Below are positions 1-64,000 of a stretch of DNA of 64,000 nt, piece by piece. The translations under genes and the position numbers were made by a program. The notes under the pieces were generated by a model that searched no databases, was not told the origin of the DNA, and saw only the letters and a program-made list of their open reading frames with translations. The DNA is taken from the NCBI GenBank assembly GCA_025594325.1, contig JANHCV010000003.1, positions 2,542,001-2,606,000 on the forward strand. Direction: 5' to 3'. How positions within the stretch are numbered: the stretch's first letter is position 1; each line of letters opens with the position of its first letter. Source of the stretch: Blastocladiella emersonii ATCC 22665 (Eukaryota > Fungi > Blastocladiomycota).

Positions 1-1
1 G

Positions 2-829
2 CGGGAGCACTACGACGCGCAGTCGACGCTGCCGCCCGACTACCTCGACCACGTCTTCTTCAACGCGTCCGCCGCCGTCGCGTGGCCCAAACCACTCCGG
101 CCGCGCCCGCGCCGCATGTCGACGCTCGCGGACCTCCACGGCGTGCGCGCCGCCGCCGAGCTCGCCCGCGAGCACGGCGGGCGGTTGCCCGCGTGGGCGC
201 ACGACCCGGCGGCTGACCAGGCGCTCGAGCGCGCCGCGGCTGGCGGTTCCGGTGGGGCAGGGGCGGGTAGCGCGAAGCCGGATACCTCGGCCGCGGACGA
301 GGCCGCCGCCCTGCTACTCGCGGCCAACGCCGACGGGACGGGCACGGGGCCCGCCGGCGGTGGTTCCGGCAGCGATGGAGCCGCCGGTTCCTCGGCCGAC
401 GCGTCCTCCGGCACGCCCGCCACGGTGCGCGGCCGCCGGTTCCCGCAGTTCCTCATGGACATGGACTTCCCAACGACCGCGGCCGACGACGACGCCGACG
501 AGTTTTTCGCGCCCGTCGACGTCGTGGACGTGCTGCTGGTCGCGGTCGCGGCGGCGGGCGCGTTTGGCGTTGTGCGCAATCTGCGCGGCGGCGAACCGCC
601 CGCGGTCGCGGCCACGGCGCGGCCGTCAAGCTGGACGGCGATGGCGGCCAAGCTGACGGGCGGCGTGCTCGGGTCACCGACCGCGGGGTCTGCGGGCGGG
701 AGCGCCAAGTCGCCGCGCGTGCTGCCGATGCGCCGGCAGAGCGTCGCGTACCGCGCGGTCGCCGGCGGGGCGGAAGACGTGCCGATGGTCCCCCCTTCGC
801 AGCGGTACGACGAGACCAAGACGCTCTGA
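2..829 (+). CDS. 3' part of a gene entering from the left edge; probable membrane-anchored protein, function unassigned
   Basis: The frame is open from position 2 (REHYDAQSTLPPDYLDHVFF...) through ORF 116..829. It has host-like codon usage, a hydrophobic segment VLLVAVAAAGAFGVV near the C-terminus, and an AT-richer 3' end after the stop. Confidence 0.5.
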   Translation, partial: REHYDAQSTLPPDYLDHVFFNASAAVAWPKPLRPRPRRMSTLADLHGVRAAAELAREHGGRLPAWAHDPAADQALERAAAGGSGGAGAGSAKPDTSAADEAAALLLAANADGTGTGPAGGGSGSDGAAGSSADASSGTPATVRGRRFPQFLMDMDFPTTAADDDADEFFAPVDVVDVLLVAVAAAGAFGVVRNLRGGEPPAVAATARPSSWTAMAAKLTGGVLGSPTAGSAGGSAKSPRVLPMRRQSVAYRAVAGGAEDVPMVPPSQRYDETKTL

Positions 830-851
830 ACATTACAATACAAACTTCCTA

Positions 852-1849
852 TTAGTGCTTCCCACCGCGCAACCGGCGTACATCCCGCTCCTCCTCCCTG
901 ATCCTCCCGCGCACCCGTGCGAGCTCCGCGACCGCGGCCTTGAACTCGTCGCCGAGCTCGTACGCCGCGAGCGCGCGTGCGCACCGCCGGTCCGTCTCCC
1001 TGAGCACCCGCACGCGGTGCGCGAGCGCCGCCGCGACCGCCCGCGCGAGGTGCTGCACCGCGGGGTCCCTCGTCCATGCGTCGGCGCGCGCGCGGGAGGA
1101 CAGGAGGGCGAGTTTGCGCCGTGCGAGAAGGATGATCAGCGAGTAGTACGGCGTCGCGGAGCCGCGCGACGCGCACCGCGCGGCGTGCGCGGCGACGAGC
1201 GAGTGCAGGTGGTCCAGGCACTGCGTCGCCGCAGCGAGGGCGGACGACGCGGCGAAGGCGGACGCGGACGCGGGCGGGGTTGAGAGGGAGGAGGTGGGGC
1301 GGCGTAGGTCTGCCAGCAGGTGCTGCGCGTGCTGCGGGACGACGAGATCGGTCGCGATCTCTACACGCTCGGGCAGGGTCAGACGGCGGCGCTCGAGTCG
1401 TACACACTCTCTCAGCGTACCCTGCCCGCGCCCGTGCTCGAGGACACGGAGAAAGTGTCCCTTGATCGCCCGCTCGACGTCCGCGACGGATACCGACTCT
1501 CGTTCGCGGCCCAGCGCCGCCGCCTGGTACAGGACGGGCAGCCCCGCGTACACCGCGGCGGCCGGGTGCGCGCGGAGGTCGGCGTCCGTCACCTCGCCGC
1601 CGGTGTTCCCACGGCCGCCACCGGCGCCGGCGCGCGCGACGTGGTGGTTCAGGATCGCGAGCCGGAGCCACTCGCGCTTGAGGTCCGTCTACACACACGC
1701 CGCTGGCGAGTGAGCGGAGGCGGACAACCGCCAGGAAGGGGAGGCAGTCGACGCACGAGACGGTCGCGCAGCGGGTCGCTCGCGAGGTCCGCGGCCTGCT
1801 TCTGCGCGACGGCGGCCGCGAGCGCGTCGTAGTGGGGTGTTGGTGTCAT
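852..1849 (-). CDS. HAUS augmin-like complex subunit 4-like protein (2 exons: 1849-1757, 1688-852)
   Basis: A GTGCGT...GTAG intron (1756-1689) joins two ORFs in frame (309 aa). The C-terminal LAAYELGDEFKAAVAELARVRGRI resembles the HAUS4 C-terminal helix (YExLGxEFxxLVxEY). Confidence 0.5.
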
Positions 1850-1942
1850 GGCTGCCGACTCTGTCGCTGAAGAAGATGCATGGAGTGTGAAGTAGGCACG
1901 ACCAAATGAGATGTATCAAAACTGTAAGTGAGAGAAGAGAAT

Positions 1943-4768
1943 CTACTCTGCCGCCCCCGCCGCCCCCGTCGCCAGCGTCCCGACGGGCGCGTGCTCGGGG
2001 ACCGAGTGCAGCGACGCAGCGGCCGTGGCAGGGGACGACGGCGTGACGTTTCCGCTGCCGCCCCCGCCGATCGAGAACCGGCGCAACACCGGGCTGCCGA
2101 CCGTGTCCATGGACGCGCGCTTGCTGCTGCTGCTACCACCGCTGCCAGTGTTGACGTGCAGGACCGACCGGATGCTCGTCGCGATGGCGTGCCCCGAGAA
2201 CCGCCGGTTGCGGTGCAGCCGGCTGCTGCTGCTCGTCGACGCGGACGCCGCGGTGCCCGCGCTCGACAGGGACCCGTGCGAGTTGGACGGCGTCAGCGGC
2301 GAGTTGGGCGTCTTGACCGGCGGAGCCGGGGCAGCCGCCACAGCCAGCGGCGCCGCGACAGTGAGCGGGCGCAGGTCGCCTGGCGAGCTCGACGGCCAGT
2401 CCGGGTTAGGCTGCGGGAGCGGCGGCATGGGCGGCGCGGGCGTCGGGTCCGCGGCGACCGACGCGCGCGGGTTCCCGCTGACGCCGACGGTGGTGGCGAG
2501 CGACGACGCCGACGCCGCGCGCTGTTTCGGCGAGCTCGCCGCGAGGGACGACGGGTGCGACTCGTTGCCGTGCGGGAAGTAAAAGGACCCGCCGCCGCCG
2601 GCCTTGCTCCCGTTGTGGAACAGCGTGCCGTCGGTCGCGCCCGAGGATCCCGTCGGCAGGCCGCCGGCGCGGCGCAGGACCTGCGCCGTGAACGGGTCGA
2701 GCGAGTGGCGCAGCGTCGTCGGCGTGTCGACGGCCGCTTCCTCCTCTTCTTCGGCGGGAGGAGCGAGGTGCGCCGTGGCGAGCGCGAGCGCCTCGGTCGC
2801 GGGGAGCGAGTCGTGGTGCACGGGCGCGGGCGGGACCTCCCGCGCCGCACTCGCTGCGAGCGGGCTGATGGCGGGGACCGGCGGCGGCGCCGGGTCGTTG
2901 AGGACGGCGAGGAGCGGGTGGAACGCGGCGTAGTGGTCCGGCGCGGACCGCGTGGCCGTTCTCGCGGCGTCCGACGTGCGGCCGCGCGGTTCCGCGAGCG
3001 AGGCAGGCACATTCCGCGGCGGCGAGCTCGACAACGGCGCACCGTCCACGTCCGTGAGCAGCTGGACGAGCCAGTTGGACAGCGTCGAGGACGTCGAGTC
3101 GGGCCGATGCTGCATGCGCTGCTGCTGGAAGTGCAGCTGGCGCATGGCCGGGTTCAGCGGCTCGACGTCGGTCCACGACACGGGGACGCCGATCCCCAGC
3201 TCGCCGCTGCTCCCCCGGGCGCCGCGCCGCGGCGAGTGCGTCGAACTGGACATGGACCCGTGCGCCGTGCCACCCGTCACGGTGGTCCGGTGCTGGCGCG
3301 ACGCGGGGCGCGGGATCGGCTGGTTCGGGCTGGGCGAGCGCGAGCGGGACCGCGCGCGGGTATCCGAGGGAGGAAGCGACACGGCGAAGGGCGACTGCGT
3401 GCTCGGCGTCGCGATGGCGGGCGCGAGGCCCTGGATCAGCGACACGTTGCGCGCGGGCGGCTCGGCGATGATGGCGGGGACGGGCATGGGCGGGAGGGCG
3501 TCGACAAAGGAGGCGCGCGGCGTGAGTTGCTGTTGTGGTGGTGCGGTCAGGGCACGCGGTCGTGCGGGCTCGAGCAGCGGCGACGTGAGAGTCGGGTCGG
3601 ACGCGAACCCCGAGTCGGCGGGCGTCGACGCAATCGACCGCGTGTCGGGGATGGCGGCGTCTAGGTAGTCCTCATCATCATCGTCATCGTCGTCGTGATG
3701 GTGGAACAGGTCGCGCGTCGAGCTCCAGACGCGGCGCAGCTTGCGGCGGACCTTGCCCCACGGCGACTTCTGCAGGGTACGTCCGCGCGGGCCCGTGTCG
3801 GTGACGGCGGTCCGGAGCGTCGCGCCCGAATTCAGCCCCGACGGCATCCCCGCGCTCGGCCGACGCGTACGGCGCGCGACCGAGATGCGGGCGGGCGAGA
3901 AGGAGCGCGCGCTCTGGGCCGAGATATCGCGGAGCGGCGGCGGGCGGGTGTAGGGCAGCGGCGTGGTGGCGGCGACCTGCGACTCGAGGTAGCCGACAAT
4001 CGACTCGTACTGGGCGACGGCGGCGCGCAGGTCGACGACCTCGTTGCGCAGGGCGTCGCGCTCGCGCAGCACGTTGCGCAGGGTGCGGTCCACCTTGCGC
4101 CGCGCGTCGCGCTCCGCCGCCAGGTCCGCCTTGAGCTCGCTCGCCTTGGCGCGCAGCCGGTCGACGATGGCGGGGCTCGAGCCCGTGTTGGCAGCGCGGC
4201 GCCGTGGGCTGCTAGCGATGGCGGGCGGCGATGCGCGCGGAGGAGGGCTCCCGCCGCTGCCGCTGTCGCGGGCGCGGCGCGGTGGGGACCGGTTCGCGCT
4301 CGCCTGGCGGTGCAGGAAGTTGGGGCGGCGCGTGAAGCCGGCGGGCAGGACCTCGTCACTGGCGGACATGGTGGGCGCGGGCGTCGGGCGGCGCGGCGGC
4401 GTGGTGGCGGGCGACGGCAGGCCGCAGTGGTAGCAGCACATGGCGGCGACGTCGCTCCCCGCCACGGCCTCATCGTCGGCCCGGTGGGCATCGGGTGCGG
4501 GTGCTGCTGCTGGTGGCGCAGCGGGAGGCGGTGGCGAGGCCGGGAACACCGGCGCGCCGGCCGTGTCGCGCAGGAGCGAGAGGGTGCCCTGGCGCAGGTG
4601 GCGCGCGACGGCCGAGGGCGGCGGCGAGGGCGATGGCGAGAGAGGTGTCGCGGCACCAGCGGCCGAGGACGATGGGCCCGATCTGGAGGTCGACGAGGAC
4701 GACGAGTTGGACGAGGACGACTTGTGCGAGCCCGTGGCGGCGCGGAGAAAGTCGAGCAGGCGCGCCAT
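1943..4768 (-). CDS. 941-aa Ser/Pro/Ala-rich protein with a central coiled coil; function unknown
   Basis: Long ATG-initiated ORF with host-like codon bias. Heptad segment IVDRLRAKASELKADLAAERDARRKVDRTLRNVLRERDALRNEVVDLR; the rest is low complexity. Confidence 0.7.
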   Translation of the reverse strand: MARLLDFLRAATGSHKSSSSNSSSSSTSRSGPSSSAAGAATPLSPSPSPPPSAVARHLRQGTLSLLRDTAGAPVFPASPPPPAAPPAAAPAPDAHRADDEAVAGSDVAAMCCYHCGLPSPATTPPRRPTPAPTMSASDEVLPAGFTRRPNFLHRQASANRSPPRRARDSGSGGSPPPRASPPAIASSPRRRAANTGSSPAIVDRLRAKASELKADLAAERDARRKVDRTLRNVLRERDALRNEVVDLRAAVAQYESIVGYLESQVAATTPLPYTRPPPLRDISAQSARSFSPARISVARRTRRPSAGMPSGLNSGATLRTAVTDTGPRGRTLQKSPWGKVRRKLRRVWSSTRDLFHHHDDDDDDDEDYLDAAIPDTRSIASTPADSGFASDPTLTSPLLEPARPRALTAPPQQQLTPRASFVDALPPMPVPAIIAEPPARNVSLIQGLAPAIATPSTQSPFAVSLPPSDTRARSRSRSPSPNQPIPRPASRQHRTTVTGGTAHGSMSSSTHSPRRGARGSSGELGIGVPVSWTDVEPLNPAMRQLHFQQQRMQHRPDSTSSTLSNWLVQLLTDVDGAPLSSSPPRNVPASLAEPRGRTSDAARTATRSAPDHYAAFHPLLAVLNDPAPPPVPAISPLAASAAREVPPAPVHHDSLPATEALALATAHLAPPAEEEEEAAVDTPTTLRHSLDPFTAQVLRRAGGLPTGSSGATDGTLFHNGSKAGGGGSFYFPHGNESHPSSLAASSPKQRAASASSLATTVGVSGNPRASVAADPTPAPPMPPLPQPNPDWPSSSPGDLRPLTVAAPLAVAAAPAPPVKTPNSPLTPSNSHGSLSSAGTAASASTSSSSRLHRNRRFSGHAIATSIRSVLHVNTGSGGSSSSKRASMDTVGSPVLRRFSIGGGGSGNVTPSSPATAAASLHSVPEHAPVGTLATGAAGAAE

Positions 4769-5347
4769 GGCGGACGGGCGGGCGGCGCAGTGCGTTGCTG
4801 CAAGTTGCAGGGTGAGTGTAGTCTAGTAGCTGCGTGGACGCCGAGGCGGGGAGGATCGAATTTGGGGGGAGGAGGGAGCGAAGGAGGGCGGAGCCGGAGT
4901 CGTGGCGCTCGTCAATCAGCGGCTCGACGTCAGCGTGGGAACTCCGGGCACTCCACCGCCGAACCAATCGGACGCCGCATCGCCGTGCTTCGCGCTGCAC
5001 ATGCTGCAGCGAGGCAGCAGCGAATTCGAAACGCGGTCGCATGACGGAGAAGATCTGGGGCTGCTGCTCGCGTGACCGGCACGCCGCCGTGTCTCGCGCG
5101 CGATGCGAGACGCGTCGCGCCTTCCGCCGCTGCCCCGCCTCGACCTTCCCCGCGCTCTGTCCCGCGTCCCGAGTCCCTTGTTCCGCCTGATGTGCCTCAC
5201 CACCCGCCCAACCATGCGCTCGCGCCTCGGCGCCGCCCATCGGCCCCCGGCACCTCCACCCGATCCGCCACGCGCTCCCGCTCACGGACATTCCGGCCAC
5301 GAAGCAAATGCGAATGAACTCCCAACCTTTCTGCTGCCCGCCGTACC

Positions 5348-7217
5348 ATGGCCATGAATGAACCATCGCTGTCACTGCCACCAACAGCACTCAATGCATC
5401 TGCCGTCGCCGCCGCGGCCACGGCGTCCACCCCCATGGCCGCGCTGGTCGGCGACGCGGCGTGGACCACGGCCCTCATCTACACTGGTCCGTCATCCGAC
5501 CACCTCCCACCACCCCCATGCGAGCTCATCTCCCCGCAACGTAGAATCGGTCATCTTCGCGACCTTCGCCGTCGCGCTTTCGCTCCTGTGCTCGATCGCG
5601 ACGACGCTGCGGTGCCGGCGGACATGGACCGCGTTCCACGGGTTCGCCCTCGTCGAGTCGTTTCTCGCGCTGACGGGCGACCTCGTCTCGCTGTCGCTCC
5701 TACTCCTGACGCGCAGCGTGTGCAGCGCCGAGGACGTGCTGGTGACCGTCATCGTCGACGTGATCTCGCTCGTCCACACCTGCCTCGTCGTGCTGCGCCT
5801 CGGCGTGTTCCGCCACGTCTCGCAGGTCGCCGAGCCGTTCCGCCGCGCCCTGCTCGTCGGCACCCCGCTCGTCTTCATCGTCATTGAGGCGACGACGCTG
5901 TCCGACGCGTGCAACGCCGTGTGGGCCATGCCCGCATCATCGACCACGACGTCCATGACCTCGGTCGTCAAGTCCGCGGTCGGGTTTGACCTGACCGACC
6001 TGCCCGGGCTGCCGCAGTGGCTGACCTTCAAGGACCGGCGCACCTGGTTCTCGGTGTGGCTCGGGTACTCTGTCCTCGTCACCCTGTTCGCGTGCGCGGC
6101 GTCGCACAACGCGCTGCGGCGGATCCGCGGGCGGCAGCGGTACCGGGCGCTCGACGACGCGGTGCGCATTGACGCGGCCATGGCGCAGTGCCAGTGGATG
6201 CTGCAGTGGTCGGCGCCCGCGCTCGCCGCCGACTTTGCCGCGTATTTGGGATTGCCGCACCCGCTCAACCTCGCCGTCTCGGCCTTCTTCAACCGCGTCT
6301 TCCTCCTCGCCCAGATCTGGTACCTGATCCTCCTCAACAAGGTCGTCGTCCAGGTCGCCTCGCTGCCCACCGCGGCGGCGGCGGCGGCGGCGGCTCCAGC
6401 CGCGGCTGGGACCGCGCCACTGTCGACTGCGGCGCCCTCGAGCAGCAAGTCGCTCCGCGTCCCCGGCGTGCCCATGATCCTGACCCAGCGCCCGTCCGAG
6501 ACGAGCGTACTCCCCTCGCTCGGCGACGTGGCACGGATCCCGCCCGCAGCGCCGTCACCTACACCGACAATCCACCCGGGCTCGGCCGCCGCGCTCCTGT
6601 CGCCGTTCCTGAGCCTGTCCTCGGCCGCCTCGTCAACGCCGTCGTCGCCCATGCGGCTCTGGGCCGTGTCGGCGTTCGGCCTCGCGAGCCCGCGCGTGAG
6701 CCGCACCTCGCTCTCGGCGGGCGCCAGCAGCCCCAAGTCCGCGTTCGCGTCGCCCGACATCAGCCCGGCCGCGTCGCCCAACCTGTCCGCGCGGCGGAGC
6801 ACCATCGGCGACGCGGTCCGCGCCGCTGCTGCCGCGAGCGCGATCGTCGCACCTCCGCTCCACGGTGGCGCGGGCACGCTGCTAACACGCCGCGGGCTGC
6901 AAGACGACGTGCCGCTCGAGCCATCGCGCCCGGGCGGCGGCGGCGGCGGTGGCGGCGGGACCCTGCCGCTCCCGTCGAGCCTCAGCGCGGCGGGGAGTGT
7001 GGCGAGCGACGACACCGAGCAGCGGCCGTGGACGACACCGCCCATGTACCCGATCACGCGCGACGCGGGCGTGGACACGCGCGACCGCGCGGGGCGCGAG
7101 ATCGCGACGGTGGGGAGGATGAAGTCGGCCAAGTCTGTGGCCTCGACGCACTACGGGACCGCGGCGAGGACGCTGGCGCGGGATCGCGGGTCCGAGGACG
7201 AGGGCGTGGCGCAGTGA
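5348..7217 (+). CDS. Seven-transmembrane GPCR-like protein with long Ser/Pro-rich cytoplasmic tail (intron 5487-5544)
   Basis: Splicing gives MAMNEPSL...TALIYT-ESVIFATFAVALSLL. About seven hydrophobic helices follow, then a ~300-aa low-complexity tail. Confidence 0.6.
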
Positions 7218-7281
7218 TCGATCGAGTGGGTGAATAGAAACGGTTGTAATCAATACGCGTGGGGGGAGGGAATGGGGGAAA

Positions 7282-8253
7282 TCAGTCGTCGTCGTCCGAC
7301 TCATCGTCGCCGTCGCCGAGGTCGCGCTCGCGGCGGCCGTGGTCGATCTCGAGCCCACGCAACCGGCGCGACGGTTCGGCACCGTTGTTCTCGGCGCGCC
7401 GCTTCGCCGCCGTCGCAGCGGCCGCGTCCATGGGGCACTCGTCGCGGGCCGAGAGCGCGCCGTGGCTGAGCAGGATGGCCTCGCAGTCGTCCACGTCAAA
7501 CGCCTCGTTCCCGCCGGCCTGCTCCTCCATGTCGTCGGTGGCGCGGATCAGGTTGGCGACGAGGTCGCCGGCGCGGTAGACCTGGAGGACCGGGAGGGCG
7601 AGGTGGTCGAGGTCCGGGTCGGCGGCGGCGGCGCGGATGCGCAGGAACTTTGCGTGGCCGTAGCGCGTGGCGAGCTCGGTCAGGTGGCGGTTGAGCCGCT
7701 GGCACTCGGGAATGTACGGCTCGTAGACGTGAACCACGACCGAGACCTGCTTGTGCTCCTCGTCCACCTCCTTGAGGAACTGCGACACGCCGATCTCGCG
7801 GAACGCGCCGAACGTCGGCAGCTGCTGCGACCGCCCGGCCTTGACCATGTCGTCGAGGCGCATCTGGCGGTACCGGTCGAGCACCTCGGCCTCGAGCTCG
7901 GCGTCGAGCTCGTCGAGCGTCGCGTCGTCGTCCTCATCCTCGGGACTCGCGGCGGTAGTGCTGCCACCGCGCAGCGCCTGGCGGTCGATCTTGGCGAGAT
8001 AGTCGGCGTGCTTGGCGCGCTTGTCCTCGGCGGCCAGCTGCTGCTGGTAGCGGTAGTCGGCCATGACGCCCTTGGGCCCGGTCTGCGGGCCGCCGTGCAT
8101 CGCAGGCGGTGGACCCATGCCGCCAAACCCCTCGGGCATGGTGGCCTCCGAGTCGGCGGCATCGGGGTCGGGCTCGCCAAACGCGCGCGGCTCGAACGTG
8201 TCGGCGTCGCTCTGCCGGATGGCGCGGATCAGGCGCTCGTCGAGGTCGGTCAT
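7282..8253 (-). CDS. PDCL: Phosducin-like protein 1 (G-beta-gamma/CCT co-chaperone)
   Basis: N-terminal TGPKGVxADY signature, followed by a thioredoxin-like phosducin domain (VVVHVYEPYIPECQRLN...KFLRI...LPVLQVYRAGDLV). Confidence 0.9.
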   Translation of the reverse strand: MTDLDERLIRAIRQSDADTFEPRAFGEPDPDAADSEATMPEGFGGMGPPPAMHGGPQTGPKGVMADYRYQQQLAAEDKRAKHADYLAKIDRQALRGGSTTAASPEDEDDDATLDELDAELEAEVLDRYRQMRLDDMVKAGRSQQLPTFGAFREIGVSQFLKEVDEEHKQVSVVVHVYEPYIPECQRLNRHLTELATRYGHAKFLRIRAAAADPDLDHLALPVLQVYRAGDLVANLIRATDDMEEQAGGNEAFDVDDCEAILLSHGALSARDECPMDAAAATAAKRRAENNGAEPSRRLRGLEIDHGRRERDLGDGDDESDDDD

Positions 8254-8478
8254 GGTGCGTGCGTTGCGTTGCGGGCAGTGTGGTTTGCTTGCTGTCTACG
8301 TCGCCGCGGCGGACAGATGGACGAGAGGAGAAGAGGGAGGAGGGGGAGACGCGTGGCGCGGCGGACACCACGCGTCGGCTGCCGCACGCGCCACCGCCGC
8401 TGCTTCTTCTTCGGGCCGGTCGCTCGGCCGAGGCTCTCGCTCTCCCCCAAACATCACGTAGCGCATGAAATCCTGACC

Positions 8479-9978
8479 ATGGGCCGACCCGTCCCCACCG
8501 CCTCGGACCCCGACCGCGACGCCGCCGCCAAGCTGCGCGCCATCTTTGCCCAGTGCGCGGCCGACCAGGCCATGCGCGATGCCGGCCTGCCCGCCGCCGT
8601 ACGTCTACCTACTCGTCGCGGGATGCCCGGCCACCACAACGCTCACCCGTGTCGGATGCCGTAGATCCAGTCGGTGCCCATGGACTTTGCCGACTTTGTC
8701 AACGCTCTCAACCCCGCCGACCCGTACCTCACGCGGCTCTTCTCGCACGTCTTCACGGTCCGTCCACTGTTGCTGTTGCCCTTACTGTCCACTCACACCG
8801 ACCTTTGACCGCAACAGGAGACGCGCCGCCGCCACGACCAGGCCATCGCGACCCGCGAGGCCGACGCGCGCGGCCGCCGCATGGCCGTGAGCCTCGCGGG
8901 CGCGGGCACCGTCGACCCGTCGGCCATCACCACCCTGCCCGACCCGCCCTCCTCTGCTGCCACACGGGCAGCCGTGTTCCGCTTCGGCGCCAACCGCCCC
9001 ACCGCCGTCGGTATCCCCCGCACCTACGCCGACCCGTCGAGCACCATCCAGTCGGGCGACCAGGCCAGCGCGTTTCGGGCCGAACTGGCCAGCCAGGTCC
9101 AGCAGGCGGCCGCGGCGCGACGCAACCGCAACCGCGCCACGCCGCTGTCGGCGATCCCCGCCCTCGACGACCTCGCCCAGACCGACTTTTTCTCGGGCCT
9201 CGCTGTACCAAACCCCGCCGCTGACCGGCCCGCCTTCACGCTCGGGTCGACCTTCCCGCCCGCTCCTGTCCCGGCGCGCGTCCCCGTCACCAACGGGCCC
9301 GCCTTCACGTTCGGGTCGCTCGGCCAGCCCGTTTTTGCCCCGTCGAACATCCCCCCCGCTGAACTCCAGGCCCGGATCGACGCCCTGTTCCCGCCGTTGT
9401 CGGACCCAACCCCCTCGAGCTCAACGACGGCGGCAGCGGCTGCGGGCCCGTGGTCGCTGTCGGCCTTCTCCCGTCTCCCGCACCTCCAACGCAGCAACGC
9501 CATGCCGCCCGCCCCGCGCTCCGAGACCGACTCGTCGGACAGCGACGACGGCGGCAGCAGTTCGGGCGACGATGACGGCGGCGATGGGGACGAGGACATG
9601 GACCGCAACTCCGACTCCGACTCGGGCTCCGACTCGGACACGGTGCCGCTCCCGTTCCGAGTGGTCGTATCGCCGGCCGACTTCGCCCAGGCGCACGCGA
9701 GCCTCGTCGAGCATAGCCAGTCGCGATCCTTCAGCTTCTCGCGGTTGCTCACCGACACGTGGCGCCGCATCGATCCGCGGTCGACGGCGCGCGACGGGCA
9801 GCAGCAGGACGAGGAGGAGGGCGAGGAACGCGGCGGCGCGTCCTCGTCGCCATTCTCCCCGTGGGCCCGGCTTGGGGACCGTGGCCGCGACCGCGACCGC
9901 CCGTTTGGCCGCGACGGGAGCAGCGGTGGTGGTGCAGGGTCTCGGCCACAGGGCCGCGGGCGTGGATCGCTGGCGTGA
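8479..9978 (+). CDS. Hypothetical low-complexity protein (3 exons) with acidic tract and FxFG-like motifs
   Basis: ATG at 8479. Two GTAC...AG introns (about 8599-8664 and 8722-8817) join MGRPVPTASD..., IQSVPMDF... and ORF 8881..9978 in frame. Confidence 0.6.
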
Positions 9979-10062
9979 ACTCTCCCTCTCCTAAACAAAC
10001 TGTTGCATTATTCCGTGTATATACCTCCACCCACTCGTTGCTTGCGCACGCACGCACGCACG

Positions 10063-11025
10063 CTAGTCATCGAGAAAGTCGTCGAGCCACGCCTCCATGC
10101 TCGCCACGGCCTGCTTCGCTGGCGCGGCGGCAGGGGCAGGGGTAGGGACAGGCGCATGCGCGGGCGCGGGCGCGGGTGCTGCGGCTCGCGTGGGCGATGG
10201 CGGGCGTGGTGCAGCCGCGGGAGCGGGTTTCGCGGGCGATTTGGACCGCGAGCGGGACCGCGACTTGGCCGTTGCTGATGCTGGCGCGACGGGCGCGTCT
10301 TCGGCGACAGGCATCTCCTCAGGTTGCACCATCTGCTGCACCTCGGCCTCGGCCGCGGGCGGCGCGAGCCCGGGTACCCGCACCTCGAGCGGGAGCGCGG
10401 CGATCAGCGCCTCAAGCTGGTTCAGGTCAATCGCCGCGGTGCCCTCCTGCGCCGCCGGGTCCGAGTCGTCCTGCAGGTCGTCCCACACTAGCTCGTCCTT
10501 GAACTTGAAGGTTCCCGTGCCGCCGAGTGCTGTGCGGGAGGGCGAAAGTTAGGGTTGGCGAGATCTACGGGAAGCGGAGTGGCCGTACCGCTGCGCGTGA
10601 GCCGCGCCTGGAGCGCCTTGGCCGCCGAGCTGCCGTCGTCGAGGACCGACGGGTCCGCGCTCGTCGCGCCGGCGGCGCTGTTCTCGTCGTCGTCGTAGGT
10701 TCCGGGCACTACCAACAGCACACGAATCAGCTCTTCAAACTTAACACAGATCCACCGCGAACAACATACGCGGCTGCTCGTAGCGGAACGCGTTACTCGT
10801 GACAGCGCGCCGCGCAAACTTGCTGTGGACGCCGCGGCCGTCCGACTGCACGTCCTGCGCGGCCTCGGCGTCGGCCGTGACCACCTCCTCGGCGACATAG
10901 TCCTTGAGCACGGCCTGCCCGCGGCCGCGCGGCGCTTCCGCCGCTGCTGCTTCGCCGCCCGCAGCGCCGCGGTGCGCGGCCTGGTACCGCCGCGAGGCCT
11001 TTTGCTTGTGGGCGTCGGGGCGCAT
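10063..11025 (-). CDS. Aven-like protein (3 exons)
   Basis: The spliced product contains four Aven-like blocks in the right order: KFARRAVTSNAFRYE, GTFKFKDELVWD, IDLNQLEALIAALPLEVRV and C-terminal MEAWLDDFLDD. First intron is 10769-10709. Confidence 0.65.
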
Positions 11026-11359
11026 GGTGCGTTGCAGCTAGTTAAGATACATGAGCCCGCTTGGGGGCGTGGTAAAAGGGAAGAAAAGACGAGAGGTGGC
11101 GGGTCGAGGTCGAAAATCAGAACCATCTCCGGCACGTGCGCGGGAGACACACATGAGAGACGCGTCGCGGCGCGCGGCGAGCCGTGTCGGGCAACCGCGC
11201 CGAAAACCGCGATTGCGTCGGCCGCGACACGTTGTGCGTCAGCCGTGACGCGCCGCGAGCACTGCGTGAAAGACGCTCGGCGGCGGTGGGGGACGCTCCG
11301 AAATACGCCCTTCTCAAAGGGCGCCGTAACCGGTCCAAGCTCTCCACCACCACGACTCC

Positions 11360-12523
11360 ATGATAAACTTAAACACTATGCAAGAACACCTACCCGTCCG
11401 CCCCGCCCTATCCACGACCGCCGCATGCGTCTCGGCCGCAGCCATCGTCGCGTCGCTCGCCCTGCCGCGCGGCTGGACCGACCCGCTCGCGCTGCCCATC
11501 TCGGGCCTGCTCATCGGCGTGTTCGGCATCCCGCACGGCGCCGCCGACCACCTCGTCGACGCGTGGCACACGGCGCCCGATGGTGCGTGGCCGTGGGGCC
11601 GCCCGGCCTTTTTCGGCGGCTACATCGCGGTCCTCGTCGCCCACGTCGTCCTGTGGATCGTCTCGCCCGCCGCCGCCTTCGCCATCTTCCTCGCCACCGC
11701 CGTCTACCACTTTGGCCAGGGCGAGTTCGAGTACCTCGGCGGCCGCGACCCGATCGCGCACGTCCTCGGCGGCGACGGCGGCGGCACCGAGTCGCGCGTC
11801 ACGTCGCCCGTGCTGTACTGCTCGCGCGGCCTCGTCATCCTGTCGCTCCTCGTCTTCGCGCAGCCGTGGCACACGTTCCCCGTCATCGAGGCCATATCGG
11901 GGCTCCCGATGCCCGCGGCCGATACCCACTCGACCGCGGTCCTGTGCACCGCGGGCGTCGTGCTCGGCATCGCACAACACCTCGCTCTCCTCGCCCATCT
12001 CGCACACGCGTGCCGCGGCCGGCCCGCGACTTCGCCCTTCATCTCCGCGCAGCTCGCCAAGACGTGCGGGATCGCCGCGCTGTTCCTCACCTGCAACGCG
12101 TACCTGGCCTTCTCGCTGTATTTCGGGCTGTGGCACTCGCTCGAGTTCTTCCTCACCGTGACCTCGACGCTGCACCTGCCGCGGTCGCGCGCCATCGCCG
12201 TGGCCGTGGTCCCGCTCTCGGTCCCCGTGCTCGCCGCGATCCCCGCGCTCGCCGCCTTCGACTCGGGGTACAGCAGCGACCCCGCCGCGCTCTGGCGCGC
12301 GTTCATCCAGGTCGTCTCGGTCGTCACTACCCCGCACGTGCTGTACCTGCAGGGGTTTGTCGCTGCGCGGAGGGCCATGTACTCGGTGCCACCGCGATCG
12401 TCGCCGGCGGGTGAGGTGGTGGCCGACAAGGCGGAGCGGCCGCCGCGACCAGTCGTCGCGGACTCGATCCGCCGAAACGACTCGGGTCACGGCGCCGTGC
12501 GGCAACGCAGCGCCGCATTGTAG
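11360..12523 (+). CDS. blh: Brp/Blh-family beta-carotene 15,15'-dioxygenase (retinal-forming) homologue, intronless, polytopic membrane protein
   Basis: Family motifs GIPHGAADH, YHFGQGE, YFGLWHS and C-terminal TTPH, embedded in many TM helices. Start may be 11360 or 11378. Confidence 0.85.
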   Translation: MINLNTMQEHLPVRPALSTTAACVSAAAIVASLALPRGWTDPLALPISGLLIGVFGIPHGAADHLVDAWHTAPDGAWPWGRPAFFGGYIAVLVAHVVLWIVSPAAAFAIFLATAVYHFGQGEFEYLGGRDPIAHVLGGDGGGTESRVTSPVLYCSRGLVILSLLVFAQPWHTFPVIEAISGLPMPAADTHSTAVLCTAGVVLGIAQHLALLAHLAHACRGRPATSPFISAQLAKTCGIAALFLTCNAYLAFSLYFGLWHSLEFFLTVTSTLHLPRSRAIAVAVVPLSVPVLAAIPALAAFDSGYSSDPAALWRAFIQVVSVVTTPHVLYLQGFVAARRAMYSVPPRSSPAGEVVADKAERPPRPVVADSIRRNDSGHGAVRQRSAAL

Positions 12524-12580
12524 GAGCGACAGGGAGAAACAAGGTGATTATATTAATACTAGAGTACTTGCATACACACA

Positions 12581-14185
12581 TCAAATGGCAGCGAAAGCGG
12601 CGGCAGCTGAGGGGACAATCTCCAAGTCGGGCGACGCCGCAGCGGCCCGAATCGCTGCGAGGCCACTTTCCATTACATCCGTGTCCGAGAGGACCAACTT
12701 GATGAGAGCGTTGGGCAAGTTGGCAGCAAGTGCATGAGCCCCGGCATCCGTGATTGGGTTCGAGGACAGGTCCAAGCGCTCGACGGTCGCGGGAAGCGAC
12801 AGCGCAAGCGCGCGGATCGCGTCGTCGTCGAGGCGCGTGGACTCGAGGTTCAGGTCCTGGAGACGAGGCGGCATGTTCGCGGCCAGCGCCGCAGCACCGG
12901 CAGACCCGAGCTTCCACGTGGACAAATCGAGCTTGGTGATGGAAGGTGGGATGTGCTGCGGACCGAGGACAGCGACCGCGTCGTCCGTGGCGGCCTCAAA
13001 CCTGAGCGCGAGCTTTGCGAGTGGAACGGAAGCCAAGTTGCCCGGGGTGTGAAGCAGCCGCAGCGAGAGTGTACGACCCGTAATCTTGAGCGAAGTCAGT
13101 CGTGCGAGTGGAGTGTGCGATGGAATGGTTGCTTCCGCAGACGACACCGAGGAATTGTCGCCGAGCGAACAGGGCTTGTCAGCGATGTAGCCAATTGACA
13201 GCTTTTGAAGCAAAGGAGGGAGCGACGATACGATCAATTCGAGGCCTGCGAGGCTTAGCTGGTTGCCTTGCAGTTTGAGAACACGGAGAGAAGCGGGAAG
13301 CCCGCGGACAAGGTCGTACGTGACCTGATCGCTTAGGTTACAATCCGATAGGCGCAGAGAGTCGAGAGATGGAGGAAGAGCGCAAAACAGATTGGAGCTG
13401 ACTGCATTCAAGTCGGATTCCTCGAAGGAAAGCGTCTGTAGGCCTGACGGCCACTGCATTGTGCCGAGCGGTTTGGGAATCGACGAAGGCACGCTGCCAA
13501 GCCAGAACCCATAAAAGGTTGCATCAACCAACGAACGGGGAAGCCGGAGAGCAAGCAACCGGGGAAAGTCGATCGTGCATTCAATAGTGTCAAGGATTTT
13601 AAGCGCCTGGGAAGGGCTTTCCATAGCAACATTGAGCGCTTCGATATCTGCCATCGAAATGAGGGCACGGTTGAGAAAGAGCCTCGAGGTACCAGTTGCA
13701 ACGCCAGCTAAAAGCTTCTTGAGCTCTGCAGCCGTGGTAACATCGTCATCGCCGTCGTCTTCGTATTCGTCAACGGGAAGCCCAAGCACAACACGAGCGG
13801 CGAAGTCGACGCTAACGTTAGCGACATCCAGCACCAGCATCTCGCTGAGCTTGCGGGTGTCGAGGGAGCCGTTATCGCGCCACCACTCGAGCGGCTCGAG
13901 AAAGCGCGCATCCATGGCAGATTTGAGAGCATCCAGCGGGCACTTGAGCGGGACGCCGAGCGCCGCCCACTTGTCGAGCACGCGAATGTTGCCGCGCGCG
14001 GTTGCGCTGGCGAGGGTGAGGTGCGACGCGTGCTGCAAAAGGGCATGCTGGATGCGCGGGGCCATGCAGTGCGGCAACACTCGAGCATATTGCAAGAGAC
14101 CGTCGGCGTCGCCCGGGTCGTGCGCCGCAATCGCGAACACGAGGACCCTCTCGAGGAGTTCAGGGACGTGCATAGCCCTGAACAT
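12581..14185 (-). CDS. F-box-like/ankyrin-like N-terminus + RNI-like LRR protein, paralog 1
   Basis: N-terminal HVPELLERVLVFA (F-box-like) and ATARGNIRVLDKW...LEPLEWW (ankyrin-like). Repeated LPxxLxxLxLxxNxIxxxGAxxLAxxLP units. Intronless, lower GC. Confidence 0.8.
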   Translation of the reverse strand: MFRAMHVPELLERVLVFAIAAHDPGDADGLLQYARVLPHCMAPRIQHALLQHASHLTLASATARGNIRVLDKWAALGVPLKCPLDALKSAMDARFLEPLEWWRDNGSLDTRKLSEMLVLDVANVSVDFAARVVLGLPVDEYEDDGDDDVTTAAELKKLLAGVATGTSRLFLNRALISMADIEALNVAMESPSQALKILDTIECTIDFPRLLALRLPRSLVDATFYGFWLGSVPSSIPKPLGTMQWPSGLQTLSFEESDLNAVSSNLFCALPPSLDSLRLSDCNLSDQVTYDLVRGLPASLRVLKLQGNQLSLAGLELIVSSLPPLLQKLSIGYIADKPCSLGDNSSVSSAEATIPSHTPLARLTSLKITGRTLSLRLLHTPGNLASVPLAKLALRFEAATDDAVAVLGPQHIPPSITKLDLSTWKLGSAGAAALAANMPPRLQDLNLESTRLDDDAIRALALSLPATVERLDLSSNPITDAGAHALAANLPNALIKLVLSDTDVMESGLAAIRAAAASPDLEIVPSAAAAFAAI

Positions 14186-14206
14186 GTTGCATGAAGTTTA
14201 CGTTGC
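13878..14206. repeat. 329-bp direct repeat, copy 1 (copy 2 at 18363-18691)
   Basis: Sequence from cgccaccactcgagcggc to gaagtttacgttgc reads identically in both places (offset 4485). Confidence 0.9.
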
Positions 14207-14323
14207 GCCCAGTTTCGGGGATGCGTGGTGCTTAGGTTCAAGGGGAGAGGTTTGTTGACTTACGAACGGCAGCCGGGACTGCAGCAGCTCAAAAATGCAC
14301 TGGTTTAGGCTCACGTGCCTTGT

Positions 14324-14346
14324 CACATGTTAAATCGACGCGTCTC
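14324..14346 (-). promoter_or_regulatory. Conserved 23-bp upstream element of the LRR genes, GAGACGCGTCGATTTAWCATGTG (also at 16524-16546 and 18793-18815)
   Basis: 22/23 identical in three copies, each 123-139 bp upstream of the ATG, within otherwise diverged flanks. Contains ACGCGT (MCB-like) and CATGTG (E-box). Confidence 0.7.
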
Positions 14347-14713
14347 TCGATTCCATCGTTGCGGTCGCGAAATCGACCAACTCATCTGTCAGCTGGTATT
14401 CCGGGGTGAGCGCAACGGAGACCGACCGTCTGAACGTTCATTGAGAACGGCCTGGCGGCTCGTGCGGCAAGTCACACGTCAAGTCGAGTCGTAGGAGGCA
14501 GTTGGAGTGCGGCTCAATCCCGGGATACAGCTAACGGGAATCTCGTCAGTGTGCACTTGGAAATCCTAAAACACATGCTAGAAGAACAAAAACTCCGCTT
14601 TCCTCTTAAACATGGCTGAATACAAAAGAACTGCCCGCTGGCGATATCTGGTGACGTTTTCGTCGGTGCCGAGGTCTTCAGCATCCCCGGCTTAAACGTC
14701 AGTCAGGACGATG

Positions 14714-16396
14714 CTAGAAATGCAAGCCGAGCACTCGGAGCTCGACTCCCGGTTGAACGGCAGACTGGATCGCCGCCAGCCCTGCAGCCGTTACCTGGTT
14801 GCCTGACAAGAATAGCTTGCGAAGATCGCGGGGGAGGTGATTGGCGAGAATCCGCGCCCCAGTGTCCTCGATCGTGTTCAAGGACAAGTCCAGCGTGGTG
14901 AGAGTCGGTGGAAGCGCTGGTGCGAGAGCTGAAATGGATGTGTGGTCGAGCTTCGCCATCCTCAGGATGAAAATTTGAAGGTGAGGAGGCATGTGAGAGG
15001 CAAGCACCTCGGCGCCCGCTGTCCCAACGTCGGAACCGCTCATGTCAAGCTTCGTGAGCGAACGCATAAGGTTTGGAATCAGTTCGAGCACGCTGGTGCG
15101 GTAAAGCCGGCACCCATGCAGATCCAACGTCAGTAGGTCGCGAGGGAGCGCCTGGACAAGCGCAGCGAGTGTAACGCTTCTTGTCGGTAAGCCTGACATG
15201 AAGGAAAGGGAAAACGTTTTGAGCGAAGAAAGAGGTCGCGAGTTGAAAGCGCGAAAGAGCTGAGGAGCTAGCTTGGTCGTACTAATTTGGAGCCGTTCAA
15301 GGTTGAGTGCGCGAGTGTCAGGCAAAGTGGAAGTTTCTGGGAGTTGCAGCGATTGAGTTGTTGGACTACCGTGGTCGGAAATGCCGCGGATAGAGAACTC
15401 TCGAAGTGATTCAGGGAGCAGTGGGACAAGCGAAGTGAAGCCTGCAACAGTGAGCTTGTCTCCATACAAGACAAGTTTTCGAAGCGTGCGAGGGAGCAAG
15501 CGAACGAGTTCACGCGTGTTCTCATCGTCGAGCGAGGAGGCCAAAACAGTGAGGCTTTGCAGAGTCGCTGGAAGGTTGTGGAACAGGAGCAGGATGGTGG
15601 GTGAGGTCCACGTGAATGTAGTGAAGCTGAGCGACTCGAGTTTCTCGGGCCACACCATGCCTCCTAGCTGAATAGTGAACGGCGACGGCATACTGCCAAT
15701 CCAACGCCCTGAAAACGATGCACCGACCAACGAGGACGGAAGGCGCAGAGCGAGAACTCGAGCCAGGTCAAGCGTGCACACATCGAACTTGATTGTGCGA
15801 AGCGTCTGAGAGGAGCTCGCCATGGCCGCGTTAAGCGCGTCGACTCCGGCTATTGAAATGGGCATCCATTCTACGTTGAGATCCACCGTATTGCCAGCAG
15901 AAACTTGGGCACACAGCTCGTCAACGCCCTCGTCCACGGCGCGCGGGTGTAGTTGCTCGTTCTCGGCCTGAATATCGGCTTTGGCTTCGTTTGGCCACAC
16001 TCCAAGCGCAACCCACGCGTCTGGCAGGATGTCGCGCTCTTCCAACCACGCTTTGATCTTGGCGACGCTTGGGAGACCCGCTGAGCGCCACCATTCCAAG
16101 GTTTCGAGGTGGCAAGCTTCAGTGGCAGACTCGAGGGATTTAAGCGAACACTCGAGCGGGATGCCAAGTGCGGACCATTTGTCAAGTACCCGGACATCGC
16201 CGCGTGCCGTCGCAGCATCAAGCGAAAGGTGGGCCGCATACTGCAAGAGAGCGCGGTCGATGCGCGGGGCCATGGCACGCGGCAAGACGCGCGCATACTG
16301 CAAGAGACCGTCGGCGTCGTTCGGGTCGCCGTGCTGCACGATCGCGTGAACCAAGATGCGCTCGAGGATCTCGGGGACGTGCATAGCCCCGAGCAT
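14714..16396 (-). CDS. F-box-like/ankyrin-like + RNI-like LRR protein, paralog 2
   Basis: Start MLGAMHVPEIL at 16396 aligns with MFRAMHVPELL of paralogs 1 and 3. Same LRR units (LPPTLTTLDLSLNTIEDTGARILA). Confidence 0.8.
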   Translation of the reverse strand: MLGAMHVPEILERILVHAIVQHGDPNDADGLLQYARVLPRAMAPRIDRALLQYAAHLSLDAATARGDVRVLDKWSALGIPLECSLKSLESATEACHLETLEWWRSAGLPSVAKIKAWLEERDILPDAWVALGVWPNEAKADIQAENEQLHPRAVDEGVDELCAQVSAGNTVDLNVEWMPISIAGVDALNAAMASSSQTLRTIKFDVCTLDLARVLALRLPSSLVGASFSGRWIGSMPSPFTIQLGGMVWPEKLESLSFTTFTWTSPTILLLFHNLPATLQSLTVLASSLDDENTRELVRLLPRTLRKLVLYGDKLTVAGFTSLVPLLPESLREFSIRGISDHGSPTTQSLQLPETSTLPDTRALNLERLQISTTKLAPQLFRAFNSRPLSSLKTFSLSFMSGLPTRSVTLAALVQALPRDLLTLDLHGCRLYRTSVLELIPNLMRSLTKLDMSGSDVGTAGAEVLASHMPPHLQIFILRMAKLDHTSISALAPALPPTLTTLDLSLNTIEDTGARILANHLPRDLRKLFLSGNQVTAAGLAAIQSAVQPGVELRVLGLHF

Positions 16397-16861
16397 CAGT
16401 TTGCATAAAGTTTCCATTGCGCCCGGTGAGGGGGGTTCGTGCTGCGTCGTCGTACGCGGAAGCGAGCGTTGGCTCCAGCGGCGGCTGCGCTGAAACACCA
16501 GCGCGCCGCTGACCCCAAACCGTCACATGATAAATCGACGCGTCTCGCGCCTGTCCCCGCGCTGACGCAAGGGTTGCCGGTCGTCGCTCCCCTGTCCATT
16601 GATAATTTTCTCTTCAATACCTGCTTTGAGACACACGCACTCGGTTTGTACAGCTTCAGATTTCCTCCCGAGGCCCCAGTCGCACGGCACCTAAAGGGCA
16701 GCGTTAGCGTTACTCCCTGTAAGCGCTTGACGGCACGTTTACTAACCGCTTTGCTTACGTCTGAAACTAGATAGAACACAAGGTTTACTTCATGCTGGAG
16801 CATGTGCGCGGACGAGCAAGAAAAAAACGCTCTGAAGAACTGCGCACCAGATCATTCACAA

Positions 16862-18670
16862 TCAACCAACGAGATCGGGAGCTTCTTCATCGACCCCATC
16901 GTTGCCGTTGTCATTGTCGTCGTCCATAACTTCAACGCCATTGGCCAAGTTAAGAAAAAAGTTGACCATCGCCTCTTCCTCGTCAGTCAAGTTCACGGTC
17001 AGTTGGAGCTGCGACGTTGGCCCGGCTGCCGCCCGGATCGCAGCTTCGCCAGCGGCGGTCACTTGGTTATTCAATAAGTCAAGCTTGCGAAGCTCTCGTG
17101 GAAGACGATCGGCAAGAAGGTGTGCCCCAGCGTCCGTGATGAAGTTTACGGACAAGTCCAGAGCGGCGAGAGTCGGCGGAAGCGCTGGTGCAAGGACAGC
17201 AATCGATGAGTCGTTGAGGTTCGTCCTGTTAAGCGCCAAAGTCTGGAGCTGTGGTGGCATATTCGCGGCCAGAAGGTTGGCGCCAGCGAATTCAAGGTCC
17301 GAACCGCTCATATAGAGCTTGGTAAGCGAGTGCGGAAGGCTCGGAAGAAGCTCCAGCACACTTGGGTGAGAGAGCTTGCAACTGCAAAGATCCAACATCA
17401 GCATATTGTTAGGGAGCACGCGAGCAAGAGCAGATCCCACATTGCTTCCCACTGGTACGTTTGACACGTTGAAAAGGGATAGGTGTTTGAGCGAGGAAAG
17501 CGGCCGTGAGTGAAATGCGTGGAAAAGCAGAGGAAGGATGTTGGCCGCGCTGATGGAGAGCGATGTGAGAGCTAGCGATTGAGGGCCTGAATCGTCGCGG
17601 ATTGGTGTTGCCAAGACGGGAGCACGCGCGAGTTCTGATGAGTTGGCGGACGAACTGTGGCTATCGGAGATGATACCAACGGAAAACTCTTGAAGCGACG
17701 CTGGGAGCATGAGAACAAGAGCCGTGAAGCCGGAAGAAGTGAGAATGGTTCCGCCCAGGCAAAGCTTCTGCAATGAAGTGGGCAGCAAGCCAACCAGTTC
17801 ACACGAGGCAGCATCGTCAAGCGAGCAGTGCGTGATTGTGAGGGACCTTAGCGACGTGGGAAGATCGTGGAAAAGGAGGGGAACCGTCATTGTGGACAGC
17901 TTAGCCAAGGAAAATCTGAGCGACTCGAGACGCGGAGGCCAGAGCATGGGCGACAGTTCACCAGTTGAAGATGACGCACTACCAATCCAGTATCCAGAAA
18001 AAAACACATTGCGCAACGCTGAGGGAAGTCGCAGAGCGAGCACTCGGGGTAGGTCGAGCGTGCAAGTCTCGAAAGTGGCTGTTTGGAGCGCCTGCGAAGG
18101 GCTCGCCATGGCAGCATTTAACGCATCGACGCCGGCCCTCGAAATGGGCACGAGATTGAGGTTGAGATCCTCGATATAACCAGTCGCAACATGAGCGCAA
18201 AGCTTCTTGACGCCCTCGTCCACAGCAAGCGGGGGAAGCAGGTTATCTTCGTCGGCACCCTCGTCGTCCGGCCAAACTCCAAGCACGGCACAGACATCGT
18301 TATTGGTCTCGAACTGATTTAACCACGATCTGACCTCGTTGGCATCGGGGAGGCCCGTTGCCCGCCACCACTCGAGCGGCTCGAGAAAGCGCGCATCCAT
18401 GGCAGATTTGAGAGCATCCAGCGGGCACTTGAGCGGGACGCCGAGCGCCGCCCACTTGTCGAGCACGCGAATGTTGCCGCGCGCGGTTGCGCTGGCGAGG
18501 GTGAGGTGCGACGCGTGCTGCAAAAGGGCATGCTGGATGCGCGGGGCCATGCAGTGCGGCAACACTCGAGCATATTGCAAGAGACCGTCGGCGTCGCCCG
18601 GGTCGTGCGCCGCAATCGCGAACACGAGGACCCTCTCGAGGAGTTCAGGGACGTGCATAGCCCTGAACAT
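16862..18670 (-). CDS. F-box-like/ankyrin-like + RNI-like LRR protein, paralog 3 (mosaic)
   Basis: First ~100 aa are identical to paralog 1. The remainder aligns closely with paralog 2 (e.g. GVDALNAAMAS.SQ.L....F..CTLDL.RVLALRLPS). Confidence 0.8.
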   Translation of the reverse strand: MFRAMHVPELLERVLVFAIAAHDPGDADGLLQYARVLPHCMAPRIQHALLQHASHLTLASATARGNIRVLDKWAALGVPLKCPLDALKSAMDARFLEPLEWWRATGLPDANEVRSWLNQFETNNDVCAVLGVWPDDEGADEDNLLPPLAVDEGVKKLCAHVATGYIEDLNLNLVPISRAGVDALNAAMASPSQALQTATFETCTLDLPRVLALRLPSALRNVFFSGYWIGSASSSTGELSPMLWPPRLESLRFSLAKLSTMTVPLLFHDLPTSLRSLTITHCSLDDAASCELVGLLPTSLQKLCLGGTILTSSGFTALVLMLPASLQEFSVGIISDSHSSSANSSELARAPVLATPIRDDSGPQSLALTSLSISAANILPLLFHAFHSRPLSSLKHLSLFNVSNVPVGSNVGSALARVLPNNMLMLDLCSCKLSHPSVLELLPSLPHSLTKLYMSGSDLEFAGANLLAANMPPQLQTLALNRTNLNDSSIAVLAPALPPTLAALDLSVNFITDAGAHLLADRLPRELRKLDLLNNQVTAAGEAAIRAAAGPTSQLQLTVNLTDEEEAMVNFFLNLANGVEVMDDDNDNGNDGVDEEAPDLVG

Positions 18671-18691
18671 GTTGCATGAAGTTTACGTTGC
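18363..18691. repeat. 329-bp direct repeat, copy 2
   Basis: Matches 13878-14206; covers the first ~100 codons plus 21 nt of 5' flank of LRR paralog 3. Confidence 0.9.
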
Positions 18692-19369
18692 TCCTGTCGA
18701 AGGGGGTTTGTGGCACGTCGTCGGCCTTGAGAGAGAGCGCTCGCCTGGAGGCCTGCCGCCGTCGCGCCACCTGCCACCTTTCGGCCGTGCGCCACATGAT
18801 AAATCGACGCGTCTCTCGCTTGTCTCAACCCGGACGCGACCCTCCAGGTCGAGACGGAGAGTGCTCGCACGAGGAGAGCAGATCGACTCAAGTCTCGGGA
18901 ATCTCCTCGACCGTGGCCCGCAGGAACAGGATCCGCTGGTCGGCCCCGCTGTCCCTCGGGATCGGTTCGGACAGACGTCGGAGAGTTGAGGACTTGACTG
19001 GTGAGTACCGTCAAGTCGAGGAGCCGGGGACCCGTCGCCATGCTGGCCAACGCGACGACACCCGTCGAGGCACCGCTGGTGGGACAGACGCTTCTGTCCG
19101 GAACGTGGTCGCGCGACGGTAGTCGCCGCAAGGGCTCGCTTTACATGCCAGTATGCTTGCGGGCGCGGGCTGCGTGTACATGGCCACGAACGCGCTGGCC
19201 ACGACGCAACACGCCCGTGCGCGCATCCGTCACGTCGCCATTGCTCAACGTACATGACCTTCCCACCGTCACCCTCCGATCCCTCGCTTAGCCCACGGTC
19301 AGTTATCTTGCCAAAAGGTTTATGATATCTCCGCTCCTCTCCCTCGTCACCGCGTCGCGCCGCGCTGGG

Positions 19370-22300
19370 TCACGCCGCTCGAGCCTCGCGCACGAGCTTA
19401 TCGACGCGCTTCTTGATGAACGCCTTGACCTTGACCTTGACCTTATCGGGGAGCTCGGCCTCCTTGCCCGGCGCGCCACTCCCGGCGTCGCCCTTGATCG
19501 GGTTCTGCGCCGCGAGGATCTCGTGGGTGCACGACCGCGCAACGGCCTTGAACGTATCGTCGTTCTCGAGCGGGTGCGCGTCCGTGGTCGCGGCCGACGC
19601 CGTCTCGCGGGCGCGCGCGCGGTACGTCGACAGCGTCTTGGCCACGTACTTGCCGACGGCGTTGCGGAACCACGACGGGTGCTTGTTGCTGCCGCCGGCG
19701 GGCGCCGACGACGGCCGCGCGGTCGCTGCCGCGGCGGCGGCGGCGGCGGCGGACGCGATGGTGCCGGCGCTGCCCATGGGCGCGGGGGTTCCCGCGCGGT
19801 GGTGGCTGCTGCCGGGCGTGCCGTTGCCGAACACCGGGCTGTCCTCGCTGCCGATCCCGAGCCGCGCGGCGACGCCGACGCCCGAGAAGGACGAGTGGGT
19901 GTCGTCGCCGAGCAGCGACGAGGCGGGCGACACGGTGGTCCCGCCGAGGCTCAGCAGGGACGACACGGACGCGGTGCGCAGGGGTTTCGACGCCGCCGCG
20001 GCAGCGACCTTGGCGGCGCCCTTGGCCTTGCGCAGCTCGGCGAGCTCGCGCCGCCGCGTGCGCTCCTCCTCTTCGGCAGCGCGCCGTGCGGATTCGGCGG
20101 CGGCCCGCTGCTCCTCCTCGCGGGCGAGGGCGGCGCGGCGAGCGGCCTCGACGACCGAGTCGACATCGGGCGCAGCTGCCGCGGGAGCGGCGGCGGACCC
20201 GGCTGTCGCGAGCTCGGCGGCGCTCGACTGTGGTGGTGGTGGCGGCGGAACGGGTGCGGCACCGACACCCGACGTGGGCGGAGCAGCGCCCGCGGGCATC
20301 TCCCACCGCGCCTCGCGCGTGATCGGGTGGAAGAAGAAGAAGGGCGCGGGCGGCGGGGCGACGCCGGTACCGACGGCCGCGATCGGGACGGGCGTCGGGT
20401 ACGCGATCCACCCGTTAGCGGGCGGGGGCGCGTTGCCGGCGGCGAGCGGGGGCGGGACGGGCGGGAGCGACGGGTGCGGCACGTAGCTGCTGCCGCCGCG
20501 CCGCGCGCGCTTGCTGGGCCGCGGGTCGCCGGACGACGTCCACCGGTCGCCGCTGCGGGACCGGCTGCGCGACCGCGAGTGCGACCGGCTGAGGCTGCGG
20601 GACCGCGACCTGGACCGGGACCGCGCGCGCCCGGAGCTGCCGCCGCCGGGGACGTACGACCGGCTGTTGTTGCGGGCGCGGGCCGAGGGCGACTTGGACC
20701 GGCGCCGCCCGCGGGCGTGCGACGCCGATGTTGGCGAACCCGACCGCGAGCGGGAGAGCGAGCGGGACCGGGACCGCGACTGGGACTGGGTCTGCGACCG
20801 CGACCGAGAGCGGGAGCGGGATCGCCGGCGGTGGTGGTGGTCGTGGTGGTGGTGCTGGATGGTGGTGTGCTGCCGGTACCGCTCGTTGCCGAGCTGCGAC
20901 GGCGTGTACTCGTCGGCGCCCTTGCGCCTGCTGCGCGGGACGCCGTACCGGTGCTGCGTTGCGCGGGGCGACGCAGACCGGGACCGTGGCCGCTTGGTCC
21001 CCGTTGCCGACGACCGAGAGGACGAGTCGTCGCCGCGGCGCGAGGACGACGCGGTGTCGGACTCGGAGTCGAGGCGGACGGGTTTCACGACCTTGGGGAT
21101 GCGGTACTCGATCTCGAGCGCGGCCCACGACTCGACGAGCTGCTTGGCGCGGTTGGCGACAACGTCGTCGGGGAAGGCGGAGAGGTCGGCGACGACCTTG
21201 GCGAGCCCCGTCTCCTCGACCGTGTTGCGCTTGGCAATGGGCATCTTGATGAGCAGCTCCGTCACCTTGCGCAGGCGGTGGAGCTGCGCCATGGGCGAGT
21301 TGTCGTCGTCGTCATCGTCCTCGTTCGCCGCCGCCGCGCTATCGCCGCCGGCTTCTGGCGGGACCGCGGGCTTGGGCGCGGCCATGAACCGGCGCACGAT
21401 GCGGGCGAGGAGCAGCGGGCCCTTGGCGGACCGGAACAGCGTGATGACGCGGGTCGATGCGCGGAGGAGGCGCTCGACGAAGGTGCCGAGGAACCGCAGC
21501 GAGTGGGTCTCGCCGAGCTCAGCCGCATCCCCGACACGGGCGTGGTCGTCGAGGAACTGCTTGAAGGGCTTGCATAGGCGGTCGACGGCGTCGTGGGCGG
21601 CGCCGGCGCCGCGGTTGGGCTTGCGGTTGGACCCGTCGCGGACGAGTCCGTTGGCGCGCTTGCGCTTGAGCTGGCGCGCGCGCTGGCGGTCGGCGAGCTT
21701 GTCGAGGACGGACCCGGAGCCCGACCGGCGCATGGAGCCCGACCCGGACCCGGTGCGCGAGTCGGCGTCGTCGTCGTACTCGGCCTCGTCCTCGTTCTCG
21801 TCGATCAGGTCCTCGTCGTCCTCGTCGTCCTCCTCCTCGTCCTCGTCGTCAAACTCGTCGCCCATACCGTCCACGTCCATGTCGTCCTCGTCCTCGGCGC
21901 CGGGAGCGATGACCATGGTGCCGAGCTCGGCGGCGGCGCGCTCGTCGCGGGTGGCGCCAATGAAGCCGGAGCAGTTGTCCTCGCCGCAGTAGCACGGCTG
22001 GGCCTGGGCGCCGTACCGCTCGAACTTGTAGTCGAAGGTGAGCTCCTCGCCGCGGGCGACGGGCCGGGTGGTGAAGAGGCCGATGCGGAGCTTGTCGGCA
22101 ACGACCCACTTCTGGGTCGCGCAGTTCGGGCGGCACGAGTGGTTGATGAAGCGGGCGAGGCCGCCGCGCTTCTGGGCGTCAATGAGCTGGTTGCCCTGCA
22201 GCGCCATGAAGTAGAAGTGCTTGCACCCCTCGGCGGCGTACTGCTTGGCGCGGCGCAGGAACGAGGACCGGGTGATCACGTCGCCGACGTACTCGAGGAC

Positions 22301-23483
22301 GAAGGTGTCGGCGGGCAGCGGGGCGAGGGTGCGCAGGCCGAACCCCTTGGCGTCGGCGTGGAAGACCTCGACGGGCGCGGCCTCGTGGTTCTGGAAGCGG
22401 CGGTTGCGGCAGTGCTTGCCGACGGGGCAGGTGCCCGGGCGGCACTCGATGAACATGACGCGGTTGAGGCACTGGTCGCTGCCGCACGCGCGCTCGGGCT
22501 TGTCGCCTATGTAGGAAACGGGCGAGCGGGCGGGCGAGTCAGCGAATCGTGTCCGTGCGGGAGAGGAGGGGCTCGAGGAAAGCGGACGCACCGTTGCGGT
22601 ACTTGCAGGCGCAGGGAAAGTCGTCGGCCTCCTGGGCGAGGCCGAGGCGGGCCGACTGGTAGACATTGTCGGCAATGTGGGCGTAGGTGGCGAGGGCGCC
22701 GCGCTCGGCGGCGGTGCGCGGGTTGATGGGGTCGGTCGGGTACGGCGCGAGGTCGGCCTCGTTGGCGGGCACGGGCTTGGCCGCTGTAGTTGGCGCAGAT
22801 GATGATGCTGTTGTTGTAGGTGCGGATGGTGGTGCAGGCGGTGCGAGGGCGGCGGCGGCGGCGGACCGATCGGGTATTGATTGGTCGACAGATGCGTTGT
22901 GCAGACGTTTGGAGGAGGAGGGGGAGGACGAGGACACGATGGGCGAGGCGAAGAGCGAGTGCATCGACAGGCCGCTGCTGCCGGGCGTCGACGTCGCGGC
23001 GGCGGCAGCAGCGATAGCAGCGTGCGAGGGTCGCGGGGGCTCGGGCGAGAAGAGCGTGGCGAGCGGATCGGCCGGGTCAGTCGCGGCGGCCGACGGGGAC
23101 GACGAAGATGCGGGCGCGATGTCGAGCGGGCGGGGCGAGCGGGTACGCCGCGGCGGCGTCTGCGGGTCGACGGCCATGGGGTCGTCGTCCCCAGCCCCGT
23201 TGGCAGCGAGCGGGCGATCGCGGCGCGCAGCGTGGGCGGCGGTAGCCGACGGCGGCCACTCGGGCGTGGGCAGGCGGTGGACCGGGTGCGCCGCGGCCGA
23301 CGTGCCGCCGGGCGAGGTAGCGGCGAGCGGGTCGGCCATGTCGACGGGCAGCGGCGACGGGAGGACGGCGAGCGGCGGCGCCAGGGCCGCGCCGAGTGCA
23401 AAGGCGGGTGCGGAGGGCGGAGGGGCGCTGGCGCTGGTGGCAGAGGCGGGGGCGGCCGGCAAGGCGGGGCGGTCGGCGAGCAT
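19370..23483 (-). CDS. SET2: Histone H3K36 methyltransferase Set2 (intron 22591-22507)
   Basis: AWS (CACK...CGSDQCLNRVMFIEC...CRNRRFQ), SET (KGFGLR, ARFINHSCRPNC, GEELTFDY), post-SET (CYCGEDNCSGFIG), TFIIS-N-like helix, WW (GW...FFHPITREARWEMP) and C-terminal SRI-like region. The start codon is approximate. Confidence 0.93.
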
Positions 23484-24126
23484 GCCGGCGGGCAGGGGGG
23501 CGCCGGCGGACGAGGGTCGCGGGCGGCGTCGGATCGCAGTGCAGGCGGCGGGGCGCTGCTCTAGCCGGCGCTCGCGCTGGAGGTGCAGGGAGAGCGCAGA
23601 GGCGGCGGAGGGGTCTCCTGAACGGGTCGGTCGGGAGCGGGAGGGACTCGATGAAGTGCACCGCTCGCCGCTCTCGTCACGCTGGCGCGAGGAACTGGTG
23701 GGCGGCCGTCGGTGGATGGGTGCGCGGGGGCGCAGGCAGGCGGCGGCAGCTCCGTGGCCGGTGTAGAGAGAGTGTAGTGCGTTGCGTGGAGGGCGGTGCG
23801 TGGACGACGAGTGCGTGTCTCGCGGCGGCGGCGGCGCGGGCGGCGAGGAGAGCGCGCGTCGTCGGGCGGCAGCGGCGGGCACTGGCGCGGGCACTGGCGG
23901 GTGGCGGGCCTCGTTCCCACACGGCCGTCGGTTGACCTGTGGCACAGCAGCCGCGCGCGGGCGGGAAGCCGACCACGACGTCGACGGGGGAAGCGTGCGC
24001 AGCCGGCACCCGGCGGTCAGCTGCGCGTCACCTGACGGCCGCGAGACGCGTCTCGCCACGCCCGCGCTCTTGCTTGTTTCCGCGCCGCTTCACACGCCTG
24101 CCGACTGTTGCCGATCCGTGCCTGCC

Positions 24127-24162
24127 CTCACGCCGTCACTCGCGCCGTCACTCACGCCGTCA
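24127..24162. repeat. 3 x 12-bp tandem repeat CTC(A/G)CGCCGTCA
   Basis: ctcacgccgtca ctcgcgccgtca ctcacgccgtca, read directly, between the PIP5K stop and the SET2 start. Confidence 0.85.
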
Positions 24163-24334
24163 CAAGTGGGGATGGTGGAACGCTTCGGAACATGGGGAAC
24201 ATGGCACACACGCGCGCGCGCTCGAGCGAACAACAGCGCGCGCGATCGGGAGGAGAGCAGGAGGGAGGGGAAGAGGACACAAAACTGGGAGAGGAAGAGG
24301 AAGGTGGAAGGAGGGACACGGCGCCGGAGGAGGA

Positions 24335-26946
24335 TCACGCGCGGCTCGCACCGGCACCGCCGTGGTTGAGCGACCGCGTCGACCCGAGCCCGTCCTCGGC
24401 CTCCTCGCCAATGGGCGCCGTGCGTGGTGCCTGCGCGACGTGCGACCCGCCGTACCCGCTGCCGCCGCCGCCGCCCATGGCTAATGGTGGGCCCGACAGC
24501 GCCGACGGTCCCGGTCCCTGCTGCTGCATCTGCATCTGCGACCCGTCGTATGGCCCGGGCGGCGGCGGCGTCGCGGGCACCCCGACCAGCGACTTCATGA
24601 ACGCCACGAACCGCTTGCCGTAGTCGGCCGGCTTGACCGCCGAGATCTGCTTGCGGTCGGCCGGGTTCGTCACCGCCTTGAAGGCGTGCTCCACCTTCTT
24701 GGCCGTGTTGTAAGGCGTGAGAATGTCGATCACCGACATGAAGTAGAGCTCGTTGAGCGGCCGGTTGTACGCGTCCGTGGACCGGAACCCGCCGTGGTCC
24801 GCCAGGAACACGGACCGGTTGCGGCCCGCGGCGGCCGGGTCGGGGGCCGGCGGCAGCTGCAGCGCCGAGATGGTGTCGAGCCGCGTGATCTCGGGCTGCT
24901 GGATCGCCTTGCGCATCGTGTCGGCGCGCGGCGTCGACGGGTTGCGCTGCAGCGTCATGCGGTTGGGCTCGAACACCTGGAACGGCTGCGGCCCGCCGCC
25001 CGCCGCGTCGCCCGCGCCGGCGCCGTTGCCCTTGGTCAGGTCGTGCACGCCGATCAGCAGCGAGTAGTCCATGATGTTCTTGGTCATGAGGAACACCATG
25101 TCCTTTTCGAGCTGGTCCGTGAACAGCTTGGCCTTGTCGGGCCCGAGCATCAGCTGCCGGTTCATCTTGAGCCAGTTGAGGTCCTTGAGCACCGCCCGCT
25201 TGCCCTTGCGCGCCATCTCCTCGGGCGAGATCTCGCGCCCGATCGTCGACCCCTTGAGGTCGAACGTCAGGTGGATGTCGTAATTGGGCGGGAACACGTT
25301 GGCCATGACCACGAAATGCACCGGGTCCTTTTTCGGCATCTTGACCCGGTGCAGCCCGTAGTACCGCGCCAGCAGCGTGTTGGGGTTCTTGCTCACGTAG
25401 TCCACGTACTGCGGCAGGATCTTGAGCAGCCGTTTCTGCTCGGCCGGGTGGATCGTCTTGATTATGTACCGGTAGTCGTGGCTGTAGTACAGGTAGCTCT
25501 TGGACTTGCCCGGCGAGAAGAGCTCCGACAGAATGTACTTGCCCGTGAGCGAGTTCTACACACACAAGGAGGTTAGTGTCGCGCTCCTCACACCCACCCC
25601 GCAATCGGCCATACCAGATAGTCGGGCGCCGTCAGCCCAAACGCGGCGCGAATCTTGCGGAACACCATGGGGCAGTAGTCCTTGAACTTGAAGTCGTACC
25701 GCTGCGACGACTCGAGCTCGGCGCCCGTGATGTCGCTCGTGAGCTTGTGCTGCGCGCGGAAATCGTCGGGCAGCAGGTCGCGGTCGTCCTTGGTCTCGCA
25801 CCGCGACACGGACAGCCGGATCCCCGTCAGCATGTGGTACATGAACGCGTATTTCTCGTGGTGCTTGTCGATCTTCTTGGCCCCGAAGTTGCGGCTCAGC
25901 GTGCGCCGCCGCGCGAGGTCGCTCGTCGTCGGCGACGTCGGCGAGCCGCCCGCGCCCATCTGCATGGTGCTGCTGCCGCCGCCGCCCGCCTCGTAGTAGC
26001 CGGGCGACCCGAGCGCGCCTGGGTGCTGCGCCTGCTGCATCTGCGCCTGCTGCTGCGAGTACGACTGCAACTGGCTGCCCGTGACGCTGCCGGACCCGGC
26101 GGCGCTGTTCATGCCGCTGTTTGGGAACGCGGGCGACGCGAGCCCGGACCCGGGCTGGAACATGGGGTCGGTCCCGTTGACCGTGTGGCGGCGCACGACC
26201 GAGGACGTGCGGATGGGCGCGGGGGCGGTGGCACCGCCGCCGCCGCCGCCGCCGCCGCCGTTGCTGCTGTTGCTGCCGCTGGCCGGGTGGCCGGGCCCGT
26301 GCATCCCGCTGGCCGGCTGGTGGTACCCGACGGCCGGGTGCGCGGCGGCGGCGGCGTGCTGCGGGCCGGCGCCGTGGCCGCCGGCCGAGAGCACCGTGGT
26401 GGCGTTGCCCGACTGTGACCGTGCAAGCGACTGCACGCGCACGCCCGGCAGCGTGTCGGTGGTGCCGCGGCGCGAGCGGGTGCGGCGCGGCGGGCCGGGC
26501 AGCGTCGACTGGCTGGTGGCGACGGACCCGTTGGACGCGGCCACGGGCGCGACGACGGTGGGGGATGCGACAGCCGGGGCCGTGTCGAGCGACGACTTGC
26601 GGATGGGCGCGCCCGTGGCCGGGTCGGTCGATGGCGGCGCGACCGCGTCCTCGGGCGACGCCGTGAGTTTGGTGGTGGTACCGCCGCCGAGCATGGACGA
26701 GGCGACGGAGGCGGCCGAGGCGGTGAGGATCGACGGCTTGAGGATCTCGAGCGACGGTGGGGCGTGCGCGGCCTTGGCGGGGGCGGCGTGCACGGCCACG
26801 GCGGCGGTGCTCGTGTGCGAGTTCTCGGACGACAGGTCCGAGGCCGTGAAGGGCGGCGAGGGCAGCGACATGGCGGCGGCGGCGGTCGGCGCGGCGGTAG
26901 CGGCGGATGGTGGCGGCGACTCGGGCGCGAGCGGTACGGGGGTCAT
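24335..26946 (-). CDS. MSS4: Phosphatidylinositol-4-phosphate 5-kinase, Mss4/Its3-like (intron about 25612-25556)
   Basis: YHMLTGIRLSVSRC, FKFKDYCPMVFRKIR, YIIKTI, LLARYYGLHRVK, FDLKGST, IMDYSLLIG, IDILTPY...KKVEH. Confidence 0.92.
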
Positions 26947-28086
26947 GGCGGCGAGGCGGAGCGGGAGGGTGCGCGCGGACCGGTCGGGAGAGACGGCGGT
27001 TCGGCGTGAGGGTCGAAGAGGAGGTCCGAAGGTGGGTCGCCGAAACGGTGCGGGTCGTGCAGGACCGGATACGGGTGCGGTGCCTGGGCGTGGGTGATGC
27101 AAGGGAGGCCGCAGACGGATCGCGCGGAGAGCAGCGCGCAGAGGGAGGGTACGGGTACAGAGCAGCGCGTGCGCTCTAGGGAGAGGAGAGGGGTCTATAC
27201 AAAAGCGGGGAGGAGGGCGGCGCCTCGAGGTGGATGGAGGAGAGCGGTGCGGCGCCACAGTCGTCGGCGGTCGGCGGGTCGGTCGGCCGGCGTGCGTTCG
27301 TGCGGCGGGGCGCGAGCTCGCGAATCCGAGGGCGGCAGACGGCGGGCGCGAGGGCTCCGGTGCAAATGCAGCAAGTGTGCGGCGGTGCGTAGCGATGGCG
27401 GGGGGTCAACGCCAGCGTTGTCGGGGGGAAGCGGCGGCGGGCCGATGCGGGCGCTGTGTGGCGAAGGCGAAACCTCGAACCGAGCTGAAAGGAACGGAAG
27501 GGCAGGAGCCAGACACCTTCTTCTTCTTCGGCCGCTCTCCCATCCACCACGCCGAGGAGATGTTCGCGCGCCGTGTCGCCCGCGGCCTGCCCAGTCGCCG
27601 GCGCGAGAGACAGTCCCGCCCGTGTTCGGACGGCGTGATCCGGGCCCAGGAGGGCGTGGACACTCGAGGATACCTCGGAATACTTGGTAGCAACACCCGA
27701 GCTACAATCGAGTCGAGCTGGATAATACTTGGCGAGCAGGGGGAGAAAAATGTCCCCCGCGGCGCGTGAGTTCCGCGTGACCGCGCCGCACCGCGTGCGA
27801 GACAGCGACGCGTCGCGCGACGCGGCCGCCGCCGCTGCCTCCCGCCTTGCACGAGAATAATGCGCTCGAGCCGCCGCCGGGACGCACCGGCCGATAATCA
27901 CGGCCCGGCGACCGGCCGGCCCGCTGCCGCCAAGAGTGGACCTAGTCGAGCTCCGCCGCCGTTCCCACACTCTCGCCCCCGCCCCTAGGTCTACTATTTA
28001 GGACCCAAAGTTCACGCCATACCCCGCGGCTCCTCTCTCTTCATCATCCAACCACGCATCGGATCGCACCCGCCCCACCCGCTGCA

Positions 28087-29357
28087 ATGAAGTTCCCCGC
28101 CACTACGAACACCGCGCGGTCGCGCGCCGCGGTGCTCGCCACGCTCGCCGTCCTGGTCGCGCTCCTCGCCGCTGCGACGACCTCGGTCCACGCCGAAACA
28201 TCGTGCGGGCGCCAGAACGGCGGCACCGTGTGCGCCGACGGCTCGTGCTGCTCGGCCAAGGGCGTGTGCGCCCAGACGTGGGAGGCGTGCGGCAAGGGGT
28301 GCCAGTCGGGCGCGTGCCTGCCCGTCCCTGGCTTCCCCTTCCAGTCGCAGTACATTGACGGCGACGCCGTCGCCGAGTGGAAGCGCGGCCATCCCGGTAC
28401 GCTCTCGGTTCCGTGGTATTTGGGGCGGATCGATCGTGGAACTGACGCTCGATTCGTGTAGCCGACACGTCTTCCTCGTCGTCTGGATCGGGTTCGGGCT
28501 CGACTGCTTCGGGATCCGGCTCGGGCTCGGCGTCGTCGAGCGGCTCGTCGGCTGCGACCACGAGCGCCGTGTCGACTACGACTACCACCACGACGGCCGT
28601 GTCGACGTCCACGGCCGTGACGACCACGGCGACGGGCGGCGGGTCGAGCGCGTGCACGTCGACGTCGTGCCTGTCGGCGCTCGCGATCCAGAAGGACGAG
28701 CACGGCCAGTACATGGGGTGCGCGTACCAGCGGGCGCACGCGTACACGCTCGACGACGGGCCCGAGCTGGGCAAGACGGACAAGATCCTCGACGTGTTCC
28801 TCAAGCGCGGGATCAAGGCCACCTTCTACATTGTCGGCCAGATGGGCGCCACGGCCAACGGGCAGGCCCTGCTCAAGCGCCAGTACGCCGAAGGCCATCA
28901 CGTAGCATCGCACACAAACACGCATGCCGATCTCGCGACCCTCACGACGGCCCAGATCCGCGACGAGCTGTTCAAGACCGAGGCCGTGATCAAGTCGGCC
29001 ATCGGCCTGGTGCCCAACTACATGCGCTGCCCGTACGGGTCCATCACCGCGTCGGGCGCCGCGTACATCCAGTCGCTCGGGTACAAGATGATTTACTGGA
29101 ACTTGGACTCGCTCGACTGGCAGAGCCAGAACGCGACGGCGGTCATGGGCGAGTACAAGGCCGTCATGACGTCCCCGGCCGTGTCGTCGACGGCCGGTAT
29201 AATTTCTCTCCAGCACGATATCCAGGCCGTGACGGCGGGCATGATCGAGCAGGTGCTCGACTTTATCACGGTGACCAACAACCAGGTGATCATGACCACG
29301 GGCGACTGCCTGGGCGACCCCAAGACCAACTGGTACCGCTCGGCGCTCCGGACCTGA
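28087..29357 (+). CDS. Secreted chitin deacetylase: CBM18 (hevein-like) + Ser/Thr linker + CE4 NodB domain (intron about 28397-28460)
   Basis: Signal peptide; CGRQNGGTVCADGSCCSAKGVC; CE4 motifs TLDDGP, SHTNTH, RCPYG, DSLDW, LQHD. Confidence 0.9.
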
Positions 29358-30592
29358 TCGCGCCGTGGTCTCGGTCTGTATACCCCTCCCTCTGCTTCTT
29401 GTACTGCCCTCGTATTCGCCGTCCTGCGCAATTTACGATAGCCTTGGTTTGACGACGCGAGACGCGCTGGTGAGCTGAGCCGCCCGATCGCAATCGCCCT
29501 CTCCCCGCTCATGTCTCCCTCCTCCCCGCTGCTCCCGGCCGCCCGCAGTCAGGATCGGTCATGGTGACGAGTGCCCGAGCAGCTCGTCAAAGTGAGTCAC
29601 CCGCCAGAGACCAGGTATCCCACTGAGCAACGGGGAAGCGGCCCCGCAAAGGCGGCGAGGGGGACATGCATGTGCAAGCGCCGTGATCCCGCCGTGATCC
29701 CATAAAGCGGCCGCGGCCCCGGACCCGCGCCCAGGTCGATCCACCCGAGGTTTGATCCAAAGAGTACGAGTCTGATTCGTGTGCGAGACCAGCGAGATGA
29801 GCGGACGCGGCCGATCGCCGCCGACCGGGGCATGTGGCGCGAGCGTCGGCGGTTCGCGCTCGCGCAGTTCACATCAGCGTGCCAACTTGACAGCCCGCAC
29901 GCCGCCGCCACCCTTCCGCTGCCGCTCCCTCTCTCCCCGCCCCTCCCGGCGAGCCGCTGCTCAGACTATCACCGCCGCACTTGCTGCACTCGCTCCGCAT
30001 CAACACCACGCATCGACGCCCCGCGCTCCCGCCGCCCCGCGATCGTACTGTGACTCTGCCGCCGTGAGCGCGCTCCCCCCGCCCTCCCCCTCCCGCGCCG
30101 CGCTTCGACGTGTTGCTGCCATGCGAGCAGCAGCCGTCGCGTGTGTGTGATCACGCGCCCAACCGTCATGGACATGGATCAGCACCCGCGCGGTGTGATA
30201 CGCGCGCGCTCGCCGTGGCGCGGCATGATGATGGCCTGCGGTGATCCTCGGCCGATCACATCGCTACGGCGCTGATCGGGACCGGCTATGCTCTTCCGTG
30301 TGCCGTGCAAGCTCCGTGCTGCGCCCGCGCCGTGGGAATGCTCTCGCGCGACGACCCGCCCGCTCAGTGTCGCCGCCGCGCGAGCGCGCGCACGTCCGCA
30401 CGAGGACATGCTCGTCCGACGCTCGGCAGCGTGATATCCGATCGCTTATACTGTTCGCCGCCCTCACCATCCGCCTCGCCTCCTCGTGCCCGTGGGACCG
30501 CCGCCGTGCCGTGGGCCAGACCGCTGACCTCCGTCCGCGCGTGCTCCCCCTCCGCTAGCCTCCCGCCGACCGACCCGACCCGCCCGCCCATC

Positions 30593-31212
30593 ATGCCATC
30601 CACGCCGCTCCCGCAGGACATTGTCGACTACGCGACGTTCGAGCAGCTGATCGAGATGGACGAGGACGTGCGTTGCGCACTGTACTGTTCTTTCTGTGAT
30701 CCGCCGACGCTGACACGCGTTTTGTCCCCGCACGCGCGTATCTAGGAGCCCGGCTTCTCGCAGGGCCTCGTCGACAACTTTTTCGAGCAGGCCGAGTCGA
30801 CGCTGCAGGAGATTGAGGCGTCGCTGTACGTTTCCCGCTGCACCCTTGCACTTCCAACGCGCGCGCGCGCTCACGACCCGTACGCCCACCGCGTGTAGCC
30901 AGCAAAAGGACCTGGCAACGCTGTCCCGGCAGGGCCACTTCCTCAAGGGCTCGGCCGCCGCGCTCGGCATCATCCGCGTCAAGCTGTGCTTTGAGAAGAT
31001 TCAGTACCTCGGCCAGGGCAAGGGTACGCTGCGCACCGCGCTCCCTCCTCCGTCACCGACTCGACCTCTGACCCACGCCGCGCGTAGACGAGTTTGGCCA
31101 GGGCTCGTCGGAGCCCGCCGCGGCGCTGGCGCGGATCGCGCAGCTCGTCGCCGACGTGCACCGGCACCTGGCCGAGGCGCGCACCGCCTTCAACGCCTTC
31201 TACGCCGCCTAG
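30593..31212 (+). CDS. YPD1: Histidine phosphotransfer (HPt) protein, Ypd1-like (4 exons)
   Basis: The spliced product reads ...TFEQLIEMDED-EPGFSQGLVDNFFEQAESTLQEIE...LSRQGHFLKGSAAALG.... The HFLKGSxAxLG HPt signature is intact. First intron is 30668-30745. Confidence 0.93.
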
Positions 31213-31341
31213 TTATCCGCCTCCGTAGCAGCCAGTAGTAGCTCTCCCAGTCGCGAGTCGTTTTTTTCCTGATGATATAATCATGTACCTGTGCTTGTTA
31301 CCGATGTATTCACACTCCACTCAATCTTTCCCTCAAACGTC

Positions 31342-34300
31342 TCACGTACTCGCCCACAGCTCGCGCACCGTCTGCAGCAGCCGCTCGCGGCGCACGGGCT
31401 TGGTCAAGAACGCGTTGAACCCAATCGCGAGACACCGGTCGCGCTCCGTGTCCATGGCGTTGGCCGTGAGGGCGACCAGCGGCAGCTCGTCGCGCGAGAA
31501 GGTCTGCCGGATGATGCGCGCCGCCTCGATCCCGTCCAGCACGGGCATCATCAGGTCCAGCACCACCAGCTGGATCTCGCGCCCTTGCCCGCTGCCGTTG
31601 TCGGCCATGAGCAGGTCCAGCGCCTGCTGCCCGTTGTCGGCCACCACCACCCGGTGCCCGTCGCGCTCCAGGAATCGCCGCGTCAGCGCCTGGATCAGGA
31701 TGTTGTCCTCGACCAGCAGCACAACGAGGCCGCCCTCGGCTGGCGCGGATGCGGGCGGGGGTGGTGCAGAAGTCGGTGTCGGCGCGGGCAGGGCTGGCGC
31801 GGGCGACGCGTCGCCGTTGGGAGTCGCGACGGGGGTCGGCAGGCCTGGCGCTGCAGGGACCACCGCCTCGTCGACGGTCGGCTCGGGCGAGGCCACGACG
31901 GGCGCTGGCTCCCCGCTGACTTCGGGCTGCTGCTGCTGCTGTTCGACGACCGCCTGCTCGGGCTGCGACACCGCCGGTGCCCGCGCAATATCCACAGCGG
32001 CGATCCCGATCCCGCCGGGCGCGCCATGCACACTGCCGTCGGCATGCGCGCGACACACGCCGCCGTCCCCGGCCGCCTCGCCCACAACGTCGGGACACGC
32101 GCGAGCGGGGATCCGAACAACGATCTCGCGTCGCGCGACGTCGACGTCGACGTCGAGCGTGCCGTTAGCGATCTCGACGAGGCGCGCGAGGACCGCGACG
32201 CGGAGCCCCGTGAGCCGGAACGTGGCGCCCTGCGAGGTCACGGACCAGTCGAACGGGACCGACAGCGCGCCGAGGTCGCGCGGCGTGAGCGCAGCGCTGA
32301 GGGCGATGCGGACGAGGAGGTACGTCGTGGTGGTGGTCGAGTCGGGCCCCGCGGGGGAGGACAGCGACCAGTGCGGGTCGACGCGCGTGTCGGGCGGCGC
32401 CGACGCGCAGACTGCCGACACCTTGTGCAGGGCGTGCCGCCCGGTGCGCGTCACGAGGATGCACGACGGCGCGGCGGTGGTGGTGGGCCCGGTGGATGGC
32501 GCGAGGTGCCCGGCAAATACGCGCGCGAGCGCGACGTGGATCCACGGTTCCTCCGCCGCCGCTGCTGCTGCTGCCGCGGACTCGGGCGACTCGTCGGCCG
32601 CTGCTGCCGCCGGGTCGGGCGACGCCGATTCCGAAGGCATCTCCACCTCGACGTCGTCGCGGTGCGCGCCGGGAATGACGGCGATCATGCCCGCGCCGGC
32701 CGCGTCGTCGGCAATGGGCCACGAGAGGAGCGGGCTGGTGGGCGAGCTAGGCTCAGTCGCGCGCACGTTCGCCGAATCGTGCCGGCGCGCTGGCGGCGGC
32801 CGGTGGTGCGCCGCGTTCCCCTCGTCAACGGCACGTGCGATCGGGTCGCGCGACGGCGGGCCGAGCGGGTCGGGTGACGCGGTCCTTGGGGTCGGCGCGC
32901 CCGACGAGGACGACGCGAGGGCGCCGGGCAGCGGGACCGCGGGCATACGGGCGCTGGCCTCAATGTACTCGACGACGCCGTCGAGGAGGTTGCACACGTG
33001 GTCGGTCGCCGCGAGGATCGTGTCGCGGTCGACGGGCTCGCCGGCGGCCATGGCGCTGCCCTGGATCACGTAGACGGGGTTGCGCAGCTCGTGCGCGAGG
33101 TACAGGAGCAGGTGCCGCTGCTGCGTGTTGAGCGACTTGGTCTCGTCGAGCAGGTCGTTGAGCCGCCGGTCGCGCGCCCGCTGCTCTGTCAGGTCCGTGA
33201 GGACGAGCACCTGGTTCACGTCCGCGTTGCCTGTGGCGCGCGACACGGTCGCCATGGCGTCAACGGGTGGCGCGCCGGGCGTCGGGCGCAGGATCTGAAC
33301 CTCGCGCCGGCCGGGGACGAGCAGCGCGCGGTCCTCGGTGGGTACGGACGGCGGCAGGCCCGCGAGGAACGACGCCGCGTCGCTCTCCGAGAATTGTGAC
33401 ACACGGTGGCCGTGGTGGTGGTGGTGATGCTGGTGCCCGTGCCCGTGGTGATGATGCGCGTGATGCCCGTAGGGCGGGTGCGCGTGGTGGTGCTCGAGGA
33501 GCTGGTGCTGGCGCGCGTGGTGCGAAAGCGGCGGGCGCGCGGGTCCCGCAAACTCGCCCTCAGACTCGCTCGCGCTTCCGCTTGAGCTCCCACTACTACT
33601 ACTCGCGCTGCTGCTGCCGCCGCCATGGCGGTACATGGCGACGATGGACGCGCTGGTGGTCTCGGCGTCGTCGTGGATTCCGGCCGCGTCCATGGCGGCC
33701 GACGACCGAGCGATGCGGTGGCGCAGTCTCCGACGAGCGGTACGTGTGCGCGTGCGGTGGGCCGAGGCGGCCTCGGCGGCGGCAGCGACGGCGGGCGGCT
33801 CGGGGGCGAGGCGGAGCAGGTCCGACAGCTTGGCGACCTGGTGGATGGTGTCGGCCGTGTGGCCCGTGAGCTCGAGCAGCGGCGGGTTGACGCCGGACAC
33901 GGCGCCGCGCGCGTTGACGAGGATCATCGGGTTGGGCGTCGCCTGCATGATGGCTTCCGAGTAGCCCTTCCAGCAGCCGAGGAGGTTCTCCGTCTACGCG
34001 CACGGTTCGGTGGGGAAGTCAGCGACACGATCCAAAGCCCGGCGAAAAAGCAAGAACGCGTACGTTGCGGAGCCGCTGGAGGCGAAGCAGAATGTACCGG
34101 ACAACGGCAGCGAGGGTCGCGCCGCCGGCGACGATGAGGAGCGGTCCCCAGATCGCCCATCCGGAGATGAAGAGCTTACCGAGGGCGCCCGAGGGCGTGC
34201 AGTCGAGCTCGAAGCGCTGGTCGCCGAGCTGGATGACGCGCGAGTAGAGGAGCGGGAGGTCGGGTCCGTCGGACGAGTTACGCGGCGTGGCGTAGACGAG

Positions 34301-35556
34301 GGTGCCGTTGATGCGGAGGACCGTGTTGATCTGGGCGGCGACGGACGCGGACCCGACCGTGGCGTTGAGGTACGGCACGGCGTTGAACCCGCTCGACACG
34401 ACGAGGGTGCGGTTGCCCGCAATGGCGGGGATCTCGCTCGGGCGCGTGGTGACGGGCGGCGCGAACACGACGACGCCGGGCGCGGTCCCGCCGCGCGGCG
34501 CAACGAGCGGGACCACGTCCGAAATCTGCACGCGGTTGGTGGCGAGGGCGCGCAGGAGCGGTGGGACGCGGGCGCCAAAGGCACCGTCGAGGCCGACCAT
34601 GGACGAGTTTTGCGGGTACGTGTAGACGATGGGCCAGAAGACGGGGGCGGCGGCGTCGGGGCGGCGGACGTAGCCGGCGACGCCCGTGGTGGTGACGACA
34701 GTAGGCTCGACGATGGTGATGCCCGTCGCGGCCTCCCAGGCAATGCGGTCGGCGGCGGCGACGCGCTCGAGGACGACGAAGCGCAGAAAGTCGGAGAAGC
34801 GCGAGTCGCGGCCAAAGGCCCACATGGACTGCGGCGACAGGACGGGGATCTGCTCGACATAGGCGCGGTAGAAGGCGGTCGGGTCGAGCAGCTGGTTCTG
34901 CAGGTCGCTGGCGAGGCGGTCGGCCTGCTGGGTGCAGCGGAAGGTGAAGACGGACTGGACGTTGGCCCACTCGGCGGCGTCGATGGAGAGGTGGGTGTAG
35001 GCGGCGAGGCCGCACACGAGCGAGAAGACGAGCAGCGGCACGAGCCAGGCGAGCCAGGTGGCGCAGTTGATGGGCGGGACGCAGGCGAGCCAGTGGCGGG
35101 CGGTCGCCGAGGCGGCCGAGGTGGCATGGGCAAAGGGCGGAGCGGCGGCGGCGGCGGCCAGGGCGTGCTTGTCGCCCTTTGCGCGGCGGGATGGCGATGA
35201 TGCGGGAGCGGGTGGGTCGCCGTGGGCGTGTTGCTGCGCACGACGTGGTGGGGCGGCGAGGATGGCAATGTGGCCCTGGCGGTGCTGGCCCGATGGCGGA
35301 CGGTCGTGCGAAGGAGGATGGTCGTGCGAGGGGGGTCGTGGTGGTGGCGGCGGTCCGCGAGCGCGTTGGCGGCCCTCCTCGCCGTCGCCGTCGTTGCCCT
35401 CGGCAGCGGCAAGCGGGGTGTAGCCGCGAGGCGAGGCGTGGCCGTCGTGGCTGTGGGGCCGGCGGCGGGCGCGCGGGTTGGCGGCGGCATGGCGGCGGCA
35501 CCGCGGCTCGGTCGGCTCGAGCGGCGCGGCGAGCAGGCGGTGGTGGTCGCACGGCA

Positions 35557-35606
<50 letters not shown>

Positions 35607-35842
35607 GGTAACGCGTGGGCGTGCGCGTGGGCGTGGTGGAGATGGTGGCGGTCGCGGTGGGCGAGCAGCGGGGACGGCGCGTCGTCGACTGCGGTCGAGG
35701 CGGACGACGAGGGCAGCGAGGCCGAGGCGGAGGACGCGGAGGTGGACGGGGTCGAGAACCAGCGCGGCAAGCGCGGCGGGGTCATTGCGCGTGCTGCGTG
35801 GAAGGTCGGTCGCTCGCTAGCAGCGCGGCGGGCACGTTGCAT
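31342..35842 (-). CDS. HK1: CHASE-PAS hybrid histidine-kinase-like receptor with degenerate ATPase domain and complete receiver (intron 34063-33994)
   Basis: TM1, CHASE-like region (ERVAAADRIAWE...YTYPQN...GLDG...ALAT...VPLV), TM2, PAS (QATPNPMILVNARG...VNPPL...LTDLTEQR), H-box LAHELRNP, REC (VEDN, DLMMP, ALTAN, TKP). Start is 35842 or 35785. Confidence 0.85.
35558..35602. repeat. (CGG)15 microsatellite encoding poly-Pro in the HK1 N-terminus
   Basis: Direct read; matches the P15 run in the ORF translation. Confidence 0.9.
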
Positions 35843-36283
35843 GGAGTGGGAATTGCATGGCCGGGTGGTGGGGGGTTGCGAGGAGAGGAGCGGGCGTGAG
35901 TCAAGTTCGGACGTGACGGCGGGGCGGAGCGAAGAAGGAGGGGGCACGCGCACGCGCACGCACGCGGCCGAGTCCCCCCATGCGCGCGAGAGCACGACCG
36001 CGGGTGCGCGCGTAGCGTCCCTGCCGCGGATGGCCGGAGATGCCAAGCGACGCCACGGATCGAATGTCGACTGCTACTGCGACCGACGCCCACCACAGTC
36101 GCGGTCACAGCCAACTGGCCAACGCACCTTACTGTATTATCATACGTGTCACCTCACGGTGAACGGTAGTTTACAAGAGGAAGCCTCGAAGCGCTAGACG
36201 CCGCGCGGGAGAGAGAGAGAGCGAGCGCCCGCCGTCGCGCCGTCGCCTTGACCCTTGCGCGTCGCCCTCATCAACCCCTGCCT

Positions 36284-38743
36284 TCATGTCCAGTGGCCGG
36301 GCCGGCGCGAACCTGGACTCGGCGCCGAGGCCCACACTGTGCGCCCCGCCTCCCGTCCCCCGCCACGCGCCTGGGCCCGCCGGTCGGTCCCTGCCGGGCC
36401 TGCTCGATCGACGCGTCCCGATCGCCTCGTGCCTCCGCGGCCGCACTCACCGCCCGACCCGCGCAGCTGCCGTGTCGCCTCGACTCCGTCGAGCACGGGC
36501 ATAATCAGGTCCATGAGGATCACGCCGACGGCCGCGCGCGCGGGCGAGCCGGTCATGAGCAGCGCGTCGAGCGCCTCCTGCCCGTGGGCCGCCGTGAACA
36601 CGCGCGCGTACCCGGCACGCCGCAGCGTCGCCACCGTCACCCGCTGCACCAGCGCGTTGTCCTCGACCACGAGCACCGCCGTGCTCTCTTTTTGTGATGG
36701 TGGTGCTGCAGCTGCTTCCTCGGTCGACTGCGCCACCTGCTCAGGGGGCGGCGGCGGCAGCTGTTTCGGTGCTGGCGCTGAACTCGACGCTTCTGGCACT
36801 GCTTCCGGTGGCTGTGATCCGACGGCACACGCGTCAGGGACGACATCGGACAGCTGCGCTTCCGCCGGCGCGGGCAGCACCACAGCGACTGCCGCCGAGG
36901 CCGAGTCCAACATCAGCTCCGACTCGACAAGCGTCGCCTCCTCGTCGGCGTCAGCCGCGCGCGCTGCGCCGAGCAGCGGCGGCCCACCGGGCAACGTCGG
37001 CACGGGCCACCGCCACGCCGGCGCCCCGCCCTCGCCGCCAATCGCCTGCAGCGGGCACGGCGCGCCCGAGGGCGTCTTGCACGGCCGCACGGGGACGCGC
37101 AGCGTGAGCAGCCCGTCGTGCGCCGACACCGCGAGGGTGCCGCCCGCGGCCTCGGCGAGCGCGTGCATCTTGGCGAGCGCGGGATGGCGTTGCGTGGCCT
37201 CGAGCGGTGGCACGCGCAGGCGGACTTCGGCGACCAGGTGCGGCGTGCAGCCCGTCTCGACGAGCACGCCGAGCGTCCACCCGTCGACGGTCGTATTGGT
37301 GAGAGCGCGCCCGGCCACAGCGACCTCGGCGAGCGCGCGCCGCGCGCGACGTGTCACGCACACGCACGGCGGGGTGGTCGCGGTGCGCGGCTGCCCGTGC
37401 GGCGAGCCTGGGAGCCCCGTCAGGCTCTCGGCGGCCACGTCGACGTGGTACCACCCGTCCGCGTCCGTCGAGTCGCCCGCGTGGTCGCTGTTGCTGAGCG
37501 TGTCCGCGGACCCGGCGCGCGAGCCGTGCGTTGGTGGCACTGGCTCGAGGAGCACGGTGCCGGGAGCGAGCGCGGCGGGCGCGGGCACCAGCGTACGAGA
37601 CCACACCCCGACGCTGCCACCGCCGCCGCCGTCGCCGGTGCAGCTGCCAGCGCTCGACTCGACGCGCTGCTGCTGCTGCACCGGGCACGCCGACCCGGCG
37701 CCCGATGGACACGCTCGCACCGGCAGCCGCGCGACGAACATGTGGCCGGGGTACCCGCGGCACGGGACGACGTCGACGGCGCCGCCAGCGCGGCGCGCGA
37801 GGCGGCGCAGGACCGCGACCTGGAGCCCGAGCAGGCGGAACTCGGCGCCCTGGCCGGGGACCGACCAGTCAAAGTGGGTGGTGAGCGCCGTGATCTTGTG
37901 CGGCGCGAGCGTCGGCGGGAGCCACAGGCGGATCTTGGCCATGGCGGTCGCCGTGGCGCCGTCGCCGAGCGCGGGGATGTACGACCACCCGTTGGCCGTG
38001 GTGCCGGGCACGGTGCGCCCGACAATGGCGATCTTGGTCAGCGCGCAGCGCGCGAGCGGCGACACGCACATGCACGGTGGCGACGGCGACGGGGACGACC
38101 CGGCGCACCACTTGAGCCCGTGCAGCGACTCGGCCTCGATATTGACGTGGTGCCACCGCGCAGCGTCGGCCTCGCTCGCACCCGTGCTCGCCGTCGCGTC
38201 GACGGCAGGATCGTCGTTCTCGTCGCCGTCGGCCGCGCCCGTATACTCGACGACGGCTTGGAGGAGCGCGTGGACGTGTTCGGCGGCCGCGACCACGGCG
38301 GCGCGGTCGACGTCCGTCCCAACGGCCTCCATGGTGCCCTGGATCACGTAGACGGGGTTGCGCAGCTCGTGCGCGAGGTACAGGAGCAGGCGGCCCTGCT
38401 GCGCGTTGAGCGACTCGGTCTCCTTGAGCAGGTCGTTGAGCCGCCAGTCGCGCGTGTGCTGCTCGGTCAGGTCCGTGGTCGCTACTGCTGAGGTCGGGCG
38501 AGTCTGGCAGAGCGCTGCCCGAGCCGAGGATGGCGGGCGGCGGCCACAGCAGCGTGGTCGAGGCGGTTGACCCCCGCGTGGGCTCGAGGTGGCGCGCGAA
38601 CGGGTCCGACCTCTGCCGGTCACGGCGTGGTTGCGCACGCGTGCTCCTCGAACGCGCGGTCGGCGAGGAGGACAGCAGCAGGCCGAGGGTCGCGTCCGAG
38701 GGTGCTGGAGTCGGCTCAGCAACGTGCGAGCGGGCAGCGGCAT
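36284..38743 (-). pseudogene. HK2: truncated paralog (no CHASE/TM/PAS; HisKA + two HATPase-like domains + half receiver); pseudogene or soluble decoy
   Basis: Homology starts at TTDLTEQ. It has the H-box LAHELRNP and two copies of the W.HV.(I/V).AESL...PC.CV unit. The receiver stops after DLIMPVLDGVEATRQLR, with no TAN or KP motif. The frame is open from ATG 38743. Confidence 0.65.
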
Positions 38744-39143
38744 CGAGATCTGGGCACAGCGGCGCACGTTCGCCAGTTTGCCGGGCCGGCTGCCGGGTGC
38801 GACGTGTCGCGGCGCGTCGTGGGTCACGGCGGATCGGCTCTGGTTGGCTCAGACTCCATGTCACGGCCGTTGCGGGAAGTGGATTGATACATGGCTGCTG
38901 GGCAACGATGCAGACCGGCGAGAGAGAAGAGAGAGCGCGCGCACAGCGTGCAGGCCGCCGCCAGGGGCCATCCAACGCACCCCGCGCCCGCGGTGATCAC
39001 GCGCACTTGTCCCTCGCGTCGCAGACGCGTCCGTGCGTCTGTTTCAAAACAGGTCTTGAAGCCATCGCCACCGTCGAGTACACAAAACGAGATGAATGAA
39101 TTGCAAGGTAGCGAGCGACCAAAAAAAGGCGAGGGGGGAATAT

Positions 39144-42100
39144 TTACACGAGCGCGGCCGCGTCGACGGCGCCACCCTCGACGAGCGCCGCGACGGTACC
39201 GACGAGCACGTCCTTCTTGACGGGCTTGGTGAGGAATGCGTTGAACCCGGCGTCGCGGCACCGCGCGCGCTCCGCCTCGAGCGCGTTGGCCGTGAGCGCG
39301 AGCACCGGTAGCCGCGCGCGCGACCACGTTGCGCGCAGTTGCCGCGTCGCCTCGACGCCGTCGAGCACCGGCATCATGAGGTCCATGACCACCACGTCGA
39401 CGGGGAGCTGCTCCGGGTCGGTGGGCGAGGACCGCGCGGCGAGCAGGTCGAGCGCCTGCTGCCCGTCGTCCGCGACAAACACTTCGAACCCGGCGCGCTC
39501 GAGGAACCGCCGCGTCAGGTTCTGGATCAGCTTGTTGTCCTCGACGACGAGCACTCGGAGCGCAGCGGCGGCTGGCGGTGCGAGGGTGGCCGGTGATGGA
39601 GCGGTTGCAGTTGGTGGTGGCGGCGCTGATCGAGGCGCTGATGGTGGTGCTGCAGCAGGAACAGGCGAGAGCGGGGACGTTGATACAGCTGGTGACGCGG
39701 GCAACGGCGTCGCGATGGCAGCCTTGACGAGTCCCGGCGAAAGCAGCGGGACCGACTGCGGTATTGGTCGCGCCGGCGGCGGTGGCAGTCGGGGCGGCGG
39801 CTCGAGCGCGACCGCCGGGTCCACGGTGCGCGGGCCGGGGCACGCCGCGCCGTCAGCACACGGTCGCGCGGGCACGGCCAGCCGGATCGCGCGGCCCGCG
39901 CAGTCGACGTGCACGCTGCCGCCCGCGAGCGACGCGAGCAGCCGCAGGATCGCGAGCTGGAGGCCGACGAGGCGGAACTCGGCGCCCTGCCCGGGGATCG
40001 ACCAGTCGAACGTCGTACTGAGCGCGCTCTGGTCGTGCTCGGGCAGGTCGGCGGGCAGCGCGAGCGCGATGGTGACGGCGGCCGAGTCGTATCCGCAGTG
40101 CGAGACGGACGTTCCGGGGACCGCGGTCGCGACAGCCTCGAGCTTGCGCAGCACGCGAACCGCAGCGCGTGTCAGGACGAGGCACTGCGGCCACGCGCCG
40201 CTGACGTCGCCGAGGTGCGCGCCGGGCACGCCGCGGAACAGGTCGCGCACCGCGCTCGCACCGCCGTAGACGTGCGTCGGCAGCTCGAGCGCCGCTGCGC
40301 CGTCGCCGGGTAGCCGTGACCGGCTGGACAGCGACATGCGGCGGCGGCGGCGGCTCGCGGCCAGGCGGCGCGTAGCGAGCGACTCGGCCGACCCGGTCCC
40401 AGGCGGAGACACGGGCGAGCCAGTGAGCGGCGAGGATGACGGAGCTGCGGCCGCCACCGAGTCGCCCGCGTCCACGGCCTCGCGCGCCTCCATGTACTCG
40501 ACGACGGCGTCGAGCAGGGTGCACACGTGGTCGGTCGCCGTAGCGACAGCCGCACGATCAATCGCGTCGCCCGCCGCGGCCGTGGTGCCGGCCGTGTCGC
40601 CGCCGCCCTGCACGGTGCCCTGGATCACGTACACGGGATTTCGTAACTCGTGCGCGAGGTACAGCAGCAGGCGGCGCTGCTGCGCGTTGAGGAGCTCGGT
40701 CTCGCGCAGCAGCTCGGCGAGGCGGCGGTCGCGCGCGCGCTGCTCCGTCAGGTCCGTGAGGACCAGCACCTGGTTGACGGCCGGGTTGCCCGTCGGCTGC
40801 GACACGTTGATCATGGCGTCGATGCGGCGCGGCGGCGGCGGCGGGAGTGCGGCAGCCTCGAGGTCGACAAACTCGGGAGCATCGGACGCGGGGGTGTACG
40901 GGATCACGCGGACCTCGCGGCGGCCCGGGTGTAGCATGGCCGCTGTGACCGAGTCGATGAGCGGGTCGGCCGCCATGGCCTTGCCGCTCCCGCTGCTCGT
41001 GGTGCTGCTCATACTGCCCTTGGAGAGGAACTTGGCGGCGGCAATGGCCGGGCGGTTGGCGCGTGTAATGTCGTCGGTGGTCGTGACCGCAGCGGCCGCG
41101 GCAGCGGCGGACGTCACCGGTGCGGGTCCCGACCCAGCGGCCGTGGACAGATCGGTCGAGCTCGGGCACGGCGAGTCGGTAGGCGCGAGCAGGTCGGCGA
41201 CGCGGAACACGTTCTGGCGGATCGACTCGGGCGAGTGGCCCGTGAGCGCGAGGAGCGGCGCGTTGACGCCGACGACGGTGCCCTTGGCGTTGACGAGGAT
41301 CATGGGGTTGGGCGTGACCTGCATGATGGCCTCGGAGTGCCGCTTCCACGACCCGAGCAGGCGCTCGGTCGAGTGGAACCGGCGGAGGCGGACGAGGACG
41401 CGGGCCACGGCGACGGCGAGGACGAACCCGACGAGCGCCGTGATGATGGGCGCGGCCACGTTCCACCCGGACGTGAAGAGCGCGTTGAGCTCGGCCGACG
41501 CGACGCACGTCGCCTGGAACGTCTGCGCGGCCGCGGTGATGGGCAGCTTGACGGTGAACTGCGGCAGCGGCGTCGCGTCGGCGGGCGCGTCGGGCGGCGG
41601 CGAGTGGTACGAGAAGGCGTCGCCGAGGTCGATGGTCAGGCGCACGAGGCCGCGGGCGGCGGCGGGGCCGAGCGACGAGTCGAGGTAGCTTTGCAGCTAT
41701 GGGCGGGACGAGAGTCAGTTGATGGCCACGGTCGAGGTCGAGGTCGAAGTGAAAAGCGTACGTTGAACCCAGCGCAAATGGCCCATTGTGACCCGTCGGG
41801 GCGCGTGAAGGGGCGCGAGTAGTAGAGGACGCCCGGGACCGAGACGCCGAGCGGGGCGCGGAGCGGGACGACGGTGGTGAGCTGGCCGAACCCGGTCTCG
41901 TTGGCGGCGGCCGCAACAAACGCCTCGCCACGGATCCCCGAGCTGAGGTCCCAGCCGGTGAGCGATGCGCTGTACGGGTAGCTGAGCGACACGACCCAGT
42001 ACTCGTTGGCGCGCGGGCGCGGGCGCGAGGCGATGATGCGCATGTCGTCGCGCGCGATGCGATCGACCGACTCGAAGATGGTCACGTTGTTGGCAGCCTC

Positions 42101-43066
42101 CCACGCGGCGCGGCGGTCGTCGGCGACGCGCTCGAGGTAGACGAAGCGCAGGTAGCTCGAGAGGGCGGGGCTGGCCGAGAGCTGGGTGATGGACGCGTTG
42201 GTCATGGCGGGCAGCTGCGCGGCCGACGACCGCAGCAGCACGACGGGGGCCACGACGCGGCTCGACAGCTCGCCGGCCAGGCGGTCGCCGAGCTGGCCGC
42301 ACCGGTAGGTGAGCAGGGCGAGGGTGTTGTCGTCCTCGCCGCCGCGCAGGAGAAAGTGGATGAAGACGGCGAGCGTGATGGCGAGGGCGATCAGGGCGAC
42401 GGGGAGCACGGCGACGCAGGCGAGCGAGGGCGTCCCGCGGCCCGAGTAGATGGCGCGCGCGAGACGGTGCCACGGGCGCTGCCACGCGGGCAGGTCGGCC
42501 AGGTCCATGTAAGACGAGTCGGCCATGGACGAGGCCTTGGACGCAGCGAGAGGCACCGCACCGCCGAGGCCGCCGGTCGGGCTCTGCGGCGGCGGCAGCA
42601 GTGGTCCGCCAGCGTGGGCGACGCTGCGGTAGCGGTGCCGCTGCGCCTGGCCGCCCTCGGCCACGCCCGCGCTCGGCCCAGTGCCCGCGGAGACGAGCAG
42701 CGGGATGTCGGCGCCCCCAGCGCGCACGGCGTTGGGCGGCAGGGTGCTGAGGGCCCCGTCGGGCGATGCGGCGCGATGGCGGCGCGGCGGGCGAGTGCGC
42801 CCAGCAGGACCGGGAGCGCTGGCAGCGGTGTCGCGCGACGAGGTGCCGGCGGAGGCGGCCGAGTCGCCCGATACGGTGCGCGCGGCACTGGTGAGCGGGA
42901 ACGAGGCGTCGAGGGCGATCAGCGGCGCGTGGTCGTGGTCGGCGTCGTCGTTGGCGCGAGCCCGCGACGGTGCGGCGGCAGAGGGAGAGCCGAGCGGGAG
43001 CAGCGGCAGCGGCGGGAGCGTCTGGGCGCGCTTGTGCGGATGGCGGGAGCGGTCGCGCGGCGCCAT
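39144..43066 (-). CDS. HK3: CHASE-PAS hybrid histidine-kinase-like receptor with degenerate ATPase domain and complete receiver (intron 41761-41697)
   Basis: TM1 (LACVAVLPVALIALAITLAVFIHFLL), CHASE-like (LERVADDRRAAWE...YPYS...GWDLSS), TM2, PAS, LAHELRNP, REC (VEDN, DLMMP, ALTAN, TKP). Confidence 0.87.
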
Positions 43067-43858
43067 GGCGGCCCCTCGTCGAGGTCAACGAGCAATCAAT
43101 GTGCGAGGGTGCGATGTGCGATTGCGTTGCAGGAAGTGGGGGTTCGTGGTGGGCGACGGAGGGCGCGGATGGCAGGCAGCGGCGGCGGGTGGCAGCGGGC
43201 GGCAGCGGCGGCAGCGGCGGCAGCGGGAGCGAGGGACAGGGCGCGGGCGGCGATTAGCGAGCGAACGCAACGCGGGCCGCCAGCGCATGCCAACCCAAAC
43301 GATAACAACGCGCGGACGGCCCCCGAGTCGCGCGCGCCAAGCAGCCCGCGCCAGGCCGAGCGCGCCGCAGTGGGGCCGATGGCGGCGGTGCGGCGCGGCG
43401 CGATGCGTGCGGCGCAGACGGGCGCGGCGGTCGCGGCCCGCGGTCCACGCGACCGGGACGGGAAGGCGGGGCGGGGCGGGGCGGCGGGGCGGCGCGAGGT
43501 CGGCCGCGTCGGCGCGCTCGGCGGGTCTCCGATGCGCGACCTCGGCAGGGCGAGGCTCCTGCTCGAGCGCGAACGATCGACGCTGGTGAGTGATCGATCG
43601 GCTGCCGAGGGCCAAGTCATTGCTGGCGTTGCGCCACTGTTAATCCAACGCGCACACCGGTATTCTCAGGGGGCCATGCTCGAGCGAAGGCGCGGGAAGC
43701 CGTGGCTGCCTGGACGCCAGGCAAGTGATCGGACGTCAGACAAACCCAGCTCAGGTCGCAGCGCGCGCGGGAGACAGCGGCGCGGGAGACAGCGGCGAGA
43801 GGTGGTCAACAGGTACATTTCATTGCTAGTAAAAGAGGGTAGGTAACAAGCGCCGCCG

Positions 43859-44794
43859 TCACGCGGCGCCGTTGGCCGCCTTGGCTGGCGGCGCGGGCAA
43901 CCGGCCGGCGCGCTCGAGGCTGCCGTCGACAAGGCGCCACGCGGGCAGGAACTCGTCATCACGAACGCGCAGCGCCGGGTTGGGCACGGTGCGGTCGCGC
44001 GCGCCGAGCGACGTGTACCCGAGGTCGTACAGCGGGCAGTACTCGACGCGCAGCGCGAGCAGGAACAGCCAGATGTCGGCGAACCGCCAGTCGAGGATCG
44101 GGTTGACGCGCACCAGGTCGGGCCACCCCTTGTCCACGTCGCACGGCTGGAACGCCGCCAAATGTGCGCACCACGGGTCGGTCCGCCGCGTCCCGACGCA
44201 CACGGCGCGCGCCGCCGGGAACGCCGCGTGGAACGCCGCGAGCCCCGCCTGCATCGGGCCCGCCACCGTCACCATGTGCAGCCGGTACCGCGCCGCGCAC
44301 TTGGCCACAAACGCCGCCTCCTCGGGGAACCCGTTGGCCGGCGCCACGTGCACCGTGATCAGCTTGGTCGCCGCAGCGTCGGCGTCAACGCCCGCGAGCC
44401 GCGCGTGCCGGTGCAGCACCGCCGCCAGCATGTGCAGCAGCACCGTGCAGTCCTTGCCGCCGTTGAACGACATGCCGAGCTGCCGCGGCGGCGGCGCGTG
44501 ATACTCGAGCACCGCCGCCTCGAGCGTGGCGACTGCGCTGGTCACGATGGAGACGAGCCGCGCGCGTGCTGCGTCGGAGAGTTGGGAGGTTGCGGGCAGC
44601 GGGAGCGGTTGTGCAGGGTCGACGAGCCGCGTCGTGGCGACAAACTCGTACACGTCGCGCTCGACGGCCGCGAGGTCGAGTGGCGGGTACAGCGGGAGGT
44701 CCTCGGGGCCGCTCTCGGCGAGGGCCGCCAGCGCGGCGAACGCGTCGGCGTCGGTGCCGAGGTCGACGGCAGTCATGGGGCCGTTGGGTGTCAT
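43859..44794 (-). CDS. FAD1: FAD synthetase (FMN adenylyltransferase, PAPS-reductase fold)
   Basis: SFNGGKDCTVL, GTRRTDP, RVNPILDW, LYDLGYTSLG, ER.GR motifs. Confidence 0.92.
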   Translation of the reverse strand: MTPNGPMTAVDLGTDADAFAALAALAESGPEDLPLYPPLDLAAVERDVYEFVATTRLVDPAQPLPLPATSQLSDAARARLVSIVTSAVATLEAAVLEYHAPPPRQLGMSFNGGKDCTVLLHMLAAVLHRHARLAGVDADAAATKLITVHVAPANGFPEEAAFVAKCAARYRLHMVTVAGPMQAGLAAFHAAFPAARAVCVGTRRTDPWCAHLAAFQPCDVDKGWPDLVRVNPILDWRFADIWLFLLALRVEYCPLYDLGYTSLGARDRTVPNPALRVRDDEFLPAWRLVDGSLERAGRLPAPPAKAANGAA

Positions 44795-45097
44795 TGGTTC
44801 ACCGTCTAATACATGGGAGGAAGGAGGGCGGGAGAGTGAGCTGACAGATGGGCGTGGAAGCCCGATCGTCGCGTGACCGGCGCGCGCGGCAGCGTGGCGC
44901 GGAGACATTGCATCACTCTGCGTGGCGCATCAGGTGCGCGCACGTGCGCCGATCTTTCTCGCGCGTGGCGTCTCCGCTTGGCGTCTCCCCTTGGGTGCCG
45001 CGCCACAGCAGTCCCCGCTCTCCCTCCCTCGGCAACTCTGCACCGAACCTGCTACGCATCAACGAACTTCACACGCACGCACGCACGCACCCGAGTC

Positions 45098-46446
45098 ATG
45101 GCCTCCGACTCGACGACCATGACCTCGCGGCCCGCCCACCCGCCCCGCGCGCCCGCCGCCGCCGTCGTTGGCAAGCCCGACGTGCGCTTCCTCGACGTGA
45201 CCGTCGACGAGGCCGACCTCGACGGCTGGGCGCGCCGCCTGGGTGCCGACCTCGGCCTGGCCTCGGCTGCCGACGTGGCCGCTGCGCGCGTGACGCGGTG
45301 CAAGCAGGGCATCACCAACAAGCGTACGCCTGCTTGCTCCGACTTGCTGTGCCCGCGCGGCTGACCTCCTGCTCCAGTCCTCAAGGTGTCGCTGCCGAAC
45401 GGCACAAAGTACCTCGTGCGCGTGTACGGGCACGGCACGTCGGCGCTGATTGACCGTGACGCCGAGGTGCGCAACATGGCGTGGCTCGCGGCGCACGGCA
45501 TGGCCCCGCCGCTGCACGCCCGCTTCCGCAACGGCCTCGTCTACGGCTTCGTCCCCGGCGACGCCGCCCACCCCGAGGCCCTCGCCCACCCCGCCGTCTG
45601 GCCCGCCATTGCCCGCCACGTCGCCGAGTGGCACGCGCTGCCGCTCCCGCCCGCCGCCAAGGACGCCGGCTCCACGCTGTTCCCGACGCTCGACCGCTGG
45701 CTCGCCATGGGTACGCCTCGCGCTGCTTTACCCGCCGGGAACTGCTCGCTGACGCAGTGCTCTGCCCTCCTCCAGTGTATGAGTCGGCCGGCCCGTCCGC
45801 GACCCACTTCCACGGCATCGCCCTCGCCGACCTGACGGCGCAGCGCGACCTGCTCGCCGCGACGCTGCCCGCCACGCCCGTCGTCTTCGCCCACAACGAC
45901 CTGCTGTCGGGCAACATCATCCTGCAGCACGCCGACGACATTACGCCGCCGACCTCGCCCACCGTGACCACCTCGTCGGGCAACGACTCGGACGACCACA
46001 TCGAGACCGAGTCAGAGCTGCGCACCGTGGCGCGCGCCCGCTTCATCGACTACGAGTACGGAGGCGTCGGCTGCGCGGCCTTCGACATTGCAAATTCATT
46101 TTGCGAATGGGCCGGGTTCGACTGCGAGTACTACCGCTACCCGTCACTTGCAACGCAGCGCGCATGGCTGCGCGTGTACCTCGGCGCGTCGGCCACCGAC
46201 GCCGCCGTCGACGTGTGGCAGGCCGCCGTCGCCGAGTACACGCTCGCCGCGCACCTGTACTGGATCCTGTGGGCGCTCGTCCAGGCCACCGTGTCCGATA
46301 TCGACTTTGACTACGCCGCGTACGCCAACCTGCGCTGGGCCGAGTACCACCGCTGGGCCAAGACCAAGTGCCCGCCGCCTCCGCCATGTCGGCCCGCGTC
46401 GGCCGCGTCCGCGGCCTCGTCGGCGCTGGCCGAGGGCGCAGAGTAG
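45098..46446 (+). CDS. EKI1: Ethanolamine kinase (2 introns)
   Basis: GITNKL, LVRVYGHGT..IDR..E, FRNGLVYGF.PG, Brenner motif HNDLLSGNII, FIDYEY, FDIANSFCEWAG, HLYWILWALVQA..S.IDFDY. Confidence 0.9.
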
Positions 46447-46521
46447 GAACGATTTGATAGACATGTAACTGACTTATACATTTGCCTTCAAAACTGCTCG
46501 AACAATAACGGTTTCTCCACT

Positions 46522-49500
46522 CTACGCGACGTACACGCGCGCCTGCGCAATCACCCGGTGCCCGGTGAGGTCGACGAGCCCCGGGAACACGGTCCACGCG
46601 ACCTCGGCCGTCGCCGCGCCGCTACCACCGCCCTTCGCGCCGCCGCCCTTCATCCCCGTAGTGTCGTGGACGCTGGGCCCGCCGACGACGATCATGAGCG
46701 CGTCGCGCACGGGACACCCAGCCTGCGGGACGACGAGCGCCGCGTACGCGCGCGCCGCCTTGATCCGGTACCACCGCACCGCCTGCGTCCACAGAAACTC
46801 GTCCCAGTCGATGCCGCCGCTCGCGAACGCCGCAGGGAACACGCGGGACAGGTCTTGCCGGAACTGCGCCGCGCCGACGCGCGCGACGAGCGCGAGCGCC
46901 GCAACCGGGTCGTCGCGTGCGTACTGCTGCGGCGGGTGGCCGCCCAGCGCGCCGGGTGCGAGCGCGGGCGAGGAGGAGGCGGCCGCCACCGCGTGCATCC
47001 CGGCGGGCCGCATCACGTCGCGCGCGCGCACGTCCCTTGCGACCGCGGCGATATCGGCAAACAGGTGCGCGAGGTGTTTCGGCTTGGGCGCGGCGCGGCT
47101 TCCGTCGCGACTCACGACAAACAGCGCCGGGTGGACCACCGCGTCGAGGAACTTGCGCAGCAGGCCCGTCAGCTGGTGCAGGACCTGCGCGCGGTGCCGG
47201 CGCGCCGACGCGAGCCCGTCGACGGCGTGCAGCGACGCCGAGGCCATGACCGGGGACGCCGTTGGGTCGGTCGGGGTGAGCGGTTCCGGGGCGGCTGTCG
47301 ACGAGTTGGAGACCGCAACGGCGTGCGCGGCGACCGTGCTCAGGTCCACGAACATGGCGTACCAGTCGTCGAGCACGCCCGCGAGCGCGACCTCGGGGTC
47401 CGCGTCCGGCGACGAGTACGACGGGAACACGGACGCGAGGTCGTCCTCCTCGTTCGTCGCCATTGCGTGGTTTGCCGTGTGCGCGGGCGCGGGGTGATGG
47501 TGCTTGCGCCGCGCGGCCGTGGCCGTGGGCCGCAGCCCGAACGACGACAGCGTGACCGAGCAGCCCGCGAGATCGAGCGGCGCGGGTTTCGGGCGCCGCT
47601 GCGACCCGGCGCGCGTCAGCGACAGCGCGAGCGACGCGACGGGCGTGGTTGAGCCGTACTCGTGGTGTTGATGAGCAGGCACGTCGCGCTGCGTGCGGCT
47701 CGTGGTCGCAGCAGCTGCGGCGGCGGCAGCCCGGTACTTGCTCCCCGACAGCGACCGGCGGAGCCCGTGCACGGCGCCGGCGACGACGCGCAGCGCGCCC
47801 GAGGACTCGGTGCTCGCCCGCGGCATCGTCGCCGGAGTCACGAGCGCGGGGGCGGCGACGCGCGTGTCGAGCGACAGGGACACCTCGCTCTCGCGCAGCG
47901 CGGCCGGGACCAGGTACATGCTCTCCTCGGACCCGGGCGGGATCAGCAGCGAGTCGTGCGACGGGCGCTTGCGCGCCTTGGCCGCACCAAGCTCGCGCGC
48001 GGGCTCGAGGGCGTCGAGGTGCGGGCGCGGGGACATGTTGCCGTCGCCGGCGCGCAGCGACGCGTCTGACGGTGCCACGACGCCGTGGATCGGGAGCGAA
48101 AGGGCGCTCCCGCTGGCGAGCCGCTCGCGCGAAATGGACGCGACCTCGGCGCCGCCGTCCTCGTGGTCGTTCATGGGCAGCGTGTGCTGGCCGAGGGCCG
48201 CGGCGGCCGACGATGAGGCCGACGGCGTGCTGCGGAAGCTGATGGCGTACTGCGGGGCGGCCGTCGTCGTGGACGCGGTCGCGAGCGAGGCGGTCGCCGA
48301 GTCTGTCTTCTTGCCGTGACGTACCGCGGGCGACACGTCGGCCGCGCGCGCGTGCTTCGACGGCGCCATCAGGCTGCTGCCGTCGTTGGACCACGACGTG
48401 ACCCAGGGGCTCGCGGGCGCGGTCCCGTTGACGGGCGTGTCGCACGGTGTCGCCGCCGAGTCGCAGGAGGCCGTCGAAGAGGAGGCAAAGTAGAGGCCCT
48501 TGCCCGGCAGCAGCGTGCCGCTGGTCCCCGTGCCCGTGCTGCTGGTCGGGCTCGCGGTCATGGCGCGGTGCGTAGTGCGGCGCGCAACGTCGGGCGACGC
48601 AGCAGCGGCGGTGGTGGCGAGGAGCGGGCCAAGCGACGCGTCGCTGGTGGCGCCGTCGCGGACCGTGTACAGGTGGGCGACGGAGCCGGGCGAAGCGGGC
48701 GAGCCAGCACGAATGATGGCCGAGGTGGCGGCGAGTGGCGACGGGACCGGGGTCTCGCACGGACCGGCCCAGCCGGAGGGCGCGCTGGCGCCGGTCGGCG
48801 AGGTGCGGGCGAAGGTGGAGCCCGGAGCGAGGACGAGGTGGTCGCGGGACGGCACCTTGCGCGCGCGGCCGACCATCTCCTGGCGGCGGTCGTAGCGGCG
48901 CTTGCGGTTGCGACGGCGGCGGAGCAGGAGGAGGGCGGCGATGCACAGGGCGAGCAGGGCGAGGGCGCCGAGGACGGGGCCGACAATGAGCCAGGTGCGC
49001 GAGGCGGTCAAGTCCGAGGACGAGTCGTCGTCGGGGACGCTAGCACCCGTGGTCGCGGCGGTGCCCGCGCCCGTCGGGCTCGCAGGCGAGGAGCCGTTCT
49101 TGCCGCTGCCGGCGGCCGAGGCGACGGTGACGCGGCCGGTGCAGGCGATGGGGCCGACGATGCTCGAGTCGGGGCGGTTGAGGGTGACGCAGGCGGCGGG
49201 GTTGTCGTTGAAGCAGCCAATGACGGCGCCGGTGCGCGGGTCGGCGTCGGCGGCGGCGACGACCTCGTTGATACGCAGGCCTGATGGATGGCGCGGAGTA
49301 AGTCTCGATGACCATGCCACACGATCAAGCGGATGATGAGTACAGTACCAGCAGGAAGGCCCTGGAAGGCGGCGTCGCCGGGCGGGCCCGAGCAGCCGGG
49401 GTCGCAGGCGCTGACCGAAGCGCCGAGGGCGGCGGTACCGCGGGCGCGCACGTCGTCGACGAGGTCCGAGTGGATGACGAGGGTGCCCGAGGAACAGAGC

Positions 49501-49787
49501 AGGGCCACGTCCCGCAGCGGGGCGTTGTCCTTGCCGACGGTGGTGAAGGGGTAGACGACGCAGCCGCGGATCGGGGCGGGGGCGCGCGGGTTGATGATCA
49601 GGTTGTCGATGGCGGTGCGGACGCCGGCGGGCAGGCGCAGCCAGTTGGCGGACGAGCGCCAGGCGGCGGCGTTGTGGGTCGGGCGGTACGACGGCATGGC
49701 GGCGCACGCGCCGAGCGGGAAGACGACGTCGGCGCCGGCGGGGGCGGCGGTCGCGGACGCGCGGGTCGACGAGGCGGTCGCGCTCAT
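46522..49787 (-). CDS. Single-pass membrane receptor-like protein: Cys-containing ectodomain, long S/T-rich cytoplasmic region, conserved-looking C-terminal domain (intron 49348-49281)
   Basis: The intron joins ORF 49008..49910 to ORF 46522..49707 in frame (GLPA-GLRINE). TM LIVGPVLGALALLALCIAALLLL is followed by RRRRNRKRR. The start is uncertain. Confidence 0.65.
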
Positions 49788-51098
49788 GGCGGCAATGAGT
49801 GTGCGGTGCAGATGCAAGGGACGGCCGCGGCGGGAGAGCGATGGCTGGAGAGCAAGAGCGAGAACTCTATCGAGTCGAGATGGCGTCGCCGTCGAGTCGC
49901 CGCTGCTCACGAGTGGGTGGGCGCAGCGGCGAGGTGGGCGCGGGAAGCTGCCCGGCAGAGCAGGTCGGCGGGCAGAGGGCGATCGCAGCGGCCGAAGCAG
50001 CGAGGCAGCGGGTGGCGGTCGAGCAGAGCGGAGAGGAGGTCGGGACGGGACGGCACGCGCGTCGCTGCAGGGACGGACAGTCTAGGGCGGCGCGGCGAGT
50101 GCAGCGACTCTACTCCATGTACATGTGCGAATCCACGATCAACGGGAGCGGGCGACGTCGGCCGGGTGGCAACCGAAAACTCAAACGGCTACACCGCACA
50201 CGTGACGCGATGGCAGGGCTCGACATGGCAGCTGCCACACCGCAGGCACACCCCATTGCCGCTCGGAGGGGCGCAGAGGTTCACCGCGACGATGAGGTCG
50301 ATCACTGACACGGCGAGGCACGCGCTCTTGCACATGCGCCGTGGTGGCCGTGTCTGCGCCGCCGTATCGCATCGGGGAGCGAGTCGGTGAGCAGGCGAGC
50401 CGGGCGTGCATGTGCCTTGAGCGAGAAAAGAGAAGAGGGAAATTGGGCGTGGCCTTGCGGGCAGCGAGCAGTGGCGACCGCGATAAGGGGGGCAACGGGG
50501 GCGGCGGCAGCGGCGCGGTCGGCCGATCAGATCGCGGCGTGGCGCCGAACGCCCGATCGCGGCCGGCGCGTCGGCGGGTTGCCTCGCGCTGTGCGCCGCG
50601 GCCTCGCGCTCGACACGGCCACCCGCCCGGGCCGACCAGCTCCGCTCACATGGGCCAAATGAGTGGCGGGTCCGCGCTGCTCCCGCGCTCGCGCGCGCGT
50701 CCGGCCGGCTGCCTGGGGGCCGGGCAAGGCGGCGCCCTCCAGGGCGCCCTCCCCTGAGCGTGCCAGGAAGCCCCAAACCGATGATTCGGCCCTCGGTGCG
50801 CGACGCGACTGCAGTCGCATTGCAGTCGCATTCCTTCCCACGCACCAGGTCGATCCGCGGCGATCGGGCGCGCCCGCCGCTCGCCTGTCAGTGCAGCACG
50901 GCGAGTGGTGCGGACAGGAAGGCGACGGAACGGACAGCGCAGCTCGAGGCGCTGCCGAATCCGTGCGCTCCGCTGCCCCAACCCACCCCCCACCGATACG
51001 CGACGCACTTCTTTCGCAACTTGCTGCAACTTGCTCTCGGCGCGGGCGCCGTTCTCCACCTGCCCGCCGTCGCCGCCCCCGCGGCCTCCCGCCCCGCC

Positions 51099-54000
51099 AT
51101 GCCGTCCCCACCGCGGCTGCCGCTGCCGCTGGCCCGCGCGAGCACCCACTCGTCGTCTTCCCCGCCACCACCGCGCCCGTGCCGCCACCCCCTCGACCGC
51201 TGCTGGTGCCCCGGACCCGGCCGCCGCAGCAGCAGCACTGCGTCGCGCTCGCGCTCGCGCTCCCGCATCCGCGTCGACGCCGCTGCCGTCGCAACCACCG
51301 CCCCGCCCGCCGGCACCCACTTTATCGCTGTCGGCGGCAGCACCGGCAGCACCGGCAGTAGCCATCGGGACCATACTCGCCCGACTGGTCCAATCCAGCG
51401 GCCCGCGCGACGATCCTCCTCCGATGGCGACTGCAGCGGCAGCAGCAAGGGCGCCGCCGTGAGCCCGCGCCGGCTGCGCGTCCTCCGCCTCGCCTCGCTG
51501 TACGGGCCCGCGCTGCTGGTCCTCCTCATCGCCGCCGCCGCCACCATCCTCGCCCACCGCTCCGTGCGCTACGTCGAGTGGAAGAAGTTTGTCTCGGCCG
51601 TCGGCACCCGCTGCTCGATCCAGGCCAGCAAGTTCGAGTCCGAGCTCAACGGCCGCCTGCTGACCCCGACCCGCGCCATGGCCGCCTTCGTCGCCGGCCG
51701 CGCCGCACCCGTCGGCGACGACGTCCTCGCCCGCCTGTGCAGGGCCACCAACTTCTCCTCGCTCAACCGCGCCCTCGTCGCCGAGCGCGTGCCCGACGCT
51801 GACCGCGCCGCCTGGGAGCAGCGCACCGGCATCACCATCAAGGAAATCGACCTCTTTGGCGACCCGCAGTCGGGCGTCCGCGTCTCGCAGTTCCGCCCGC
51901 GCCCGCCCGGCAGCCGGCCCGAGTACTGGCCGGGCATCGCCACCGCGCCCAAGAACACGTCGATCCTCGGCCTCGACGTCAACGATGGCGTCCGCGCCCC
52001 CGCCTTCCTCGCCGCCGCCTACCGCACCAGCGCCGACGGCGCCCTGTCCAACGCCTTCCCGCTCGTCGCCGCCGCCACCGAGCCCGACGATCCCGCCGGG
52101 TCCTACTCGTATGGCATCGTCTACTACGCGCCGAGCTTCGACGTGCCCACCAACGCGTCGGGCACCCCCGGCAATACCACCTACGTCGTGTCGCTCGCTT
52201 TCAACCTGCGCCGCTTCATGGACACGGCCATCTGCCCGCCCTCGGTCGCCAGCTACATGCGCTACACGCTCTACGTCAACAACACGGTCGCCTACGTGTC
52301 GCCGTCGTTCCCGACCGACGGCGCCCCCACGGGGCTCGCCGTCCGCCGCAGACTCACCCTCGGCGGCCAGCCCATCATGCTCCTGTGCCAGCCCACGGCG
52401 CCCTCGGCCGCGCTCTACCTCACCATGTGGCAGATCTACGCCCCCATCATCGCCGCCGTCGCCGGCGCCCTCCTCACCTTCACCGTCTACCGCCTCACGC
52501 GCCGCTTCCAGTGGTCGCGCAAGGTTCGTTTCCTCTTGTGTGGCTACTGCTGCCATGACACTCGCTAAACCAAGACTTGTGTGTAGGTCGAGGACCTCCT
52601 CGGCAGCTGGCGCAGCTACTCGCAGGCCGTCATCCAGGCCAACCCAAACGGCATGATCCTCGTCGACCACGCCGGCATGGTCACGGGCGTGAACGAGCCG
52701 CTCATGATGCTCGCCGGACACAACTGCACGTCGATCCAGTCCGTGTTCCAGATCACGGACCTGCTCAAGCTCATCCCGCCCCCGGACGGCGACCGCCGTC
52801 ACCGTGAGCGTGAGCATGAGCGGAACCAGGCCGCCGCCGACGACCACGACCACCGTGACGGCACTTGCGAAACGGACGCCCTGCTCGGCTCGCCGCCCCG
52901 CCCGCCCCGCAGCCGGTCCCAACACCACTACCGCCACGCGAACACGGACGCGCACCACCGGCGCCGCCGCCGCCAGTCGCCGTCGCCCGAGTGGACCCGC
53001 AACCCGCGCGTGCACCAGCAGCTGCTCCTCGCGCCGGGCCGCCGCGAGGCCCAGCTCCTCGGCCCGCACGGCGCCCTCACCGACGTGGTCGTGAGCGTGT
53101 CGGAGCCGACGGACGACCCGGAGGTCAGCCAGGTGCTCGTGCTCACGGACCTGACGGAGCAGCGCGCGCGCGACCGCCAGCTCAACGAGCTCCTCGAGGA
53201 GACCAAGTCGCTCAACCAGCGCCAGCGCCGCCTGCTGCTGTTCCTCGCACACGAGCTGCGCAACCCCGTCTACGTGATCCAGGGCACCATGCAGGCCGTC
53301 GAGTCCGACGTCGACCGGTCCGCGGTCCTCGCCGCCGCCGAGCACATGCGCGCGCTCCTCGAGGGCGTCGTCGAGTACATGGGCGCGGCCGACGGCAACG
53401 ACGGTGACGCGGCCGAGGTCAGCGAGTCGGCCGAGGGTGGGTGGTACCACGTCGACGTCGCGGCCGAGAGCCTGCACGACCTGCCCGCGTGTCCACTCGC
53501 TGCGCCACCACCCGCGGCCGCAACATCGCCCGCCTGCGTGTGCGTGTCGCCCCTTACGCGGCGCGCGCTCGCCAAGATCGCCGTCGTCGGGCGCACGATC
53601 CCGGGCACCGCGGCCAACGGGTGGAGCGTGCTCGACTCCCCGCCGCCGGCACGCGCCGAGGTCCGCCTGTGGCTCCCGCCGACGCTCGCGCCGCACGAGG
53701 TCAAGGCGCTGACCACGCGGTTCGACTGGTCAGTCCCTGGCCAGGGCGCCGAGTTCCGCCTCCTCGGGCTGCAGGTCGCGGCGCTCCGCCGACTCGTCGA
53801 GCGCGCCGGCGGCAGCGTCAGCGTGGCCCGGTGCGCGCCGTCCGAGCCGGGCTCCGGGTACGTGCTCGCGGTATGCGTCCCCGTCCGCGCGTGCCCCGCG
53901 CCGCCCGGCGCCCCGTGCCCGCTGCAGTCCATCAAGCCGCCAGCGCCGACGCGCGATGCGTGGCCAGCAACCGCACCGACGTCGCCCGTGCCCTCGCGGC

Positions 54001-54713
54001 CGCCATCGGGTGGCTGTTCACCGCCCGCCACGACCGCCGCCGCCGTGTCGTCCGCGCTTCCGGTTCCCGCGGATCCGCCAGAAACGAGGCCCGCGGCCGC
54101 TGTATCAGCAGACTTGCTCCCGCCGCCGCCGCCACCGCCTGACCCGGCCGCGCGGGCGCCCAGCCCTGTAGCGCAGTGCGCTTCGCCTCCAGCCGCTGCC
54201 GCGCACGATACCACGTCGCCCGATGCCGCTGCCGCTGCCGCTGCTGCGCCCGGCGCACCACCACCGCCGCAGGAACGCACGGCCGTCCTCGTGGTCGAGG
54301 ACAACGAGCTCGTGCAGCGGATCACGGTGGCGACGCTGCGGCGCGCGGGGCACGTCGTGCACACGGCGGCCAACGGGCAGGAGGCGCTCGACGCGCTGCT
54401 GACGCCCGGCTCGCCCGCGCGCGCGGCCGTCGGCGTGGTCCTCATGGACCTGATGATGCCCGTGCTCGACGGGGTCGAGGCGACGCGGCGGTTGCGCGCC
54501 ACCGACGACGCGCATGTCGCGTCGCTGCCCGTGATCGCCATCACGGCGAACGTGCTGCGTGAGGAGCTCGTGCGGTGCTACCGCGCCGGGTTCACGGGGT
54601 TCATGGCGAAACCCGTGCCGAAGCCGCGGCTGCTCGGCGCCGTGGCCGCGGCGCTCGCGGGCACCGCGGCCGGCGGCGGGTACGAGTGGCCCGACGACCT
54701 GCTCGACTCGTGA
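51099..54713 (+). CDS. HK4: CHASE-PAS hybrid histidine-kinase-like receptor with degenerate ATPase domain and complete receiver (intron 52524-52586)
   Basis: TM1 (LYGPALLVLLIAAAATILA), CHASE-like (ERVPDADRAAWEQRTGITIKE...RPEYWP..TAPKN..ILGLDV), TM2, PAS, LAHELRNP, REC (VEDN, DLMMP, AITAN, AKP). Confidence 0.87.
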
Positions 54714-55086
54714 ACACACATACATGTAAAGACAGACACACGTCAATCAACAGGGCAACCGTTCTTCTCCCGCTTCCGCGAGCGCCAGGCCCGTATCGCG
54801 ATGCCGCGGCGGCATCATGCTAGCTCCATGCCCCGGTTCGGCACCATCGGTCGCGATCGGGCGCCGTCCTGAGCGCCGTGCCGCGCGCGGGCGCAAAGGG
54901 CTTCCCAAAGTGATCGGCGCGCCAAAACGTGACGCCGGCGCCGGTTGACGCCACGACTTGCGCCGCGAGAAGCGAAGCGCGGCAGGGGATCGCCGCAGGA
55001 AGCCTTCGCTTGTCGCCCTGCGCACACCGCGCCCATCGCAACCCGCCCTGCCCATGTAACCTGCCGTGTCCCAACTCGCCGCAACG

Positions 55087-57848
55087 ATGCCGCCATGGGT
55101 CCGCCTCCCAACCGCCGCCGCGCGCGACGCGGCAGCAATCCACGAGCACGACGCGGCGGCCCGCGGCGGTTCGGACGCGACGCTCGTGTTCAGCAGCGAT
55201 TCTGCCGCTGCTGCCCCCGGCCCTGCACCGCCACCGCCGCTAGCCAAGCGCACGCGCGTCCAGCGTGCCGCGCAGTGGGCCATCTTCGTGGTCCCGGCCG
55301 CCGTCGTCTGCCTCGCGATCGGTACGGGCGCGGCCCCTGCACCATGCGACGGGGCCCTTAGCCTAACAGCCGCGGCACGGTAGGGCTCGCCGTCTACACG
55401 CACCTTGAGATCCGCGCGACCGAGGTGCGCAATGTCGACCAGGTCTACACCTTCCGCTGCACGCAGCAGGCACAGCGGCTGCGCAACGACCTGCAGAGCC
55501 AGCTCGTCGACCCGAGCCTCTACTTTCGCACCTACGTCACCATGCTCGGCGCCGTGAACCAGTCCGCCGTGTCGAGTTTCGGGGATGAGGGCGGCATTTC
55601 GCCGTTCCTGCGCTTCGTCATCATGCAGCGCGTGCTCGACGCCGACCGTGCCGCGTGGGAGGCCGCCACGGGCACCGTCATCACCGTTCCCAACGCCATC
55701 AACACGTCGGGGGTCGGCAGCGCTGTCCGCCGCCCCGACAGCGCCGCAAGCGTGTACTGGCCCGTCCGCTACACGTGGCCGCGCAACGACACCATCGCCG
55801 GGATCGACGGCGCCTTCGGCTCGCGCGCTGTCGTGCTCAACCGCGCCATCGCGACCGGCGAGTACCAGATCTCGGACGTGGTCCCGCTCGTCGCACCGCG
55901 CGTCTTCGCGGCACCCGGCATTGTCCTGTTCACCCCGCCCGTCGACCGCGCCATCGACCGCACGACGTGGATCTCGTGGACCGGGTTCAACGTACGCTCT
56001 GGCTTGGTTTGGGATGTGCTCATGCGCCGCTCATCACGGCCCGACGCTGTAGATTGTCCCGTACCTCGAGTCCACCATGACCCCGACCGCGCGCTCCTCA
56101 CTGGTCCGCATGCGCGTCGCTATCAACGGCACCAGCGTGTACAGGAGCCCGGTCCCGCCCAACGACCCGCCCGACTTTGCCGCCTCGCACACGGAGCCCA
56201 TCCTCCTCGGCGGTCAGACCTTCACGCTCGAGTGCGCGCCGTCGACCGCGCTCCGCGCCATCTTCGCGTCTGGGTGGGCCGCTGGCGCGCCGATCCTCGT
56301 TGTGGTCGGCGGACTCGCACTCGCTGCGCTCGTGCACCAGATCCTCAAGCGGCTTCAGCGCCTGCGAGCGGTACGTTCGTGACGGTGGTATCGTTCGATC
56401 GGACACTGACGCGCGCAACGTGAGGGGTGTAGACCGAGTCGCTCATCGGGTCATGGAAGGGCTATACCGAGGCCATCATGCAGGCCACGCCCAACCCGAT
56501 GATCATGCTCGACGCGCGCGGCGACATCTCGGTACCGTATCCCAGCACGACGCCCACTCACCTCGCAGCGCGGCTCTGACCGGTGCATGTGTAGGGCGTC
56601 AACGAACCGCTTCTCGCCCTGACCGGCCACACGCCCGGATCCGTGAGCCAGATCCGCGACCTGCGCGAAATGCTCCGCGTCGCCGAGCCGCGCTCGCCGC
56701 CCGCCTCGCGGCTTTTCGTGCGCCGCGGGAGCACCGATCCAGCTGACGAGGGTGTCGATGTGAGCGACGCGTTCTTGGCTGCCCAGCGCCGGGCGCGGGC
56801 GGCGAATGATGACGAGACCGACGACGATTACGACGAGGACGACGATGACGGCGACGCGCAGACCCGCGCCCTGGTCACGCCCGGACGCCGCGAGGTGCAC
56901 GTCCTCCGGCCCGCGCCGGGCGCCGACCCGATCGACGCCATGGCAACCGTCTCGCACGCGACGGGCAACTCGGTCGTCAACCAGGTCATTGTGATCACGG
57001 ACCTGACCGAGCAGCGGCGGCGCGACCGACGGCTCGCGGAGCTCCTGCGCGAGACGGAGCTGCTGACGGCGCAGCAGCGGCACCTGCTCCTCTACCTCGC
57101 GCACGAGCTGCGCAACCCCGTGTACGTGATCCAGGGCAACGTCGCCGCGGCGAACGGTCAAGACGCGCCGCCCGTCGACCGCGAGGCCGTCATGACCGCC
57201 ACCGAGCACATGTGCGCGCTACTCGACGGCGTCGTCGAGTATATCGAGGTCGGCGCCGGGCTGCCGCGGTGCACCAACTCGGGCGCCGCCATCGACGCGG
57301 CCGTCACGGCGGGATCCGCGCCGCCCGTCGCGCCGCCGCCGCTGCCGAGCGACCCGCTCCGCAAGCGCATGCACGTCGACCTGGCGCACGCGCTCGCTCT
57401 GCCCCCAGGGGTCGCCGTCACGGGGCTCGACCCGATTCACATGACGGCGGCCGCGCTGCGCGCGCTGTCCAAGCTTGACGATCTGACGCGCTCGGTCCCT
57501 GGCTCCTACCTCTCGTCCATTGCCGTCACGCCCGCGACTCCCGCTACCGGCGACTGGCCGGGGCGGAGGCCGCCGCTTACCGTGACCGTGACCGCGACGC
57601 TTTCGATCGCGGTCCCCGACGACGCGCGCATCCAGTCCGTGACGGCGCAGCCATTCAACTGGACCATCTCGGGGCTCGGCGACGCGTTCCACCTGCTCGG
57701 GCTCCGGCTCGCGATCCTCATGCGGCTCGCGGCGCTCGCTAAGGGCGGCGTCGGGGTGCGCGCCGCACAACGCCAGGCCGTCGTTACGGTGCCCGCGTGG
57801 CCGTGCGCGGCGCCGTGTCCGCGGGCGGGGCCGGCGACAGAGGCGTGA
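55087..57848 (+). CDS. HK5: CHASE-PAS-HisKA-degenerate ATPase receptor without receiver (introns 55322-55383, 55992-56052, 56371-56432, 56532-56594)
   Basis: Four canonical introns restore a continuous frame closely similar to HK1 (FRCTQQA.RL..DLQ.QL.DP; WEAATG; GSWKGYTEAIMQATPNPM). The ORF ends at ...WPCAAPCPRAGPATEA*. Confidence 0.82.
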
Positions 57849-58199
57849 CGGTGACGCGCCCGAGGCGGAGGAGACACACATGTACATATAGGGACAGGAC
57901 ACGATACACCTGCACCTTCCTGCATCTCGCGCGCTTGTGCGTGCGGGCGAGAGTGGCGCAGCGCGTGCGCGCAAGCTCGCGCGTGACCCGTTTGATGTTC
58001 TGCAAAGCCACGGCATGTCTGTTTCCAGAACGGCTGCTTACGTCGAGTGGGCCGGCCAAGCCCCGTCCGCCGTCCTGCGCGAAACGAGGTCGCGGCCGCG
58101 TAGCCGGACCGCGGCCAGCGTCCATCGCGAGGCCGACCCTGCCCGCGCTCTCTCCGACCTTGATCAACACACACACGTATTGCACATGTAACCCTGCTG

Positions 58200-59888
58200 A
58201 TGGCGGCACCAGCACCCTCATCATCACCCACCTCCGCACCGCTCCTCGCGAGCGCCGACGACGGCGCGCCGCTCGCGGGCCTGTTCCCGGCGCAGCCCGA
58301 CGGCGGCGTCCCCGTCACGGCGCTGTGTCTCGCGACCGGATCGCCGGATACCGCCGTCGCGTGCCCGGCCGACCCGCGCTACGAGCGCCAGCTCGCAGAG
58401 TGCCAGCGCGCCAAGTGCGCCGCCGCCTTCAGCAACATCAACGGCGCCGCGATCCCGACTGGTCAGCCGTTTGCGCTGCAGCGGTTCCTTGAAGGTACTT
58501 CGCGCTCTCGCTTGCCTCGGCGATGCGTCGTGTCTGACCCAAACGCGCGTGCTGTAGCGGCGACAACGCTCGAAGAGTGCTCGCTGGAACGGTGCCGCGC
58601 CGAGTTCTGGGCTGCCTCGAGCACGCTGTGCGTCCCGCTCGACAACGACCCGCTCGCCAGCAAGCGCGCGTACCTGTCGCGGCTGCCCGATGGCGCCAAC
58701 GCGACCGTCTTCGGCCCGGCGTTCGGCCGCCACCTCGCCGCGCGCAAGGGGCTCGCGCACGCGCAGGCCGAGTTCCCGCAGTGGGCGCCCTCCAACGCGA
58801 CAACTGCCGAGTCTGGCACGGCCCCACCACCGAGCACCCTTGGCGTGTGCGCGCCGACGCTCCCGCTCGGCTGGCCGTGCTCGGCGCGCGCCGTCGAGGC
58901 CGTTGGCGTCCCGGTCGACCCGTGGAAGCTGCCGGACGCGGGCGAGTCGGCGCGCCCGCCCAAGGCGTTCCTCGCGACGCAGGTCATGGCCGAGAACCCG
59001 GCGTTCGCGGCGTCGGGCGCCGCGCGCACCGCCAACGCGTCGGACCCGGCGCCGCCGTTCCTCCTGCGCTCGCGCGCCGCGCCGAGCGACGGCGGCGAGG
59101 CGTCCAGCGCGCTGCTCATCTCGGCCAACCTGTACTCGCTCTCGTACTGCGACGCGGCGACCGCCACGCTCGTGCCGTCGCTCGGACTGCGCGAGACGTG
59201 CACGTCGTCGGCGCAGTGCCGGTTCGGGATCTGCAGCTACCGCGGGTCCGCCGGCGCGTGCGCGTCCGGGATCAAGACCATCGGGTCGACGTACCTCGGG
59301 AACAACGCGACCGTCGCAGCGCAGACCCAGCAGATGACGGCGGCCGGCGCCGCGCCCATGGGTGCGTGGATGATCGTGCAGCAGGTCCTCGCCTTTGTCC
59401 TCCTCCTCGCCCTCGTCGTTTACTCGGTCCGGCTCAACGCCGATCGGCTCGGACTCAGGCGCGGCACGATTCCGCGCCGACTCGCCCAGTTCTGGGTCGG
59501 CAAGGACCGCACCACGACGCAGCGAGAGATCACGCTCCGACCCGCGGATACCCGCATGCTCGACCCGATCCGCCGCAACGCCCTCGGCGGCGGGACCTCG
59601 GGCGACGCGCTCCCGCGGTACACGCCCGTCCCGCCCGGCGAGACGCCTGTCGTCGCCGCCCGCGTTATGTCCCCGCCCCCACCGCTGTTCACGAGCACCG
59701 CTAGTATCGCGTCGCCGGCAGCAGCACCCGCGGGACCGTCCCGGTTCCTCTCAAGCTTGCGAAGGGACACGACGGCCGAGATCGACCTGGCGACGGTGCG
59801 GCCCGCACAGGCCGACGCGAGTCTCGATGCGCCGCTGTCGCCTGGGCCGGGTCCCGCGGCGGGAGCAGAGGCAGGGCGGAGTCCCTGA
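58200..59888 (+). CDS. Cys-rich single-pass membrane protein (probable in-frame intron about 58495-58557)
   Basis: Multiple Cys clusters (e.g. CTSSAQCRFGICS...C), TM WMIVQQVLAFVLLLALVVYSV, cytoplasmic LPRY motif. The 5' end is uncertain. Confidence 0.6.
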   Translation: MAAPAPSSSPTSAPLLASADDGAPLAGLFPAQPDGGVPVTALCLATGSPDTAVACPADPRYERQLAECQRAKCAAAFSNINGAAIPTGQPFALQRFLEGTSRSRLPRRCVVSDPNARAVAATTLEECSLERCRAEFWAASSTLCVPLDNDPLASKRAYLSRLPDGANATVFGPAFGRHLAARKGLAHAQAEFPQWAPSNATTAESGTAPPPSTLGVCAPTLPLGWPCSARAVEAVGVPVDPWKLPDAGESARPPKAFLATQVMAENPAFAASGAARTANASDPAPPFLLRSRAAPSDGGEASSALLISANLYSLSYCDAATATLVPSLGLRETCTSSAQCRFGICSYRGSAGACASGIKTIGSTYLGNNATVAAQTQQMTAAGAAPMGAWMIVQQVLAFVLLLALVVYSVRLNADRLGLRRGTIPRRLAQFWVGKDRTTTQREITLRPADTRMLDPIRRNALGGGTSGDALPRYTPVPPGETPVVAARVMSPPPPLFTSTASIASPAAAPAGPSRFLSSLRRDTTAEIDLATVRPAQADASLDAPLSPGPGPAAGAEAGRSP

Positions 59889-59947
59889 TGTGTTGTACAG
59901 CAGTTTTGTTACCCCATTGCACTCCATTGCAAAGCAACCATACCGAT

Positions 59948-61197
59948 TCAAAGGTCGCCAAACAGGTCGTCGATCTCGTCGCGCGGCGCGGACGGTTTCG
60001 CCTTGGACTTTTTGCTCTTCTTGTCGTCGGCCTTGGCGGGTTTGGACTTGGACTTGGCCGGGGTGGCTGTAGTGGAAGCGGACTTGGGCTTGGCCGGTGT
60101 TGGGGTAGTGGGCGCGGACTTGGTCTTGGCCGGGGTGGGGGTAGCTGACGACGACTTGGCCTTCTTGGCAGAGGGCGCGGCCGCGGGCGGCTGCTCAGCG
60201 ACGCGCTTCTTGGTCTTCGGCTTGGCGGCGGCGGCCGGTGGTGGTGCGGGCTCGCCAAAGAAGGACGGGATCTCGAGGGCTGCTGCCGGGGCGGAAGCTG
60301 CTGCTGCTGGTGGTGGTGGCGGGTTCGAGGCCTCGTCGTCGTCGTCACTCTCAACGGCCGCCTTGACAGCGGGTCGTGGCGCGGTGGCACGAGCGGTGCG
60401 GGCAACGACCTGGTCGCCGAGCGTGTCGAGCGAGTCGAGCTCGCCATCCACGTCGCCGGCGGGGTCGGCGAGCAGCTGGGCGGCCGCAGCGGGATCGCGC
60501 TGGATGATCTCGAGGCCAGCGTCGCCCGATGCGTCCGTAGTCGGACTAGAGAGCGCGAATCCGTGAGTCCAGCGCTGTATCACCCACAAGGCCCATAAAC
60601 GCACAGTTCCATGGCCGCACGCGTGGCCTTGCTCGCGGTCAGCAATGGCGGCAGCCCCTCGATGGCCGCGGGCAGGGTAGGCCGTAGCCGCGCGTAGAGA
60701 GCCTCCATCTCCTTCTCAAAGTGCCCCGCGTACCGGTACACGCGGCTGACGAGGGCGACCATGATGGTGCAGAAGGCAATGTAGCGGTTGCACCCGATCT
60801 CGATGCACAGCATCTTGTACGCGGCCATGGCCGTGGTAGCAAGCGGGGCGACAAGCGCGTGCATCTTGGCCATCTCCTCGAGCAGCGTCTGGCACGCGGC
60901 GACCGACATGCCCTGCTCCTGCGCCGCAGCGGCCGCAAACGCGGCGTCAAGCTGGATGTGCTCCTTGACGCGGCGCAGCACGCGCACCACGGCGTGCAGC
61001 CGCTGCACGTGCGGCATGCGGCGCGTCGTGTAGTTGTACTTGTACAGCAGGCGCGCCAGCAGCCACAGCTCCTGGTGCAGCGGCACCGTGCTCAGCGACT
61101 TGGCGTGCGCCGCGAGCGCGCCGCGCGACACGGCCGTGATGCCGCCAGCTGCAGCGGAGGCCGTTGCGGCAGGTGAGGATCCATTGGATGACTTCAT
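59948..61197 (-). CDS. RNase MRP subunit RMP1/NEPRO-like protein with Lys/Ala/Pro-rich tail (intron 60604-60546)
   Basis: QELWLLARLLYKYNYTTRR...VVRVLRR and YIAFCTIMVALVSRVY resemble the RMP1/NEPRO N-terminal domain. The intron joins the two ORFs in frame (MEL-PTTDAS). Confidence 0.6.
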
Positions 61198-61449
61198 GAC
61201 TTGCGAGGTGGAGACCGTGGAAGCGCCGGCGGAGGTGCGAGACAAAAACCGAGCGATCGGCGTTGAGACATCTGTCACGCCGGCCCGCGTGACCTGTCGA
61301 GAGCGCGTTCCGTGACGCGTTTTCGCACGCGCGCGCGTGGGCCCACTCTGCAGGCCGCTTCTCCCACGGTCCCGCTCTCTCTGCCATCCGAGCGCCATCC
61401 CATGTAACGCCATCAAACTTGTTGCACACTTGCACACCCGCGCACCACC

Positions 61450-62689
61450 ATGGCCCAGCCAGCACCCGCGCCCGAACACTACGAGGACGAGTTTGACGCC
61501 GGGCTCCAGCACGCCCGCACCGCGTTCATGCACATGGTCCGTGCGAGGTGTTGCTTCAGCTCGGTTGAACCGCTGACGATGAAAGCGACGTAGCTCTCGG
61601 CCAAGGACCACGAGATCCTCGGGCTGCAGGAGGAGCTCGCGCGCAAGCACGCCGAGACCGAGGGTGCGCAAACTTCTACTATGCTTAGAGACGACTAAGC
61701 TGACTCTCTGTCCTTGTAGAGATGCGCCTACGCATCGCGCAGCTCGAGAACCAGGTCACGCAGTCGGACAAACGGATCGCCGAGATGGCCGCGGCCGTCC
61801 GCAAGCTGCACTCGTTCAAGCAGCAGGTGTTCGAGAGCTTCGTCGAGGAGGACTCGGTCATGACCGATCTCATGAAGAAGGCCGGCAACCTGAGCATCAT
61901 CGAGGTCCGCTTCTTCGCACCCCGATCCCACCAGGATCGTACTAACGTTCGAGCTCGTGTAGGGCGACCAAACGGCCGCATCCGACTCGACCTTTGCGCA
62001 CGACGCACCGTCCTTTGCCGTGTTCACTCCGAGCAGCGCGCCCGCAAGCCGGGTCGCCCGCCTGAGCGAGCCGCGCACCTCCATTGACCGAGCGCAGCGC
62101 CGCGCCATCTTTACCTCGCCCCGCTCTTCGGACCGCAAGGACCACTCGTCGCGCGGCCGCTCGACCTCGCCCACCTTCTCGCTCTCCCGCGTGTCGCCAA
62201 CACCAACCGCCTCTCGAGGACGTGCACCGACCGGTGGCTACCGTGCTCACGTCTCGACCCACTCGCCGCCTCGCTCGCCCGTCTCCCAGGACTCGTCCCG
62301 CCTCGGCTCGACATCGGACGCCGCAACACGAGGACCCAACGTCAACGCTACGCAGCCGCCTCCCAAGGTGGTCGTCAACGGCCGCAGCTTCTTCTCGCGC
62401 GCCAAGCAGCTGCTGCCCTACGACAAGGTATGCGTCCCACCTCCGATACGGCGATGACGGCCACTCACACGCCCCGCTTCGCTAGATGACGCGCGTCCTC
62501 GAGGTTGTCAAGGCCTACAACGCACGGCAGCAGTCGCGCCAGACCACCATGAGCGAGGCGCACGCTGTGTTCGGCATGTCGCACCCCGACCTGTTCCGCG
62601 AGTTTGAGCTCTTGTTCTCGGGCGAGAACGCCGTGTCCATCAAGGAGGACCACGGCACGGGCTCGGGCGCGACCGCGGTTCGGCGCTGA
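61450..62689 (+). CDS. At4g15545-like coiled-coil protein with PAH-like C-terminal domain (5 exons)
   Basis: Coiled coil ending AVRKLHSFKQQVFESF. Spliced C-terminus VNGRSFFSRAKQLLPYDK-MTRVLEVVKAYNARQQSRQTTMSEAHAVFGMSHPDLFREFELL parallels the plant family motif VDGKEFF...LSYEQF..FL..VK.LNA..QT....L..A..IFG..N.DL...FE.L. Confidence 0.7.
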
Positions 62690-62834
62690 TGGTCCTGCTG
62701 GGCTCTGGTCTCGAAAACTAAAAACTAAACTATTTATTTATGCGTTGCTGTGACTCGGTCGAAAACGCTCGCTGCGGGCGCACGTGAGGTATGCGAGACG
62801 CGCCGCGCCACTCCCACTCACGTCCGAAAGCGGC

Positions 62835-62876
62835 GACGCGTCTCGAAACGTCTCCCGCGACGCGTCTCCACGTCTC
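62835..62876. promoter_or_regulatory. Cluster of four (GACGCG/ACG)TCTC motifs upstream of the PBP receptor gene
   Basis: gacgcgtctc at 62835-62844 and 62859-62868; aacgtctc at 62847-62854; cacgtctc at 62869-62876. Confidence 0.4.
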
Positions 62877-63132
62877 TAGTTTTAGAGCCCGAGCCGGCGG
62901 TGGTCCAGGGCGGCCGCCCTCACTCAATGAAATGCACGTCGCGGGGCAACATCGAGTGCCGTTCCGTCGGAGCGCCCGCCGCGGCCCGCCGAGGCTGCTC
63001 CCGTCTCCTATCCTGCGAGCGGCGCTCGTGGAATGTGATCAGCGCAACAGCAGTATGATCGGACGACTGGGAGGAAGACCCGATGCACTGGCGACCTACG
63101 CTACTACCACTCCCAGCAACGACTCCTCCGCC

Positions 63133-64000
63133 ATGTGCCGGACCGCACCCCGACGTCCGCCGATCTGGCTATGGACCATCCTCCTCGTGATCTTCTTCCA
63201 CCTCGCCGTCGCGGCGACCGTGACTGGCCAGTCCACTTCGCTGCCGCCCATCGTCTTTGGCGCCACGGGTGACTACAGCTCGCCGACGGCCAGCGTCTCC
63301 GAAACCTATCACGGCGGCATCAACGCTGCCTTCTTCGAGATCAACTCGGCCGGCGGGTATCTCGGCCGCAACCTCACGCTCGTCGTCAAAGATGACGGGT
63401 ACGTGCCCGCCCGCGCCGCCGCCAACACGCGCGCGCTCATGGCCGAGAACAACCTCACGGCGCTGCTCGCGGCTTACGTACGCCTCCGCTCGCGTCCGCT
63501 TCAAGCAGGACTTTTGGCTGACGTGACGATTTTGTGTAGGGAACGTACGAGCGCTCAGTGGCCCGACACATCCGAGGTTTGTAGACTGACTTACCCCGCC
63601 TTCTACATGCGTAGCGCGGCCGTGACAGCGTCGCTTCCCGTTGCGCAGAACGCGTCCATGCCGATCCTGTTTCCCTTCACGGGCTCGACGGCGCTGCGCG
63701 TCCCCTTCAACCCGTGGCTCGTGCACATGATCGGCTCGTACCCGGACGAGATGCAGGCCATGCTCGACTACGCGCTCGGCACGCTCATGCACAACCGCAT
63801 CGCCGTCGTATACCAGAACGACACCTTCGGCAAGCCGCCGGCCATGGACGCTGTGGCCGTCCTGACCCGGCTCGGCCTCCCGCCGCACTCGGTCAGCTCG
63901 GTTCAGGGCAACTCGGGCAACGTCACGGCGGCGCACGCGGCCATAGTCGGCCAGACGCGGTATCCGCAGTCGGTCCTGTTCTTTGGACTCGCGCTCGAGG
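63133..64000 (+). CDS. N-terminal part of a secreted or membrane receptor with a type-1 periplasmic-binding-protein (Venus flytrap, LivJ/Peripla_BP_6-like) domain; runs off the window
   Basis: Signal peptide (IWLWTILLVIFFHLAVAA), then GINAAFFEINSAGGYLGRNLTLVVKDDGYVPARA, PILFPFTGSTALR, RIAVVYQNDTFGK. Absent from the ORF track because there is no stop codon within the window. Confidence 0.85.
   Translation, partial: MCRTAPRRPPIWLWTILLVIFFHLAVAATVTGQSTSLPPIVFGATGDYSSPTASVSETYHGGINAAFFEINSAGGYLGRNLTLVVKDDGYVPARAAANTRALMAENNLTALLAAYVRLRSRPLQAGLLADVTILCRERTSAQWPDTSEVCRLTYPAFYMRSAAVTASLPVAQNASMPILFPFTGSTALRVPFNPWLVHMIGSYPDEMQAMLDYALGTLMHNRIAVVYQNDTFGKPPAMDAVAVLTRLGLPPHSVSSVQGNSGNVTAAHAAIVGQTRYPQSVLFFGLALE

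Follow-up and report, generated by a model that had tools for sequence, protein, structure and literature searches.

We asked whether a gene annotated as encoding a 'hypothetical protein' in Blastocladiella emersonii ATCC 22665, the fungus from which the optogenetic tool CyclOp/RhGC comes and in which fungal vision is mainly modeled, could supply the retinal on which that vision depends, and by what route the fungus came by it. Zoospore phototaxis in B. emersonii, driven by BeGC1/CyclOp, requires endogenous carotenoid-derived retinal; norflurazon abolishes the response and the addition of retinal restores it (PMC4046227). The enzyme that cleaves the carotenoid is named 'carotenoid dioxygenase/oxygenase' in the same study and in its successor papers, and the CCO-type oxygenase AIC07011 of B. 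emersonii is the literature's assigned retinal-forming enzyme (PMC4046227). The gene considered here lies in a 64,000-nucleotide stretch of contig JANHCV010000003.1 (positions 2,542,001 to 2,606,000 of the forward strand; the whole stretch is referred to below as the window). A first-pass annotation, made from the sequence alone, had described it as coding for a prokaryote-type Brp/Blh retinal-forming dioxygenase, which could be a horizontally acquired, alternative source of retinal for fungal vision.

Gene model and genomic setting

The coding sequence is a single open reading frame (Table 1) of 387 codons without interruption, spanning the entire domain described below together with a conserved N-terminal helix. 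In a word-indexed search of 5.8 billion proteins, its translation was 100% identical, over 93% of its length, to the B. emersonii ATCC 22665 protein H9P43_003719, which is the 'hypothetical protein' of the current annotation and is carried by a 2.64 Mb contig. The database protein (P0001) has 361 amino acids and the N-terminus 'MPIVAS', which we could reproduce solely by means of the out-of-frame ATG and the excision of the 13-nt stretch listed in Table 1; we infer that the database model was derived by that excision. Judged from the sequence, the 13-nt stretch is probably an annotation artefact and no true intron, and the 361-amino-acid model was not adopted, given that its N-terminus requires an 'intron' of implausibly short length. 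The uninterrupted frame encodes RPALSTTAACVSAAAIVASLALPR in place of the 'MPIVAS' start, a segment that is conserved in Allomyces and Catenaria and that forms a helix (pLDDT 88-98) in the AlphaFold2 model of the protein; residues 14-37 are conserved with the same two genera. Because the N-terminal segment is both conserved and modelled as a helix, we favor an intronless gene with a predicted product of 387 amino acids, or of 381 amino acids if translation starts at Met7. The C-terminal tail, by comparison, has no counterpart in Allomyces or in bacterial homologs.

The window has a G+C content of about 72%. The GC content of the blh coding sequence is 0.709 and its GC3 is 0.912, within the range of 0.87-0.935 found for other genes in the window, and it is because of this agreement that both contamination and recent arrival are unlikely. 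The composition outliers of this region are the adjacent leucine-rich repeat (LRR) genes, with GC3 values of 0.64-0.68. A phosducin-family gene and the three LRR genes are eukaryotic neighbors of blh, the other neighbors are orphan ORFs, and no carotenoid or rhodopsin gene was found among the neighbors inspected. Contamination or mis-assembly was considered as an explanation for the presence of the gene and rejected in view of the length of the contig, the host-like GC3, and the eukaryotic neighbors. The first-pass annotation was thus correct in placing the gene in a fungal genome and in describing it as intronless and host-like in composition.

Table 1. Positions of features at the B. emersonii blh locus (numbered from the first letter of the window) and in the blh cluster of Paraphysoderma
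Feature	Position	Strand	Remarks
Blh homolog, complete intronless CDS	11360..12523	+	387 aa + stop; from ORF list
Alternative starts of the Blh ORF	ATG 11360 or in-frame ATG 11378 (Met7)	+	
13-nt GT...AG stretch	11429..11441	+	Read from sequence; excision plus out-of-frame ATG 11425 yields 'MPIVAS'
BCD / Brp-Blh domain, residues 51-328	11510..12343	+	Pfam PF15461 and TIGR03753
His59 codon (GIPHGAADH), = His-21 of marine Blh	11534..11536	+	Putative iron ligand; invariant in 60/60
His117 codon (YHFGQGE), = His-78	11708..11710	+	Putative iron ligand; invariant in 60/60
His259 codon (FGLWHS), = His-188	12134..12136	+	Putative iron ligand; invariant in 60/60
Phe263 codon, at bacterial His-192 site	12146..12148	+	WHSLEF instead of WHSxGH
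His326 codon (TTPH), = His-256	12335..12337	+	Proposed fourth planar iron ligand; His in every row covering the site
C-terminal tail, ~residues 345-387	12392..12520	+	pLDDT 47-73, low confidence; lineage-specific
Phosducin-family gene	7282-8253	-	Eukaryotic neighbor
Three LRR genes	12.6-18.7 kb		Eukaryotic neighbors
Paraphysoderma sedebokerense blh	L087:6001-7428	+	
Paraphysoderma crtI-family phytoene desaturase (carB), exon ORFs	7687-9320	-	TIGR02734 positions 56-209, 224-442, 449-498
Paraphysoderma bifunctional lycopene-cyclase-domain (CarR-domain)/phytoene synthase gene (carRA)	10192-12021	+	

Family membership and predicted fold

Two profiles matched the translation above their cut-offs: Pfam PF15461 (BCD, beta-carotene 15,15'-dioxygenase) with an E value of 1.4e-35 and 123.7 bits against a cut-off of 28, over profile positions 2-261 of 267, and NCBIfam TIGR03753 (blh_monoox, Brp/Blh), for which the score was 116.1 bits and the curated cut-off is 95.25. 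All four motifs that had been pointed out initially are present, namely GIPHGAADH (residues 56-64), HFG (117-119), FGLWHS (255-260), and TPH (324-326). With both profiles matched and the four motifs present, membership of the family is far beyond chance, and at the level of sequence this confirms that the gene encodes a bona fide Brp/Blh-family protein, with enzymatic activity predicted. It is a further member of a known family, the one that includes the Blh of uncultured marine bacterium 66A03 (Q4PNI0) and the haloarchaeal Brp/Blh proteins in both Pfam and TIGRFAM; these serve proteorhodopsin and bacteriorhodopsin systems and are the beta-carotene 15,15'-dioxygenases that have been characterized.

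The AlphaFold2 model (mean pLDDT 87.7, pTM 0.87) is all-helical; its nine to ten long helices span residues 19 to 342, in concordance with the hydropathy segments, and are followed by a disordered tail. Bacterial Blh has been modeled with nine helices (bioRxiv 10.64898/2026.08.06.743266), and the model of the fungal protein likewise indicates a polytopic alpha-helical membrane fold with about nine predicted transmembrane helices. Foldseek against the PDB, a shape search of the ESM Atlas, and a sequence search of the PDB gave no meaningful structural match, and the result for the PDB agrees with the statement that no solved Blh structure exists (bioRxiv 10.64898/2026.08.06.743266).

Distribution among fungi

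An exhaustive HMMER search, using a profile built from Blastocladiella and Allomyces sequences against 1.84 billion cluster representatives, returned 641 proteins at E <= 1e-3, and the best matches beyond the genus itself were fungal. Orthologs were found elsewhere in Blastocladiomycota (Allomyces javanicus, Catenaria anguillulae, Paraphysoderma sedebokerense, and Coelomomyces lativittatus) and in chytrids (Irineochytrium, Chytridiales sp. JEL0842, Rhizoclosmatium, Zopfochytrium with two copies, Cladochytrium, Chytriomyces hyalinus, Polyrhizophydium, Quaeritorhiza, Gorgonomyces, and Entophlyctis). In total, Blh occurs across five genera of Blastocladiomycota and at least 11 chytrid species. 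One holozoan, Pigoraptor chileana, is also among the matches, and a metagenomic member of the clade (P0133) is assigned to eukaryotes because talin, RFC, and XPG genes share its contig. A further profile word search, based on an alignment of 14 eukaryotic sequences, yielded no new named eukaryote among its 16 matches.

The Catenaria protein is approximately 50% identical to that of Blastocladiella, and the Allomyces protein 41-46%, depending on the alignment. The best prokaryotic relatives, by contrast, are just 23-34% identical (Rhodothermota, Balneolota, Bacteroidota, and Ilumatobacteraceae; alignment of eight sequences, 185,579 species genomes), and no prokaryotic protein above about 34% identity was found in those genomes. 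Compared with the Blastocladiella protein, chytrid Blh proteins are longer (400-530 amino acids), carry a lengthy insertion downstream of the first His motif, and are apparently spliced: the gene range exceeds the coding length in Rhizoclosmatium, Polyrhizophydium, Cladochytrium, Entophlyctis, and Zopfochytrium, which suggests that these five orthologs carry introns.

That fungi have a Blh of prokaryotic type is not new, because Rius et al. 2023 already list it for Catenaria, Chytriomyces confervae, Rhizoclosmatium, and Synchytrium microbalum, and it is mentioned again, after Rius et al. 2023, in a preprint (bioRxiv 10.64898/2026.08.06.743266). In the literature searched we did not find the B. 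emersonii gene, the supported fungal clade with its parallel to the reported distribution of CyclOp, or the Paraphysoderma gene cluster, the last two of which are described below.

A candidate source of retinal for zoospore vision

Surveys of fungal vision have counted RPE65/CCO oxygenases only, leaving Blh out, and this omission is not pointed out in the literature searched. In Table S3 of Galindo et al. 2022, 'carotenoid oxygenase' denotes RPE65/CCO proteins; its Catenaria entries are ORZ40243 and ORZ31212, and the Catenaria Blh proteins ORZ29366 and ORZ37408 are absent from it. The CyclOp/RhGC papers among the literature searched all assign a CCO-type 'carotenoid oxygenase' and none mentions a Blh-type gene; nor was blh found there paired with Blastocladiella or, among the top-ranked papers, with chytrid, CyclOp, zoosporic, or Blastocladiomycota.

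We inspected 11 fungal blh loci for genes of carotenoid synthesis. A cluster is present in one of them, that of Paraphysoderma (and not in B. emersonii or the nine others), in which blh adjoins carB and carRA within approximately 6 kb (Table 1; the exon ORFs of the desaturase were matched to their profile one by one, unjoined). As predicted from their sequences, the three genes together would make up the entire route from geranylgeranyl diphosphate (GGPP) to retinal. When Blh-positive species were compared with published reports of rhodopsin-cyclases, eight taxa were found to have both (B. emersonii, Allomyces, Catenaria, Paraphysoderma, Entophlyctis helioformis, Chytriomyces confervae, Rhizoclosmatium, and Synchytrium microbalum), and all four fungal species in the Blh table of Rius et al. 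2023 are species with reported CyclOp. Published fungal-vision surveys report Rhizophydiales with CyclOp and without CCO, and two Rhizophydiales, Polyrhizophydium and Gorgonomyces, have Blh.

Blh is in our view a plausible candidate source of retinal for fungal vision and a plausible alternative to enzymes of the CCO/CarX type. For B. emersonii itself we consider it likely that a vertically inherited membrane enzyme of the Blh type makes the retinal for CyclOp, a reading in which the activity, the substrate, the expression, and the supply of CyclOp by Blh rather than by CCO are all predicted. By analogy with the Brp/Blh family, the enzyme would bind Fe2+ through His59, His117, His259, and His326 and would split beta-carotene at its central 15,15' double bond in an O2-dependent reaction, giving all-trans retinal. 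Gamma-carotene, reported as the principal carotenoid of Blastocladiella and Allomyces, may be a second substrate. The carotene would come from two enzymes of the fungus itself, a lycopene cyclase/phytoene synthase and a phytoene desaturase, and the retinal would serve as chromophore for BeGC1/CyclOp, the rhodopsin-guanylyl cyclase that steers zoospore phototaxis.

Because B. emersonii has CCO-type oxygenases, among them AIC07011, to which the literature assigns the formation of retinal, Blh may be redundant or may use another substrate. The enzyme could, for example, be an active Blh-family oxygenase with a job other than supplying CyclOp (cleavage of gamma-carotene or other carotenoids to give apocarotenoid signals, or carotenoid turnover), with the CCO-type enzyme making the visual retinal, as the literature takes it to do (PMC4046227). 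Such a role would be in keeping with the promiscuity of bacterial Blh towards several carotenoids (bioRxiv 10.64898/2026.08.06.743266), and the blastoclad-specific Glu-Phe/Tyr change at the site of bacterial His-192 could alter the active site; but the blh-carB-carRA cluster of Paraphysoderma fits a module leading from beta-carotene to retinal, Blh is found in species that bear the rhodopsin-cyclase, and Rhizophydiales that are reported without CCO carry it. On balance we regard this other role as unlikely, although it is the most serious competitor to a supply of CyclOp by Blh.

Putative iron ligands and the His-192 position

Residue conservation was assessed in an alignment of 60 homologs, 38 rows of which are labeled as prokaryotic. 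Besides the four histidines listed in Table 1, Asp63 is conserved in all rows that cover its site. [quoted passage not shown] An older, mutagenesis-based homology model of bacterial Blh, as it is cited in the same preprint, had His-192 as essential and as the fourth ligand (bioRxiv 10.64898/2026.08.06.743266).

At the His-192 site the residue is Phe in Blastocladiella, Allomyces, and Catenaria (the motif WH[SA]xEF is common to the Blh of Blastocladiales), Tyr in Paraphysoderma, and Ser or Ala in most chytrids. Among the prokaryote-labeled rows it is His in 26 of 38 and Ser, Ala, or Val in the other 12, which include members of Lewinellaceae, Catalimonadaceae, and Roseivirgaceae. The loss of this histidine is therefore no argument for inactivity, since these 12 prokaryote-labeled homologs are without it as well. 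The presence of Phe263, taken together with the older model as cited, might nonetheless be read as the mark of a catalytically dead relic, a pseudo-enzyme. We judge this very improbable, given that the ORF is intact, that the four other conserved histidines and Asp63 have been kept across phylum-level divergence, that prokaryote-labeled homologs have likewise lost His-192, and that the AlphaFold-based re-analysis removes it from the iron plane. A second position, Trp312, separates the fungal proteins from most prokaryote-labeled ones; it is present in all rows of the fungal clade, as against two of the 38 prokaryote-labeled rows.

Phylogeny and origin

[quoted passage not shown] Each recovered one fungal Blh clade (UFBoot 100 / SH-aLRT 98 in the careful tree), whose division into Blastocladiomycota and Chytridiomycota mirrors that of the phyla. 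Within it, the careful tree supports Blastocladiomycota at 99/96, Blastocladiella with Catenaria at 100/90, and the chytrids at 98/85, and the node that joins the fungal clade to its sister group has support of 70/80 only. FastTree under LG+CAT placed the Blastocladiales apart from the chytrids, so that fungal monophyly is model-dependent. We set this split aside in favor of the PMSF mixture-model trees; the Trp312 that the fungal proteins share and their shared loss of His-192 also favor one fungal clade. In the unconstrained trees Coelomomyces, with a branch length of 3.5, comes out at a great distance from the remaining blastoclads. Constraining it to group with them raised the log likelihood (+12.8 lnL; p-AU 0.795, not rejected in the AU test), and the distant placement was rejected as a long-branch effect because the constraint gives the higher likelihood.

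Blastocladiomycota and Chytridiomycota thus probably owe blh to vertical descent from an ancestor that the two phyla share. The gene ranges that suggest introns in five chytrids, and the gene order that Polyrhizophydium and Entophlyctis have in common around blh, are further signs that the gene has long resided in fungal genomes. A bacterial transfer of ancient date, whether to the fungal stem lineage or to some earlier eukaryote, is possible, the tree being unrooted for that question. That Blastocladiella received a prokaryotic blh recently, or in its own lineage alone, might seem to be indicated by the lack of introns, by the overwhelmingly bacterial and archaeal make-up of the family, and by the bacterial contigs on which the nearest non-fungal matches lie, but it is hardly credible in the face of orthologs across two phyla in a single clade, identities to prokaryotic proteins of 30-34% at best, a GC3 equal to that of the host, and five chytrid orthologs that appear to bear introns. 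The proposal from which we started therefore survives in one part: the gene is a plausible retinal-source candidate in a fungus with rhodopsin-guanylyl cyclase-based phototaxis, judged by its predicted product, but the view of it as an oddity that B. emersonii gained by horizontal transfer does not hold, since Blh is broadly and vertically distributed within the fungi.

The vertical history allows a wider conjecture, which we advance tentatively and at somewhat less than even chances. Retinal for the fungal CyclOp 'eye' may ancestrally have been made by Blh, and not by CCO/RPE65. A blh-carB-carRA module, of which Paraphysoderma would retain the physically intact form, and the cyclase would then both go back to the last ancestor shared by chytrids and blastoclads, and would have been inherited together and lost together with swimming spores. 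An ancestral Blh would explain how CyclOp-bearing chytrids without CCO come by a chromophore of their own.

Relation to known retinal-forming enzymes

The characterized retinal-forming enzymes of Dikarya are carotenoid oxygenases of the CarX/Cco1/RPE65 family (CCO; PF03055). The B. emersonii Blh has the same predicted reaction (beta-carotene to retinal) and the same predicted role upstream of a fungal rhodopsin, whereas the folds are unrelated, CCO enzymes being soluble seven-bladed propeller iron enzymes and Blh an integral membrane helical bundle. With the 66A03 Blh and the haloarchaeal Brp/Blh proteins it has in common the motifs GIPHGAxDH, YHFGQ, WHS, and TxPH and a polytopic all-helical architecture. 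Its identity to the nearest bacterial homologs is only about 25-30%. It differs from bacterial Blh in having Phe for His-192, an additional loop (residues 125-148), and a disordered C-terminal tail of approximately 45 residues, and its gene, unlike those of bacteria and haloarchaea, is nuclear, eukaryotic, and outside any rhodopsin/crt operon. With its fungal orthologs (Catenaria A0A1Y2HS41, the chytrid proteins of Rius et al. 2023, and others) it forms one clade in which Trp312 is shared and His-192 is lost.

If Blh is the working retinal synthase, then the minimal 'eye kit' of genes in early fungi would have to be redrawn, the reported lack of a cleavage enzyme in CyclOp-bearing Rhizophydiales would be explained, and a eukaryote-adapted membrane retinal synthase would become available for co-expression with fungal rhodopsin tools. 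If it is redundant with CCO, then the result is an ordinary upgrade of an annotation, from 'hypothetical protein' to Brp/Blh-family dioxygenase.

Gene order around blh was also compared between species. Apart from a multi-copy gene of the Peripla_BP_6 cyclase type, no synteny was found among B. emersonii, Catenaria, and Allomyces; between Polyrhizophydium and Entophlyctis, the microsynteny around blh is conserved.

Gene neighborhoods of fungal blh loci

In Paraphysoderma sedebokerense the candidate retinal-forming dioxygenase gene (blh), a crtI-family phytoene desaturase gene and a bifunctional lycopene cyclase/phytoene synthase gene are all neighbors; together these three genes would constitute a complete module leading from GGPP to retinal. 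This arrangement was absent from the 10 other fungal blh loci inspected.

Features at fungal blh loci (window, B. emersonii; L-numbers, loci of the species named)
Feature	Location	Strand	Remarks
blh, desaturase and cyclase/synthase genes	L087:6001-12021		P. sedebokerense, GCA_025602915.1 JAHLJZ010000006.1
3-Hydroxyanthranilate dioxygenase	L086:1409-2134		Rhizoclosmatium (chytrid); tblastx
3-Hydroxyanthranilate dioxygenase	L093:2861-3780		Coelomomyces (blastoclad); tblastx
Prenylcysteine-lyase/amine-oxidase	L088:7634-8908		Gorgonomyces (Rhizophydiales)
Prenylcysteine-lyase/amine-oxidase	L089:4814-6780		Polyrhizophydium (Rhizophydiales)
Peripla_BP_6-type receptor/cyclase-like	L084:9797-14335		Catenaria
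Peripla_BP_6-type receptor/cyclase-like	L085:15655-20807		Allomyces
Peripla_BP_6-type receptor/cyclase-like	window 63400-64000	+	continues past window end
G-alpha subunit	L085:11448-13164		Allomyces javanicus; neighbor of blh
619-aa ORF	window 5358-7217	+	adjoins phosducin-family gene
Phosducin-family	window 7282-8253	-	Pfam E 5e-27
Three paralogous LRR genes	window 12581-18670	-	directly downstream of blh

Rhizoclosmatium and Coelomomyces each carry a 3-hydroxyanthranilate dioxygenase gene upstream of blh, at a distance of 4-6 kb (tblastx E about 1e-37). It could be a leftover of ancestral synteny, or, because of the number of locus pairs compared, the two may share it by chance. In Gorgonomyces and Polyrhizophydium a prenylcysteine-lyase/amine-oxidase gene lies shortly upstream of blh. 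In Catenaria and Allomyces, 4-9 kb separate the Peripla_BP_6-type gene from blh, whereas in B. emersonii the distance to the homolog (incomplete at the window edge) is about 51 kb; since B. emersonii has multiple copies of this family, the linkage may be due to chance. Coincidence may likewise explain why blh in B. emersonii has a phosducin-family gene (beside an ORF with no Pfam match) upstream of it, at about 3 kb, and blh in Allomyces javanicus the G-alpha gene. The LRR trio forms a low-GC island (GC3 0.64-0.68, versus about 0.9 in surrounding genes).

Gene model and a homolog in an animal relative

The public 361-aa model of the B. emersonii product (H9P43_003719, a hypothetical protein) appears to rest on an out-of-frame ATG and a 13-nt GT-AG 'intron' (window 11425-11441), and it removes a conserved N-terminal helix. 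Pigoraptor chileana, a unicellular relative of animals, also has a Blh homolog (P0082, from EukProt); this protein, which has no firm tree position (support 20/53), keeps His-192 of bacterial Blh.

Follow-up and report, generated by a model that had tools for sequence, protein, structure and literature searches.

The receptor gene cluster and its HPt neighbour

The analysed window, a 64 kb stretch of DNA from Blastocladiella emersonii ATCC 22665, contains a cluster of five paralogous CHASE/PAS receptor genes (HKa-HKe), which we modelled from open reading frames (ORFs) and NCBI predictions. Next to it lies a YPD1-type HPt gene (exon/ORF 30813..31238, plus strand; Pfam Hpt 25.2 bits, cutoff 24.6) with the phospho-His motif GHFLKGS near position 30933. 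This gene and HKa are convergent (tail-to-tail), their 3' ends being about 100 bp apart.

The main ORF of HKa (31342..33948, minus strand) encodes a PAS domain, a DHp domain (32965-33198), a degenerate CA domain, referred to here as pseudo-CA (32092-32550), and a complete receiver (REC; 31393-31719); the ORF upstream of it (34019..36046, minus strand) carries a CHASE sensor domain (Pfam CHASE 34.5 bits). HKc (39144..41645, minus strand) contains a TM helix, PAS, DHp (40494-40757), pseudo-CA (39855-40286) and a complete REC (39219-39551), and CHASE was not detected by Pfam upstream of it. HKd (52653..54713, plus strand), composed of PAS, DHp (53145-53378), pseudo-CA (53436-53897) and a complete REC (54288-54617), is part of the NCBI model H9P43_003728 (1183 aa), which has an N-terminal CHASE domain according to precomputed annotation. 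In all three complete receivers the acidic pair (E-D in HKa, as read from the sequence), the phospho-Asp, the Thr and the Lys are present.

HKb (36284..38827, minus strand) is a copy without a sensor, and Pfam finds no CHASE in it. Its DHp (38243-38476) is accompanied by two tandem pseudo-CA domains (37706-38161 and 37076-37459), the second of which lacks the F/G2 segment, and by only the N-terminal half of a REC (36455-36676). HKe (56643..57848, plus strand) comprises a DHp (56997-57242) and a pseudo-CA (57360-57809) followed by a stop, with no receiver in any downstream frame. Its CHASE domain lies in a separate ORF (H9P43_003729; 55425..56423, plus strand; Pfam CHASE 25.3 bits), and the NCBI model P0003 assigns it the order CHASE-PAS-HisKA. 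What the original prediction says of all five kinases holds for the H-box and the pseudo-CA; to be corrected are the tandem arrangement in HKb and the receiver, which is incomplete or missing in HKb and HKe.

ATP-site motifs and fold of the pseudo-CA domain

The pseudo-CA is a domain of about 145 residues located C-terminally to the H-box. The H-box itself, HELRNP, with its phosphorylatable His and acidic residue, does not vary among the five genes; for Pfam HisKA the five ORFs reach 21-27 bits, at or slightly below the cutoff of 26.9, and Response_reg scores well. Pfam HATPase_c at E<=0.1 was absent from each of the five ORFs, and when the domains were scanned singly the only match, in HKd, was sub-threshold (E 0.18, 12.7 bits, cutoff 26.4).

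The positions of the ATP-binding boxes were mapped with hhalign and by aligning the domains jointly with canonical kinases. The N-box NxxxNA is replaced by R/H-x-L-x-K-[IVL], and none of the five copies has an Asn in that helix. At G1 (DxGxG) we found LPPT, LSAA, LPAD or VPDD, without glycines and with a deletion of three residues (hhalign places LPPT and a 3-residue gap opposite DTGVGM); among the five genes the Asp of the G1-Asp column is kept only in HKe, and it is kept also in the Catenaria orthologue. The G2 motif GGTGLGL, the hinge of the ATP lid, has become FRL[LTV]GL. In GHKL ATPases, the N-box Asn (a Mg2+ ligand) and the G1 Asp (which contacts adenine) are essential. The original prediction that the five kinases have lost the N, G1 and G2 boxes and kept the H-box is therefore borne out, and every replacement motif quoted in it is present in the window. 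Judged as a competent HisKA-type kinase, each protein has the H-box and lacks the N-box, G1, G2 and a Pfam HATPase_c match.

The paralogues do share, as had been noticed, a new lid consensus, with eight invariant positions (F.W.....G..F.L.GL), and this segment was modelled with pLDDT >90 in the HKc pseudo-CA. A six-frame translation of the window contains its F[DN]W[ST] motif exactly five times, always inside the expected domain (32242-32253, 37862-37873 and 39999-40010 on the minus strand; 53721-53732 and 57654-57665 on the plus strand). The pseudo-CA domains are 29-63% identical among paralogues and nonetheless have 16 invariant positions. An unrecognised exon that might supply the missing boxes was searched for, but none of the window's other frames contains an N/G1/G2 motif set; moreover, DHp, pseudo-CA and REC lie in a single unbroken ORF in HKa, HKc and HKd, and the NCBI models H9P43_003728 and H9P43_003729 are concordant.

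AlphaFold models of the HKd DHp plus pseudo-CA (pLDDT 85.2, pTM 0.78) and of the HKc pseudo-CA alone (family-only alignment; pLDDT 92.1, pTM 0.85) were both confident. The top Foldseek matches of both were kinase DHp-CA or CA structures throughout, with RetS best, and the best 50 matches of the HKc model were all kinase CA domains. VIA-align, covering 126-139 of 144 residues, gave Z scores of 10.8 for the phytochrome A HKRD, 10.7/10.6 for RetS, 10.1 for the ThkA CA, 9.8 for the ETR1 CA and 9.1 for ChpT. At the sequence level, the family profile was aligned by hhalign with canonical CA domains at a probability of 96.2% (E 2.1e-9), in line with the claim that the GHKL skeleton is still alignable, and searching PDB sequences with the pseudo-CA profile (hmmsearch) retrieved GacS (E 0.0058). 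These models, together with the sequence homology, indicate that the pseudo-CA is still, by fold and descent, a GHKL/Bergerat-fold histidine kinase CA domain.

Distribution and conservation of the family

The pseudo-CA family was found only in Blastocladiomycota, where the CA domain degenerates in steps: least in Paraphysoderma, further in Sorochytrium and most in Blastocladiella and Catenaria. The Paraphysoderma intermediates are Pfam HATPase_c-positive, and recognisable HATPase_c is absent from all Blastocladiales and Sorochytrium relatives found. The N-box position reads R/K...H in 6/6 Paraphysoderma paralogues examined and R/H..K in Blastocladiella and Catenaria; since the N-box is already missing in all six, its loss predates the cluster. 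A near-identical HPt exon adjoins the Catenaria orthologue at two loci (L001 and L002), in the same convergent arrangement.

The new motif is retained in Catenaria and B. britannica. HKc and a Catenaria homologue share 63-70% of residues over the C-terminal half of the pseudo-CA, compared with 50-70% in the receiver and 20-37% in the linkers. Constraint is found mainly in this C-terminal half (G1 strand, F-box, G2 helix and last strands), and the N-terminal half, which contains the basic pair, evolves nearly as fast as the linkers. That Blastocladiella and Catenaria both retain the motif, at an identity matching that of the receiver, supports the original view of a real GHKL domain without ATP boxes that is kept by selection rather than decaying, as do the two AlphaFold models, the fold matches to kinase CA domains (131-139 of 144 residues, Z 9-11) and the significant profile-profile match. 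In the B. britannica protein P0007 the His is lost and the FDWS lid retained, so that keeping the lid does not depend on phosphorylation of the His.

The dN/dS ratio, proposed originally as a check, cannot decide this question: NG86 values among the paralogues are near 1 for the pseudo-CA (approximately 0.8-1.2), which taken alone speaks against selection, but they reach 0.6-0.98 for the plainly functional receiver used as a control, and the measure is uninformative in these genes because GC3 is 0.86-0.91. The two Catenaria copies gave dN/dS of 0.06-0.37 in every segment.

Proposed signalling role and known counterparts

We propose that the five receptors are ATP-independent, RetS-like pseudokinases, which, gated by ligand, would accept phosphate from an HPt relay or act on it as phosphatases; we give this reading, whose mechanism we infer, about an even chance. 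The motifs that grip ATP are lost, and therefore phosphate is most likely accepted or removed rather than added, as in RetS, whose characteristic combination (a degenerate HATPase domain without G-boxes, a retained H-box and HExxN) is found here. The sequence HD/E-x-x-T/N is the HisKA phosphatase motif, and the phosphatase reaction is stimulated when the CA domain, with its ATP lid, contacts the regulator (PMC7005713). Autophosphorylation with ATP would be impossible for the five proteins. Instead, phosphate would pass from HPt~P to the receiver Asp by reverse transfer, possibly onward to the DHp His, and would then be hydrolysed with the aid of the HExxN transmitter-phosphatase motif. The drain rate would be set by the extracellular CHASE and cytoplasmic PAS sensors, and in this way a ligand could govern how far the shared HPt is phosphorylated and, as a consequence, the response regulators downstream of it. 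The FDWS..GQG.EF.L.GL segment in place of the ATP lid may be permanently ordered and nucleotide-independent, and could dock on the DHp and the receiver, holding a phosphatase or transfer-competent state.

Circumstantial support for the relay comes from the HPt gene adjoining HKa and from the conservation of this adjacency at the two Catenaria loci. Against the RetS-like reading, HKe has no receiver and HKb only half of one, and therefore neither can be a sink via its receiver; the near-neutral dN/dS of the paralogue pseudo-CA domains also counts against it, though the control values show that the measure fails in these genes. A phosphatase-only role needs no His, because His mutants of HisKA kinases retain phosphatase activity. 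The strict retention of the His is therefore a hint of its real phosphorylation from some donor.

Such a donor might be an active histidine kinase, with which the dead transmitters would pair (in DHp heterodimers or receptor arrays); the CA domain of the partner would phosphorylate their His, and phosphate would flow forward from His to REC to HPt, as in a normal hybrid kinase. The Glu adjacent to the His is the general base for autophosphorylation, and both residues are invariant in 5/5 genes. Complete receivers in three genes, the neighbouring HPt gene and the RetS/GacS precedent for DHp-DHp contacts between different kinases (PMC5992135) are also consistent with this scheme. We nevertheless consider it unlikely: no active partner is known, every cluster member is dead, and the relatives named above lack HATPase_c. 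Moreover, the DHp profile retrieves only 25 proteins of 1.84 billion, and so diverged a family-specific DHp disfavours pairing with an ordinary kinase.

Alternatively, the former nucleotide site might have been rebuilt into a putative site for a phosphorylated receiver or HPt, an anion, a small phospho-ligand or a nucleotide without Mg2+. Its parts would be the basic pair replacing the N-box asparagines and the FDW..GQG lid, and the domain would be a new sensor or effector module, not a passive scaffold. This would suit the conservation of the substitutions themselves from Paraphysoderma to Catenaria, the invariant and confidently modelled lid, and its persistence in P0007 after loss of the His. 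However, the conserved residues may merely pack the fold or the DHp interface, and the basic pair sits in the fast-evolving N-terminal half, which makes such a pocket quite improbable in our estimation. If true, it would add a new type of output domain to those of eukaryotic receptors, and would mean that phylum-wide “cytokinin receptor homologues” signal unlike any plant or bacterial CHASE kinase.

Plant phytochromes and subfamily II ethylene receptors are reported to act as Ser/Thr kinases. The intact fold (AlphaFold models and VIA-align), the Asp in the G1-Asp column of HKe and the Catenaria orthologue, and the presence of the phytochrome HKRD among the best structural matches might thus suggest unconventional ATP binding with His autophosphorylation, or a Ser/Thr kinase. 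We regard this as highly improbable, since no copy retains either N-box asparagine or the glycines of G1 and G2, and the losses include residues that GHKL ATPases require. Furthermore, RetS, with a milder loss, cannot autophosphorylate (PMC5992135). Finally, it is scarcely credible that the genes are dying duplicates whose domain similarity reflects recent duplication only: the state of HKb (no sensor, half a receiver, a truncated second pseudo-CA) and the dN/dS near 1 would fit, but decay is largely refuted for the family by ORFs of 400-870 codons open in 5/5 genes, the invariant positions shared by divergent paralogues, the motif in Catenaria and B. britannica, and the low dN/dS of the Catenaria copies.

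Degenerate histidine kinase domains do exist, as the original prediction had pointed out, but the nearest parallels are RetS and ChpT, not DivL. RetS of Pseudomonas aeruginosa (PDB 6dk7/6dk8), which ranks first or second among the structural matches of each model, resembles the B. emersonii proteins in being a membrane receptor with an extracytoplasmic sensor, an HExx(T/N) H-box and a degenerate HATPase domain without G-boxes. It cannot autophosphorylate, its receivers form a sink, and, keeping HExxT, it acts as both phosphate sink and transmitter phosphatase (PMC5992135). RetS differs in being bacterial and encoded by a single gene, with two receivers and one defined partner, GacS, whereas the B. 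emersonii proteins form a eukaryotic lineage-wide family; they combine CHASE and PAS domains with at most one receiver, their conserved lid motif is different, and an HPt gene lies beside the cluster. Identity with RetS is approximately 16-18%, and the loss was therefore independent.

Phosphotransferases of the ChpT (Caulobacter)/Spo0B type likewise combine a DHp-like hairpin bearing a phosphorylatable His with a CA-like domain that does not use ATP, and shuttle phosphate between receivers; unlike the receptors described here, they are soluble, stand-alone, dedicated relay proteins without sensor or receiver. The plant phytochrome HKRD and the subfamily II ethylene receptors (ETR2, ERS2, EIN4) are eukaryotic and have a degenerate kinase-related domain of retained fold. 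In these plant receptors the phospho-acceptor His is gone and signalling bypasses the His-Asp relay, whereas the B. emersonii proteins keep the His and HExxN and, in some cases, a receiver. DivL of Caulobacter (PDB 4q20), a Foldseek match of the HKd DHp-CA model, is a kinase-like protein that serves as a signalling module without catalysis, information flowing through it in reverse (PMC4211667); it differs in that Tyr replaces the His, which is kept in 5/5 B. emersonii genes, and in that its CA domain is far less degenerate.

As far as the searchable text of two earlier surveys goes (PMC5285503, PMC6324907), the fungal CHASE hybrid kinases of group XIX (“cytokinin receptor homologues”) have the CHASE-TM-(PAS)-HisKA-...-REC architecture in common with our proteins, and Catenaria CaHHK3-5 may belong to the same family. 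In that text the proteins are treated as hybrid kinases (Herivaux 2017; Kabbara 2019), with no remark on Blastocladiomycota members lacking ATP-binding boxes, and we found no published description of ATP-box loss in these receptors in the literature.

Receptor genes and the fate of their ATP-binding motifs

The five receptor genes are carried by open reading frames at 31342-33948 (-) (HKa), 36284-38827 (-) (HKb), 39144-41645 (-) (HKc), 52653-54713 (+) (HKd) and 56643-57848 (+) (HKe), in a window whose G+C content is 72%. The HKd frame corresponds, at 100% identity, to a stretch of H9P43_003728, a protein of 1183 residues from Blastocladiella emersonii ATCC 22665 with CHASE and receiver domains. 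Pfam searches of the five genes revealed PAS, CHASE and strong receiver domains together with marginal HisKA matches (21-27 bits). The receiver is complete in HKa, HKc and HKd, with the acidic pair, phospho-Asp, Thr and Lys readable in the sequence; the HKb frame ends midway through it, and no receiver was found in any frame downstream of HKe. HKb, which has neither a CHASE nor a PAS sensor, contains two tandem degenerate catalytic (pseudo-CA) domains, in the second of which the F-box/G2 segment (22 residues) is absent; the copy may be specialised or in decay. HKa carries, in its PAS-DHp linker, a His-rich tract of about 30 residues (H runs with G, A, P and Q; 33406-33495 (-)) that is missing in the other paralogues and could bind metal.

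We showed that, as claimed in the original prediction, the N, G1 and G2 boxes are lost and the H-box (H-E-L-R-N-P, invariant) is kept in all five genes. The boxes were mapped from an hhalign match and two joint alignments with canonical kinases. The N-box NxxxNA is replaced by R/H-x-L-x-K-[IVL], the G1 strand and box V-R-D-T-G-V-G-M by R-L-W-L-P-P-T (three residues deleted), the F-box F-x-x-F by F-D-W, and the G2 box G-G-T-G-L-G-L by F-R-L-[LTV]-G-L. In the column of the G1 aspartate, HKe and the Catenaria orthologue retain Asp, the glycines being gone. The N-box was placed with the joint MAFFT alignment and from where the helices lie in the models; a HMMER alignment pairing the N-terminal half with PrrB was dropped, because the N-box was misplaced in it. 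Across the six frames of the window there are five occurrences of the motif F[DN]W[ST], all inside HKa-HKe. HATPase_c scores agree with the loss, since Pfam gave no match at E<=0.1 in any of the five genes, and scanning of the isolated domain (six copies) yielded a single sub-threshold match, in HKd (12.7 bits, profile positions 59-109).

An unrecognised exon supplying the N and G boxes, the objection raised in the original prediction, appears unlikely, because regular expressions for the N-box, G1, G2 and G1..G2, run over the six frames of the window, found no N/G1/G2 set in other frames, and because a single open frame holds DHp, domain and receiver in HKa, HKc and HKd. The two matches that turned up were discarded, one (34472-34663) as a G-rich chance match out of frame, the other as a short tandem Gly-rich repeat in an unrelated open reading frame (60038-60127 (+); three GxGLGL units, 36-base spacing, one frame). 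Also rejected were the “joints” seen at the locus in four sequence runs, which are assembly-graph artefacts (sides of 20-21 letters, the runs being genomic DNA contigs from the source sample).

Identity and maintenance of the domain

The domain of HKa-HKe is, by three independent lines of evidence (predicted structure, profile-sequence and profile-profile comparison), a degenerate CA domain. The AlphaFold model of the HKd DHp plus domain (pLDDT 85.2, pTM 0.78; 14-sequence family alignment) has a DHp hairpin of two helices and, after it, an alpha/beta domain, and the domain-only model of HKc, built from a family-only alignment of 16 sequences, reached pLDDT 92.1 and pTM 0.85. The top Foldseek matches in the PDB were solely kinase DHp-CA or CA structures, led by RetS when the domain model was searched alone and by ZraS when the DHp was included. 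VIA-align Z scores were 10.8 for the phytochrome A kinase-related domain, 10.7/10.6 for RetS, 10.1 for the ThkA CA, 9.8 for the ETR1 CA and 9.1 for ChpT, with 126-139 of the 144 residues covered at 3.1-3.6 A. Searched against PDB sequences, the domain-only family profile matched the GacS kinase (E 0.0058), and four of the five weaker matches were also CA domains. Finally, hhalign of the family against six canonical CA domains gave a probability of 96.2% (E 2.1e-9, 68 columns), which bears out the earlier view that a GHKL-like skeleton is still alignable.

The question of selection was addressed in several ways. The NG86 dN/dS of the pseudo-CA domain among the five paralogues is about 0.8-1.2 (median 1.16 in the N-terminal half, 0.82 in the C-terminal half), a value near 1 that does not by itself favour constraint. 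We reject its reading as neutrality, as the plainly functional receiver is also high (0.60-0.98; DHp, 0.17-1.15). With a GC3 of 0.86-0.91, dS is compressed (0.2-0.8), and paralogue dN/dS is therefore uninformative, for or against the predicted constraint.

Other measures argue that the domain is maintained, as judged from sequence conservation, above all in the lid, the G2 helix and the last strands. The paralogues are only 29-63% identical in the domain, and 16 invariant positions are common to all five. When HKc is compared with a homologue from Catenaria, identity is 63-70% in the C-terminal half, the same level as in the receiver (50-70%), against 20-37% in the low-complexity linkers. The non-synonymous distances rank the DHp (0.13-0.24) below the receiver (0.33-0.55) and the C-terminal half (0.21-0.71), which are similar, and place the N-terminal half (0.40-1.11) in a faster class together with the linker (0.69-1.13); this half is mostly held as a fold. 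Moreover, two near-identical Catenaria copies have a dN/dS below 1 in all segments (DHp 0.06, linkers 0.09-0.21, pseudo-CA 0.37, the last underpowered, with just 9 changed codons). The original interpretation, selection rather than decay, thus gains support from the invariant positions and the receiver-like conservation of the C-terminal half.

Stepwise history and genomic neighbourhood

Searched against 1.84 billion representatives, a profile of the DHp plus the domain had only 25 protein matches at E<=0.001. All named eukaryotic matches belong to Blastocladiomycota (B. emersonii, B. britannica, Catenaria anguillulae, Sorochytrium milnesiophthora and Paraphysoderma sedebokerense); the others are bacterial kinases with marginal scores, the retrieved protein P0026 and a few matches unassigned to species. 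Most Paraphysoderma CHASE genes are Pfam-positive for HATPase_c, including three clustered CHASE-HisKA-HATPase_c-REC genes of P. sedebokerense (locus L004, 1088-13858). Most have a G2 box such as GGVGLGL, and the G1 Asp is present in five of six paralogues. In all six examined, R/K and H/Y replace both N-box asparagines (R/K and H in P0025 and P0036, two of the clustered P. sedebokerense proteins), which marks, to judge by the aligned residues, the same degeneration at an early stage. In Sorochytrium G1 is lost and FGGIG remains of G2, and in Blastocladiella and Catenaria all three boxes are gone and a new segment, FDWS..GQG.EF.L.GL, is common to both. These genera form a graded natural series in which a catalytic domain is becoming something else and gains a new conserved lid. 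The Paraphysoderma transmitter matches ordinary bacterial and fungal kinases (e.g. Sln1-type) with E down to 1e-25, a firm link between the family and canonical kinases. In the B. britannica paralogue P0007 (KAI9217654.1) the phospho-acceptor His is lost (the H-box reads A-A-S-M-V-A-P), while the FDWS..QGA.F.L lid and an intact receiver are retained; conservation of the lid is therefore independent of His phosphorylation.

Convergent with HKa lies an open reading frame (30813-31238 (+)) encoding a YPD1-type HPt domain (Pfam 25.2 bits, over the cutoff). At two Catenaria loci the closest HKa homologue is likewise tail-to-tail with an HPt gene (L001, 10288-10990 (-); L002, 4432-5132 (-)), and the phospho-His exon is near-identical between B. 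emersonii and Catenaria. This microsynteny across genera suggests functional coupling of the HPt and the pseudokinase. No HPt gene adjoins the tandem CHASE genes in the Sorochytrium or Paraphysoderma loci.

Several other features of the region were recorded. A PAPS-reductase-domain gene (43859-44908 (-), 89.8 bits) lies inside the receptor cluster, and another is found near the Catenaria orthologue (L001, 1511-2191 (+)). Between the cluster halves is a long frame of 1061 codons (46522-49707 (-)), with a TM_ErbB1 match of 19 bits (below the cutoff) and other, likewise weak, single-pass TM-like matches, which may be an orphan receptor-like gene. At 12000-18000 the G+C content falls to 0.56-0.62, compared with about 0.72 elsewhere. 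Rfam and tRNA scans of the window gave no matches.

Putative function and relation to other pseudo-histidine kinases

What the analysis shows for these receptors is an intact fold without the ATP motifs, retention of HExxN and of the receiver, and an adjoining HPt gene. By analogy with RetS, a bacterial hybrid pseudo-histidine kinase, autophosphorylation would be impossible. Phosphorylated HPt would hand phosphate back to the receiver, and the DHp with a fixed, nucleotide-independent lid would either speed phosphate loss or store phosphate on His, at a rate controlled by CHASE and PAS. N-box mutants of EnvZ are kinase-minus and phosphatase-plus, Arabidopsis AHK4/CRE1 dephosphorylates AHPs without cytokinin, and the CHASE receptor DhkA of Dictyostelium works through flow in the phosphatase direction. 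RetS, whose G-box loss is milder, is incapable of autophosphorylation (PMC5992135). HD/E-x-x-T/N is the HisKA transmitter-phosphatase motif, and the CA domain and its nucleotide-stabilised lid contact the regulator and promote the phosphatase reaction (PMC7005713). On these analogies we favour a ligand-gated phosphate drain, with roughly even confidence.

Alternatively, the proteins might be trans-phosphorylated by an active partner kinase, which is the foremost of the rival explanations and rather unlikely. Somewhat less probable is a rebuilt pocket with a new ligand, and unconventional ATP use by a domain without its boxes is improbable. Decay of the family, as opposed to HKb, which may itself be decaying, is highly improbable in view of the conservation described here.

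For early-diverging fungi, CHASE hybrid kinases have been proposed to be homologues of cytokinin receptors and to show that plant hormones were sensed early in fungal history (PMC5285503). The searchable text of the papers introducing them in this role does not mention the loss of ATP boxes. Should the Blastocladiomycota members be unable to use ATP, they would have no plant AHK-like function in the kinase direction, and the hormone-sensing inference would need a caveat. Since Blastocladiella is an established model of zoospore signalling, knock-outs and biochemical assays may be feasible.

To conclude, the family can be considered a eukaryotic counterpart of RetS with an HPt gene alongside, so that three purified proteins would suffice for a direct test of a reverse or drain-type phosphorelay. 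Pseudo-histidine kinases are already known (RetS, DivL, ChpT, phytochrome, subfamily II ethylene receptors and recent bacterial cases). The present family differs from them in being a eukaryotic CHASE receptor family restricted to one phylum, in which the loss is fixed and graded across genera, a new conserved lid has appeared instead, and the HPt neighbour is conserved.
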